DNA of 64,000 nucleotides, taken from NCBI RefSeq assembly GCF_009914755.1, contig NC_060933.1; one strand, given 5' to 3'. The position numbers were made by a program, and so were the translations under genes. Under the pieces are notes generated by a model that made no database searches, was not told where the DNA came from, and was given only the letters and a program-made list of their open reading frames with translations. Below are positions 1 to 64,000 of the stretch, one piece after another (position 1 is the stretch's first letter; each line of letters opens with the position of its first letter). Origin of the DNA: the human T2T-CHM13v2.0 reference genome, Homo sapiens.

Positions 1-3000
1 GTCGGGTTGATTCCATTCCATTCCATTCCATTCCATTCCATTCCATTCCGTTCCATTCCATTCCATTCCATTCCATTCTATTCGGGTCAACTCCATTCCA
101 TTCCATTCCATTCAAATTCCATTCCACTCCATTCCAATCGAGTTGATTCCATTCCATTCCTTTCCATTCCATTCCACTCCATTCCAGTCCTTTCCATTCC
201 ATTCCACTCGGGTTGATTCCATTTTATTCATTTCCATTCCATTCCATTCCATTGCAATCGAGTTGATTCCATTGTTTTGCATTCCATTCCATTCCATTCC
301 ATTCCGGATGATTCCATTCCATTGCATTCCATTCCATTCCATTCCCCTGCACTCGGGTTGATTCCATTCCATTCCACTCCATTCCGTTCCATTCCATTCC
401 ATTCCATTGTATTCGGGTTAATTCCATTCCATTCCATTCCATTCCATTCCATTACAATCGAGTTGATTCCATTCCATTCCATTCCATACCATTCCATTCC
501 ATTCCATTCCATTCCATTCCATTCCATTCCATTCCGTTCCATTCCGTTCCATTCCGTTCCATTCCATTCCATTCCATTCCATTCCGGATGATTCCATTCC
601 ATTGAATTCCATTCCATTCCATTCCCCTGCACTTGGGTTGATTCCATTCCATTCCATTCCATTCCTTTCCGTTCCATTCCATTCCATTCCATTCCATTCT
701 ATTCGTGTTAATTCCATTCCATTCTATTACATTCCATTCCATTGAAATCGAGTTGATTCCATTCCATTCCATTCCATTCCATTCCATTGCATTCCGGATG
801 ATTCCATTCCATTGCATTCAATTCCATTCCATTCCCCTGCACTCGGGTTGATTACATTCCATTCCATTCCCTTCCATTCCTTTCCATTCCATTCCATTCC
901 ATTCTATTCGTGTTAATTCCATTCCATTCCACTCCATTCCATTCCATTCCATTCCATTCCATTCCCCTGCACTCGGGTTTCTTCCATTCCATTCCATTCC
1001 ATTTAATTCCATTCCATTCCATTCCATTCCATTCCAATCCGTTCCATTCCATTCCATTCCATTCCATTGCAATCTACTTGATTCCATTCCATTCCATTCC
1101 ATTCCATTCCATTCCATTCCATTCCATTCCATTCCATTGCATTCCATGCGATTCCACTCGGGTTGATTCCATTCCTTTCCATTCCATTCGGGTTGAATCC
1201 ATTCCACTCCATTCCATTCCATTCGAATCCATTCCATTGCACTCGGGTTGATTCCATTCCATTCCATTCCATTCGATTCCATTCCGTTCCATTCCATTCC
1301 ATTCCATTTCATTACATTCAGATTGATTCTATTCAATTCCCTTACACTCCATTATATTCCAATCCATTCTGGTTGTTTCCATTCCATTCCATTCCATTTC
1401 ACTCCATTCCATTGCACTCGGTTTGATTCCATTCCATTCCATTCCATTCCATTCCAGATGATTCCATTCCATTGCATTCCGTTCCATTCCATTCCCCTGC
1501 ACTCAGGTTGATTCCATTCCATTCCATTCCACTCCATTTGGTTCCATTCCATTCCATTCTATTGCATTCCATTCTATTCGGGTTAATTCCATTCCATTCT
1601 ATTCCATTCCATTCCACTCCATTCCATTGCAATGGAGTTGATTCCATTCCATTCCATTCCATTCCATTCCGGATGATTCCATTCCATTGCATTCCATTCC
1701 ATTCCATTCCATTCCATTCCGGATGATTCCATTCCATTGCATTCCATTCCATTCCATTCCCCTGCACTCGTGTTGATTCCATTCCCTTCCATTCCATTCC
1801 ATTCCGTTCCATTCCATTGCATTCCATTCTATTCCAGTTAATTCCATTCCATTCCATTCGATTGCAATCGAGTTGATTCCATTCCATTCCATTCCATTCC
1901 ATTCCATTCCATTCCTTTCCTTTCCATTCCATTACGAATGATTCCATTCCATTGCATTCCATTCCATTCCATTCAATTCCATTCCGTTCCATTCCATTCC
2001 ATTACATTCGGATTGATTCAATTCAACTCCCTTACTCTCCATTACATTCCATTCCATTCGGGTTGTTCCATTCCATTCCATTCCATTCCACTCCATTCCA
2101 TTGCACTCGGGTTTATTCCATTCCATTCCATTCCATTCCATTCCATTCCATTCCGGAAGATTCCATTCCATTGCATTCCATTCCATTCCATTCCCCTGCA
2201 TTCGCGTTGATTACATTCCATTCCATTCCATTCCATTCTATTCCATTCCTTTCCGTTCCATTCCATTCCATTCCATTCCATTCCAATCCATTCCATTCCG
2301 GTCCGTTCCGTTCCATTCCATTCCATTCCATTCTATTCGGGTTAATTCCATTCCATTCCATTCGATTGCCAACGAGTTGATTCCATTCCATTCCATTCCA
2401 TTCCATTCCACTCCATTCCAGTCCTTTCCATTCCATTCCACTCGGGTTGATTCCAATGTATTCCTTTCCATTCCATTCCATTCCATTGCAATCGAGTTGA
2501 TTCCATTGATTTGCATTCCATTCCATTCCATTCCATTCCGGATGATTCCATTCCATTGCATTCCATTCCATTCCATTCCCCTGCACTCGGGTTGATTCCA
2601 TTCCATTCCTCTCCATTCCGTTCCATTCCATTCCATTGCATTGTATTCAGGTTAATTACATTCCATTCCATTCCATTCCATTACAATTGAGTTGATTCCA
2701 TTCCATTCCATTCCATTCCAGTCCTTTCCATTCCATTCCACTCGGGTTGATTCCATTCTATTAGTTTCCATTCCATTCCATTCCGTTCCATTCCACTCTG
2801 GTTGATTCCATTCCTTTCCATTCCACTCGAATACATTCCCTCCTATTCCACTCGGAACGATTCCATTCCATTCCATTCCATTCCATTCCATTCCATTCCA
2901 TTCCATTTCGTTCCATTCCATTCTTTTCCGTATCATTCCATTCAATTCCATTCCATTTCATTCCATTCCATTCCATTCCATTCCATTCCATTCCATTGTA

Positions 3001-5149
3001 CTCGGGTTGATTCCATTCCATTGCATTCCATTCCATTCCATTCCATTCCATTCCATTCCATTCCATTCCGGATGATTCCATTCCATTGCATTCCGTTCCA
3101 TTACATTCCCCTGCACTCGCGTTGATTCCATTCCATTCCATTCCATTCTATTCAATTCCATTCCATTACAATTCGTTCCATTCCATTCTATTCCGTACCA
3201 TTCCATTCCATTTCATACCATTCCATTCCATTCCATTCCATTCCATTCCATTCCATTCCATTCCGTTCCATTCCATTCCATTCTATTCGGGTTAATTCCA
3301 TTCCATTCCATTCCATTCCATTATTTTCCATTCCATTGCAATCGAGTTGAATCCATTGCATTTCATTCCATTCCATTCCATTCCATTCCATTCCGGAAGA
3401 TTCCATTCCATTGCATTCCATTCCATTCCATTCCCCTGCACTCGCGTTGATTCCATTCCATTCCATTCCATTCCATTCCATTCCATTCCATTCCATTCCA
3501 TTCCCTTCCGTTCCTTTCCATTCCATTCCATTCCATTCCATTCCGTTCCGTTCCATTCCATTCCATTCCATTCTATTCGGGTTAATTCCATTCCATTCCA
3601 TTCGATTGCAATCGTGTTGATTCCATTCCATTCCATTCCATTCCATTCCATTCCATTCCATTCCCCTGTACTCGGGTTGACTCCATTCCATTGCATTCCA
3701 ATCCATGCCCTTCCACTCGTGTTGATTCCATTCTTTCCATTCCATTCAAGTTGAATCCATTCCATTGCATTCCATTCCATTCGATTCCATTCGATTGCAC
3801 TCGGGTTGATTCCATTCCATTGCATTCTATTCCATTCCATTCCATTCCATTCCATTCCATTCCATTCCGTTCCATTCTATTCCATTACATTCGGATTGAT
3901 TCTATTCAATTCGCTTACACTCCATTACATTCCATTCCATTCGGGTAGTTTCCACTCCATTCCATTCCATTCCTCTCCATTCCATTGCACTCGGGTTGAT
4001 TCCATTCCATTGCATTCCATTCCATTCCATTCAATTCCATTCCGTTCCATTCTATTCCTTTACATTCGGATTGATTCTATTCAACTCCCTTACTCTCCAT
4101 TACATTCCATTCCATTCGGGCTGTTCCATTCCATTCCATTCCATTCCACTCCATTCCATTGCACTCGGGTTTATTCCATTCCATTCCATTCCATTCCATT
4201 CCATTCCATTCCGGAAGATTCCATTCCATTGCATTCCATTCCATTCCATTCCCCTGCACTCGCGTTGATTCCATTCCATTCCATACCATTCCATTCCATT
4301 CCATTCCATTCCATTCCATTCCATTCCTTTCCGTTCCATTCCATTCCATTCCATTCCATTCCATTCCATTCCGTTCCATTCCGTTCCATTCCATTCCATT
4401 CCATTCTATTCGGGTTAATTCCATTCCATTCCATTCCATTGCAATCGAGTTGATTCCATTCCATTCCATTCCATTCCATTCCATTCCATTCCATTCCTTT
4501 CCATTCCATTACGGATGATTCCATTCCATTGCATTCCATTCCATTCCATTCCCCTGTACTCGGGTTCATTCCATTCCATTCCATTCCAATCCATGCCATT
4601 TCACTCGTGTTGATTCCATTCTTTCCATTCCATTCAAGTTGAATCCATTCCATTCCATTCCATTCCATTCCATTCCATTTCGTTCCATTCCATTCTATTC
4701 CGTATCATTCCATTCCATTCCATTCCATTCCATTCCATTCCATTCCACTCGTGTTGATTCCATTCCTTTCCATTCCATTCGGTTTGAAGGCATTCCATTC
4801 CATTCCATTCCATTCCATTCCATTCCATTGTACTCGGGTTGATTGCATTCCATTGCATTGCATTCCATTCCATTCCGTTGCATTCCATTCCATTACATTC
4901 GGAATGATTCTATTCAACTCCCTTATTCTCCATTATATTCCATTCCATTCGGGTTGTTCCATTCCATTCCATTCCATTCCACTCCATTCCATTGCACTCG
5001 GGTTGATTCCATTCCACTCCATTCCATTCCATTCCATTCCATTCCATTCCGGATGATTCCATTCCATTGCATTCCGTTCCATTACATTCCCCTGCACTCG
5101 CGTTGATTCCATTCCATTCCATTCCATTCCATTCCATTCCATTCCATTC

Positions 5150-8100
5150 CGGATGATTCCATTCCATTGCATTCCATTCCATTCCATTCCCCTATACTCG
5201 GGTTGATTCCATTCCATTCCATTCCAATCCATGCCATTCCACTCGTGTTGATTCCATTCTTTCCATTCCATTCAATTTGAATCCATTCCATTGCATTCCA
5301 TTCCATTCGATTCCATTCGATTGCACTCGGGTTGATTCCATTCCATTGCATTCCATTCCATTCCATTCCATTCCATTCCATTCCGTTCCATTCCATTTCA
5401 TTACATTCAGATTGAATCTATTCAATTCCCTTACACTCCATTATATTCCAATCCATTCTGGTTGTGTCCATTCCATTCCATTCCATTTCACTCCATTCCA
5501 TTGCACTCGGGTTGATTCCATTCCATTCCATTCCATTGCATTCCATTCCATTCCATTCCGGATGATTCCATTCCATTGCCTTCCATTCCATTCCATTCCC
5601 CTGCAGTCGGGTTGATTCCATTCCATTCCATTCCATTCCATTCCATTCCATTCCGTTCCGTTCCATTCCATTCCATTCCATTCTATTCGGGTTAATTCCA
5701 TTCCATTCCATTCCATTCCATTCCAATCGAGTTGATTCCATTCCATTCCATTCCATTCCATTCCACTCCATTCCAGTCCTTTCCATTCCATTCCACTCGG
5801 GTTGATTCCAATGTATTCCTTTCCATTCCATTCCATTCCATTGCAATCGAGTTGATTCCATTGCTTTGCATTCCATTCCATTCCATTCCATTCCGGATGA
5901 TTCCATTCCATTGCATTCCATTCCATTCCATTCCCCTGCACTCGGGTTGATTCCATTCCATTCCATTCCATTCCATCACAATCGAGTTGGTTCCATTCCA
6001 TTCCATTCCATTCCATTCCATTCCATTCCGGATGATTCCATTCCATTACATTCCGTTCCATTACATTCCCCTGCACTCGGGTTGATTCCATTCCATTCCA
6101 TTCCATTCCATTCGATTCCATTCCATTCCAATTATTTCCATTCCATTCTATTCCGTACCATTCCATTCCATTCCATACCATTCCAGTCCATTCCATTCCA
6201 TTCTATTCCATTCCATTGCAATCGAGTTGAATCCATTGCATTCCATTCTATTTCATTCCATTCCATTCCGTTCCATTCCATTCCATTACATTCGGATTGA
6301 TTCTATTCAACTCCCTTACTCTCCATTACGTTCCATTCCATTCGGGTTGTTTCTTTCCATTCCATTCCATTCCACTTCATTCCATTGCACTCAGGTTGAT
6401 TCCATTCCATTCCATTCCATTCCGGAAGATTCCATTCCATTGCATTCCATTACATTCCATTCCCCTGCACTCGCGTTGATTATATTCCATTCCATTCCAT
6501 TCCATTCCATTCCATTCCTTTCCGTTCCATTCCATTCCATTCCGTTCCGTTCCGTTCCAATCCATTCCATTCCATTCTATTCGAGTTAATTCCATTCCAT
6601 TTCATTCGATTGCAATCGAGTTGATTCCATTCCATTCCATTCCATTCCATTCCATTCCATTCCATTCCATTCCATTACGGATGATTCCATTCCATTGCAT
6701 TCCATTCCATTCCATTCCCCTGTATTCGGGTTGACTCCATTCCATTCCATTCCAATCCATGCCATTCCGCTCGTGTTGATTCAATTCTTTCCATTCCATT
6801 CAAGTTGAATCCATTCCATTGCATTCCATTCCATTCGATTCCATTCGATTGCACTCGGGTTGATTCCATTCCATTGCATTCCATTCCATTCCATTTCATT
6901 ACATTCCATTCCTTTCCATTCCATTCCATTCCATTCAATTCCATTGCAATCGAGTTGATTCCATTCCATTCCTTTCCATTCCATTCCATTGCCTTGCATT
7001 CCACTCGGGTTGATTCCATTCCCTTCTTTCCACTCCATTACATTCCCTTCCATTTCACTCGCAATGATTGATTCCATTCCATTCCATTCCATTTCATTCC
7101 ATTGCAATCCATTCCAATCCATTCCATTCCATTCCATTCCACTCGAGTTGATTTCATTCCATTCCATTCCATTCCATTCCATTCCTTTCCACTCGAGTTG
7201 ATTCCATTCCATGCCATTCCATTGCATTCCATTCCATGCCATTCCACTCGCGTTGATTCCATTCCATTCCATTCCATTCCATTCCAATCCATTGCATTCC
7301 ATTCCATTCCATTCCCCTGCACTCTGGTTGATTCCATTCCATTCCATTCTATTTAATTCCATTCCATTCCATTCCATTCCATTCCATTCCAATCCGTTCC
7401 ATTCCATTCCATTCCATTCTATTGCAATCGACTTGATTCCATTCCATTCCATTCCATTCCATTCCATTCCATTCCATTTTGTTCCAATCCATTCTATTCC
7501 GAACAATTCCATTCCATTCCATTCCATTCCATTCCATTCCATTCCATGCCATTCCACTCGGTTTGATTCCAATCCTTTCCATTCCATTCCATTCCATTCC
7601 ATTACAATCGAGTTGATTCCATTCCATTCCATTCTATTCCAGTCCTTTCCATTCCATTCCACTCGGGTTGATTCCATTCTATTAGTTTCCATTCCATTCC
7701 ATTCCCTTCCATTCCACTCTGGTTGATTCCATTCCTTTCCATTCCACTCGAATACATTCCCTCCTATTACACTCGGAACGATTCCATTCCATTCCATTCC
7801 ATTCCATTCCATTCCATTCCATTTCGTTCCATTCCATTCTATTCCGTATCATTCCATTCCATTCCATTCCATTCCATTCCATTCCATTGTACTTGGGTTG
7901 ATTCCATTCCATTGCAATCCATTCCATTCCATTCCATTCCATTCCATTCCATTCCATTCCATTCCGTTCCATTCCATTACATTCGGATTGATTCTTTTGA
8001 ACTCCGTTACTCTCCATTACATTCCATTCCATTCGGATTGTTCCATTCCATTCCATTCCATTCCACTCCATTCCATTGCACTCGGGTTGATTCCATTCCA

Positions 8101-11100
8101 TTGCATTCCATTCCATTCCGGATGATTCCATTCCATTGCATTCCGTTCCATTACATTCCCCTGCACTCGGGTTGATTCCATTCCATTCCATTCCATTGCA
8201 TTCGATTCCATTCCATTCCCCTGCACTCGCGTTGTTTCCATTCCATTCCATTCCATTCCATTCCTTTCCATTCCAGTCCTTTCCATTCCATTCCACTCGG
8301 GTTGATTCCATTCTATTAGTTTCCATTCCATTCCATTCCCTTCCTTTCCACTCTGGTTGATTCCATTCCTTTCCATTCCACTCGAATACATTCCCTCCTA
8401 TTCCACTCAGAACGACTCCATTCCATTCCATTCCATTCCAATCCATTCCATTCCATTCCATTTCTTTCCATTCCATTCTATTCCGTATCATTCCATTCCA
8501 TTCCATTCCATTCCATTCCATTCCATTCCATTCCATTGTACTCGGGTTGATTCCATTCCATTCCATTCCATTCCATTCCATTCCATTCCATTCCATTCCG
8601 TTCCATTCCATTACATTCGGATTGATTCTTTTCAACTCCCTTACTCTCCATTACATTCCATTCCATTCGGATTCTTCCATTCCATTCCATTCCATTCCAC
8701 TCCATTCCATTGCACTCGGGTTGATTCCATTCCATTCCATTCCATTCCATTCCATTCCATTCCGGATGATTCCATTCCATTGCATTCCGTTCCATTACAT
8801 TCCCCTGCACTCGCGTTGATTCCATTCCATTCCATTCCATTCCATTCAATTCCATTCCATTACAATTCGTTCCATTGCATTCTATTCCGTACCATTCCAT
8901 TCCATTCCATTCCATTCCATTCCATTCCATTCCGTTCCATTCCGTTCCATTCCATTCCATTCCATTCTATTCGGATTAATTCCATTCCATTGCATTCCAT
9001 TCCATTCTATTCCATTCCATTGCAATCTATTTGAATCCATTGCATTTCATTCCATTCCATTCCATTCCATTCCATTCCATTCCATTCCATTCCGGAAGAT
9101 TCCATTCCATTGCATTCCATTCCATTCCATTCCCCTGCAGTCGCATTGATTCCATTCCATTCCATTCCATTCCATTCCGTTCCGTTCCATTCCATTCCAT
9201 TCCATTCCATTCCATTCCATTCCATTCCGTTCCGTTCCATTCCATTCCATTCCATTCTATTCGGGTTAATTCCATTCCATTCCATTCGATTGCAATCGAG
9301 TTGATTCCATTCCATTCCATTCCATTCCATTCCATTCCATTCCATTCCTTTCCATTCCATTACGGATGATTCCATTCCATTGCATTCCATTCCATTCCAT
9401 TCCCCTGTACTCGGGTTGATTCCATTCCATTCCATTCCAATCCATGCCATTCCACTCGTGTTGATTCCATTCTTTCCATTGCATTCAAGTTGAATCCATT
9501 CCATTGCATTCCATTCCATTCGATTCCATTCGATTGCACTCGGGTTCATTCCATTCCATTGCATTCCAATCGATTCCATTCTATTCCATTCCATTCCATT
9601 CCGTTCCATTCCATTCCATTACATTCGGATTGATTCTATTCAATTCCCTTACACTCCATTACATTCCATTCCATTCGGGTAGTTTCCATTCCATTCCATT
9701 CCATTCCTCTCCATTCCATTGCACTCGGGTTGATTCCATTCCATTGCATTCCATTCCATTCCATTCAATTCCATTCCGTTCCATTCCATTACATTACATT
9801 CGGATTGATTCTATTCAACTCCCTTACTCTCCATTACATTCCATTCCATTCGGGTTGTTCCATTCCATTCCATTCCATTCCACTCCATTCCATTGCACTC
9901 GGGTTGATTCCATTCCATTCCATTCCATTCCATTCCGGATGATTCCATTCCATTGCGTTCCGTTCCATTACATTCCCCTGCACTCGGGTTGATTCCATTC
10001 CATTCCATTCTATTCCATTCGATTCCATTCCATTCCCCTGCACTCGCGTTGATTCCATTCCATTCCATTCCATTCCATTCCATTCCATTCCATTCCTTTC
10101 CATTCCAGTCCTTTCCATTCCATTCCACTCAGGTTGATTCCATTCTATTAGTTTCCAATCCATTCCATTCCCTTCCATTCCACTCTGGTTGATTCCATTC
10201 CTTTCCATTCCACTCGAATACATTCCTTCCTATTAGACTCGGAACGATTCCATTCCGTTCCATTCCATTCCATTCCATTCCATTCCATTTCGTTCCATTC
10301 CATTCTATTCCTTATCATTCCATTCCATTCCATTCCATTCCATTCCACTCGTGTTGATTCCATTCCTTTCCATTCCATTCGGTTTGAAGGCATTCCATTC
10401 CATTCCATTCCATTCCATTCCATTCCATTCCATTCCATTCCGTTTCATTGTACTCGGGTTGATTCCATTCCATTGCATTCCATTCCATTCCATTCCATTC
10501 CATTCCGTTGCATTCAATTCCATTTCATTCGGATTGATTCTATTCAACTCCCTTACTCTCCATTACATTCCATTCCATTCGGGTTGTTCCATTCTTTTCC
10601 ATTCCGTTCCATTCCACTCCATTCCATTGCACTCGGGTTGATTCCATTCCATTCCATTCCATTCCATTCCATTCCGGATGATTCCATTCCGTTGCATTCC
10701 GTTCCATTACATTCCCCTGCACTCGCGTTGATTCCATTCCATTCCATTCCATTCCATTCAATTCCATTCCATTACAATTCGTTCCATTCCATTCTATTCT
10801 GTACCATTCCATTCCATTCCATACCATTCCATTCCATTCCATTCCATTCCATTCCGTTCCATTCCGTTCCATTCCATTCCATTCCATTCTATTCGGGTTA
10901 ATTCCATTCCATTCCATTCCATTCCATTCCATTCCATTCTATTCCATTCCATTGCAATCGAGTTGAATCCATTGCATTTCATTCCATTCCATTCCATTCC
11001 ATTCCATTCCGGAAGATTCCATTCCATTGCATTCCATTCCATTCCATTCCCCTGCACTCGCGTTTATTCCATTCCATTCCATTCCATTCCATTCCATTCC

Positions 11101-14100
11101 GTTCCGTTCCGTTCCATTCCATTCCATTCCGTTCCGTTCCATTCCATTCCATTCCATTCTATTCGGGTTAATTCCATTCCATTCCATTCGATTGCAGTCG
11201 AGTTGATTCCATTCCATTCCATTCCATTCCATTCCATTCCATTCCATTCCATTTCGTTGCATTCCATTCTATTCCGTATCATTCCATTCCATTCCATTCC
11301 TTTCCATTCCATTCCATTCCATTCCACTCGTGTTGATTCCATTCCTTTCCATTCCATTCGATTTGAAGGCATTCCATTCTATTCCATTCCATTCCATTCC
11401 ATTCCATTCCATTCCATTGTACTCGGGTTGATTCCATTCCATTGCATTCAATTCCATTCCATTCCATTCCTTTCCATTCCGTTGCATTCCATTCCATTAC
11501 ATTCGGATTGATTCTATTCATCTCCCTTACTCTCCATTACATTCCATTCCATTCGGGTTGTTCCATTCCATTCCATTCCATTCCACTCCATTCCATTGCA
11601 CTCGGGTTGATTCCATTCCATTCCATTCCATTCCATTCGATGTCATTCCATTCCAATTCTTTCCATTCCATTCTATTCCGTACCATGCCATTCCATTCCA
11701 TACAATTCCATTCCATTCCATTCCACTCCGTTCCGTTCCGTTCCGTTCCGTTCCATTCCATTCCATTCCATTCTATTCGGGTTAATTCCATTCCATTCCA
11801 TTCGATTGCAATCGAGTTGATTCCATTCCATTCAATTCCATTCCATTCCATTCCATTCCATTCCATTCCATTCCATTCCTTTCCATTCCATTACGGATGA
11901 TTCCATTCCATTGCATTCCATTCCATTCCATTCCCCTGTACTCGGGTTGATTCCATTCCATTCCATTCCAATCCATGCCATTCCACTCGTGTTGATTCCA
12001 TTCTTTCCATTCCATTCAAGTTGAATCCATTCCATTGCCTTCCATTCCATTCCATTCCCCTGCAGTCGGGTTGATTCCATTCCATTCCATTCCATTCCAT
12101 TCCATTCCATTCCGTTCCGTTCCGTTCCATTCCATTCCATTCCATTCCATTCCATTCCATTCCATTCCATTGTACTCGGGTTGATTCAATTCCATTGCAT
12201 TCCATTCCATTCCATTCCATTCCATTCCGTTGCATTCCATTCCATTACATTCGGATTGATTCTATTCAACTCCCTTACTCTCCATTACATTCCATTCCGT
12301 TCTGGTTGTTCCATTCCATTCCATTCCATTCCATTCCACTCCATTCCATTGCACTCGGGTTGATTCCATTCCATTCCATTCCATTCCATTCCATTCCGGA
12401 TGATTCCATTCCATTGCATTCCTTTCCATTACATTCCCCTGGACTCGCGTAGATTCCATTCCATTCCATTCCATTCCATTCCATTGCATTACAATTCGTT
12501 CCATTCCATTCTATTCCGTACCATTCCATTCCATTCCATACAGTTCCATTCCATTCCATTCCATTCCATTCCGTTCCATTGCATTCCATTCCATTCTATT
12601 CGGATTAATTCCATTCCATTCCATTCCATTCCATTCTATTCCATTCCATTGCAATCGAGTTGAATCCATTGCATTTCATTCCATTCCATTCCATTTCATT
12701 CCATTCCGGAAGATTCCATTCCATTGCATTCCATTCCATTCCATTCCCCTGCACTCGCGTTGATTCCATTCCATTCCATTCCATTCCATTCCGTTACGTT
12801 CCATTCCATTCCATTCCATTCCATTCCATTCCATTCCGTTCCGTTCCATTCCATTCCATTCCATTCTATTCGGGTTAATTCCATTCCATTCCATTCGATT
12901 GCAATCGAGTTGATTCCATTCCATTCCATTCCATTCCATTCCATTCCATTCCATTCCTTTCAATTCCATTACGGTTGATTCCATTCCATTGCATTCCATT
13001 CCATTCCATTCCGCTGTACTCGGGTTGATTCCATTCCATTCCATTCCAATCCATGCCATTCCACTCCTGTTGATTCCATTCTTTCCATTCCATTCAAGTT
13101 GAATCCATTCCATTGCATTCCATTCCATTCGATTCCATTTGATTGCACTCGGGTTGATTCCATTCCATTGCATTCCATTCCATTCCATTCCATTCCGTTC
13201 CATTCCGTTCCATTCCATTCCATTACATTCGGATTGATTCTATTCAATTCCCTTACACCCCATTACATTCCATTCGGGTAGTTTCCATTGCATTCCATTC
13301 CATTCCTCTCCATTCCATTGCACTCGGGTTGATTCCATTCCATTGCATTCCATTCCATTCCATTCAATTCCATTCCGTTCCATTCCATTCCATTACATTC
13401 GAATTGATTCTATTCAACTCCCTTACTCTCCATTACATTCCATTCCATTCGGGTTGTTCCATTCCATTCCATTCCACTCCATTCCATTGCACTCGGGTTG
13501 ATTCCATTCAATTCCATTCCATTCCATTCCATTCCATTCCATTCCATTCCGGAAGATTCCATTCCATTGCATTCCATTCCATTCCATTCCCCTGCACTCG
13601 CGTTGATTCCATTCCATTCCATTCTATTCCATTCCATTCCCTTCCTTTCCGTTCCATTCCATTCCATTCCATTCCATTCCATTCCGTTCCGTTCCATTCC
13701 ATTCCATTCCAGTCTATTCGGGTTAATTGCATTCCATTCCATTCGATTGCAATCGAGTTGATTCCATTCCATTCCATTCCATTCCATTCCTTTCCATTCC
13801 ATTACGGATGATTCCATTCCATTGCATTCCATTCCATTCCATTCCCCTGTACTCGGGTTGATTCCATTCCATTCCATTCCAATCCATGCCATTCCACTCG
13901 TGTTGATTCCATTCTTTCCATTCCATTCAATTTGAATCCATTCCATTGCATTCCATTCCATTCGATTCCATTCGATTGCACTCGGGTTGATTCCATTCCA
14001 TTGCATTCCATTCCATTCCATTCCATTCCATTCCATTCCGTTCCATTCCATTCCATTACATTCGGATTGATTCTATTCAATTCCCTTACACTCCATTACA

Positions 14101-14652
14101 TTCCATTCCATTCGGGTAGTTTCCATTCCATTCCATTCCATTCCTCTCCATTCCATTGCACTCGGGTTGATTCCATTCCATTGCATTCCATTCCATTCCA
14201 TTCAATTCCATTCCGTTGCATTCCATTCCATTACATTCAGATTGATTCTATTCAACTCCCTTACTCTGCATTACATTCCATTCCATTCGGGTTGTTCCAT
14301 TCCATTCCATTCCATTCCACTCCATTCCATTGCACTCTGGTTGATTCCATTCCATTCCATTCCATTCCATTCCATTCCATTCCATTCCGGAAGATTCCAT
14401 TCCATTGCATTCCATTCCATTCCATTCCCATGCACTCGCGTTGATTCCATTCCATTCCATTCTATTCCATTCCTTTCCCTTCCTTTCCCTTCTACTCCAT
14501 TCCATTCCATTCCATTCCATTCCATTCCGTTCCGTTCCATTCCATTCCATTCCATTCTATTCGGGTTAATTCCATTCCATTCCTTTCGATTGCAATCGAG
14601 TTGATTCCATTCCATTCCATTCCATTCCACTCCATTCCTTTCCATTCCATTA
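5150..14652 (+). repeat. Macro-duplication copy 1 (about 9.5 kb)
   Basis: Private markers recur at +9.49-9.50 kb: CCTATACTCGG 5191/14694, CCCTTCTTTCCACTCC 7021/16514, and near-identical pseudo-ORFs 6781-7812 / 16274-17305. Confidence 0.88.
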
Positions 14653-14900
14653 CGGATGATTCCATTCCATTGCATTCCATTCCATTCCATTCCCCTATAC
14701 TCGGGTTGATTCCATTCCATTCCATTCCAATCCATGCCATTCCACTCGTGTTGATTCCATTCTTTCCATTCCATTCAATTTGAATCCATTCCATTGCATT
14801 CCATTCCATTCGATTCCATTCGATTGCACTCGGGTTGATTGCATTCCATTGCATTCCATTCCATTCCATTCCATTCCATTTCATTACATTCAGATTGATT
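12700..14900 (+). repeat. Tandem sub-repeat of about 830-850 bp (also present in copy 2 at about 24420-26620)
   Basis: The same word order recurs: TTCAA(G/T)TTGAATCC at about 13093, 13926 and 14774; HSE word at 12703, 13546 and 14384. Confidence 0.75.
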
Positions 14901-17900
14901 CTATTCAATTCCCTTACACTCCATTATATTCCAATCCATTCTGGTTGTGTCCATTCCATTCCATTCCATTTCACTCCATTCCATTGCACTCGGGTTGATT
15001 CCATTCCATTCCATTCCATTGCATTCCATTCCATTCCATTCCGGATGATTCCATTCCATTGCCTTCCATTCCATTCCATTCCCCTGCAGTCGGGTTGATT
15101 CCATTCCATTCCATTCCATTCCATTCCATTCCATTCCATTCCATTCCGTTCCGTTCCATTCCATTCCATTCCATTCTATTCGGGTTAATTCCATTCCATT
15201 CCATTCCATTCCATTCCAATCGAGTTGATTCCATTCCATTCCATTCCATTCCATTCCACTCCATTCCAGTCCTTTCCATTCCATTCCACTCGGGTTGATT
15301 CCAATGTATTCCTTTCCATTCCATTCCATTCCATTGCAATCGAGTTGATTCCATTGCTTTGCATTCCATTCCATTCCATTCCATTCCGGATGATTCCATT
15401 CCATTGCATTCCATTCCATTCTATTCCCCTGCACTCGGGTTGATTCCATTCCATTCCATTCCATTCCATCACAATCGAGTTGGTTCCATTCCATTCCATT
15501 CCATTCCATTCCATTCCGGATGATTCCATTCCATTACATTCCGTTCCATTACATTCCCCTGCACTCGGGTTGATTCCATTCCATTCCATTCCATTCCATT
15601 CGATTCCATTCCATTCCAATTATTTCCATTCCATTCTATTCCGTACCATTCCATTCCATTCCATACCATTCCAGTCCATTCCATTCCATTCTATTCCATT
15701 CCATTGCAATCGAGTTGAATCCATTGCATTCCATTCTATTTCATTCCATTCCATTCCGTTCCATTCCATTCCATTACATTCGGATTGATTCTATTCCACT
15801 CCCTTACTCTCCATTACATTCCATTCCATTCGGGTTGTTTCTTTCCATTCCATTCCATTCCACTTCATTCCATTGCACTCAGGTTGATTCCATTCCATTC
15901 CATTCCATTCCGGAAGATTCCATTCCATTGCATTCCATTACATTCCATTCCCCTGCACTCGCGTTGATTATATTCCATTCCATTCCATTCCATTCCATTC
16001 CATTCCTTTCCGTTCCATTCCATTCCATTCCGTTCCGTTCCGTTCCAATCCATTCCATTCCATTCTATTCGGGTTAATTCCATTCCATTTCATTCGATTG
16101 CAATCGAGTTGATTCCATTCCATTCCATTCCATTCCATTCCATTCCATTCCATTCCATTCCATTCCATTACGGATGATTCCATTCCATTGCATTCCATTC
16201 CATTCCATTCCCCTGTATTCGGGTTGACTCCATTCCATTCCATTCCAATCCATGCCATTCCGCTCGTGTTGATTCAATTCTTTCCATTCCACTCAAGTTG
16301 AATCCATTCCATTGCATTCCATTCCATTCGATTCCATTCGATTGCACTCGGGTTGATTCCATTCCATTGCATTCCATTCCATTCCATTTCATTACATTCC
16401 ATTCCTTTCCATTCCATTCCATTCCATTCAATTCCATTGCAATCGAGTTGATTCCATTCCATTCCTTTCCATTCCATTCCATTGCCTTGCATTCCACTCG
16501 GGTTAATTCCATTCCCTTCTTTCCACTCCATTACATTCCCTTCCATTTCACTCGCAATGATTGATTCCATTCCATTCCATTCCATTTCATTCCATTGCAA
16601 TCCATTCCAATCCATTCCATTCCATTCCATTCCACTCGAGTTGATTTCATTCCATTCCATTCCATTCCATTCCATTCCTTTCCACTCGAGTTGATTCCAT
16701 TCCATGCCATTCCATTGCATTCCATTCCATGCCATTCCACTCGCGTTGATTCCATTCCATTCCATTCCATTCCATTCCAATCCATTGCATTCCATTCCAT
16801 TCCATTCCCCTGCACTCTGGTTGATTCCATTCCATTCCATTCCATTTAATTCCATTCCATTCCATTCCATTCCATTCCATTCCAATCCGTTCCATTCCAT
16901 TCCATTCCATTCTATTGCAATCGACTTGATTCCATTCCATTCCATTCCATTCCATTCCATTCCATTCCATTTTGTTCCAATCCATTCTATTCCGAACCAT
17001 TCCATTCCATTCCATTCCATTCCATTCCATTCCATTCCATGCCATTCCACTCGGTTTGATTCCAATCCTTTCCATTCCATTCCATTCCATTCCATTACAA
17101 TCGAGTTGATTCCATTCCATTCCATTCTATTCCAGTCCTTTCCATTCCATTCCACTCGGGTTGATTCCATTCTATTAGTTTCCATTCCATTCCATTCCCT
17201 TCCATTCCACTCTGGTTGATTCCATTCCTTTCCATTCCACTCGAATACATTCCCTCCTATTACACTCGGAACGATTCCATTCCATTCCATTCCATTCCAT
17301 TCCATTCCATTCCATTTCGTTCCATTCCATTCTATTCCGTATCATTCCATTCCATTCCATTCCATTCCATTCCATTCCATTGTACTCGGGTTGATTCCAT
17401 TCCATTGCAATCCATTCCATTCCATTCCATTCCATTCCATTCCATTCCATTCCATTCCATTCCGTTCCATTCCATTACATTCGGATTGATTCTTTTGAAC
17501 TCCCTTACTCTCCATTACATTCCATTCCATTCGGATTGTTCCATTCCATTCCATTCCATTCCACTCCATTCCATTGCACTCGGGTTGATTCCATTCCATT
17601 GCATTCCATTCCATTCCGGATGATTCCATTCCATTGCATTCCGTTCCATTACATTCCCCTGCACTCGGGTTGATTCCATTCCATTCCATTCCATTGCATT
17701 CGATTCCATTCCATTCCCCTGCACTCGCGTTGATTCCATTCCATTCCATTCCATTCCATTCCTTTCCATTCCAGTCCTTTCCATTCCATTCCACTCGGGT
17801 TGATTCCATTCTATTAGTTTCCATTCCATTCCATTCCCTTCCTTTCCACTCTGGTTGATTCCATTCCTTTCCATTCCACTCGAATACATTCCCTCCTATT

Positions 17901-20900
17901 CCACTCAGAACGACTCCATTCCATTCCATTCCATTCCATTCCATTCCATTCCATTCCATTCCATTTCTTTCCATTCCATTCTATTCCGTATCATTCCATT
18001 CCATTCCATTCCATTCCATTCCATTCCATTCCATTCCATTGTACTCGGGTTGATTCCATTCCATTCCATTCCATTCCATTCCATTCCATTCCATTCCATT
18101 CCGTTCCATTCCATTACATTCGGATTGATTCTTTTCAACTCCCTTACTCTCCATTACATTCCATTCCATTCGGATTCTTCCATTCCATTCCATTCCATTC
18201 CACTCCATTCCATTGCACTCGGGTTGATTCCATTCCATTCCATTCCATTCCATTCCGGATGATTCCATTCCATTGCATTCCGTTCCATTACATTCCCCTG
18301 CACTCGCGTTGATTCCATTCCATTCCATTCCATTCCATTCAATTCCATTCCATTACAATTCGTTCCATTGCATTCTATTCCGTACCATTCCATTCCATTC
18401 CATACCATTCCATTCCATTCCATTCCATTCCATTCCGTTCCATTCCGTTCCATTCCATTCCATTCCATTCTATTCGGATTAATTCCATTCCATTGCATTC
18501 CATTCCATTCTATTCCATTCCATTGCAATCTATTTGAATCCATTGCATTTCATTCCATTCCATTCCATTCCATTCCATTCCATTCCGGAAGATTCCATTC
18601 CATTGCATTCCATTCCATTCCATTCCCCTGCAGTCGCATTGATTCCATTCCATTCCATTCCATTCCATTCCGTTCCGTTCCATTCCATTCCATTCCATTC
18701 CATTCCATTCCATTCCGTTCCGTTCCATTCCATTCCATTCCATTCTATTCGGGTTAATTCCATTCCATTCCATTCGATTGCAATCGAGTTGATTCCATTC
18801 CATTCCATTCCATTCCATTCCATTCCATTCCATTCCTTTCCATTCCATTACGGATGATTCCATTCCATTGCATTCCATTCCATTCCATTCCCCTGTACTC
18901 GGGTTGATTCCATTCCATTCCATTCCAATCCATGCCATTCCACTCGTGTTGATTCCATTCTTTCCATTGCATTCAAGTTGAATCCATTCCATTGCATTCC
19001 ATTCCATTCGATTCCATTCGATTGCACTCGGGTTCATTCCATTCCATTGCATTCCAATCGATTCCATTCCATTCCATTCCATTCCATTCCGTTCCATTCC
19101 ATTCCATTACATTCGGATTGATTCTATTCAATTCCCTTACACTCCATTACATTCCATTCCATTCGGGTAGTTTCCATTCCATTCCATTCCATTCCTCTCC
19201 ATTCCATTGCACTCGGGTTGATTCCATTCCATTGCATTCCATTCCATTCCATTCAATTCCATTCCGTTCCATTCCATTACATTACATTCGGATTGATTCT
19301 ATTCAACTCCCTTACTCTCCATTACATTCCATTCCATTCGGGTTGTTCCATTCCATTCCATTCCATTCCACTCCATTCCATTGCACTCGGGTTGATTCCA
19401 TTCCATTCCATTCCATTCCATTCCGGATGATTCCATTCCATTGCGTTCCGTTCCATTACATTCCCCTGCACTCGGGTTGATTCCATTCCATTCCATTCTA
19501 TTCCATTCGATTCCATTCCATTCCCCTGCACTCGCGTTGATTCCATTCCATTCCATTCCATTCCATTCCATTACATTCCTTTCCATTCCAGTCCTTTCCA
19601 TTCCATTCCACTCAGGTTGATTCCATTCTATTAGTTTCCAATCCATTCCATTCCCTTCCATTCCACTCTGGTTGATTCCATTCCTTTCCATTCCACTCGA
19701 ATACATTCCTTCCTATTAGACTCGGAACGATTCCATTCCGTTCCATTCCATTCCATTCCATTCCATTCCATTTCGTTCCATTCCATTCTATTCCTTATCA
19801 TTCCATTCCATTCCATTCCATTCCATTCCATTCCACTCGTGTTGATTCCATTCCTTTCCATTCCATTCGGTTTGAAGGCATTCCATTCCATTCCATTCCA
19901 TTCCATTCCATTCCATTCCATTCCATTCCATTCCGTTTCATTGTACTCGGGTTGATTCCATTCCATTGCATTCCATTCCATTCCATTCCATTCCATTCCG
20001 TTGCATTCAATTCCATTTCATTCGGATTGATTCTATTCAACTCCCTTACTCTCCATTACATTCCATTCCATTCGGGTTGTTCCATTCTTTTCCATTCCAT
20101 TCCATTCCACTCCATTCCATTGCACTCGGGTTGATTCCATTCCATTCCATTCCATTCCATTCCATTCCGGATGATTCCATTCCGTTGCATTCCGTTCCAT
20201 TACATTCCCCTGCACTCGCGTTGATTCCATTCCATTCCATTCCATTCCATTCAATTCCATTCCATTACAATTCGTTCCATTCCATTCTATTCCGTACCAT
20301 TCCATTCCATTCCATACCATTCCATTCCATTCCATTCCATTCCATTCCGTTCCATTCCGTTCCATTCCATTCCATTCCATTCTATTCGGGTTAATTCCAT
20401 TCCATTCCATTCCATTCCATTCCATTCCATTCTATTCCATTCCATTGCAATCGAGTTGAATCCATTGCATTTCATTCCATTCCATTCCATTCCATTCCAT
20501 TCCGGAAGATTCCATTCCATTGCATTCCATTCCATTCCATTCCCCTGCACTCGCGTTTATTCCATTCCATTCCATTCCATTCCATTCCATTCCGTTCCGT
20601 TCCGTTCCATTCCATTCCATTCCGTTCCGTTCCATTCCATTCCATTCCATTCTATTCGGGTTAATTCCATTCCATTCCATTCGATTGCAGTCGAGTTGAT
20701 TCCATTCCATTCCATTCCATTCCATTCCATTCCATTCCTTTCCATTCCATTACGGATGATTCCATTCCATTGCATTCCATTCCATTCCATTCCCCTGTAC
20801 TCGGGTTGATTCCATTCCATTCCATTCCAATCCATGCCATTCCACTCGTGTTGATTCCATTCTTTCCATTCCATTCAAGTTGAATCCATTCCATTGCATT

Positions 20901-23900
20901 CCATTCCATTCGATTCCATTCGATTGCACTCGGGTTGATTCCATTCCATTGCATTCCATTCCATTCCATTCCATTCCATTCCATTCCGTTCCTTTCCATT
21001 TCATTACATTCAGATTGATTCTATTCAATTCCCTTACACTCCATTATATTCCAATCCATTCTGGTTGTTTCCATTCCATTCCATTCCATTTCACTCCATT
21101 CCATTGCACTCGGGTTGATTCCATTCCATTCCATTCCATTGCATTCCATTCCATTCCATTCCGGATGATTCCATTCCATTGCATTCCTTTCCATTCCATT
21201 CCCCTGCACTCGTGTTGATTCCATTCCATTCCATTCCATTCCATTACATTCCGTTCCATTCCATTCCATTCCATTCGGATTGATTCTACTCAATTCCCTG
21301 ACACTCCATTACATTACATTCCATTCGGGTAGTTTCCATTCCATTCCATTCCATTCCTCTCCATTCCATTGCTCTCGGGTTGATTCCATTCCATTCCATT
21401 CCATTCCATTCCATTCCATTCCATGCCATTCCATTCCATTCCATTCCGTTCCATTGTACTCGGGTTGATTCCATTCCATTGCATTCCATTCCATTCCATT
21501 CCATTCCATTTCATTCCATTCCATTCCTTTCCGTTCCATTCCATTACATTCGGATTGATTCTGTTCAACTCCCTAACTCTCCATTACATTCCATTCCATT
21601 CGCGTTGTTCCATTCCATTCCATTCCATTCCACTCCATTCCATTGCACTCGGGTTGATTCCATTCCATTCCATTCCATTCAATTCCATTCCATTCCATTC
21701 CGGATGATTCCATTCCATTGCATTCCGTTCCATTACATTCCCCTGCACTCGGGTTGATTCCATTCCATTCCACTCCATTGCATTCGATTCCATTCCATTC
21801 CAATTCTTTCCATTCCATTCTATTCCGTAACATTCCATTCCATTCCATACAATTCCATTCCATTCCATTCCACTCCGTTCCGTTCCGTTCCGTTCCGTTC
21901 CATTCCATTCCATTCCATTCTATTCGGTTTAATTCCATTCCATTCCATTCCATTCCATTCTATTCCATTCCATTGCAATCGAGTTGAATCTATTGCATTC
22001 CATTCCATTCCATTCCATTCCATTCCATTCCGGAAGATTCCATTCCATTGCATTCCATTCCATTCCATTCCATTCCATTGTACTCGGGTTGATTCCATTC
22101 CATTGCATTCCATTCCATTCCATTCCATTCCGTTCCATTCCATTCCATTGCATTCGGATTGATTCTTTTCAACTCCCTTACTCTCCATTACATTCCATTC
22201 CATTCGGGTTGATTCCATTCCATTCCATTCCATTCCATTCCGGATGATTCCATTCCATTGCATTCCGTTCCATTACATTCCCCTGCACTCGGGTTTATTC
22301 CATTCCATTCCATTCCATTCCATTCGATTCCATTCCATTCTCCTGCACTCGCGTTGATTCCATTCCATTCCATTCCATTCCATTCCATTCCATTCCATTC
22401 CATTCCATTCCTTTCCATTCCAGTCCTTTCCATTCCATTCCACTCGGGTTGATTCCATTCTATTAGTTTCCATTCCATTCCATTCCCTTCCATTCCACTC
22501 TGGTTGATTCCATTCCTTTCCATTCCACTCGAATACATTCCCTCCTATTCCACTCGGAACGATTCCATTCCATTCCATTCCATTCCATTCCATTCCATTC
22601 CATTCCATTTCGTTGCATTCCATTCTATTCCGTATCATTCCATTCCATTCCATTCCATTCCATTCCATTCCATTCCATTCCACTCGTGTTGATTCCATTC
22701 CTTTCCATTCCATTCGATTTGAAGGCATTCCATTCTATTCCATTCCATTCCATTCCATTCCATTCCATTCCATTGTACTCGGGTTGATTCCATTCCATTG
22801 CATTCAATTCCATTCCATTCCATTCCTTTCCATTCCGTTGCATTCCATTCCATTACATTCGGATTGATTCTATTCATCTCCCTTACTCTCCATTACATTC
22901 CATTCCATTCGGGTTGTTCCATTCCATTCCATTCCATTCCACTCCATTCCATTGCACTCGGGTTGATTCCATTCCATTCCATTCCATTCCATTCGATGTC
23001 ATTCCATTCCAATTCTTTCCATTCCATTCTATTCCGTACCATGCCATTCCATTCCATACAATTCCATTCCATTCCATTCCACTCCGTTCCGTTCCGTTCC
23101 GTTCCGTTCCATTCCATTCCATTCCATTCTATTCGGGTTAATTCCATTCCATTCCATTCGATTGCAATCGAGTTGATTCCATTCCATTCAATTCCATTCC
23201 ATTCCATTCCATTCCATTCCATTCCATTCCTTTCCATTCCATTACGGATGATTCCATTCCATTGCATTCCATTCCATTCCATTCCCCTGTACTCGGGTTG
23301 ATTCCATTCCATTCCATTCCAATCCATGCCATTCCACTCGTGTTGATTCCATTCTTTCCATTCCATTCAAGTTGAATCCATTCCATTGCCTTCCATTCCA
23401 TTCCATTCCCCTGCAGTCGGGTTGATTCCATTCCATTCCATTCCATTCCACTCCATTCCATTCCATTCCGTTCCGTTCCGTTCCATTCCATTCCATTCCA
23501 TTCTATTCGGGTTAATTCCATTCCATTCCATTCCATTCCAATCGAGTTGATTCCATTCCATTCCATTCCATTCCATTCCACTCCATTCCAGTCCTTTCCG
23601 TTCCATTCCACTCGGGTTGATTCCAATGAATTCCTTTCCATTCCATTCCATTCCATTGCAATCGAGTTGATTCCATTGCTTTGCATTCCATTCCATTCCA
23701 TTCCATTCCGGATGATTCCATTCCATTGCATTCCATTCCATTCCATTCCCCTGCACTCGGGTTGATTCCATTCCATTCCATTCCATTCCATTCCATTCCT
23801 TTCCATTCCATTTCGTTCCATTCCATTCTATTCCGTATCATTCCATTCCATTCCATTCCATTCCATTCCATTCCATTCCATTCCATTCCATTGTACTCGG

Positions 23901-26373
23901 GTTGATTCAATTCCATTGCATTCCATTCCATTCCATTCCATTCCATTCCGTTGCATTCCATTCCATTACATTCGGATTGATTCTATTCAACTCCCTTACT
24001 CTCCATTACATTCCATTCCATTCTGGTTGTTCCATTCCATTCCATTCCATTCCATTCCACTCCATTCCATTGCACTCGGGTTGATTCCATTCCATTCCAT
24101 TCCATTCCATTCCATTCCGGATGATTCCATTCCATTGCATTCCTTTCCATTACATTCCCCTGGACTCGCGTAGATTCCATTCCATTCCATTCCATTCCAT
24201 TCCATTGCATTACAATTCGTTCCATTCCATTCTATTCCGTACCATTCCATTCCATTCCATACAATTCCATTCCATTCCATTCCATTCCATTCCGTTCCAT
24301 TGCATTCCATTCCATTCTATTCGGATTAATTCCATTCCATTCCATTCCATTCCATTCTATTCCATTCCATTGCAATCGAGTTGAATCCATTGCATTTCAT
24401 TCCATTCCATTCCATTTCATTCCATTCCGGAAGATTCCATTCCATTGCATTCCATTCCATTCCATTCCCCTGCACTCGCGTTGATTCCATTCCATTCCAT
24501 TCCATTCCATTCCGTTACGTTCCATTCCATTCCATTCCATTCCATTCCATTCCGTTCCGTTCCATTCCATTCCATTCCATTCTATTCGGGTTAATTCCAT
24601 TCCATTCCATTCGATTGCAATCGAGTTGATTCCATTCCATTCCATTCCACTCCATTCCATTCCATTCCATTCCTTTCAATTCCCTTACGGTTGATTCCAT
24701 TCCATTGCATTCCATTCCATTCCATTCCCCTGTACTCGGGTTGATTCCATTCCATTCCATTCCAATCCATGCCATTCCACTCCTGTTGATTCCATTCTTT
24801 CCATTCCATTCAAGTTGAATCCATTCCATTGCATTCCATTCCATTCGATTCCATTTGATTGCACTCGGGTTGATTCCATTCCATTGCATTCCATTCCATT
24901 CCATTCCATTCCGTTCCATTCCGTTCCATTCCATTCCATTACATTCGGATTTATTCTATTCAATTCCCTTACACCCCATTACATTCCATTCGGGTAGTTT
25001 CCATTGCATTCCATTCCATTCCTCTCCATTCCATTGCACTCGGGTTGATTCCATTCCATTGCATTCCATTCCATTCCATTCAATTCCATTCCGTTCCATT
25101 CCATTCCATTACATTCGAATTGATTCTATTCAACTCCCTTACTCTCCATTACATTCCATTCCATTCGGGTTGTTCCATTCCATTCCATTCCACTCCATTC
25201 CATTGCACTCGGGTTGATTCCATTCAATTCCATTCCATTCCATTCCATTCCATTCCATTCCGGAAGATTCCATTCCATTGCATTCCATTCCATTCCATTC
25301 CCCTGCACTCGCGTTGATTCCATTCCATTCCATTCTATTCCATTCCATTCCCTTCCTTTCCGTTCCATTCCATTCCATTCCATTCCATTCCATTCCGTTC
25401 CGTTCCATTCCATTCCATTCCAGTCTATTCGGGTTAATTGCATTCCATTCCATTCGATTGCAATCGAGTTGATTCCATTCCATTCCATTCCATTCCATTC
25501 CTTTCCATTCCATTACGGATGATTCCATTCCATTGCATTCCATTCCATTCCATTCCCCTGTACTCGGGTTGATTCCATTCCATTCCATTCCAATCCATGC
25601 CATTCCACTCGTGTTGATTCCATTCTTTCCATTCCATTCAATTTGAATCCATTCCATTGCATTCCATTCCATTCGATTCCATTCGATTGCACTCGGGTTG
25701 ATTCCATTCCATTGCATTCCATTCCATTCCATTCCATTCCATTCCATTCCGTTCCATTCCATTCCATTACATTCGGATTGATTCTATTCAATTCCCTTAC
25801 ACTCCATTACATTCCATTCCATTCGGGTAGTTTCCATTCCATTCCATTCCATTCCTCTCCATTCCATTGCACTCGGGTTGATTCCATTCCATTGCATTCC
25901 ATTCCATTCCATTCAATTCCATTCCGTTGCATTCCATTCCATTACATTCAGATTGATTCTATTCAACTCCCTTACTCTGCATTACATTCCATTCCATTCG
26001 GGTTGCTCCATTCCATTCCATTCCATTCCACTCCATTCCATTGCACTCTGGTTGATTCCATTCCATTCCATTCCATTCCATTCCATTCCATTCCATTCCA
26101 TTCCATTCCGGAAGATTCCATTCCATTGCATTCCATTCCATTCCATTCCCATGCACTCGCGTTGATTCCATTCCATTCCATTCTATTCCATTCCTTTCCC
26201 TTCCTTTCCCTTCCACTCCATTCCATTCCATTCCATTCCATTCCATTCCGTTCCGTTCCATTCCATTCCATTCCATTCTATTCGGGTTAATTCCATTCCA
26301 TTCCTTTCGATTGCAATCGAGTTGATTCCATTCCATTCCATTCCATTCCATTCCATTCCTTTCCATTCCATTA
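14653..26373 (+). repeat. Macro-duplication copy 2 (about 11.7 kb; extra segments of about 1.86 kb and 365 bp)
   Basis: Offsets to copy 1 step from about 9493 to 11356 (CGATGTCATT 11638/22994) to 11721 (GGACTCGCGTAG 12441/24162). CCTATAC recurs at 26415. Confidence 0.85.
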
Positions 26374-27200
26374 CGGATGATTCCATTCCATTGCATTCCA
26401 TTCCATTCCATTCCCCTATACTCGGGTTGATTCCATTCCATTCCATTCCAATCCATGCCATTCCACTCGTGTTGATTCCATTGTTTCCATTCCATTCAAT
26501 TTGAATCCATTCCATTGCATTCCATTCCATTCGATTCCATTCGATTGCACTCGGGTTGATTCCATTCCATTGCATTGCATTCCATTCCATTCCATTCCAT
26601 TCCATTCCATTCCGTTCCATTCCATTTCATTACATTCAGATTGATTCTATTCAATTCCCTTACACTCCATTATATTCCAATCCATTCTGGTTGTGTCCAT
26701 TCCATTCCATTCCAATTCACTCCATTCCATTGCACTCGGGTTGATTCCATTCCATTCCATTCCATTGCATTCCATTCCATTCCATTCCGGATGATTCCAT
26801 TCCATTGCCTTCCATTCCATTCCATTCCCCTGCAGTCGGGTTGATTCCATTCCATTCCATTCCATTCCATTCCATTCCATTCCATTCCATTCCATTCCGT
26901 TCCGTTCCATTCCATTCCATTCCATTCTATTCGGGTTAATTCCATTCCATTCCATTCCATTCCATTCCAATCGAGTTGATTCCATTCCATTCCATTCCAT
27001 TCCATTCCACTCCATTCCAGTCCTTTCCATTCCATTCCACTCGGGTTGATTCCAATGTATTCCTTTCCATTCCATTCCATTCCATTGCAATCGAGTTGAT
27101 TCCATTGCTTTGCATTCCATTCCATTCCATTCCATTCCGGATGATTCCATTCCATTGCATTCCATTCCATTCCATTCCCCTGCACTCGGGTTGATTCCAT
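26374..27200 (+). repeat. Macro-duplication partial copy 3
   Basis: CCTATAC at 26415, CTGGTTGTGTCC at about 26687 and following words match 5150-5950 and 14653-15450, then diverge. Confidence 0.8.
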
Positions 27201-30200
27201 TCCATTCCATTCCATTCCATTCCATTCCATTCGATTCCATTTCGTTCCATTCCATTCTATTCCGTATCATTCCATTCCATTCCATTCCATTCCATTCCAT
27301 TCCATTGTACTCGTGTTGATTCAATTCCATTGCATTCCATTCCATTCCATTCCATTCCATTCCATTCCGTTGCATTCCATTCCATTACTTTCGGATTGAT
27401 TCTATTCAACTCCCTTACTCTCCATTACATTCCATTCCATTCTGGTTGTTCCATTCCATTCCATTCCATTCCATTGCACTCGGGTTGATTCCATTCCATT
27501 CCATTCCATTCCAATCCATTCCGGATGATTCCATTCCATTGCATTCCTTTCCATTACATTCCCCTGCACTCGCGTTGATTCCATTCCATTCCATTCCATT
27601 CCATTCCATTCCATTCAATTCCATTCCATTACAATTCGTTCCATTCCATTCTATTCCGTACCATTCCATTCCATTCCATACAATTCCATTCTATTCCATT
27701 CCATTCCATTCCGTTCCATTCCGTTCCATTGCATTCCATTCCATTCTATTCGGATTAATTCCATTCTATTCCATTCCATTCTATTCCATTCCATTGCAAT
27801 CGAGTTGAATCCATTGCATTTCATTCCATTCCATTCCATTCCATTCCGGAAGATTCCATTCCATTGCATTCCATTCCATTACATTCCCCTGCACTCGCGT
27901 GGATTCCATTCCATTCCATTCCATTCCATTCCGTTCCGTTGCATTCCATTCCATTCCATTCCATTCCATTCCGTTCCGTTCCATTCCATTCCATTCCATT
28001 CTATTCGGGTTAATTCCATTCCATTCCATTCGATTGCAATCGAGTTGATTCCATTCCATTCCATTCCATTCCATTCCATTCCATTCCATTCCTTTCCATT
28101 CCATTACGGTTTATTCCATTCCATTGCATTCCATTCCATTCCATTCCCATGTACTCGGGTTGATTCCATTCCATTCCATTCCAATCCATGCCATTCCACT
28201 CGTGTTGATTCCATTCTTTCCATTCCATTCAAGTTGAATCCATTCCATTGCATTCCATTCCATTCGATTCCATTTGATTGCACTCAGGTTGATTCCATTC
28301 CATTGCATTCCATTCCATTCCATTCCATTCCGTTCCATTACATTCCATTACATTCGGATTGATTCTATTCAATTCCCTTACACTCCATTACATTCCATTC
28401 GGGTAGTTTCCATTGCATTCCATTCCATTCCTCTCCATTCCATTGCACTCGGGTTGATTCCATTCCATTGCATTCCATTCCATTCCATTCAATTCCATTC
28501 CGTTCCATTCCATTCCATTACATTCGGATTGATTCTATTCAACTCCCTTACTCTCCATTACATTCCATTCCATTCGGGTTGTTCCATTCCATTCCATTCC
28601 ATTCCACTCCATTCCATTGCAATCGGGTTGATTCCATTCAATTCCATTCCATTCCATTCCATTCCATTCCGGAAGATTCCATTCCATTGCATTCCATTCC
28701 ATTCCATTCCCCTGCACTCGCGTTGATTCCATTCCATTCCATTCTATTCCATTCCATTCCCTTCCTTTCCGTTCCATTCCATTCCATTCCATTCCATTCC
28801 GTTCCGTTCCGTTCCATTCCATTCCATTCCATTCTATTCGGGTTAATTGCACTCCATTCCATTCGATTGCAATCGAGTTGATTCCATTCCATTCCATTCC
28901 ATTCCATTCCATTCCTTTCCATTCCATTATGGATGATTCCATTCCATTGCATTCCATTCCATTCCATTCCGCTGTACTCGGGTTGATTCCATTCCATTAC
29001 ATTCCAATCCATGCCATTCCACTCGTGTTGATTCCATTCTTTCCATTCCATTCAAGTTGAATCCATTCCATTGCATTCCATTCCATTCGATTCCATTCGA
29101 TTGCAGTCGGGTTGATTCCATTCCACTGCATTCCATTCCATTCCATTCCATTCCATTCAATTCCCTTCCGTTCCATTCCATTCCATTACATTCGGATTGA
29201 TTCTATTCAATTCCCTTAGATTCCATTACATTCCATTCCATTCGGGTAGTTTCCATTCCATTCCATTCCATTCCTCTCCATTCCATTGAACTCGGGTTGA
29301 TTCCATTCCATTCCATTCCATTCCATTCCATTCCATTCCATTCCATTGCAATCGAGTTGATTCCATTCCATTCCATTCCATTCCATTCCATTCCACTCCA
29401 TTCCAGTCCTTTCCATTCCATTCCACTCGGGTTGATTCCAATGTATTCCTTTCCATTCCATTCCATTCCATTGTAATCGAGTTGATTCCATTGGTTTGCA
29501 TGCCATTGCATTCCATTCCATTCCGGATGATTCCATTCCATTGCATTCCATTCCATTCCATTCCTCTCCATTCCATTGCACTCGGGTTGATTCCATTCCA
29601 TTCCATTCCATTCCATTCCATTCCATTACATTTCATTCCATTCCGTTCCTTTGTACTCGGGTTGATTCCATTCCATTGCATTCCATTCCATTCCATTCCA
29701 TTCCATTCCATTCCATTCCGTTCCATTCCATTACATTCGGATTGATTCTATTCAACTCCCTTACTCTCCATTCCATTCCATTCCATTCGGGTTGTTCCAT
29801 TCCATTCCATTCCATTCCACTCCATTCCATTGCGCTCGGGTTGATTCCATTCCATTCCATTCCATTCCATTCCATTCCATTCCATTCCATTCCATTCCGG
29901 ATGATTCCATTCCATTGCATTCCGTTCCATTACATTCCCTTGCACTCGGGTTCATTCCATTCCATTCCATTCCATTCCATTCGATTCCATTCCATTCCAA
30001 TTCTTTCCATTCCATTCTATTCCGTACCATTCCATTCCATTCCATACAATTCCATTCCATTCCATTCCACTCCGTTCCGTTCCTTTCCGTTCTGTTCCGT
30101 TCCATTCCATTCCATTCCATTCTATTCGGTTTAATTCCATTCCATTCCATTCCATTCCATTCCATTCTATTCCATTCCATTGCAATCGAGTTGAATCCAT

Positions 30201-33200
30201 TGCATTCCATTCCATTCCATTCCATTCCATTCCGGAAGATTCCATTCCATTGCATTCCATTCCATTCCATTCCATTCCATTCCATTCCATTCCATTCCAT
30301 TCCATTGCATTCCATTGTACTCGGGTTGATTCCATTCCATTGCATTCCATTCCATTCCATTCCATTCCGTTCCATTCCATTCCATTACATTCGGATTGAT
30401 TCTTTTCAACTCCCTTACTCTCCATTACATTCCATTCCATTCGGGTTGTTCCATTCCATTCCATTCCATTCCACTCCATTCCATTGCACTCGGGTTGATT
30501 CCATTCCATTCCATTCCGGATGATTCCATTCCATTGCATTCCGTTCCATTACATTCCCCTGCACTCGGGTTGATTCCATTCCATTCCTTTCCATTCCATT
30601 CGATTCCATTCCATTCCCCTGCACGCGCGTTGATTCCATTCCATTCCATTCCATTCCATTCCATTCCATTCCATTCCTTTCCGTTCCATTCCATTCCATT
30701 CCATTCCGTTCCGTTCCATACCATTCCATTCCATTCTATTCGGGTTAATTCCATTCCATTCCATTCGATTGCAATCGAGTTGATTCCATTCCATTCCATA
30801 CCATTCGATTGCAATCGAGTTGATTCCATTCCATTCCATTACATTCCATTCCATTCCAGTCCTTTCCATTCCTTTCAATTCCATTACTGATGATTCCATT
30901 CTATTGCATTCCATTCCATTCCATTCCCCTGTACTCGGGTTGATTCCATTCCATTCCATTCCAATCCATGCCATTCCACTCGTGTTGATTCCATTCTTTC
31001 CTTTCCATTCAAGTTGAATCCATTCCATTGCATTCCATTCCATTCGATTCCATTCGATTGCACTCGGGTTGATACCATTCCATTGCATTGCATTCCATTC
31101 CATTCCATTCCGTTCCATTCCATTTCATTACATTCAGATTGATTCTATTCAATTCCCTTACACTCCAATATATTCCAATCCATTCTGGTTGTTTCCATTC
31201 CATTCCATTCCATTTCACTCCATTCCATTGCAGTCGGGTTGATTCCATTCCATTCCATTCCATTGCATTCCATTCCATTCCATTCCGGATGATTCCATTA
31301 CATTGCATTCCATTTCATTCCATTCGCCTGCACTCGGGTTGATTCCATTTCATTCCATTCCATTACATTCCGTTCCATTCCATTCCATTCCATTCGGATT
31401 GATTCTATTCAATTCCCTTACGCTCCATTACATTCCATTCCATTCGGGTAGTTTCCATTCCATTCCATTCCATTCCTCTCCATTCCATTGCACTCGGGTT
31501 GATTCCATTCCATTCCATTCCATTCCATTCCATTCCATTCCATTCCATTACATTCCATTCCATTCCGTTCCATTGTACTCGGGTTGATTCCATTCCATTG
31601 CATTCCATTCCATTCCATTCCATTCCGTTCCATTCCATTACATTCGGATTGATTCTATTCAACTCCCTTACTCTCCATTACATTCCATTCCTTTCGGGTT
31701 GTTCCATTCCATTCCATTCCATTCCACTCCATTCCATTGCACTCGGGTTGATTCCATTCCATTCCATTCCATTCCATTCCATTCCATTCCATTCCATTCC
31801 ATTCCCCTGCACTCGCGTTGATTCCATTCCATTCCATTCTATTCCATTCCATTCCCTTCCTTTCCGTTCCATTCCATTCCATTCCATTCCATTCCGTTCC
31901 GTTCCGTTCCATTCCATTCCATTCCATTCTATTCGGGTTAATTCCACTCCATTCCATTCGATTGCAATCGAGTTGATTCCATTCCATTCCATTCCATTCC
32001 ATTCCATTCCATTCCATTCCTTTCCATTCCATTACGGATGATTCCATTCCATTGCATTCCATTCCATTCCATTTCGCTGTACTCGGGTTGATTCCATTCC
32101 ATTACATTCCCATCCATGCCATTCCACTCGTGTTGATTCCATTATTTCCATTCCATTCCCATCCATGCCATTCCACTCGTGTTGATTCCATTCTTTCCAT
32201 TCCATTCAAGTTGAATCCATTCCATTGCATTCCATTCCATTCGATTCCATTCGATTGCACTCGGGTTGATTCCATTCCACTGCATTCCATTCCATTCCAT
32301 TCCATTCCATTCTGTTCCATTCCATTCCATTACATTCGGATTGATTCTATTCAATTCCCTTAGACTCCATTACATTCCATTCCATTCCTGTAGTTTCCAT
32401 TCCATTCCATTCCATTCCTCTCCATTCCATTGCACTCGGGTTGATTCCATTCCATTCCATTCCATTCCATTCCATTCCATTCCATTCCGTTCCATTCCAT
32501 TCCATTACATTCGGATTGATTCTATTCAACTCCCTTACTCTCCATTACATTACATTCCATTCGTGTTGTTCCATTCCATTCCATTCCATTCCACTCCATT
32601 CCATTGCACTCGGGTTTATTCCATTCCATTCCATTCCATTCCATTCCATTCCGGAAGATTCCATTCCATTGCATTCCATTCCATTCCATTCCCCTGCACT
32701 CGCGTTGATTCCATTCCATTCCATTCCATTCCATTCCTTTCCGTTCCATTCCATTCCATTCCATTCCATTCCAATCCATTCCATTCCGTTCCGTTCCGTT
32801 CCATTCCATTCCATTCTATTCTATTCGGGTTAATTCCATTCCATTCCGTTCGATTGCAATCGAGTTGATTCCATTCCATTCCATTCCATTCCATTCCTTT
32901 CCATTCCATTACGGATGATTCCATTCCATTGCATTCCATTCCATTCCATTCCTCTGTACTCGGGTTGATTCCATTCCATTCCATTCCAATCCATGCCATT
33001 CCACTCGTGTTGATTCCATTCTTTCCATTTCATTCAAGTTGAATCCATTCCTTTGCATTCCATTCCATTCCATTCCCCTGCAGTCAGGTTGTTTCCATTC
33101 CATTCCATTCCATTCCCCTGCTGTCGGGTTCTTTCCATTCCATTCCATTCCATTCCATTCCCCTGCACTTGCGTTGATTCCATTCCATTCCATTCCATTC

Positions 33201-34749
33201 CATTCCATTCCATTCCATTCCTTTCCGTTCCATTCCATTCCATTCCGTTCCATTCCAATCCATTCCATTCCGTTTCGTTCCGTTCCATTCCATTCCATTC
33301 CATTCTATTCGGGTTAATTCCATTCCATTCCGTTCAATTGCAATCGAGTTGATTCCATTCCATTCCATTCCATTCCTTTCCATTCCATTACGGATGATTC
33401 CATTCCATTGCATTCCATTCCATTCCATTCCCCTGTACTCGGGTTGATTCCATTCCATTCCATTCCAATGCATGCCATTCCACTCGTGTTGATTCCATTC
33501 TTTCCATTCCATTCAAGTTGAATCCATTCCATTGCATTCCATTCCATTGCATTCCCCTGCAGTCGGGTTGTTTCCATTCCATTCCATTCCATTCCATTCC
33601 ATTCCATTCCATTCCGTTCCGTTCCATTCCATTCCATTCCATTCTATTCGGGTTAATTCCATTCCATTCCATTCCATTCCATTCCATTCCATTCCATTCC
33701 ATTCCAATCGAGTTGATTCCATTCCATTCCATTCCATTCCATTCCACTCCATTCCAGTCCTTTCCATTCCATTCCAGTCGGGTTGATTCCAATGTATTCC
33801 TTTCCATTCCATTCCATTCCATTGCAATCGAGTTGATTCCATTGCTTTGCATTCCATTCCATTCCATTCCATTCCATTCCGCAGGATTCCATTCCATTGC
33901 ATTCCATTCCATTCCATTCCCCTGCACTCGGGTTGATTCCATACCATTCCACTCCATTCCGTTCCATTCCATTCCATTCCATTGTATTCGGGTTAATTCC
34001 ATTCCATTCCAATCCATTCCATTCCATTCCATTACAATCGAGTTGATTCCATTCCATTCCATTCCATTCCAGTCCCTTCCATTCCATTCCACTCGGGTTG
34101 ATTCCATTCTATTAGTTTCCATTCCATTCCATTCCCTTCCATTCCACTCTGGATGATTCCATTCCTTTCCATTCCACTCGAATACATTCCCTCCTATTCC
34201 CCTCGGAACGATTCCATTCCATTCCATTCCATTCCATTCCATTCCATTCCACTCCATTCCATTGCACTCGGGTTGATTCCATTCCATTCCATTCCATTCC
34301 ATTCCGTTCCATTCCATTGCGGATGATTCCATTCCATTGCATTCCGTTCCATTACATTCCCCTGCACTCGCGTTGATTCCATTCCATTCCATTCCATTCC
34401 ATTCAATTCCATTCCATTACTATTCGTTCCATTCCATTCTATTCCGTACCATTCCATTCTGTTCCATACCATTCCATTCCATTCCATTCCATTCCGTTCC
34501 ATTCCGTTCCATTACATTCCATTCCATTCTATTCGAATTACTTCCATTCCATTCCATTGCATTCCATTCTATTCCATTCCATTGCAATCGAGTTGAACCC
34601 ATTGCATTTCATTCCATTCCATTCCATTCCATTCCATTCCGGAAGATTCCATTCCATTGCATTCCATTCCAATCCATTCCCCTGCACTCGAGTTGATTCC
34701 ATTCCATTCCATTCCATTCCATTCCATTCCGTTCCGTTCCGTTCCTTTC

Positions 34750-36060
34750 CATTCCATTACATTCGGATTCATTCTATTCAACTCCCTTACTCTCCATTAC
34801 ATTCCATTCCATTCGGGTTGTTCCATTCCATTCCATTCCATTCCACTCCATTCCATTGCACTCGGGTTGATTCCATTCCATTCCATTCCATTCCATTCCA
34901 TTCCATTCCATTCCGGAAGATTCCATTCCATTGCATTCCATTCCATTCCATTCCCCTGCACTCGCGTTGATTCCATTCCATTCCATTCTATTCCATTCCA
35001 TTCCCTTCCTTTTCGGTCCATTCCATTCCATTCCATTCCATTCCATTCTATTCGGGTTAATTCCATTCCATTCCATTCCATTCCATTACAATCGAGTTGA
35101 TTCCATTCCATTCCATTCCATTCCAGTCTTTTCCATTCCATTCCTCTCGGGTTGATTCCATTCTATTAGTTTCCATTCCATTCCATTCCCTTCAATTCCA
35201 CTCTGGTTGATTCCATTCCTTTCCATTCCACTCGAATACATTCCCTCCTATTCCACTCGGAACGATTCCATTCCATTCCATTCCATTCCATTCCATTCCA
35301 TTCCATTCCATTTCGTTCCATTCCATTCTATTCCGTATCATTCCATTCCATTCAATTCCCTTCCATTCCATTCCATTCCATTCCATTTCGTTCCATTCCA
35401 TTCTATTCCGTATCATTCCATTCCATTCCATTCCATTCCATTCCATTCAATTCCATTCCGTTCCATTCCATTCCATTACATTCGGATTCATTCTATTCAA
35501 CTCCCTTACTCTCCATTACATTCCATTCCATTCGGGTTGTTCCATTCCATTCCATTCCATTCCACTCCATTCCATTGCACTCGGGTTGATTCCATTCCAT
35601 TCCATTCCATTCCATTCCATTCCATTCCGGAAGATTCCATTCCATTGCATTCCATTCCATTCCATTCCCCTGCACTCGCGTTGTTTCCATTCCATTCCAT
35701 TCTATTCCATTCCATTCCCTTCCTTTTCTTTCCATTCCATTCCATTCCATTCCATTCCATTCGGGTTAATTCCATTCCATTCCATTCCATTCCATTACAA
35801 TCGAGTTGATTCCATTCCATTCCATTCCATTCCACTCTTTTCCATTCCATTCCTCTCGGGTTGATTCCATTCTATTAGTTTCCATTCCATTCCATTCCCT
35901 TCCATTCCACTCTGGTTGATTCCATTCCTTTCCATTCCACTCGAATACATTCCCTCCTATTCCACTCGGAACGATTCCATTCCATTCCATTCCATTCCAT
36001 TCCATTCCATTCCATTCCATTCCATTTCGTTCCATTCCATTCTATTCCGTATCATTCCAT
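34750..36060 (+). repeat. Tandem duplication of about 710-720 bp
   Basis: Private variants ATTCGGATTCATT 34761/35480 and CCTCTCGGG 35143/35852. Confidence 0.82.
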
Positions 36061-39000
36061 TCCATTCCATTCCATTCCATTCCATTCCATTCCATTCCAT
36101 TCCATTCCATTCCATTGTACTCGGGTTGATTCAATTCCATTGCCTTCCATTCCATTCCATTCCATTTGATTGCACTCGGGTTGATTCCATTCCATTCCAT
36201 TCCATTCCATTCCATTCCATTCCATTCCGTTCCATTCCATTCCATTACATTCGGATTGATTCTATTCAATTCCCTTACACTCCATTACATTCCATTCCAT
36301 TCGGGTAGTTTCCATTCCATTCCATTCCATTCCTCTCCATTCCATTGCACTCGGGTTGATTCCATTCCATTGCATTCCATTCCATACCGTTCAATTCCAT
36401 TCCATTCCATTCCATTCCATTACATTCGGATTGATTCTATTCAACTCCCTTACTCTCCATTACATTCGATTCCATTCGGGTTGTTCCATTCCATTCCATT
36501 CCATTCCACTCCATTCCATTGCACTCGGGTTGATTCCATTCAATTCCATTCCATTCCATTCCATTCCATTCCATTCCATTCCATTCCGGAAGGTTCCATT
36601 CCATTACATTCCATTCCATTCCATTCCCCTGCACTCACGTTGATTCCATTCCATTCCATTTCATTCCATTCCATTCCATTCCATTCCATTCCATTCCATT
36701 CCTTTCCGTTCCATTCCATTCCATTCCATTCCATTCCATTCCGTTCCGTTCCGTTCCGTTCCATTGCATTCCATTCCATTCTATTCGGGTTAATTCCATT
36801 CCATTCCATTCGATTGCAATCGAGTTGATTCCATGCCATTCCATTCCATTCCATTCCATTCCATTCCATACCTTTCCATTCCATTACGGATGATTCCATT
36901 GCATTGCATTCCATTCCATTCCTTTCCCCTGTACTCGGGTTGATTCCATTCCATTCCATTCCAATCCATGCCATTCCACTCGTGTTGATTCCATTCTTTC
37001 CATTCCATTCAAGTTGAATCCATTCCATTGCTTTCCATTCCATTCCATTCCCCTGCAGTCGGGTTGATTCCATTCCATTCCATTCCATTCCATTCCATTC
37101 CATTCCATTCCATTTCATTCCGTTCCGTTCCGTTCCGTTCCATTCCATTCCATTCCATTCTATTCTGGTTAATTCCATTCCATTCCATTCCATTCCAATC
37201 GAGTTGATTCTATTCCATTCCATTCCATTCCATTCCACTCCATTCCAGTCCATTCCATTCCACTCCACTCGGGTTGATTCCAATGTATTCCTTTCCATTC
37301 CATTCCATTCCATTGCAATCGAGTTGATTTCATTGCTTTGCATTCCATTCCATTCCATTCCATTCCGGATGATTCCATTCCATTGCATTCCATTCCATTC
37401 CGTTCCTCTGCACTCGGGTTGATTCCATTCCATTCCACTCCATTCCGTTCCATTCCATTCCATTCCATTGTATTCGGGTTAATTCCATTCCATTCCAGTC
37501 CATTCCATTCCATTCCATTCTATTACAATCGAGTTGATTCCATTCCATTCCATTCCATTCCATTCCATTCCAGTCCTTTCCATTCCATTCCACTCGGGTT
37601 GATTCCATTCTATTTGTTTCCATTCCATTCCATTCCCTTCCATTCCACTCTGCTGATTCCATTCCTTTCCATTCCACTCGAATACATTCCCTCCTATTCC
37701 ACTCGGAACGATTCCATTCCATTCCATTCCATTCCATTCCATTCCATTCCATTCCATTTCGTTCCATTCCATTCTATTCCGTATCATTCCATTCCATTCC
37801 ATTCCATTCCATTCCATTCCACTCGTGTTGATTGCATTCCTTTCCATTGCATTAGGTTTGAAGGCATTCCATTCCATTCCATTCCATTCCATTCCATTCC
37901 ATTCCATTGTACTCGGGTTGATTCCATTCCATTCCATTCCATTCCATTCCATTCCGGATGATTCCCTTCCATTGCATTCCATTCCTTTCCATTCCCCTGC
38001 ACTCGGGTTGATTCCATTCCATTCCATTCCATTACATTCCGTTCCATTCCATTCCATTCCATTCGGATTGATTCTATTCAATTCCCTTACATTCCATTAC
38101 ATTCCATTCCATTCGGGTAGTTTCCATTCCATTCCATTCCGTTCCTCTCCATTCCATTGCACTCGGGTTGATTCCATTCCATTCCATTCCATTCCATTCC
38201 ATTCCATTCCATTCCATTCCATTCCGTTCCATTGTACTCGGGTTGATTCCATTCCATTGCATTCCATTCCATTCCATTCCATTACATTCCATTCCATTCC
38301 ATTCCATTCCTTTCCATTCCATTACTTTCGAATTGATTCTATTCAACTGCCTTACTCTCCATTACATTCCATTCCATTCGGGTTGTTCCATTCCATTCCA
38401 TTCCATTCCACTCCATTCCATTGCACTCGGGTTGATTCCATTCCATTCCATTCAGGATGATTCCATTCCATTGCATTCCGTTCCATTACATTCCCCTGCA
38501 CTCGGGTTGATTCCATTCCATTCCATTCCATTCCATTCGATTCCATTCCATTCCAATTCATTCCATTCCATTCTATTCCGTACCATTCCATTCCATTCCA
38601 TACAATTCCATTCCGTTCCATTCCACTCCGTTCCGTTCCGTTCAGTTCCGTTCCGTTCCGTTCCATTCCTTTCCATTCCATTCTATTCGGTTTAATTCCA
38701 TTCCATTCCATTCCATTCCATTCTATTCCATTCCATTGCAATCGAGTTGAATCCATTGCATTCCATTACATTCCATTCCATTCCATTCCTTTCCATTCCG
38801 GAAGATTCCATTCCATTGCATTCCATTCCATTCCATTCCGTTCCATTCCATTCCATTCCATTCCATTCCATTCCATTGTACTCGGGTTGATTCCATTCCA
38901 TTGCATTCCATTCCATTCCATTCCATTCCATTACATTCCGTTCCATTCCATTCCATTCCATTCGGATTGATTCTTTTCAACTCCCTTACTCTCCATTCCA

Positions 39001-42000
39001 TTCCATTCCATTCGGGTTGTTCCATTCCATTCCATTCCATTCCACTCCATTCCATTGTACTCGGGTTGATTCCATTCCATTCCATTCCATTCCATTCCGG
39101 ATGATTCCTTTCCATTGCATTCCGTTCCATTACATTCCCCTGCACTCGGGTTGATTCCATTCCATTCCATTCCATTCGATTCCATTCCATTCTCCTGCAC
39201 TCGCGTTGATTCCATTCCATTCCATTCCATTCCATTCCATTCCATTCCATTCCATTCCATTCCTTTCCATTCCAGTCCTTTCCATTCCATTCCACTAGGG
39301 TTGATTCCATTCTATTATTTTCCATTCCATTCCATTCCCTTCCATTCCACTCTGGTTGATTCCATTCCTTTCCATTCCTCTCGAATACATTCCCTCCTAT
39401 TCCACTCGGAACGATTCCATTCCATTCCATTCCATTCCATTCCATTCCATTCCATTCCATTCCATTCCATTCCATTTCGTTCCATTCCATCCTATTCCGT
39501 ATCATTCCATTCCATTCCATTCCATTCCATTCCATTCCACTCGTGTTGATTCCATTCCTTTCCATTCCATTCGGGTTGAAGGCATTCCATTCCATTCCAT
39601 TCCATTCCGTTCCATTCCATTCCATTACATTCGGATTGATTCTATTCAATTCCCTTACACTCCATTACATTCCATTCCATTCGGGTAGTTTCCATTCCAT
39701 TCCATTCCATTCCTCTCCATTCCATTGCACTCGGGTTGATTCCATTCCATTCCATTCCATTCCATTCCATTCCGGATGATTCCATTCCATTGCATTCCGT
39801 TCCATTACATTCCCCTGCACTCGCGTTGATTCCATTCCATTCCATTCCATTCCATTGAATTCCATTCCATTACAATTCCTTCCATTCCATTCTATTCCGT
39901 ACCATTCCATTCCATTCCATACCATTCCATTGCATTCCATTCCATTACATTCCATTCCATTCCACTCCATTCCAGTCCTTTCCATTCCATTCCAACCAGG
40001 TTGATTCCATTCTATTCCTTTCCATTCGATCTCTTTCCATTGCAATCGAGTTGATTCCATTGCTTTGCATTCCATTCCATTCCATTCCATTCCGGATGAT
40101 TCCATTCCATTGCATTCCATTCCATTCCATTCCCCTGCACTCGGGTTGAATCCATTCCATTCCACTCCATTCCGTTCCATTCCATTCCATTCCATTCCAT
40201 TCCATTGTATTCGGGTTAATTCCATTCCATTCCATTCCATTCCATTCCATTCCATTCCATTACAATCGAGTTGATTCCATTCCATTCCATTCCATTCCAT
40301 TCCAGTCCTTTCCATTCCATTCCACTCGGGTTGATTCCAATCTATTAGTTTCCATTCCATTCCATTCCCTTCCATTCCTCTCTGGTTGATTCCATTCCTT
40401 TCCATTCCACTCGAATACATTCCCTCCTATTCCACTCCGAACGATTCCATTCCATTCCATTCCATTCCATTCCATTCCGTTCCATTCCATTCCATTACAT
40501 TCGGATTGATACTATTCAATTCCCTTACACTCCAGTACATTCCATTCCATTCGGGTAGTTTCCATTCCATTCCATTCCATTCCTCTCCATTCCATTGCAC
40601 TCGGGTTGATTCCACTCCATTGCATTCCATTCCATTCCATTCAATTCCATTCCGTTCCATTCCATTCCATTACATTCGGATTGATTCTATTCAACTCCCT
40701 TACTCTCCATTACATTCCATTCCATTCGGGTTGTTCCATTCCATTCCATTCCATTCCACTCCATTCCATTGCACTCGGGTTGATTCCATTCCATTCCATT
40801 CCATTCCATTCCATTCCATTCCATTCCATTCCGGATGATTCCATTCCATTACATTCCGTTCCATTACATTCCCCTGCACTCGGGTTGATTCCATTCCATT
40901 CCATTCCATTCCATTCCATTCCATTCCAATTCTTTCCATTCCATTCTATTCCGTACCATTCCATTCCATTCCATACAATTCCATTCCATTCCATTCCATT
41001 CCGTTCCGTTCCGTTCCGTTCCGTTCCGTTCCATTCCATTCCATTCCATTCTATTCGGGTTAATTCCATTCCGTTCCATTCCATTCCATTCTATTCCATT
41101 CCATTGCAATCGAGTTGAATCCATTGCATTCCATTCCATTCCATTCCGGAAGATTCCATTGCATTGCATTCCATTCCATTCCATTCCCCTGCACTCGTGT
41201 TGATTCCATTCCATTCCATTCCATTCCATTCCATTCCGATCCGTTCCATTCCATTCCATTCCATTCCATTCCATTCCATTCCATTCCGTTCCGTTCCGTT
41301 CCATTCCATTCCATTCCATTCTATGCGGGTTAATTCCATTCCATTCCATTCGATTGCAATCGAGTTGATTCCATTCCATTCCATTCCATTCCATTCCATT
41401 CCATTCCATTCCTTTCCATTAAATTACGTATGATTCCATTCCATTTTATTCCATTCCATTCCATTCCCCTGTACTCTGGTTGATTCCATTCCATTCCATT
41501 CCAATCCATGCCATTCCACTCGTGTTGATTCCATTCTTTCCATTCCATTCAAGTTGAATCCATTCAATTGCATTCCATTCCATTCGATTCCATTCGATTG
41601 CACTCGGGTTGATTCCATGGCATTGCATTTCATTCCATTCCATTCCATTCCTTTCCATTCCATTCCATTCCATTCGGATTCATTCTATTCAATTCCCTTA
41701 CACTCCATTACATTCCATTCCATTCGGGTAGTTTCCATTCCATTCCATTCCATTCCTCTCCATTCCATTGCACTCGGGTTGATTCCATTCCATTCCATTC
41801 CATTCCATTCCATTCCATTCCGGATGATTCCATTCCATTGAATTCCATTCCATTCCATTCCCCTGCACTTGGGTTGATTCCATTCCATTCCATTCCATTC
41901 CTTTCTGTTCCATTCCATTCCATTCCATTCCATTCTATTCGTGTTAATTCCATTCCATTCTATTCCATTCCATTCCATTGAAATCGAGTTGATTCCATTC

Positions 42001-43369
42001 CATTCCATTCCATTCCATTCCATTCCATTCCGGATGATTCCATTGCATTGCATTCCATTCCATTCCATTCCCCTGCACTCGGGTTGATTCCATTCGATTC
42101 CATTGCATTACATTCCGTTCCATTCCGTTCCATTTCATTCTATTCGGGTTAATTCCATTCCATTGCATTCCACTCCATTCCAGTCCTTTCCATTCCATTC
42201 CACTCGGGTTGATTCCATTCTATTCCTTTCCATTCCATTCCATTCCATTGCAATCGAGTTGATTCCATTCGAGTTGAATCCATTCCATTCCATTCCATTC
42301 CATTGCACACGGGTTCATTCCATTCCATTCCATTCCATTCCATTCCATTCCATTCCATTTCATTCCATTCCATTCTATTCCGTACCATTCCATTCCATCC
42401 CATTCCATTCCGTTCCATTCCATGCCATTACACTCGGGTTGATTCCATTCCTTTCCATTCCATTCTTGTTGAATCCATTCCATTCCATTCCATTCCATTC
42501 GAATCCATTCCATTGCACTCGGGTTGATTCCATTCCATTCCATTCCATTCCATTTCATTCCATTCCATTCCATTACATTCGGATTGATTCTATTCAATTC
42601 CCTTACACTCCATTACATTCCATTCCATTCGGGATGTTTCCATTCCATTCCATTCCATTCCACTCCATTCCATTGCATCAGGTTGATGGCATTCCATTCC
42701 ATTCCATTCCATTCCGGATGATTCCATTCCATTGCATTCCATTCCATTCCATTCCCCTGCACTCGGGTTGATTCCATTCCATTCCATTCCATTCCATTCC
42801 ATTCCGTTCCATTCCATTCCATTCCATTCTATTCTGGTTAATTCCATTCCATAACATTCGATTCCATTCCATTCCCTTCCATTCCATTGCAATCGAGTTG
42901 ATTCCATTCCATTCCATTCCATTCCGTTCCGGATGATTCCATTCCATTCCATTCCATTCCATTCCCCTGCAGTCGGGTTGATTCCATTCCATTCCATTCC
43001 ATTCCATTCCATTCCATTCCATTCCATTTCGTTCCATTCCATTCCATTCCATTCTATTCGGGTGAATTCCATTCCATTCCATTCCATTCCATTCCATTCC
43101 ATTCCACTCCATTCCAGTCCTTTCCATTCCATTACACTCGGGTGATTCCATTCTATTCCTTTCCATTCCATTCCATTCCATTGCAATCGAGTTGATTCCA
43201 TTGCTTTGCATTCCATTCCATTCCATTCCATTCCGGATGATTCCATTCCGTTGCATTCCTTTCCATTACATTCCCCTGCACTCGGGTTTATTCCATTCCA
43301 TTCCATTCCATTACATTCGATTCCATTCCATTCCCCTGCACTCGCGTTGATTCCATTCCATTCCATTCC

Positions 43370-44150
43370 ATTCCATTCCATTCCTTTCCGTTCCATTCCA
43401 TTCCATTCCATTCCATTCCGTTCCGTTCCATTCCATTCCATTCCATTCTATTCGCGTTAATTCCATTCCATTCCATTCGATTGCAATCGAGTTGATTCCA
43501 TTCCATTCCATTCCATTCCATTCCATTCCATTCCTTTCCATTCCATTACGGATGATTCTATTCCATTGCATTCCATTCCATTCCATTCCCCTGTACTCGG
43601 GTTGATTCCATTGCATTCCATTCCATTCCATTCCCCTGCAGTTGGGTTGATTCCATTCCATTCCATTCCATTCCATTCCATTCCATTCCGTTCCGTTCCG
43701 TTCCGTTCCATTCCATTCCATTCCATTCTATTCGGGTTAATTCCATTCCATTCCATTCCATTCCATTCCATTCCTTTCCGTTCCATTCCATTCCATTCCA
43801 TTCCATTCCGTTCCGTTCCATTCCATTCCATTCCATTCTATTCGCGTTAATTCCATTCCATTCCATTCGATTGCAATCTAGTTGATTCCATTCCATTCCA
43901 TTCCATTCCATTCCATTCCATTCCATTCCATTCCATTCCATTCCATTCCATTACGGATGATTCTATTCCATTGCATTCCATTCCATTCCATTCCCCTGTA
44001 CTCGAGTTGATTCCATTGCATTCCATTCCATTCCATTCCCCTGCAGTCGGGTTGATTCCATTCCATTCCATTCCATTCCATTCCATTGCATTCTGTTCCG
44101 TTCCGTTCCATTCCATTCCATTCCATTCTATTCGGGTTAATTCCATTCCA
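43370..44150 (+). repeat. Tandem duplication of about 390-405 bp
   Basis: Private variants TTCGCGTTAA 43451/43841 and GATGATTCTA 43551/43956. Confidence 0.82.
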
Positions 44151-47100
44151 TTCCATTCCATTCCTTTCCATTCCATTCCAATCGAGTTGATTCCATTCCA
44201 TTCCATTCCATTCCATTCCATTCCATTCCAGTCCTTTCCATTCCATTCCACTCGGGTTGATTCCATTCTATTCGTTTCCATTCCATTCCATTCCCTTCCA
44301 TTCCACTCTGGTTGATTCCATTCCTTTCCATTCCACTCGAATACATTCCCTCCTATTCCACTCGGAACTATTCCATTCCATTCCATTCCATTCCATTCCA
44401 TTCCATTTCGTTCCATTCCATTCTATTCCGTATCATTCCATTCCATTCCATTCCATTCCATTCCATTCCACTCGTGTTGATTCCATTCCTTTCCATTCCA
44501 TTCGGTTTGAAGGCTTTCCATTCCATTCCATTCCATTCCATTCCATTCCATTGTACTCGGGTTGATTCCATTCCATTGCATTCCATTCCATTCCATTCCA
44601 TTCCAATCCATTGCATTCCATTCCATTACATTCGGATTGATTCTATTCAACTCCCTTACTCTCCATTACATTCCATTCCATTCGGGTTGTTCCATTCCAT
44701 TCCATTCCATTCCACTCCATTCCATTGCACTCGGGTTGATTCCATTCCATTCCATTCCATTCCATTCCATTCCGGATGATTCCATTCCACTGCAATCCGT
44801 TCCATTACATTCCCCTGCACTCGCGTTGATTCCATTCCATTCCATTCCATTCCATTCCATTCCGTTCCGTTCCATTCCATTCCATTCCATTCTATTTGGG
44901 TTAATTCCATTCCATTCCATTCGATTGCAATCGAGTTGATTCCCTTCCATTCCATTCCATTCCATTCCATTCCATTCCATTCCATTCCTTTCCATTACAT
45001 TACGGATGATTCCATTCCATTGCATTCCATTCCATTCGATTCCCCTGTACTCGGGTTGATTCCATTCCATTCCATTCCAATCCATGCCATTCCACTCGTA
45101 TTGATTCCATTGTTTCCATTCCATTCAAGTTGAATCCATTCCATTGCATTCCATTCCATTCGATTCCATTCGATTGCACTCGGGTTGATTCCATTCCATT
45201 GCATTCCATTCCATTCCATTCCATTCCATTCCATTCCATTCCATTCCGTTCCATTCCATTCCATTACATTCGGATTGATTCTATTCAATTCCCTTACACT
45301 CCATTACATTCCATTCCTTTCGGGTAGTTTCCATTCCATTCCATTCCATTCCTCTCCATTCCATTGCACTCGCGTTGATTCCATTCCATTGCATTCCATT
45401 CCATACCATTCAATTCCATTCCATTCCATTCCATTACATTACATTCGGATTGATTCTATTCAACTCCCTTACTCTCCATTACATTCGATTCCATTCGGGT
45501 TGTTCCATTCCATTCCATTCCATTCCACTCCATTCCATTGCACTCAGGTTGATTCCATTCAATTCCATTCCATTCCATTCCATTCCATTCCATTCCGGAA
45601 GATTCCATTCCATTGCATTCCATTCCATTCCATTCCCCTGCACTCAGGTTGATTCCATTCCATTCCATTCCATTCCATTCCATTCAATTCCTTTCCGTTC
45701 CATTCCATTCCATTCCATTCCATTCCATTCCATTCCGTTCCGTTCTGTTCCATTCCATTCCATTCCATTCTATTCGGGTTAATTCCATTCCATTCCATTC
45801 GATTGCAATCGAGTTGATTCTATGCCATTCCATTCCATTCCATTCCATTCCATTCCATTCCATGCCTTTCCATTCCATTACGGATGATTCCATTCCATTG
45901 CATTCCATTCCATTCCTTTCCCCTGTACTCGGGTTGATTCCATTCCATTCCATTCCAATCCATGCCATTCCACTCGTGTTGATTCCATTCTTTCCATTCC
46001 ATTCAAGTTGAATCCATTCCATTGCTTTCCATTCCATTCCATTCCCCTGTAGTCGGGTTGATTCCATTCCATTCCTTTCCATTCCATTCCATTCCATTCC
46101 ATTCCGTTCCGTTCCGTTCCGTTCCGTTCCATTCCATTCCATTCCATTCTATTCGGGTTAATTCCATTCCATTCCATTCCATTCCATTCCATTCCATTCC
46201 ATTCCAATCGAGTTGATTCCATTCCATTCCATTCCATTCCATTCCACTCCATTCCAGTCCTTTCCATTCCATTCCACTCGGGTTGATTCCAATGTATTCC
46301 TTTCCATTCCATTCCATTCCATTGCAATCGAGTTGATTCCATTGCTTTGCATTCCATTCCATTCCATTCCATTCCGGATGACTCCATTCCATTGCATTCC
46401 ATTCCATTGCATTCCCCTGCACTCGGGTTGATTCCATTCCGTTCCACTCCATTCCGTTGCATTCCATTCCATTCCATTGTATTCGGGTTAATTCCATTCC
46501 ATTCCATTCCATTCCATTCCATTCCAATCGAGTTGATTCCATTCCATTCCATTCCATTCCATTCCATTCCATTCCAGTCCTTTCCATTGCATTCCACTCG
46601 GGTTGATTCCATTCTATTAGTTTCCATTCCATTCCATTCCCTTCCATTCCACTCTGGTTGATTCCATTCCTTTCCATTCCACTCGAATACATTCCCTCCT
46701 ATTCCACTCGGAACGATTCCATTCCATTTCATTCCATTCCATTCCATTCCATTCCATTCCATTTCGTTCCATTACATTCTATTCCGTATCATTCCATTCC
46801 ATTCCATTCCATTCCATTCCATTCCATTCCATTCCACTCGTGTTGATTCCATTCCTTTCCATTCCATTCGGTTTGAAGGCTTTCCATTCCATTCCATTCC
46901 ATTCCATTCCATTCCATTCCATTGTGCTCGGGTTGATTCCATTCCATTGCATTCCATTCCATTCCATTCCATTCCAATCCGTTGCATTCCATTCCATTAC
47001 ATTCGGATTGATTCTATTCAACTCCCTTACTCTCCATTACATTCCATTCCATTCGGGTTGTTCCATTCCATTCCATTCCATTCCACTCCATTCCATTGCA

Positions 47101-50100
47101 CTCGGGTTGATTCCATTCCATTCCATTCCATTCCATTCCATTCCATTCCGGATGATTCCATTCCATTGCATTCCGTTCCATTACATTCCCCTGCACTCGC
47201 GTTGATTCCATTCCATTCCATTCCATTCCATTCCATTCAATTCCATTCCATTACAATTCGTTCCATTCCATTCTATTCCATACCATTCCATTCCATTCCA
47301 TACCATTCCATTCCATTCCATTCCATTCCATTCCATTCCATTCCTTTCCATTCCGTTCCATTCCATTCCATTCCATTCTATTCGGGTTTATTCCATTCCA
47401 TTCCATTCCATTCCATTCCATTCCATTCCAATCTATTCCATTCCATTGCAATCGAGTTGAATCCATTGCATTTCATTCCATTCCATTCCATTCCATTCCA
47501 TTCCATTGCAATCGAGTTGAATCCATTGCATTTCATTCCATTCCATTCCATTCCATTCCATTCCGGAAGATTCCATTCCATTGCATTCCATTCCATTCCA
47601 TTCCCCTGCACTCGCGATGATTCCTTTCCATTCCATTCCATTCCATTCCATTCCATTCCGTTCCGTTCCGTTCCATTTCATTCCATTCCATTCCATTCCA
47701 TTCCGTTCCGTTCCATTCCATTCCATTCCATTCTATTCGGGTTAATTCCATTCCATTCCATTCGATTGCAATCGAGTTGATTCCATTCCATTCCATTCCA
47801 TTCCATTCCATTCCATTCCATTCCAATCGAGTTGATTGCATTCCATTCCATTCCATTCCATTCCACTCCATTCCAGTCCTTTCCATTCCATTCCACTCGG
47901 GTTGATTCCATTCTATTCCTTTCCATTCCATTCCATTCCATTGCAATCGAGTTGATTCAATTGCTTTGCATTCCATTCCATTCCATTCCATTCCGGATGA
48001 TTCCATTCCATTGCATTCCATTCCATTCCATTCCCCTGCACTCGGGTTGATTCCATTCCATTCCACTCCATTCCGTTCCATTCCATTCCATTCCATTGTA
48101 TTCGGGTTAATTCCATTCCATGCCATTCCATTCCATTCCATTCCATTCCATTCCATTCTATTACAATCGAGTTGATTCCATTCCATTCCATTCCATTCCA
48201 TTCCATTCCATTCCAGTCCTTTCCATTCCATTCCACTCGGGTTGATTCCATTCTATTAGTTTCCATTCCATTCCATTCCCTTCCATTCCACTCTGGTTGA
48301 TTCCATTCCTTTCCATTCCAATCGAATAAATTCCCTCCTATTCCACTCGGATCGATTCCATTCCATTCCATTCCATTCCATTCCATTCCATTCCATTCCA
48401 TTCCATTTCGTTCCATTCCATTCTATTCCGTACCATTCCATTCCATTCCATTCCTTTCCATTCCATTCCATTCCATTCCACTCTTGTTGATTCCATTCCT
48501 TTCCATTCCATTCGGTTTGAAGGCATTCCATTCCATTCAATTCCATTCCATTCCATTCCATTCCATTCCATTCCATTCCATTCCATTGTACTCGGGTTGA
48601 TTCCATTCCATTCCATTCCATTCCATTCCATTCCATTCCATTCCATTCCGTTGCATTCCATTCCATTACATTCGGACTGATTCTATTCAACTCCCTTACT
48701 CTCCATTACATTCCATTCCATTCGGGTTGTTCCATTCCATTCCATTCCATTCCACTCCATTCCATTGCACTCGGGTTGATTCCATTCCATTCCATTCCAT
48801 ACCATTCCATTCCATTCCATTCCATTCCATTCCGTTCCATTCCGTTCCATTCCATTCCATTCCATTCTATTCGGGTTAATTCCATTCCATTCCATTCCAT
48901 TCCATTCTATTCCATTCCATTGCAATCGAGTTGAATCCATTGCATTTCATTCCATTCCATTCCATTCCATTCCATTCCGGAAGATTCCATTCCATTGCAT
49001 TCCATACCATTCCATTGCCCTGCACTCGCGTTGATTCCATTCCATTCCATTCCATTCCATTCCATTCCATTCCATTCCATTCCTTTCCGTTCCATTCCAT
49101 TCCATTCCATTCCATTCCAATCCATTCCATTCCGTTCCGTTCCATTCCATTCCATTCCATTCCATTCTATTCGGGTTAATTCCATTCCATTCCGTTCGAT
49201 TGCAATCGAGTTGATTCCATTCCATTCCATTCCATTCCATTCCATTCCTTTCCATTCCATTACGGATAATTCCATTCCATTGCATTCCATTCCATTCCAT
49301 TCCTCTGTACTCGGGTTGATTCCATTCCATTCCATTCCAATCCATGCCATTCCACTCGTGTTGATTCCATTCTTTCCATTTCATTCAAGTTGAATCCATT
49401 CCTTTGCATTCCATTCCATTCCATTCCCCTGCAGTCGTGTTGTTTCCATTCCATTCCATTCCATTCCCCTGCTGTCGGGTTGTTTCCATTCCATTCCATT
49501 CCATTCCATTCCATTCCATTCCATTCCATTCCATTCCGTTCCGTTCCATTCCATTCCATTCCATTCTATTCGGTTTAATTCCATTCCATTGCATTCCATT
49601 CCATTCCATTCCATTCCAATCGAGTTGATTCCATTCCATTCCATTCCATTCCACTCCATTCCAGTCCTTTCCATTCCATTCCACTCGGGTTGATTCCAAT
49701 GTATTCCTTTCCATTCCATTCCATTCCATTGCAATCGAGTTGATTCCATTGCTTTGCATTCCATTCCATTCCATTCCATTGCGGATGATTCCATTCCATT
49801 GCATTCCATTCCATTCCATTCCCCTGCACTCGGGTTGATTCCATTCCATTCCACTCCATTCCGTTCCATTCCATTCCATTGCATTGTATTCGGGTTAATT
49901 CCATTCCATTCCATTCCATTCCATTCCAGTCCATTCCATTACAATCGAGTTGATTCCATTCCATTCCATTCCATTCCAGTCCTTTCCATTCCATTCCACT
50001 CGGGTTGATTCCATTCTATTAGTTTCCATTCCATTCCAATCCCTTCCATTCCACTCTGGTTGATTCCATTCCTTTCCATTCCACTCGAATACATTCCCTC

Positions 50101-52814
50101 CTATTCCACTCGGAACGATTCCATTCCATTCCATTCCATTCCATTCCATTCCATTCCATTCCATTTCTTTCCATTGCATTCTATTCCGTGTCCTTCCATT
50201 CCATTCCATTCCATTCCATTCCCCTGCAGTCGGGTTGTTTCCATTCCATTCCATTCCATTCCATTCCATTCCATTCCATTCCATTCCGATCCGTTCCATT
50301 CCATTCCATTCCATTCTATTCGGGTTAATTCCATTCCATTCCATTCCATTCCATTCCATTCCATTCCATTCCATTCCAATCGAGTTGATTCCATTCCATT
50401 CCATTCCATTCCATTCCACTACATTCCAGTCCTTTCCATTCCATTCCACTCGGGTTGATTCCAATGTATTCCTTTCCATTCCATTCCATTCCATTGCAAT
50501 CGAGTTGATTCCATTGCTTTGCATTCCATTCCATTCCTTTCCATTCCGGATGATTCCATTCCATTGCATTCCATTCCATTCCATTCCTCTCCATTCCATT
50601 GCACTCGGGTTGATTCCATTCCATTCCATTCCATTCCATTCCATTCCATTACATTACATTACATTACATTCCGTTCCTTTCTACTCGGGTTGATTCCATT
50701 CCATTGCATTCCATTCCATTCCATTACATTACATTCCATTCCCTTCCATTCCATTCCGTTCCATTCCATTACATTCGGATTGATTCAATTCAACTCCCTT
50801 ACTCTCCATTACATTCCATTCCATTCGGGTTGTTCCATTCCATTCCATTACATTCCACTCCATTCCATTGCGCTCCGGTTGATTCCATTCCATTCCATTC
50901 CATTCCATTCCATTCCATTCCATTCCGGATGATTCCATTCCATTGAATTCCGTCCCATTACATTCCCTTGCACTCGGGTTGATTCCATTCCATTCCATTC
51001 CATTCCATTCGATTCCATTCCATTCCAATTCTTTCCATTCCATTCTATTCCGTACCATTCCATTCCATTCCATACAATTCCATTCCATTCCATTCCACTC
51101 CGTTCCGTTCCTTTCCGTTCTGTTCCGTTCCATTCCATTCCATTCCATTCTATTCGGTTTAATTCCATTCCATTCCATTCCATTCCATTCCATTCTATTC
51201 CATTCCATTGCAATCGAGTTGAATCCATTGCATTCCATTCCATTCCATTCCATTCCATTCCATTCCATTCCATTCCATTCCATTGTACTCGGGTTGATTC
51301 CATTCCATTGCATTCCATTCCATTCCATTCCATTCCGGAAGATTCCATTCCATTGCATTCCATTCCATTCCATTCCCCTTCACTCGCGTTGATTCCATTC
51401 CATTCCATTCTATTCCATTCCATTCCCTTCCTTTCCGTTCCATTCCATTCCATTCCATTCCATTCCCCTGCACTCGCGTTGATTCCATTCCATTCCATTC
51501 TATTCCATTCCATTCCCTTCCTTTCCGTTCCATTCCATTCCATTCCATTCCGTTCCGTTCCATTCCATTCCATTCCATTCTATTCTGGTTAATTCCATTC
51601 CATTCCATTCGATTGCAATCGAGTTGATTCCATTCCATTCCATTCCATTCCATTCCATTCCATTCCATTCCATTCCTTTCCTTTCCATTACGGATGATTC
51701 CATTCCATTGCATTCCATTCCATTCCATTCCCCTGTACTCGGGTTGATTCCATTCTATTCCATTCCAATCCATGCCATTCCACTCGTGTTGATTCCATTC
51801 TTTCCATTCCATTCAAGTTGAATCCATTCCATTGCATTCCATTCCATTCGATTCCATTCGATTGCACTCGGTTTGATTCCATTCCATTGCATTCCATTCC
51901 ATTCCATTCCATTCCATTCCGTTCCATTCCATTCCATTACATTCGGATTGATTCTATTCAATTCCCTTACACTCCATTACATTCCATTCCATTCGGGTAG
52001 TTTCCATTCCATTCCATTCCATTCCTCTCCATTCCATTGCACTCGGGTTGATTCCATTCCATTGCATTCCATTCGATACCATTCAATTCCATTCCGTTCC
52101 ATTCCATTCCATTACATTCGGATTGATTCTATTCAACTCCCTTACACTCCATTACATTCGATTCCATTCGGGTTGTTCCATTCCATTCCATTCCATTCCT
52201 CTCCATTCCATTGCACTCGGGTTGATTCCATTCCATTCCATTCCATTCCGGAAGATTCCATTCCATTGCATTCCATTAAATTCCATTCCCCTGTACTCGC
52301 GTTGATTCCATTCCATTCCATTCCATTCCTTTGCATTCCATTGCATTCCATTGCATTCCATTCCCCTGCACTCAGGTTGATTCCATTCCATTCCATTCCA
52401 TTCCATTCCATTCTATTCACGTTAATTCCATTCCACTCCATTCCATTACATTCCATTGCAATCGACTTGATTCCATTCCATTCCATTCCATTCCATTCCA
52501 TTCCATTCCATTCCCTTCCATTCCACTCTGGTTGATTCCATTCCTTTCCATTCTACTCGATTGCATTCCCTTCTATTCCACTCGGATTGATTCCATTCCA
52601 TTCCGTTCCATTCCATTCCATTTCGTTCCATTCCATTCTATTCCATTCCATTCCATTCCATTCCTTTCCATTCCATTCCGTTCCATTCCATTCCATTCCA
52701 TTCCATTTCTTTGCATTCCATTCTATTCCATACCATTCCATTCCATTCCGTTCCATGCCATTCCACTCGGGTTGATTCCATTGCTTTCCATTCCATTTGG
52801 GTTGAATCCATTCC

Positions 52815-55800
52815 ATTCCATTCCATTCCATTCCATTCCATTCCGTTCCATTCCATTCCATTACATTCGTATTGATTGTATTCAATTCCCTTACACTCCA
52901 TTACATTCCATTCCATTCGGGTTGTTTCCATTCCATTCCATTCCATTCCACTCCATTCCATTGCAGTCGGGTTGATTCCATTCCATTCCATTCCATTCCC
53001 TTCCATTCCATTTCGTTCCATTCCATTCTATTCCATACCATTCCATTCCATTCCATTCCATTCCATTCCATTCCATTCCATTCCATTCCATGCCATTCCA
53101 CTCGGGTTGATTCCTTTCCATTCCATTCCATTCGGGTTGAAACCATTCCATTCCATTCAATTCCATTCCATTTCGGATGATTGCATTCCATTGCCTTCCA
53201 TTCAATTGCATTCCCCTGCACCCGGGTTGATTCCATTCAATTCCATTCCATTCCATTCCGTTCCATTCCATTCCATACCATTCCATTCCATTCCATTCCA
53301 TTCTATTTGGGTTAATTCCATTCCATTCCATTCCATTCCATTCAGTTTCATTGCAATCGGGTTGATTCCATTCCGTTCCATTCCATTGCATTCCATTCCA
53401 TTCCATTCCATTCCATTCCATTCCATTCCATTCAACTCGGGTTGATTCCATTCCTTTCCATTCCATTCGGGGTGAAGCCTTTCCATTCCATTCCATTCCT
53501 TTCGATTCCATTCCATTGCACTCGGGTTGATCCCATTCCTTTGCATTCCATTCCATTCCATTCCATTCCATTCCATTCCATTCCGTTCCATTCAATTCCA
53601 TTACGTTCGGATTGATTCTATTCAATTCCCTTACAATCCACCACATTCCTTTCCATTCGGGTTGTTTCCATTCCTTTCCATTCCATTCAATTCCATTCCA
53701 TTCCATTCCATTCCGTATGATTCCATTCCATTGCATTCTATTCCATTCCATTCCCCTGCACTCGGGTGGATTCCATTCTATTCCATTCCATTCCATTCCA
53801 TTCCATTCCATTCCATTCCATTCCATTGAAATCGAGTTGATTCCATTCCATTCCATTCCATTCAATTCCATTCCATTCCATTCTATTCTGGTTAATTCCA
53901 TTCCATTCCATTCCATTCCCTTCCATTCCATTCCATTCTATTCCATTCCATTCCATTCTATTAGGGTTAATTCCATTCCATTCCATTCCATTCCATTCCA
54001 TTCCATTCCATTCCATTCCATTCCTTTGCAATCGAGTTTATTCCATTCCATTCCATTCCATTCCATTCCATTCAATTCCATTGAACTCGGGTTGATTCCA
54101 TTCCATTCCATGCCATTCCATTTCATTCCAATCCATTGCCTTCCATTCCATTCCATTCCTCTGCACTCGGGTTGATTCCATTCCTTTCCATTCCATTCGA
54201 TTCCATTCCATGCCATTCCACTCGGGTTGATTCCATTACTTTCCATTCCATTCGAGTTGAATCCATTCCATTCGATTCCATTCCATTCGATTCCATTCCA
54301 TTGCTCACGGGTTCATTCCATTCCATTCCATTCCATTCCATTCTATTCCATTTCATTCCATTTCGTTCCATTCCATTCTCTTCCGTACCATTCCATTCCA
54401 TTCCATTCCACTCCATTCCATGCCATTCCACTCGGGTTTATTCCATTCCTTTCCATTCCATTCGGGTTGAATTCATTCCATTCCATTCCATTCCATTCCA
54501 TTCCATTCTATTCCATTGCACTCGGGTTGATTCCATTCCATTCCATTACATTCCACTCCATTCCATTGCACTCGGGTTGATTCCATTCCTTTCCATTCCA
54601 TTCCAGTTGAACCCATTCCATTCTATTCCATTCCATTCCATTCCATTCCATTTCATTCCTTTGCACACGGGTTCATTCCATTCCATTCCATTCCATTCCA
54701 TTCCATTCCATTTCGTTCCATTCCATTCTATTCCTTACCATTCCATTCCATTCCATTCCCTTCCATGCCATTTCACTCGGGTTTATTCCATTCCTTTCCA
54801 TTCCATTCGGGTTGAATCCATTCCATTCCATTCCATTCCATTCCATTCCATTCCATTCCATTCCATTGAACTCGGGTTGATTCCATTCCATTCCATGCCA
54901 TTCCATTTCATTCCATTCCATTCCATTCCGTTCCATTCCATTCCATTCCTTTCCGTTCAATTCCATTACATTCGGATTGATTCTTTTTAATTCCCTTACA
55001 CTCCATTACATTCCATTCCATTCGGGTAGTTTCCATTCCATTCCATTCCATTCCTCTGTATTCTATTGCACTCGGGTTGATTGATTCCATTCCATTGCAT
55101 TCCATTCCATTCAGGATGATTCCATTCCATTGCATTCCATTCCATTCCATTCCCCTGCACTCGTGTTGATTCCATTCCTTTCCATTCCATTCCATTCCGT
55201 TCCATTCCATTCCATTACATTCGTACTGATTGTACTCAATTCCCTTACACTCCATTACATTCCATTCCATTCGGGTTGTTTCCATTCCATTACATTCCAT
55301 TCTACTCCATTCCATTGCACTCAGGTTGATTCCATTCCATTCCATTCCATTCCATTCCATTTCGTTCCATTCCATTCTATTCCGTACCATTCCATTCCAT
55401 TCCATTCCATTCCATGCCATTCCACTCAGGTTTATTACATTCCTTTCCATTCCATTCGGGTTGAATCCATTCCATTCCATTCCATTCCATTCCATTCCAT
55501 TCCTTTGCACTCGGGTTGATTCCATTCCATTCCCTGCCATTCCATTTCATTCCATTCCATTCCATTCCATTCCATTCCATTCCATTCCATTCCATTCCGT
55601 TCCATTCCATTCCATTACATTCGGATTGATTGTATTCAATTCCCTTACACTCCATTACATTCCATTCCATTCGGGTTGTTTCCGTTCCATTACATTCCAT
55701 TCCACTCCATTCCATTGCACTCAGGTTGATTCCATTCCATTCCATTCCATTCCATTCCATTCCATTTCGTTCCATTCCATTCTATTCCGTACCATTCCAT

Positions 55801-56707
55801 TCCATTCCATTCCATTCCATTCCATGCCATTCCACTCGGGTTGATTCCATTCCTTTCCATTCCATTCGGATTGAATCCATTCCATTCCATTCCATTGCAT
55901 TCCGTTCCATTCCATTCCCCTGCAATCGGGTGGATTCCATTCTATTCCATTCCATTCCATTCATTCCATTCCATTCCATTCCATTTCGTTCCATTCCATT
56001 CTATTCCCTACCTTTCCATTCCATTCCATTCCATTCCATTCCATTCCATGCCATGCCATTCCACTCGAGTTGATTCCATTCCTTTCCATTCCATTCTAGT
56101 TGAATCCATTCCATTGCATTCCATTCCATTCGATTCCATTCAATTGCACACGGGTTCATTCCATTCCATTCCATTCCATTCCATTCCATTCCATTCCATT
56201 CCATTTCGTTCCATTCCATTCTATTCCGTACCATTCCCTTCCATTCCATTCCATTCCACTCCATTCCATGCCATTCCACTCGGGTTTATTCCATTCCTTT
56301 CCATTCCATTCGGGTTGAATCCATTCTATTCGGGTTGAATCCATTCCATTCCATTCCATTCCATTCCATTCCATTCCATGCCATTCCACTCGGGTTGATT
56401 CCATTCCTTTCCATTCCATTCGAGTTGAACCCATTCCATTCCATTCCATTCCATTCCATTCCATTCCATTCCATTCCATTGCTCACGGGTTCATTCCATC
56501 CAATTCCATTCCATTCCATTCCATTCCATTCCATTTCGTTCCATTCCATTCTACTCCGTACCATTGCATTCCATTCCATTCCCTTCCATGCCATTTCACT
56601 CGGGTTTATTCCTTTCCTTTCCATTCTATTCGGGTTGAATCCATTCCATTCCATTCCATTGCATTCCATTCCATTCCATTCCCCTGCAATCGGGTGGATT
56701 CCATTCT
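52815..56707 (+). repeat. Tandem duplication of about 3.8-3.9 kb, copy 1
   Basis: Markers CGTATTGATTGT about 52868/56761, GGTGAAGCC 53471/57359, TTGATTGATT 55077/58890, CCTACC about 56007/59830. Confidence 0.88.
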
Positions 56708-59700
56708 ATTCCATTCCATTCCATTCCATTCCATTCCGTTCCATTCCATTCCATTACATTCGTATTGATTGTATTCAATTCCCTTACACTCCATTACATT
56801 CCATTCCATTCGGGTTGTTTCCATTCCATTCCATTCCATTCCACTCCATTCCATTGCAGTCGGGTTGATTCCATTCCATTCCATTCCATTCCCTTCCATT
56901 CCATTTCGTTCCATTCCATTCTATTCCATACCATTCCATTCCATTCCATTCCATTCCATTCCATTCCATTCCATGCCATTCCACTCGGGTTGATTCCTTT
57001 CCATTCCATTCCATTCGGGTTGAAACCATTCCATTCCATTCAATTCCATTCCATTTCGGATGATTGCATTCCATTGCCTTCCATTCAATTGCATTCCCCT
57101 GCACCCGGGTTGATTCCATTCAATTCCATTCCATTCCATTCCGTTCCATTCCATTCCATACCATTCCATTCCATTCCATTCCATTCCATTCTATTTGGGT
57201 TAATTCCATTCCATTCCATTCCATTCCATTCAGTTTCATTGCAATCGGGTTGATTCCATTCCGTTCCATTCCATTGCATTCCATTCCATTCCATTCCATT
57301 CCATTCCATTCCATTCCATTCAACTCGGGTTGATTCCATTCCTTTCCATTCCATTCGGGGTGAAGCCTTTCCATTCCATTCCTTTCCTTTCGATTCCATT
57401 CCATTGCACTCGGGTTGATCCCATTCCTTTGCATTCCATTCCATTCCATTCCATTCCATTCCATTCCGTTCCATTCAATTCCATTACATTCGGATTGATT
57501 CTATTCAATTCCCTTACAATCCATCACATTCCTTTCCATTCGGGTTGTTTCCATTCCTTTCCATTCCATTCAATTCCATTCCATTCCATTCCATTCCGTA
57601 TGATTCCATTCCATTGCATTCTATTCCATTCCATTCCCCTGCACTCGGGTGGATTCCATTCTATTCCATTCCATTCCATTCCATTCCATTCCATTCCATT
57701 CCATTCCATTGAAATCGAGTTGATTCCATTCCATTCCATTCCATTCAATTCCATTCCATTCCATTCTATTCGGGTTAATTCCATTCCATTCCATTCCATT
57801 CCCTTCCATTCCATTCCATTCTATTCCATTCCATTCCATTCTATTAGGGTTAATTCCATTCCATTCCATTCCATTCCATTCCATTCCATTCCATTCCATT
57901 CCTTTGCAATCGAGTTTATTCCATTCCATTCCATTCCATTCCATTCCATTCAATTCCATTGAACTCGGGTTGATTCCATTCCATTCCATGCCATTCCATT
58001 TCATTCCAATCCATTGCCTTCCATTCCATTCCATTCCTCTGCACTCGGGTTGATTCCATTCCTTTCCATTCCATTCGATTCCATTCCATGCCATTCCACT
58101 CGGGTTGATTCCATTTCTTTCCATTCCATTCGAGTTGAATCCATTCCATTCGATTCCATTCCATTCGATTCCATTCCATTGCTCACGGGTTCATTCCATT
58201 CCATTCCATTCCATTCCATTCTATTCCATTTCATTCCATTTCGTTCCATTCCATTCTCTTCCGTACCATTCCATTCCATTCCATTGCACTCCATTCCATG
58301 CCATTCCACTCGGGTTTATTCCATTCCTTTCCATTCCATTCGGGTTGAATTCATTCCATTCCATTCCATTCCATTCTATTCCATTGCACTCGGGTTGATT
58401 CCATTCCATTCCATTCCATTCCACTCCATTCCATTGCACTCGGGTTGATTCCATTCCTTTCCATTCCATTCCAGTTGAACCCATTCCATTCCATTCCATT
58501 CCATTCCATTCCATTCCATTCCATTTCGTTCCATTCCATTCTATTCCTTACCATTCCATTCCATTCCATTCCCTTCCATGCCATTTCACTCGGGTTTATT
58601 CCATTCCTTTCCATTCCATTCGGGTTGAATCCATTCCATTCCATTCCATTCCATTCCATTCCATTCCATTCCATTCCATTGAACTCGGGTTGATTCCATT
58701 CCATTCCATGCCATTCCATTTCATTCCATTCCATTCCATTCCGTTCCATTCCATTCCATTCCTTTCCATTCAATTCCATTACATTCGGATTGATTCTTTT
58801 TAATTCCCTTACACTCCATTACATTCCATTCCATTCGGGTAGTTTCCATTCCATTCCATTCCATTCCTCTGTATTCTATTGCACTCGGGTTGATTGATTC
58901 CATTCCATTGCATTCCATTCCATTCAGGATGATTCCATTCCATTGCATTCCATTCCATTCCATTCCCCTGCACTCGTGTTGATTCCATTCCTTTCCATTC
59001 CATTCCATTCCGTTCCATTCCATTCCATTACATTCGTACTGATTGTACTCAATTCCCTTACACTCCATTACATTCCATTCCATTCGGGTTGTTTCCATTC
59101 CATTACATTCCATTCTACTCCATTCCATTGCACTCAGGTTGATTCCATTCCATTCCATTCCATTCCATTCCATTTCGTTCCATTCCATTCTATTCCGTAC
59201 CATTCCATTCCATTCCATTCCATTCCATGCCATTCCACTCAGGTTTATTACATTCCTTTCCATTCCATTCGGGTTGAATCCATTCCATTCCATTCCATTC
59301 CATTCCATTCCATTCCATTCCTTTGCACTCGGGTTGATTCCATTCCATTCCCTGCCATTCCATTTCATTCCATTCCATTCCATTCCATTCCATTCCATTC
59401 CATTCCATTCCGTTCCATTCCATTCCATTACATTCGGATTGATTGTATTCAATTCCCTTACACTCCATTACATTCCATTCCATTCGGGTTGTTTCCGTTC
59501 CATTACATTCCATTCCACTCCATTCCATTGCACTCAGGTTGATTCCATTCCATTCCATTCCATTCCATTCCATTCCATTCCATTCCATTTCGTTCCATTC
59601 CATTCTATTCCGTACCATTCCATTCCATTCCATTCCATTCCATTCCATGCCATTCCACTCGGGTTGATTCCATTCCTTTCCATTCCATTCGGGTTGAATC

Positions 59701-60165
59701 CATTCCATTCCATTCCATTGCATTCCGTTCCATTCCATTCCCCTGCAATCGGGTGGATTCCATTCTATTCCATTCCATGCCATTCATTCCATTCCATTCC
59801 ATTCCATTTCGTTCCATTCCATTCTATTCCCTACCTTTCCATTCCATTCCATTCCATTCCATTCCATTCCATGCCATGCCATTCCACTCGAGTTGATTCC
59901 ATTCCTTTCCATTCCATTCTAGTTGAATCCATTCCATTGCATTCCATTCCATTCGATTCCATTCAATTGCACACGGGTTCATTCCATTCCATTCCATTCC
60001 ATTCCATTCCATTCCATTCCATTCCATTTCGTTCCATTCCATTCCATTCCATTCCATTCCCTTCCATTCCATTCCATTCCACTCCATTCCATGCCATTCC
60101 ACTCGGGTTTATTCCATTCCTTTCCATTCCATTCGGGTTGAATCCATTCTATTCGGGTTGAATCC
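56708..60165 (+). repeat. Tandem duplication of about 3.8-3.9 kb, copy 2 (ends just before the inversion)
   Basis: Same markers at offsets of 3893 falling to 3813-3823. Diverges from copy 1 after the CGGGTTGAATCCATTCTATTCGGGTTGAAT doublet at about 60134-60163. Confidence 0.85.
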
Positions 60166-60341
60166 AATCCATTCCATTCCATTCCATTCCATTCCATTCC
60201 ATTCCATTCCATTGCACTAGGTTTGATTCCATTCTGCTGCATTCCATTCCATTCCATTCCGTTCCATTCCATTCCTTTACATTCGGATTGATTGTATTCA
60301 ATTCCCTTACACTCCATTACATTCCATTCCATTCGGGTTGT

Positions 60342-60383
60342 TTCCATTCCATTCCATTCCGTGTGCAATGGAATGGAATGGAA
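60342..60383. other. Inversion breakpoint / palindrome centre
   Basis: TTCCATTCCATTCCATT (60342-60358), CCGTGTGC loop (60359-60366), AATGGAATGGAATGGAA (60367-60383): perfect 17-bp arms with an 8-nt spacer. Confidence 0.93.
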
Positions 60384-63300
60384 TGGAATGGAATGGAATG
60401 GAATGGGTTCAACTAGAATGGAATGGAAAGGAATGGAATCAACCCGAGTGGAATGGCATGGAATGGAATGGAATGGAATGGAATGGAAAGCAATGGAATG
60501 AAATGGAATGGAAGGGAATGGATTGAAATGGAATGGAATGGAATGGAATCAACCCGAGTGCAATGTAATGGAATTGAATGGAATGGAATGGAATGCAATG
60601 GAATGAATTCAACCCGAATGGAATGGAAAGGAATGGAATAAACCCGAGTGGAATGGCATGGAATGGAGTGGAATGGAATGGAATGGAATACTACGGAAGA
60701 GAATGGAATGGAACGAAATGGAATGGAATGGAATGGAATGGAATGGAATGGAATGAACAAGTGAGCAATTGAATGGAATCGAATGGAATAGAATGGAATG
60801 GAATGGATTCAACTCGAATGGAATGGAAAGGAATGGAATCAACCCGAGTGGAATGGCATGGAATGGAATGGAATGGAATGGAACGGAATGGAATGGAATC
60901 AACTCGATTGCAAAGGAATGTAATGGAATGGAATGGAACGGAATTAACGCAAATAGAATGGAATGGAAAGGAATGGAACGGAATGGAATGGAAAGAAATG
61001 GAATGGAATCAATCTGAGTGCAGGGGAATGCAATGGAATGGAATGCAATGGAATGGAATGGAATGGAATGCAATGGAATCACCTCGATTGCAATGGGATG
61101 GAATGGAATGGAATGGAATGGAAGGGAATGGAATGGAATGGAATTAACCTGAACAGAATGGAATGGAATGGTATGGAATGGAATGGAATGGAATGGAATG
61201 GAATGCAATGGAATGGAATCAATCAACCCGAGTGCAATAGAATGCAGTGGAATGGAATGGAATGGAATGGAATGGAATGGAATGGAATGGAATGAAATGG
61301 AATGGCAGGGAATGGAATGGAATCAACCCGAGTGCAAAGGAATGGAATGGAATGGAATGGAATGGAATGGATTCAACCCGAATGGAATGGAAAGGAATGG
61401 AATAAACCTGAGTGGAATCGCATGGAATGGAATGGAATGGAATGGAATGGAATGGTACGGAATAGAATGGAATGGAAAGTAATGGAATGGAATGGAATGG
61501 AATGGAATGGAATCAACCTGAGTGCAATGGAATGGAGTGGAATGGAATGTAATGGAATGGAAACAACCCGAATGTAATGGAATGTAATGGAGTGTAAGGG
61601 AATTGAATACAATCAATCCGAATGTAATGGAATGGAATGGAACGGAATGGAATGGAATGGAATGCAGTGGAATGGAATCAAACCTAGTGCAATGGAATGG
61701 AATGGAATGGAATGGAATGAAATGGAATGGAATGGAATGGAATGGAATGGAATGGATTGGATTCAACCCAAATGGAATGGAAAGCAATGGAATCAACCCG
61801 AGTGGAATGGCATGGAATGGAATGGAATGGAATGGAATGGAATGGAATGGTACAGAATAGAATGGAATGGAATGAAATGGAATGGAATGGAATGGAATGG
61901 AATGGAATGGAACGGAATGGAATGGAATCAACTCGATTGCAATGGAATGTAATGGAATGGAATGGAATGGAATTAACGCGAATAGAATGGAATGGAATGT
62001 AATGGAACGGAATGGAATGGAATGGGATGGAATGGAATCAATCTGAGTGCAGGGGAATGGAATGGAATGGAATGCAATGGAATGGAATGGAATGGAATGG
62101 AATGCAATGGAATCAACTAGATTGCAATGGGATGGAATGGAATGGAATGGAATGGAAGGGAATGGAATGGAATGGAATTAACCTGAACAGAATGGAATGG
62201 AATGGAATGGAACGGAATGGAAGGGAATGGAATGGAATGGAATTAAGCTGAAGAGAATGGAATGGAATGGAATGGAACGGAATGGAATGGAATGGAATGG
62301 AATGGAATGCAATGGAATGGGATCAACCCGAGTGCAGGGGAATGGAATGGAATGGAATGCAATGGAATGGAATCAATCAACCCGAGTGCAATAGAATGCA
62401 GTGGAATGGAATGGAATGGAATGGAAAGTACCCGAATGGAAAGGAATGTAATGGAGTGTAAGGGAATTAAAAAGAATCAATCCGAATGTAATGGAATGGA
62501 AGGGAACGGAATGGAATGGAATGGAATGGAATGGAATGGAATGGAATGGAATGAAATGGAATGGCATGGAATGGAATGGAATCAACCTGAGTTCAATGGA
62601 ATGGAATGGAATGGAATGGAATGGATTCAACCCGAATGGAATGGAAAGGAATGGAATAAACCCGAGTGAAATGGCATGGAAGGGAATGGAATGGAATGGA
62701 ATGGTAAGGAATAGAATGGAATGGAACGAAATGGAATGGAATGGAATGGAATGGAATGGAATGGAATGGAATGGAATGAACCCGTGTGCAATGGAATGGA
62801 ATGGAATGGAATGGAATGGAATGGAATGGAATGGGTTCAACTAGAATGGAATGGAAAGGAATGGAATCAACCCGAGTGGAATGGCATGGAATGGAATGGA
62901 AAGGAATGGAATGGAATGGAATGGAATGGAATGGAATGGAATGAAATGGAATGGAAGGGAATGGATTGAAATGGAATGGAATGGAATGGAATCAACCCGA
63001 GTGCAATGTAATGGAATTGAATGGAATGGAATGGAATGGAATGGAATGAATTCAACCCGAATGGAATGGAAAGGAATGGAATAAACCCGAGTGGAATGGC
63101 ATGGAATGGATTGGAATGGAATGGAATGGAATACTACGGAAGAGAATGGAATGGAACGAAATGGAATGGAATGGAATGGAATGGAATGGAATGAACACGT
63201 GAGCAATGGAATGGAATCGAATGGAATGGAATGGAATGGAATGGATTCAACTCGAATGGAATGGAAAGGAATGGAATCAACCCGAGTGGAATGGCATGGA

Positions 63301-63710
63301 ATGGAATGGAATGCAATGGAATGGAATGGAATGGAATGGAATCAACTCGATTGCAAAGGAATGTAATGGAATGGAATGGAACGGAATTAACGCAAATAGA
63401 ATGGAATGGAAAGGAATGGAAAGGAATGGAATGGAAAGGAATGGAATGGAATCAATCTGAGTGCAGGGGAATGGAATGGAATGGAGTGCAATGGAATGGA
63501 AAGGAATGGAATGCAATGGAATCACCTCGATTGCAATGGGATGGAATGGAATGGAATGGAATGGAAGGGAATGGAATGGAATGGAATTAACCTGAACAGA
63601 ATGGAATGGAATGGTATGGAATGGAATGGAATGGAATGGAATGGAATGCAATGGAATGGAATCAATCAACGCGAGTGCAATAGAATGCAGTGGAATGGAA
63701 TGGAATGGAA
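60361..63710 (-). repeat. Duplication at about 2.43 kb offset inside the inverted block (60361-61260 vs 62784-63710)
   Basis: GTGTGCAATG 60361/62784, AACTAG 60411/62839, CTACGGAAGAG 60691/63134. Confidence 0.82.
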
Positions 63711-64000
63711 TGGAAAGTACCCGAATGGAATGGAATGGAATGGAGTGTAAGGGAATTAAAAAGACTCAATCCGAATGTAATGGAATGGAATTGAAAGGAA
63801 AGGAATGGAATGGAATGGAATGGAATGGAATGGAATGAAATGGAATGCCATAGAATGGAATGGAATCAACCCGAGCGCAATGGAATGGAATGGAATGGAA
63901 TGGATTCAACCCGAATGGAATGGAAAGGAATGGAATAAACCCGAGTGAAATGGCATGGAAGGGAATGGAATGGAATGGAATGGTACGGAGTAGAATGGAA
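60361..64000 (-). repeat. Inverted HSat3 block, G-rich (GGAAT)n strand on +
   Basis: From 60361 the + strand reads (GGAAT)n with CAACCCGAGT words, the reverse complement of the left array. Runs to the window end. Confidence 0.97.

What the first reader, a model, noticed from the sequence alone, without database searches (positions are those of the whole stretch)
2150..52259. One word turns the satellite into an array of perfect heat-shock elements, confined to one domain
Seen: replacing one pentamer by GGAAG gives aTTCc-gGAAg-aTTCc. I count 31 copies in 1-52.3 kb (about one per 1.7 kb) and none in 52.3-64 kb on either strand. The commoner sister word ATTCC-GGATG-ATTCC is a one-mismatch version. 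Established: HSF1 trimers bind three alternating nGAAn units, and HSF1 drives Satellite III transcription and nuclear stress bodies. Pure (GGAAT)n has only direct repeats. Inference: this word is the sequence determinant of HSF1 loading, so HSat3 sub-domains would be hard-wired as stress-responsive or not, with a boundary inside this window.
Basis: partly seen in the sequence, partly recalled or inferred. Interest (0 to 1): 0.85.

Follow-up and report, generated by a model that had tools for sequence, protein, structure and literature searches.

The report
Heat-shock sites in chromosome 9 satellite
A 15-base word scattered through the big chromosome 9 satellite is a textbook binding site for the heat-shock factor HSF1, it is missing from a 31-kb island of a different satellite subtype, and the general idea that such sites mark where HSF1 lands is already in print.

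Summary
ATTCCGGAAGATTCC occurs 30 times, not 31. A variant at 36,583 brings the count of perfect TTCnnGAAnnTTC elements to 31. All lie on the + strand between 2,150 and 52,259, and none lies beyond.

The cut-off is a real change of sequence type. Rare 20-mers are shared within 1-52 kb and within 52.8-64 kb, but not across.

It is not the edge of a large silent domain. With 200 kb more sequence, the element-free stretch is a 30,970-bp island over a strand switch, and the elements return beyond it in inverted orientation.

The word is a one-base variant (GGATG to GGAAG) of a roughly 60-bp module of chr9 HSat3. The T2T genome holds 12,700 copies, none on chr1-8.

Franklin et al. report HSF1 motifs in sub-regions of HSat3 arrays, with heat-shock ChIP-seq following motif density. 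Canonical elements in Y-chromosome satellite III are also described.

The exact word and the 5-31 kb mosaic were not found in print.

HSF1 binding at this word is inferred here, not shown.

The parts
2150..52259 (+). Span holding 31 perfect three-unit heat-shock elements (TTCnnGAAnnTTC). The 30 exact ATTCCGGAAGATTCC start at 2150, 3390, 4208, 6419, 9089, 11006, 12703, 13546, 14384, 15907, 18582, 20499, 22027, 24424, 25257, 26105, 27843, 28666, 30229, 32648, 34636, 34910, 35624, 38795, 41143, 45592, 47560, 48974, 51332 and 52245. One variant, ATTCCGGAAGGTTCC, starts at 36583.
2150..2214 (+). One example of the roughly 60-65 bp module that carries the word: the word, then ATTCC, ATTGC, four ATTCC-like pentamers, then CCTGCACTCGCGTTG (or a close variant of that end; this copy differs by a few bases). 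The sister word GGATG sits in the same module, mostly with ACTCGGGTTG downstream.
   Evidence: 113 of 117 exact words in 264 kb and 10,456 of 12,700 genome-wide carry the same 15 bases downstream.
1..52300 (+). Type A satellite (ATTCC strand, element-bearing). It is irregular, with large internal duplications, for example 5,016-11,220 matching 14,494-20,713 at an offset near 9.49 kb and 98.0% identity.
52300..52800 (.). Transition between type A and type B satellite, located by rare 20-mer sharing in 100-bp tiles.
52800..60360 (+). Type B satellite with no inverted TTC/GAA pair. It has a 3,833-bp higher-order period: 52,799-56,343 against 56,632-60,166 is 97.1% identical, against about 81% for unrelated stretches.
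60360..60366 (.). Strand-switch junction from the ATTCC strand to the GGAAT strand, with the short non-satellite spacer GTGTGC. The arms are not a palindrome (83% against an 81% background).
60367..64000 (-). Inverted type B-related satellite (GGAAT on the + strand) with no heat-shock element. It shares rare 20-mers, as reverse complement, with 52.8-60.4 kb and not with 1-52 kb. It continues outside the window to about 83.2 kb on the extended scale.

Best explanation
The window lies in the chromosome 9 q12 Human Satellite 3 array, inside the coordinates shown in print for hSat3_9_3(B5). The word ATTCCGGAAGATTCC is a canonical trimeric heat-shock element. It probably arose by one T-to-A change in the GGATG slot of a roughly 60-bp sub-repeat module, and it was then copied along with the array to about 12,700 copies. 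It is most likely the high-affinity landing site that makes 9q12 the primary place where activated HSF1 trimers gather and start satellite III transcription. The array is a mosaic. Element-bearing type A blocks are interrupted by 5-31 kb islands of type B satellite, which carries only GGATG-type slots and no inverted TTC/GAA pair. The 'boundary' in this window is the left edge of one such 31-kb island, which straddles a strand switch. Shown here: the sequence facts, the copy numbers and the mosaic. Inferred: HSF1 occupancy at the word, and any functional effect of the islands.
For: The element is perfect and unique in kind. There are 31 TTCnnGAAnnTTC in 1-52,259, they supply all 62 inverted TTC/GAA dimers there, and type B has none.

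The module has a single origin. The same downstream 15 bases follow 113 of 117 words locally and 10,456 of 12,700 genome-wide.

GGAAG is probably the derived form. It fills 0 of 19 GGAWG slots in 49 kb of type B, against 31 of 111 in type A. The sister word is commoner genome-wide, at 20,563 copies.

Chromosome specificity. The listing is in numeric contig order, and the first exact word is at C9:49,162,019, so chr1-8 have none. In a DNA search with the 90-bp module, 40 of 557 candidates were scored, and all 40 full-length matches at 98% identity or more (110 alignments in all) lie on C9 between 49.57 and 73.28 Mb. One 10-kb HSat3-like sample of chr15 has 0. Local density of 117 per 264 kb, and 0.425 per kb at 49.29-49.52 Mb, scaled to a 27.6-Mb array gives roughly 12,000, close to the genome total.

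Genome weight. The word makes up 12,700 of 76,189 perfect three-unit elements in the genome. The reversed-pattern control gives 43,994.

Mosaic. In 264 kb there are 129 elements. Gaps of 30,970 and 20,973 bp coincide with type B blocks, and type B tiles hold 8 of 129 where 41 were expected.

Literature. HSF1 motifs sit in sub-regions of HSat3, with ChIP-seq enriched where motifs are dense (PMC11526998). 9q12 is the primary HSF1 target (PMC2173303, PMC7889540).
Against: No binding or transcription data were analysed here, so occupancy at this word is inferred. Jolly et al. found that HSF1 binds the 158-bp chr9 clone pHuR98 in vitro, although they describe its NGAAN units as not organised like a canonical element. 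Some binding may therefore not need the word, and I could not check whether pHuR98 holds it. HSF1 DNA-binding domains have been crystallised on head-to-tail satellite III repeats (cited in PMC8379338). In HT1080 cells 9q12 is not bound in vivo despite its sequence. Chromosomes 10-22, X and Y were not listed by the pattern search, so exclusivity to chr9 is shown only against chr1-8, one chr15 sample and the 40 scored DNA matches. Only 264 kb of a 27.6-Mb array was read contiguously.
Confidence: 0.7

Rival explanations
1. HSF1 is loaded on 9q12 by the bulk satellite, either through the many direct GGAAT units bound head-to-tail or through unusual secondary structure. On this reading the perfect element is a neutral passenger that spread by array amplification.
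For: HSF1 shifts pHuR98, whose NGAAN units are said to differ from a canonical element, and the authors propose recognition of secondary structure (PMC2173303). Co-crystals of HSF DNA-binding domains on head-to-tail satellite III repeats are cited in PMC8379338. Copies of the word share one module and lie in recent duplications of 97-98% identity, so their number needs no selection.
Against: Direct GGAAT repeats are common to the other HSat2 and HSat3 arrays, yet 9q12 and Yq12 are the primary HSF1 targets. Published ChIP-seq follows HSF1-motif density, whereas the evenly spread TEAD motifs give even signal. pHuR98 needed more HSF1 than a consensus element did (above 12.5 ng against above 3 ng).
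Confidence: 0.12
2. The word is a functional element, but sequence sets only the potential. Chromatin state, cofactors and HSF1 dose decide which blocks fire, and 5-31 kb islands without elements make no measurable difference to nuclear stress bodies, which work at megabase scale.
For: HT1080 cells form stress bodies on Yq12 and not on 9q12, although 9q12 binds HSF1 in vitro and when HSF1 is overexpressed (PMC7889540). Heat-shock RNA is described as up across the entirety of the chr9 array (PMC11622622). The islands are small next to the 27.6-Mb array. The type B marker count of 2,537 suggests roughly a tenth of the array, which is a rough scaling.
Against: Sub-regional differences in ChIP-seq that track motif density are reported. 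At the proximal edge of the array, 49.07-49.18 Mb holds about 97 sister words but only one exact element, so larger element-poor stretches do exist.
Confidence: 0.3
3. The empty last 11.7 kb is a chance gap in a clustered, duplicated array and not a change of sequence type.
For: Sites are inherited in 9.5-kb and 11.7-kb duplications, so they are not independent.
Against: Rare 20-mers show no sharing between 1-52 kb and 52.8-64 kb. The gap extends to 30,970 bp. The same type B sequence recurs wherever elements are missing: it holds 8 of 129 elements in 67.2 kb where 41 were expected.
Confidence: 0.01

Closest known systems
HSF1-motif-dense sub-regions of HSat3 arrays (Franklin et al., bioRxiv 2024/2025, PMC11526998; passages, methods section 13 and figure legends read)
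   Same: Same assembly and the same satellite family.
   Different: In the passages I read, the paper works with JASPAR matrices at array and sub-region scale. It does not spell out the 15-base word, its module, its copy number or the 5-31 kb islands. Its figures and supplementary data were not visible to me and may show more.
Canonical heat-shock elements in Y-chromosome satellite III (DYZ1, Yq12; Penin et al. 2021, PMC7889540; passages read)
   Same: Perfect elements interspersed in a satellite III repeat at about one per kb (four in 3,564 bp), with HSF1 ChIP and stress bodies at that locus.
   Different: It is a different chromosome and a different HSat3 subfamily. The spelling of the Y elements was not seen, so they cannot be compared with the chr9 word.
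Putative heat-shock elements at 9q12 noted as an unpublished observation (Vourc'h et al. 2022 review, PMC9032817; passages read)
   Same: Same locus and the same idea.
   Different: No sequence, number or map is given. [quoted passage not shown]
pHuR98 (D9Z3), the classical chr9 satellite III clone bound by HSF1 in vitro (Jolly et al. 2002, PMC2173303; passages read)
   Same: Chr9-specific satellite III, with direct HSF1 binding that a consensus element competes away.
   Different: The authors describe its NGAAN units as organised unlike a canonical element. The word here is canonical. Whether pHuR98 contains the word could not be checked.

Membership tests
Canonical heat-shock element (HSE) | At least three contiguous, alternately inverted nGAAn units | tested here: met
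   aTTCc-gGAAg-aTTCc matches TTCnnGAAnnTTC at 31 sites. Definition as read in PMC8379338.
Canonical heat-shock element (HSE) | Pyrimidine-purine dinucleotide between TTC and the following GAA (a common preference, not a requirement) | tested here: met
   The spacer is CG in all 31 sites. The preference is stated in PMC8379338.
Canonical heat-shock element (HSE) | Bound by HSF1 trimers in vitro and after heat shock in vivo | not testable with these tools
   There is only indirect support from print: ChIP-seq follows motif density in HSat3.
Human Satellite 3, chr9 array (annotated hSat3_9_3, subfamily B5) | ATTCC-pentamer-derived satellite located in the chr9 q12 array | tested here: met
   About 110 ATTCC per kb with strong strand skew. 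The window is C9:70,990,001-71,054,000, inside chr9:52,732,572-72,971,764, the range shown for hSat3_9_3(B5) in a figure legend of PMC11622622.
Human Satellite 3, chr9 array (annotated hSat3_9_3, subfamily B5) | Subfamily-specific 24-mers of the published HSat2/3 classification | not tested
   The diagnostic 24-mers were not available to me. The type A and type B labels used here are my own, from k-mer sharing.

The most novel reading that the evidence does not exclude
The chr9 array may be built as oppositely oriented transcription blocks. Each would be studded with about one perfect HSF1 site per 1.5-2 kb. The blocks would be separated, at the points where transcription of the GGAAU strand would diverge, by element-free islands of an older satellite subtype that is shared with chr5 by one marker word. 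Those islands would then be doubly silent, with no HSF1 site and no read-through from neighbours. The heritable copy number of the single word (12,700 in this genome) would set how much HSF1 a person's 9q12 can soak up.
Probability: 0.15. Interest if true: 0.55.

Novelty: already known. Interest (0 to 1): 0.35.

Why it matters
In 2002 it was unclear how HSF1 recognises 9q12, because the classical clone showed no canonical element. A perfect element about every 2 kb across the array gives a simple answer, and it explains why chr9, rather than other pentamer satellites, is the primary stress-body site. That answer is already in print at coarse scale. This check adds several details:

- The exact spelling of the word and the module that carries it.
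- A likely origin by one base change.
- A genome-wide count: one word supplies about a sixth of all perfect three-unit elements in the T2T genome.
- A fine-scale map showing element-free islands of 5-31 kb, not megabase domains, in this part of the array.

These details make an alignment-free k-mer test of ChIP data straightforward.

Tried and rejected
I replaced it with k-mer diagonals and tile sharing.

A whole-array density profile could not be made. The pattern search lists only the first 100 places.

The chrY sample at 40.0 Mb was not pentamer satellite, with 7 ATTCC in 10 kb, so the Y elements were not compared.

I tested whether the strand-switch junction is a palindrome. It is not: the arms are 83% alike, against 81% for unrelated stretches.

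A full-text search for the 15-mer in either orientation found 0 papers. The 136 hits were all to the shorter 12-mers, and the 20 listed were mostly primers in unrelated studies.

I considered a per-position conservation test of the word against its flanks. I dropped it because copies are related by recent block duplication, so it would not separate selection from amplification.
Full report
**Observation**

The word ATTCCGGAAGATTCC occurs 30 times in the window. All copies are on the + strand, from 2150-2164 to 52245-52259, and dinucleotide shuffles expect 0.00. TTCnnGAAnnTTC gives 31, which is the 30 exact words plus ATTCCGGAAGGTTCC at 36,583. The complementary phase, GAAnnTTCnnGAA, gives 0. 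Nothing lies beyond 52,259 on either strand. The sister word ATTCCGGATGATTCC occurs 51 times, the last at 50,922.

In 1-52,259 every inverted TTC/GAA pair comes from these 31 sites: 31 TTCnnGAA and 31 GAAnnTTC. In 52,260-64,000 there are none.

**Is the cut-off more than chance?**

A Poisson rate of 31 per 52,259 bp gives P = 0.0009 for an empty last 11,741 bp. The sites are not independent, though, because they sit in duplicated blocks with offsets near 9.49 and 11.7 kb. The stronger evidence does not depend on the word at all:

- Rare 20-mers are shared among the 1-kb tiles 0-51, among tiles 52-59, and among tiles 60-63, with almost none shared between the first group and the other two.
- In 100-bp tiles the change falls at about 52.3-52.8 kb.
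- Beyond it the satellite has a 3,833-bp period. The stretch 52,799-56,343 against 56,632-60,166 is 97.1% identical, where unrelated stretches are about 81% alike.
- At 60,360-60,366 the strand flips from ATTCC to GGAAT across a GTGTGC spacer.
- The inverted part shares 20-mers, as reverse complement, with 52.8-60.4 kb and not with 1-52 kb.

I call the element-bearing kind type A and the other kind type B. These are my own labels.

**How far does the empty stretch go?**

I fetched the next 200 kb of chr9. In the joined 264 kb there are 129 perfect elements, 117 of them the exact word. The empty stretch that starts in the window ends at 83,216 on the extended scale, so it is 30,970 bp long. Beyond it the elements return on the other strand at the usual density.

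A second empty stretch of 20,973 bp (172,176-193,149) lies over the next + to - strand switch, at about 183.4 kb. The - to + switch at about 96.4 kb has no such gap. Tile sharing shows that both gaps, a 6-kb patch at 153-159 kb, and 5-kb patches recurring every 10.3 kb or so at 198-225 kb are all the same type B sequence.

At 3-kb resolution, type B tiles (67.2 kb) hold 8 of the 129 elements where 41 were expected. All 8 lie in the finely interleaved 198-225 kb part.

So the boundary is real. It is the edge of a 31-kb island in a mosaic, not the edge of a large silent domain.

**What the word is**

Every copy sits in one module: a run of ATTCC, the word, ATTCC, ATTGC, four ATTCC-like pentamers, then CCTGCACTCGCGTTG or a close variant. 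The same 15 bases follow the word in 113 of 117 local copies and in 10,456 of 12,700 genome-wide copies. The sister word sits in the same module, mostly with ACTCGGGTTG at the far end.

GGAAG fills 31 of 111 GGAWG slots in type A, but 0 of 19 in 49 kb of type B. The most economical reading is that GGATG is the older state, and that one T-to-A change made a perfect element that was then amplified. That direction of change is an inference.

**Genome-wide picture**

The exact word occurs 12,700 times in the T2T genome, 6,240 forward and 6,460 reverse. Places are listed in numeric contig order and the first is C9:49,162,019, so chr1-8 have none. A DNA search with the 90-bp module scored 40 of 557 candidates. 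All 40 full-length matches at 98% identity or more (110 alignments in all) are on C9 between 49.57 and 73.28 Mb, on both strands.

Density is 0.44 per kb in my 264 kb and 0.425 per kb at 49.29-49.52 Mb. Scaled to the 27.6-Mb array (size from PMC10505914) this gives about 12,000, close to the total. Most copies are therefore probably on chr9, but chr10-22, X and Y were not listed. One 10-kb HSat3-like sample of chr15 has no perfect element and no CCGG.

All perfect three-unit elements in the genome number 76,189, against 43,994 for the reversed-pattern control. This one word is a sixth of them. In the ATTCC-N-GAA-N-ATTCC frame it accounts for 12,700 of 14,004.

The sister word occurs 20,563 times, with one copy on chr1 and the next listed from C9:48.79 Mb. 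At 49.07-49.18 Mb about 97 sister words are listed, but the only exact element before 49,287,718 is the one at 49,162,019. Element-poor stretches of 100 kb or more therefore do exist at the proximal edge of the array.

A type B marker 22-mer occurs 2,537 times, 74 of them on chr5 at 49.6-49.9 Mb and one on chr7. Scaled by its local density of 61 per 67.2 kb, type B would make up roughly a tenth of the array. This is a rough figure.

**Mechanism**

The word meets the textbook definition of a heat-shock element: three alternately inverted nGAAn units, one per DNA-binding domain of an HSF trimer, with the preferred pyrimidine-purine step between TTC and GAA (PMC8379338, passages). Activated HSF1 would bind each copy as a trimer. 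About 12,700 copies within one 27.6-Mb block would concentrate HSF1 into the visible foci and drive transcription of the GGAAU strand. This step is inferred, and I analysed no binding data.

It fits what is in print:
- 9q12 is the primary HSF1 target (PMC2173303, PMC7889540).
- HSF1 motifs lie in sub-regions of HSat3 arrays, and heat-shock ChIP-seq in MCF7 cells is enriched where motif density is high, whereas TEAD motifs and signal are even (PMC11526998).

Points against a purely sequence-driven picture:
- pHuR98 binds HSF1 although its units are described as not canonical.
- Head-to-tail satellite III co-crystals exist.
- HT1080 cells leave 9q12 unbound in vivo.
- HeLa heat-shock RNA is described as up across the whole chr9 array (PMC11622622).

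**Comparison with what is known, and novelty**

Canonical elements in Y-chromosome satellite III are in Penin et al.. Putative elements at 9q12 are mentioned as an unpublished observation, with the number of sites called unknown, in Vourc'h et al..

A full-text search found the 15-mer in no paper in either orientation. Three further searches brought up no paper that names it. I could not see figures or supplementary data of the preprint, and they may show more.

I rate the finding as already known in substance. The spelling, module, copy number, likely origin and 5-31 kb mosaic are useful detail that I did not find in print.

**Limits**

- Only 264 kb was read contiguously.
- Distribution on chr10-22, X and Y is not shown.
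- The type A and type B labels are mine and were not matched to the published subfamily 24-mers. The window lies inside the coordinates given for hSat3_9_3(B5) in a figure legend.

Noticed in passing
window 60360-60366: Strand switch from the ATTCC strand to the GGAAT strand across a 6-base non-satellite spacer (GTGTGC). The flanking arms are not a palindrome (83% alike, against an 81% background). In the 264-kb view both + to - switches (about 60.4 and 183.4 kb) lie inside element-free type B islands, while the single - to + switch (about 96.4 kb) does not. With the GGAAU strand transcribed, the + to - switches would be points of divergent transcription.
   Followed up: partly
window 1-64000: Nearly all CCGG (HpaII/MspI) sites belong to the GGAWG module. 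Of 88 CCGG in the window, 84 are ATTCCGG. They fall from about 1.7 per kb in 1-52 kb to 3 in the last 12 kb. The central CG of the element is therefore a methylatable CpG at the TTC/GAA junction.
   Followed up: partly
window 5016-11220 and 14494-20713: Large direct duplication at an offset near 9.49 kb and 98.0% identity. Further repeats lie at offsets near 11.7 kb. Six of the element sites are copies of each other through the 9.49-kb block.
   Followed up: partly
G000:C5:49615653-49906716: The 22-base marker of the element-free type B satellite also occurs 74 times in a chr5 pericentromeric array and once on chr7, whereas the element word is absent from chr1-8. Type B may be closer to an older, more widely shared HSat3 form.
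   Followed up: no
whole genome: Perfect three-unit elements are strongly strand-asymmetric genome-wide: 45,122 reverse against 31,067 forward. The chr9 word is balanced (6,460 against 6,240), so another large array in a single orientation must supply about 14,000. The Y-chromosome DYZ1 repeat is a candidate from the literature, not tested here.
   Followed up: no
G000:C9:49070993-49287718: At the proximal edge of the chr9 array the sister word GGATG is dense, at about 0.9 per kb, but the perfect element occurs only once before 49.288 Mb. This is an element-poor stretch of 100 kb or more.
   Followed up: partly
L029 (G000:C15:10000001-10010000): The chr15 sample is a more diverged ATTCC satellite (705 ATTCC in 10 kb). 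It has no perfect element, no inverted TTC/GAA pair and no CCGG.
   Followed up: partly

What the first reader, a model, noticed from the sequence alone, without database searches (positions are those of the whole stretch)
60342..60383. Strand-inversion junction: CC microhomology and a fold-back centre
Seen: ...CATTCC|GTGTGCAATGG. The intact donor at 62777-62795 reads TGAACCC-GTGTGCAATGG, so the join uses a 2-bp CC overlap with no insertion. It gives 17-bp perfect arms around an 8-nt loop, and kilobases of quasi-complementary sequence on both sides. Established: inversions occur in HSat3 arrays, and stress-induced SatIII RNA is mainly G-rich. Inference: the site can extrude a cruciform, and read-through RNA would fold into long dsRNA. 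G-rich transcription would diverge away from this point on both sides, which makes it a candidate bidirectional origin or fragile site.
Basis: partly seen in the sequence, partly recalled or inferred. Interest (0 to 1): 0.75.

Follow-up and report, generated by a model that had tools for sequence, protein, structure and literature searches.

The report
Copied inversion junction in chr9 satellite
This is a real point where the satellite-3 repeat of chromosome 9 flips strand, but it is one of about 85 near-identical copies of a single old junction that duplication has spread through the array, a kind of feature already described and showing no sign of a special function.

Summary
The strand switch at window 60360|60361 is real. 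It is the only switch in the window. The 2-bp CC overlap with no inserted bases is confirmed against paralogous intact copies of both parents. The perfect hairpin arms are 19 bp with a 9-nt loop, not 17 and 8. Neither feature is unusual: 13.8% of random joins of the two blocks give an overlap of 2 bp or more, and 9.9% give a stem of 19 bp or more.

The junction is not unique. Its 30-mer occurs 78 times exactly and 85 times with up to 2 mismatches. All copies lie on chr9 between 52.3 and 76.4 Mb, in both orientations, with 0 hits in the controls. A twin 10.65 Mb away is 99.92% identical over 6.5 kb.

Three other junction families are amplified in the same way, with 28, 20 and 11 copies. The window's junction is the left edge of a 36.1-kb inverted block.

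This is the published mosaic inversion structure of the chr9 HSat3 array. I read it as one founder junction that array duplication copied passively. Folding potential is large but follows trivially from the strand switch. No HSE-like motif lies nearby, and the junction core is conserved, which argues against fragility. No data here support a role as origin, promoter or fragile site.

The parts
1..60360 (+). Left block. The + strand carries (ATTCC)n-type HSat3 of the HSat3B5 kind.
   Evidence: Strand profile. The HSat3B5 example 24-mer from Altemose 2014 Table 1 (seen) occurs 47 times, all on the + strand between 2037 and 60335. Internal periods are about 9.49, 11.7 and 3.81 kb.
54001..60360 (+). 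Left-proximal sub-variant domain. It is the same sub-variant as the right block, in the opposite orientation. Its left bound is known only to 2-kb bins.
   Evidence: 27-57% of its informative 24-mers recur as reverse complements in 60361-64000. The figure is 7.6-21.5% for the 26 bins of 1-52000 and 17.5% for 52001-54000. The period is about 3813 bp.
60205..60360 (+). Last 156 bp of the left arm. This part of the left flank is shared by nearly all sampled family members. In the window copy, homology to the 3813-bp-upstream repeat ends here.
   Evidence: The segment is 96.8% identical to the inverted copy at 61544-61699 and 97-98% identical to about a dozen same-strand modules.
60342..60360 (.). 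Left arm of the perfect 19-bp inverted repeat.
60359..60360 (.). CC shared by both parental sequences. This is the 2-bp microhomology at the join.
   Evidence: The chance rate is 13.8%.
60361..60369 (.). 9-nt loop (GTGTGCAAT), the first bases of the right parent.
60370..60388 (.). Right arm of the perfect 19-bp inverted repeat.
60346..60375 (+). Junction 30-mer used as the family marker.
   Evidence: 78 exact copies and 85 with up to 2 mismatches, all on chr9 52.34-76.36 Mb, with controls at 0.
60361..64000 (+). Right block. The + strand carries (GGAAT)n-type HSat3 with a period of about 2423-2443 bp. It is the first 3.6 kb of a 36.1-kb inverted block that ends outside the window, at window-equivalent position about 96466.
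   Evidence: Probes and junction D at chr9:71086466.
62777..62795 (+). Paralogous intact copy of the right parent (GAACCC before GTGTGCAATGG). It is a paralogue, not the actual donor.
56717..56837 (+). Example of an intact paralogue of the left parent. It continues ATTCCACTCC... past the breakpoint.

Best explanation
The site is one copy of an old head-to-head inversion junction inside the HSat3 (HSat3B5-type) array of chromosome 9q12.

Inferred origin: the junction arose once. A break or a replication template switch joined the C-rich strand of one repeat module to the G-rich strand of another, at a 2-bp CC overlap.

Shown here: the junction, together with some flanking repeat, was then carried along passively as the array grew by tandem and segmental duplication at scales from about 10 kb to several Mb. 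Some of those duplications were inverted. The assembly now holds about 85 copies in both orientations.

Unequal exchange or conversion between repeat units has since reshuffled the flanks. As a result most copies share only a few hundred bp round the core.

The window copy is the left edge of a 36.1-kb inverted block. It has a practically identical twin 10.65 Mb away, made by the recent multi-megabase duplication of this genome's 9qh+ array.

The hairpin and dsRNA potential is an automatic by-product of joining opposite strands of a pentameric satellite. Nothing here indicates a dedicated function.
For: Single origin and amplification:
- The 30-mer is exact 78 times (31 forward, 47 reverse). 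With up to 2 mismatches it occurs 85 times (36 and 49). All copies are on chr9 52.34-76.36 Mb. The reversed-pattern controls give 0.
- The 80-mer matches 40 of 40 scored full-length candidates at 98-100%; 85 candidates were found.
- All 28 other copies examined have the same breakpoint in both parents and a near-identical stretch of about 165 bp left and about 40 bp right.

Duplication as the carrier:
- Junction spacings recur, for example 39248 twice, 21189 and 21199, and 117700 and 117725.
- The order and orientation of A, B and C junctions at 52.34-54.58 Mb are repeated at 61.08-63.39 Mb. Those at 57.07-60.69 Mb are repeated at 67.69-71.35 Mb.
- The twin at chr9:60.398 Mb is 99.92% identical over 6,500 bp, with 0 mismatches and one gap. 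It has the same 36.1-kb distance to a D junction.
- Nurk et al. report a recent multi-Mb tandem HSat3 duplication on chr9 of CHM13 (PMC9186530, passages).

Other junction families behave the same way: B has 28, D has 20 and C has 11 exact copies, all on chr9.

Flank reshuffling:
- In 210 pairs of 21 copies, homology extends a median of 200 bp left and 800 bp right.
- In the window copy, the left flank switches at about 60211 to a 100%-identical copy of the unit 3813 bp upstream.

Known class:
- More than 200 inversion breakpoints are reported in the chr9 HSat3B5 array (10.1101/2021.07.12.452052, passages).
- Hundreds of strand switches are reported in CEN09 HSat3, and their number correlates with array length at r=0.90 (10.64898/2026.07.22.740206, passages).
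Against: - Only one assembly was searched. Presence in other people or in raw reads was not tested.
- Only 30 of the 78 exact copies were looked at with flanks: the window, 8 at +-1.5 kb, 20 at +-5 kb and 1 at -3/+3.5 kb. The sample is not random. It consists of the 20 lowest coordinates, the 8 best search hits and one chosen twin.
- Short shared flanks (median 200 and 800 bp) could also be read as a small cassette that moves by conversion, or as re-use of a hotspot, rather than passive copying.
- The mechanism of the founding event cannot be told. A 2-bp overlap is expected by chance in 13.8% of joins. In a periodic array, a fold-back and a two-break inversion both predict that the left arm matches the right flank at some fixed phase. 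Here that phase is about 1.18 kb.
- No functional data were available, so absence of function is not shown.
Confidence: 0.87

Rival explanations
1. The junction is a functional or structurally active element: a cruciform-extruding centre that acts as a bidirectional start point of G-rich SatIII transcription or of replication, or as a fragile site, and a source of long dsRNA.
For: - Strong folding potential: ssDNA -38.3 kcal/mol at z -9.6, and 800-nt RNA -517 kcal/mol at z -29, against -56.5 kcal/mol for a same-strand control.
- G-rich strands do point away from the junction on both sides.
- With about 85 copies, any such effect would be multiplied.
Against: - A stem of 19 bp or more arises in 9.9% of random head-to-head joins of these blocks.
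- Beyond the 19-bp stem, the arms are only 72-81% complementary.
- From recalled literature on inverted Alu repeats (not checked here), arms that diverged do not destabilise DNA much.
- The core 30-mer is exact in 78 of 85 copies, with no central deletions. That is not expected of a tip that is often cleaved.
- No HSE-like GAAnnTTCnnGAA lies within 8 kb left or 3.6 kb right, although 31 lie further left.
- Divergent G-rich transcription and read-through across this junction exclude each other unless the C-rich strand is also transcribed (passage).
- There is no Rfam match in 58000-64000.
Confidence: 0.06
2. The same junction forms again and again, or a small junction cassette spreads actively. 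For example, the hairpin could promote repeated fold-back template switches, or gene conversion could move the cassette. Under this view the copies are not simple descendants carried by duplication.
For: - Flank homology between copies is short: median 200 bp left and 800 bp right in 210 pairs.
- Both orientations are common, 36 and 49.
- One copy (L021, chr9:55.14 Mb) has arms 93.2% alike over 1.3 kb with about a 90-bp offset, as if one arm had been copied from the other.
Against: - The breakpoint is identical to the base in both parents in all 29 copies aligned.
- Multi-marker collinearity of A, B and C junctions across Mb-scale duplicates shows carriage by large duplications, as does the 99.92% twin.
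- Sharp ends of homology are what unequal exchange between repeat units gives in any satellite. The window copy itself shows one at about 60211.
Confidence: 0.05
3. The junction is an assembly artefact, such as a chimeric join or a mis-traversed graph, in this hard-to-assemble array.
For: - The chr9 HSat3 array was among the most complex parts of the assembly graph (passages).
- The twin copies are nearly identical, so the placement of any one copy is hard to verify.
Against: - There are 85 copies with diverged flanks over 24 Mb. One chimeric read cannot produce that.
- Strand switches in this array are reported in hundreds of independent assemblies (passage).
- As early as 2014, 1,738 Sanger reads matching both strands of HSat2,3 were set aside as possible inversion breakpoints (PMC4022460 passage).
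Confidence: 0.02

Closest known systems
Mosaic inversion structure (strand switches) of the chr9 HSat3B5 array in T2T-CHM13. Sources: Altemose et al., preprint 10.1101/2021.07.12.452052; Nurk et al., PMC9186530.
   Same: Same array, same genome, same kind of feature: a switch of satellite strand within one array. More than 200 such breakpoints are reported (passage). The window's junction is presumably among those counted.
   Different: The passages I read give counts and tracks, not base-level junctions. Here the junctions fall into a few sequence-identical families: A with 78/85 copies, B with 28, D with 20 and C with 11. I did not see the supplements (Tables S6 and S7), which may list them.
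Population survey of strand switches in CEN09 HSat3 (preprint 10.64898/2026.07.22.740206).
   Same: It reports hundreds of switches per array, with the number correlating with array length (r=0.90), spread over the whole array (passage).
   Different: [quoted passage not shown] The copies found here share one breakpoint to the base. This says most switches are inherited copies of a few founder events rather than separate events, which would itself explain the correlation with length.
Fold-back inversions and inverted duplications with microhomology (replication template switching such as FoSTeS/MMBIR, or end joining). This comparison rests on recalled general knowledge.
   Same: Head-to-head join, 2-bp overlap, no insertion, and the same repeat sub-variant on both sides in opposite orientation.
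   Different: The founding event cannot be reconstructed. Over kilobases the arms are at the satellite's background identity of about 80%. A periodic array mimics the expected arm-to-flank match.
Fragile long palindromes and closely spaced inverted repeats, such as PATRRs and inverted Alu pairs. This comparison rests on recalled general knowledge.
   Same: A short spacer (9 nt) and a perfect central stem.
   Different: The perfect stem is only 19 bp. The longer arms are 72-81% alike, the sequence is not AT-rich, and the centre is conserved in 78 of 85 copies.

Membership tests
HSat3 (subfamily HSat3B5) of chr9q12 | Pentameric CATTC/GGAAT-based satellite carrying subfamily-specific words. The example 24-mer is in Altemose 2014 Table 1. 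| tested here: met
   The 24-mer seen occurs 47 times in the window, against 0 expected. The last occurrence is at 60312-60335, 25 bp left of the junction. All 47 are in the left block. The right block has none at 0 mismatches. Its assignment rests on 24-mer sharing with the left-proximal domain and on the chr9 position given by the hub.
Intra-array satellite strand switch (inversion breakpoint) as counted by Altemose et al. | The satellite strand changes within one array, with no other sequence class in between. | tested here: met
   The change is ATTCC-type to GGAAT-type at 60360|60361, with no intervening non-satellite bases.
Amplified junction family (one founder event) | Many copies with the same base-level breakpoint and shared flanking variants. 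| tested here: met
   78 exact and 85 near-exact copies. 29 of 29 aligned copies have an identical breakpoint.
Fold-back inversion (inverted duplication by template switch) | The left arm is the reverse complement of sequence just right of the junction, at an identity above the array background, with a short single-copy spacer. | tested here: inconclusive
   In 6 of the 20 other +-5-kb copies (L014, L015, L018, L023, L026, L028), the left arm aligns from its first base to the right flank starting 1.05-1.2 kb away, at 90-93%. In the window copy, 156 bp align at 1184 bp with 96.8% identity. Off-register matches of 91-99% are also seen, and the repeat period of 2.4 kb makes such a phase match expected for any inversion.
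Cruciform-prone or fragile long palindrome | Long arms (hundreds of bp) of high identity with little or no spacer. | tested here: not met
   The perfect arms are 19 bp. The longer arms are 299 nt at 81% and 335 nt at 72%.
HSF1-responsive SatIII transcription start region | An HSE-like array of inverted nGAAn units near the site. The consensus is recalled. HSE-like sequences in HSat3 are mentioned in the PMC10505914 passage. | tested here: not met
   GAAnnTTCnnGAA occurs 31 times, all between 2151 and 52258 on the minus strand. None lies in 52259-64000. Actual start sites cannot be tested with these tools.

The most novel reading that the evidence does not exclude
A few founder junctions, each amplified 11 to 85 times, divide the 9q12 SatIII locus into more than a hundred alternating blocks of tens to hundreds of kb.

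Every A or C copy is a point that G-rich, stress-induced transcription must leave in both directions. Every tail-to-tail copy (B, D and others) is a point where it converges. Read-through at those convergent points would give long hairpin dsRNA.

The mosaic would then shape how much SatIII RNA and dsRNA a given 9qh haplotype makes under stress. The chr9-specific junction 30-mers would be simple read-count markers of 9qh size and structure in any short-read data set.
Probability: 0.12. Interest if true: 0.6.

Novelty: already known. Interest (0 to 1): 0.27.

Why it matters
As a single site it matters little. It is one of more than 200 reported strand switches in this array, and one of about 85 copies of the same junction.

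The useful point is the family structure. At least 137 switches in this assembly (78 + 28 + 20 + 11 exact copies) come from only four base-level junctions. The 'hundreds of inversions' of 9q12 are therefore mostly inherited copies, not separate events.

That gives a simple reason why the number of switches tracks array length. It also supplies chr9-specific k-mer markers for tracing how 9qh expands. In addition, it shows which junction type, the tail-to-tail partners and not this one, could yield hairpin RNA from G-rich SatIII transcription.

Tried and rejected
I replaced it with k-mer diagonals.
- I asked for +-5 kb round all 77 other exact copies. The first 20 came. Flank statistics therefore rest on 30 of 78 copies.
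- I tested the idea that the two sides form a long palindrome of high identity. They do not: about 80% over 3.6 kb, the same as for any left-block register.
- I tried to separate a fold-back from a two-break inversion using arm-to-flank alignments in 21 copies. The result is not decisive.
- I guessed that the tail-to-tail partner lay midway to the next A copy, at about 71.112 Mb. That was wrong: the 5 kb fetched there are all ATTCC-strand. Twenty 150-bp probes then found it at chr9:71086466.
- A generic pattern for clean tail-to-tail joins found only 7 sites, 2 on chr7 and 5 on chr9. Such joins mostly lie in less regular sequence, and no full census was possible.
- The listing for the head-to-head pattern was cut after 100 rows of 524. 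In the part listed (52.34-55.31 Mb), 14 of 19 distinct sites are type A, 4 are type C and 1 is another type.
- Rfam gave no match in 58000-64000.
- I did not try dating the family or testing other human or ape genomes. No such genomes are on hand.

Full report
**What is at the site**

The window is HSat3 satellite throughout. A count of GGAAT against ATTCC in 500-bp steps shows a single change of strand. The + strand is ATTCC-type from 1 to about 60360 and GGAAT-type from there to 64000.

The sequence reads ...GGGTTGTTTCCATTCCATTCCATTCC|GTGTGCAATGGAATGG..., with the join between 60360 and 60361. The HSat3B5 example 24-mer of Altemose 2014 (table seen) occurs 47 times on the + strand of the left block. 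The last occurrence is 25 bp from the join.

The right side of the join starts exactly where other copies of the same module have GAACCC in front. That holds for 4 of 4 other copies in the window: one forward at 62784 and three reverse at 42302, 56143 and 59966.

The left side ends where 16 of 16 same-strand paralogues, and one inverted paralogue, go on with ATTC[C/T].

The perfect arms are 19 bp (60342-60360 and 60370-60388) round a 9-nt loop, not 17 and 8. The pentamer repeat gives three more registers of equal length. Longer arms are imperfect: 299 nt at 81%, 335 nt at 72%, and 79-81% over the 3.6 kb available on the right. That level is reached against every register of the left block, so it is the satellite's background.

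In simulated random joins of the two blocks, 13.8% of 200,000 have an overlap of 2 bp or more. A perfect stem of 19 bp or more with a loop of 3-12 nt appears in 9.9% of 3,000. The strand switch is real. The overlap and the stem are unremarkable consequences of it.

**Unique or amplified?**

Amplified. The junction 30-mer (window 60346-60375) occurs 78 times exactly in the window's genome, 31 forward and 47 reverse. With up to two mismatches it occurs 85 times, 36 forward and 49 reverse. All copies are on chr9 between 52.34 and 76.36 Mb. The reversed-pattern controls give none. An 80-mer across the join matches 40 of 40 scored full-length candidates at 98-100%; 85 candidates were found.

The reverse complement of a head-to-head join is again head-to-head. 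So all copies are switches of the same sense, ATTCC-type to GGAAT-type.

**How the copies relate**

I obtained flanks for 29 other copies:
- 8 at +-1.5 kb;
- the 20 lowest-coordinate copies at +-5 kb;
- one chosen twin.

All 29 copies aligned (the window and 28 others) have the same breakpoint and a near-identical stretch of about 165 bp to the left and about 40 bp to the right.

Against the window copy, the right flank stays at 90% or more for the first three 250-bp bins in 20 of 28 copies. Nine of these also hold for most of the 3.5 kb. The left flank falls to background after the first 250-bp bin in all but one copy, L020 at 54.93 Mb. L020 is 97.7% identical over 8.7 kb.

Over 210 pairs of 21 copies, homology (at least 88% in 200-bp bins) reaches a median of 200 bp left and 800 bp right.

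In the window copy, the left flank changes at about 60211 into a 100%-identical copy of the unit 3813 bp upstream. That is a local exchange of the kind that reshuffles flanks in satellites.

**Duplication as the carrier**

Distances between neighbouring copies recur, for example 39248 twice, 21189 and 21199, and 117700 and 117725.

I also plotted two further junction families: B, tail-to-tail, found 3.4 kb from a copy in L011, and C, a second head-to-head type. With these markers, the order and orientation at 52.34-54.58 Mb are repeated at 61.08-63.39 Mb, an offset of about 8.74 Mb. Those at 57.07-60.69 Mb are repeated at 67.69-71.35 Mb, an offset of about 10.62-10.65 Mb.

The window's copy pairs with one at chr9:60,397,854. 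Over 6,500 bp the two differ by one gap and no mismatch, 99.92% identity.

**The block to the right**

Twenty 150-bp probes to the right of the window placed the next switch in one probe. It is a tail-to-tail join...GGAATAAACCC|ATTCCGTTCC..., at chr9:71,086,466, which is 36,106 bp from the window's join. Its 30-mer (family D) occurs 20 times, all on chr9. One of these lies at the same 36.1-kb distance from the twin copy.

The window's junction is thus the left edge of a 36.1-kb inverted block.

The four families together give 78 + 28 + 20 + 11 = 137 exact junction copies.

In the listed part of a generic search for clean head-to-head joins (52.34-55.31 Mb; 100 of 524 rows shown), 14 of 19 distinct sites are family A, 4 are family C and 1 is another type.

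**Local context**

The 6 kb left of the join (54-60.36 kb) shares 27-57% of its informative 24-mers, as reverse complements, with the right block. The 26 bins of 1-52 kb share 7.6-21.5%, and the bin 52-54 kb shares 17.5%. So the same sub-variant lies on both sides in opposite orientation.

In 6 of the 20 other copies with 5-kb flanks, the left arm aligns from its first base to the right flank starting 1.05-1.2 kb from the join, at 90-93%. In the window copy, 156 bp align at 1184 bp with 96.8% identity.

This could be the trace of a fold-back. But the right block repeats every 2.4 kb, so any inversion would show such a phase match. Off-register matches of 91-99% also occur. I cannot tell a fold-back from a two-break inversion.

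**Structure and function claims**

The fold potential is large:
- 110 nt of single-stranded DNA: -38.3 kcal/mol, z -9.6;
- 800 nt of RNA across the join: -517 kcal/mol, z -29;
- an 800-nt same-strand control: -56.5 kcal/mol, z +7.9.

Any strand switch in this satellite would do the same.

But RNA that crosses this join would then have to begin as the C-rich strand. A review states that HSat3 transcription is unidirectional, giving GGAAU RNA (PMC10505914, passage). G-rich read-through would instead cross the tail-to-tail joins.

An HSE-like GAAnnTTCnnGAA (consensus recalled) occurs 31 times in the window, against 0.8 expected. All are between 2151 and 52258, and none lies in 52259-64000.

The core is letter-perfect in 78 of 85 copies, and no central deletions are seen. 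That speaks against frequent breakage at the hairpin tip.

Rfam gives nothing in 58000-64000. No expression, replication or break data could be consulted.

**Comparison with what is known**

- Altemose et al. report that the chr9 HSat3B5 array holds over 200 inversion breakpoints (preprint 10.1101/2021.07.12.452052, passages).
- Nurk et al. mention a mosaic inversion structure in HSat arrays.
- A 2026 preprint finds hundreds of strand switches in CEN09 HSat3 across assemblies. Their number correlates with array length (r=0.90), and the authors read them as stochastic by-products of expansion (10.64898/2026.07.22.740206, passages).
- In 2014, reads matching both strands were already set aside as possible inversion breakpoints (PMC4022460, passage).

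The feature is therefore of a known kind and is presumably among those already counted.

Four searches of the paper library addressed this: 'HSat3' + 'strand switches' (2 papers), 'HSat3' + 'inversion breakpoints' (15), 'HSat3B5' (4) and 'HSat3' + '9q12' + 'inversions' (3). In the passages I read from them I did not see the base-level grouping of the switches into a few amplified families. I did not see any supplements, so I do not claim it is unpublished.

**Verdict**

This is a real, correctly described inversion junction of an already described class. It is one of about 85 copies of one founder join, carried by duplication. No evidence points to a special role. Interest is low to modest. 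The family structure of the switches is the only part that adds to what I found in print.

Noticed in passing
window 2151-52258 (minus strand): The trimeric HSE-like word GAATCTTCCGGAA (one copy reads GAACCTTCCGGAA) recurs 31 times, about one per 1.7 kb. It is confined to the part of the left block with the 9.5/11.7-kb periodicity. It is absent from 52259-64000, where the 3.8-kb and 2.4-kb sub-variants lie. It may mark which HSat3 sub-variants can bind HSF1.
   Followed up: partly
window about 52000-54000: There is a same-strand change of sub-variant in the left block. Sharing of 24-mers with the inverted right block rises from about 9-12% to 52%, and the period changes from 9.49/11.7 kb to 3.81 kb. 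The exact boundary was not located.
   Followed up: no
L021 (chr9:55139775-55149774): This family-A copy shares only about 30 bp of the usual right flank. Its two arms are 93.2% alike over about 1.3 kb with about a 90-bp offset. It is a much more symmetric palindrome than the other copies, as if one arm had been copied onto the other.
   Followed up: partly
L011 stored 8361-8390 (chr9:52.958 Mb) and chr9 52.93-52.98 Mb: The tail-to-tail junction family B (...CCCGAGTGCA|TTCCATTGC...) has 28 exact copies. Here B and A alternate at 17.8 and 3.4 kb inside a 21.2-kb tandem duplicate.
   Followed up: partly
chr7:58746830-58746866 and chr7:59010650-59010686 (listing): Two clean tail-to-tail HSat3-type joins on chromosome 7 are reverse complements of each other in the spacer and lie 264 kb apart. 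They may be the two ends of one inverted structure.
   Followed up: no
window 59900-60211 and 56077-56388: A 312-bp stretch is 100% identical to the unit 3813 bp upstream and ends abruptly 150 bp before the junction. It is shared with L020 but not with most family members. It marks a recent local exchange next to the junction.
   Followed up: partly
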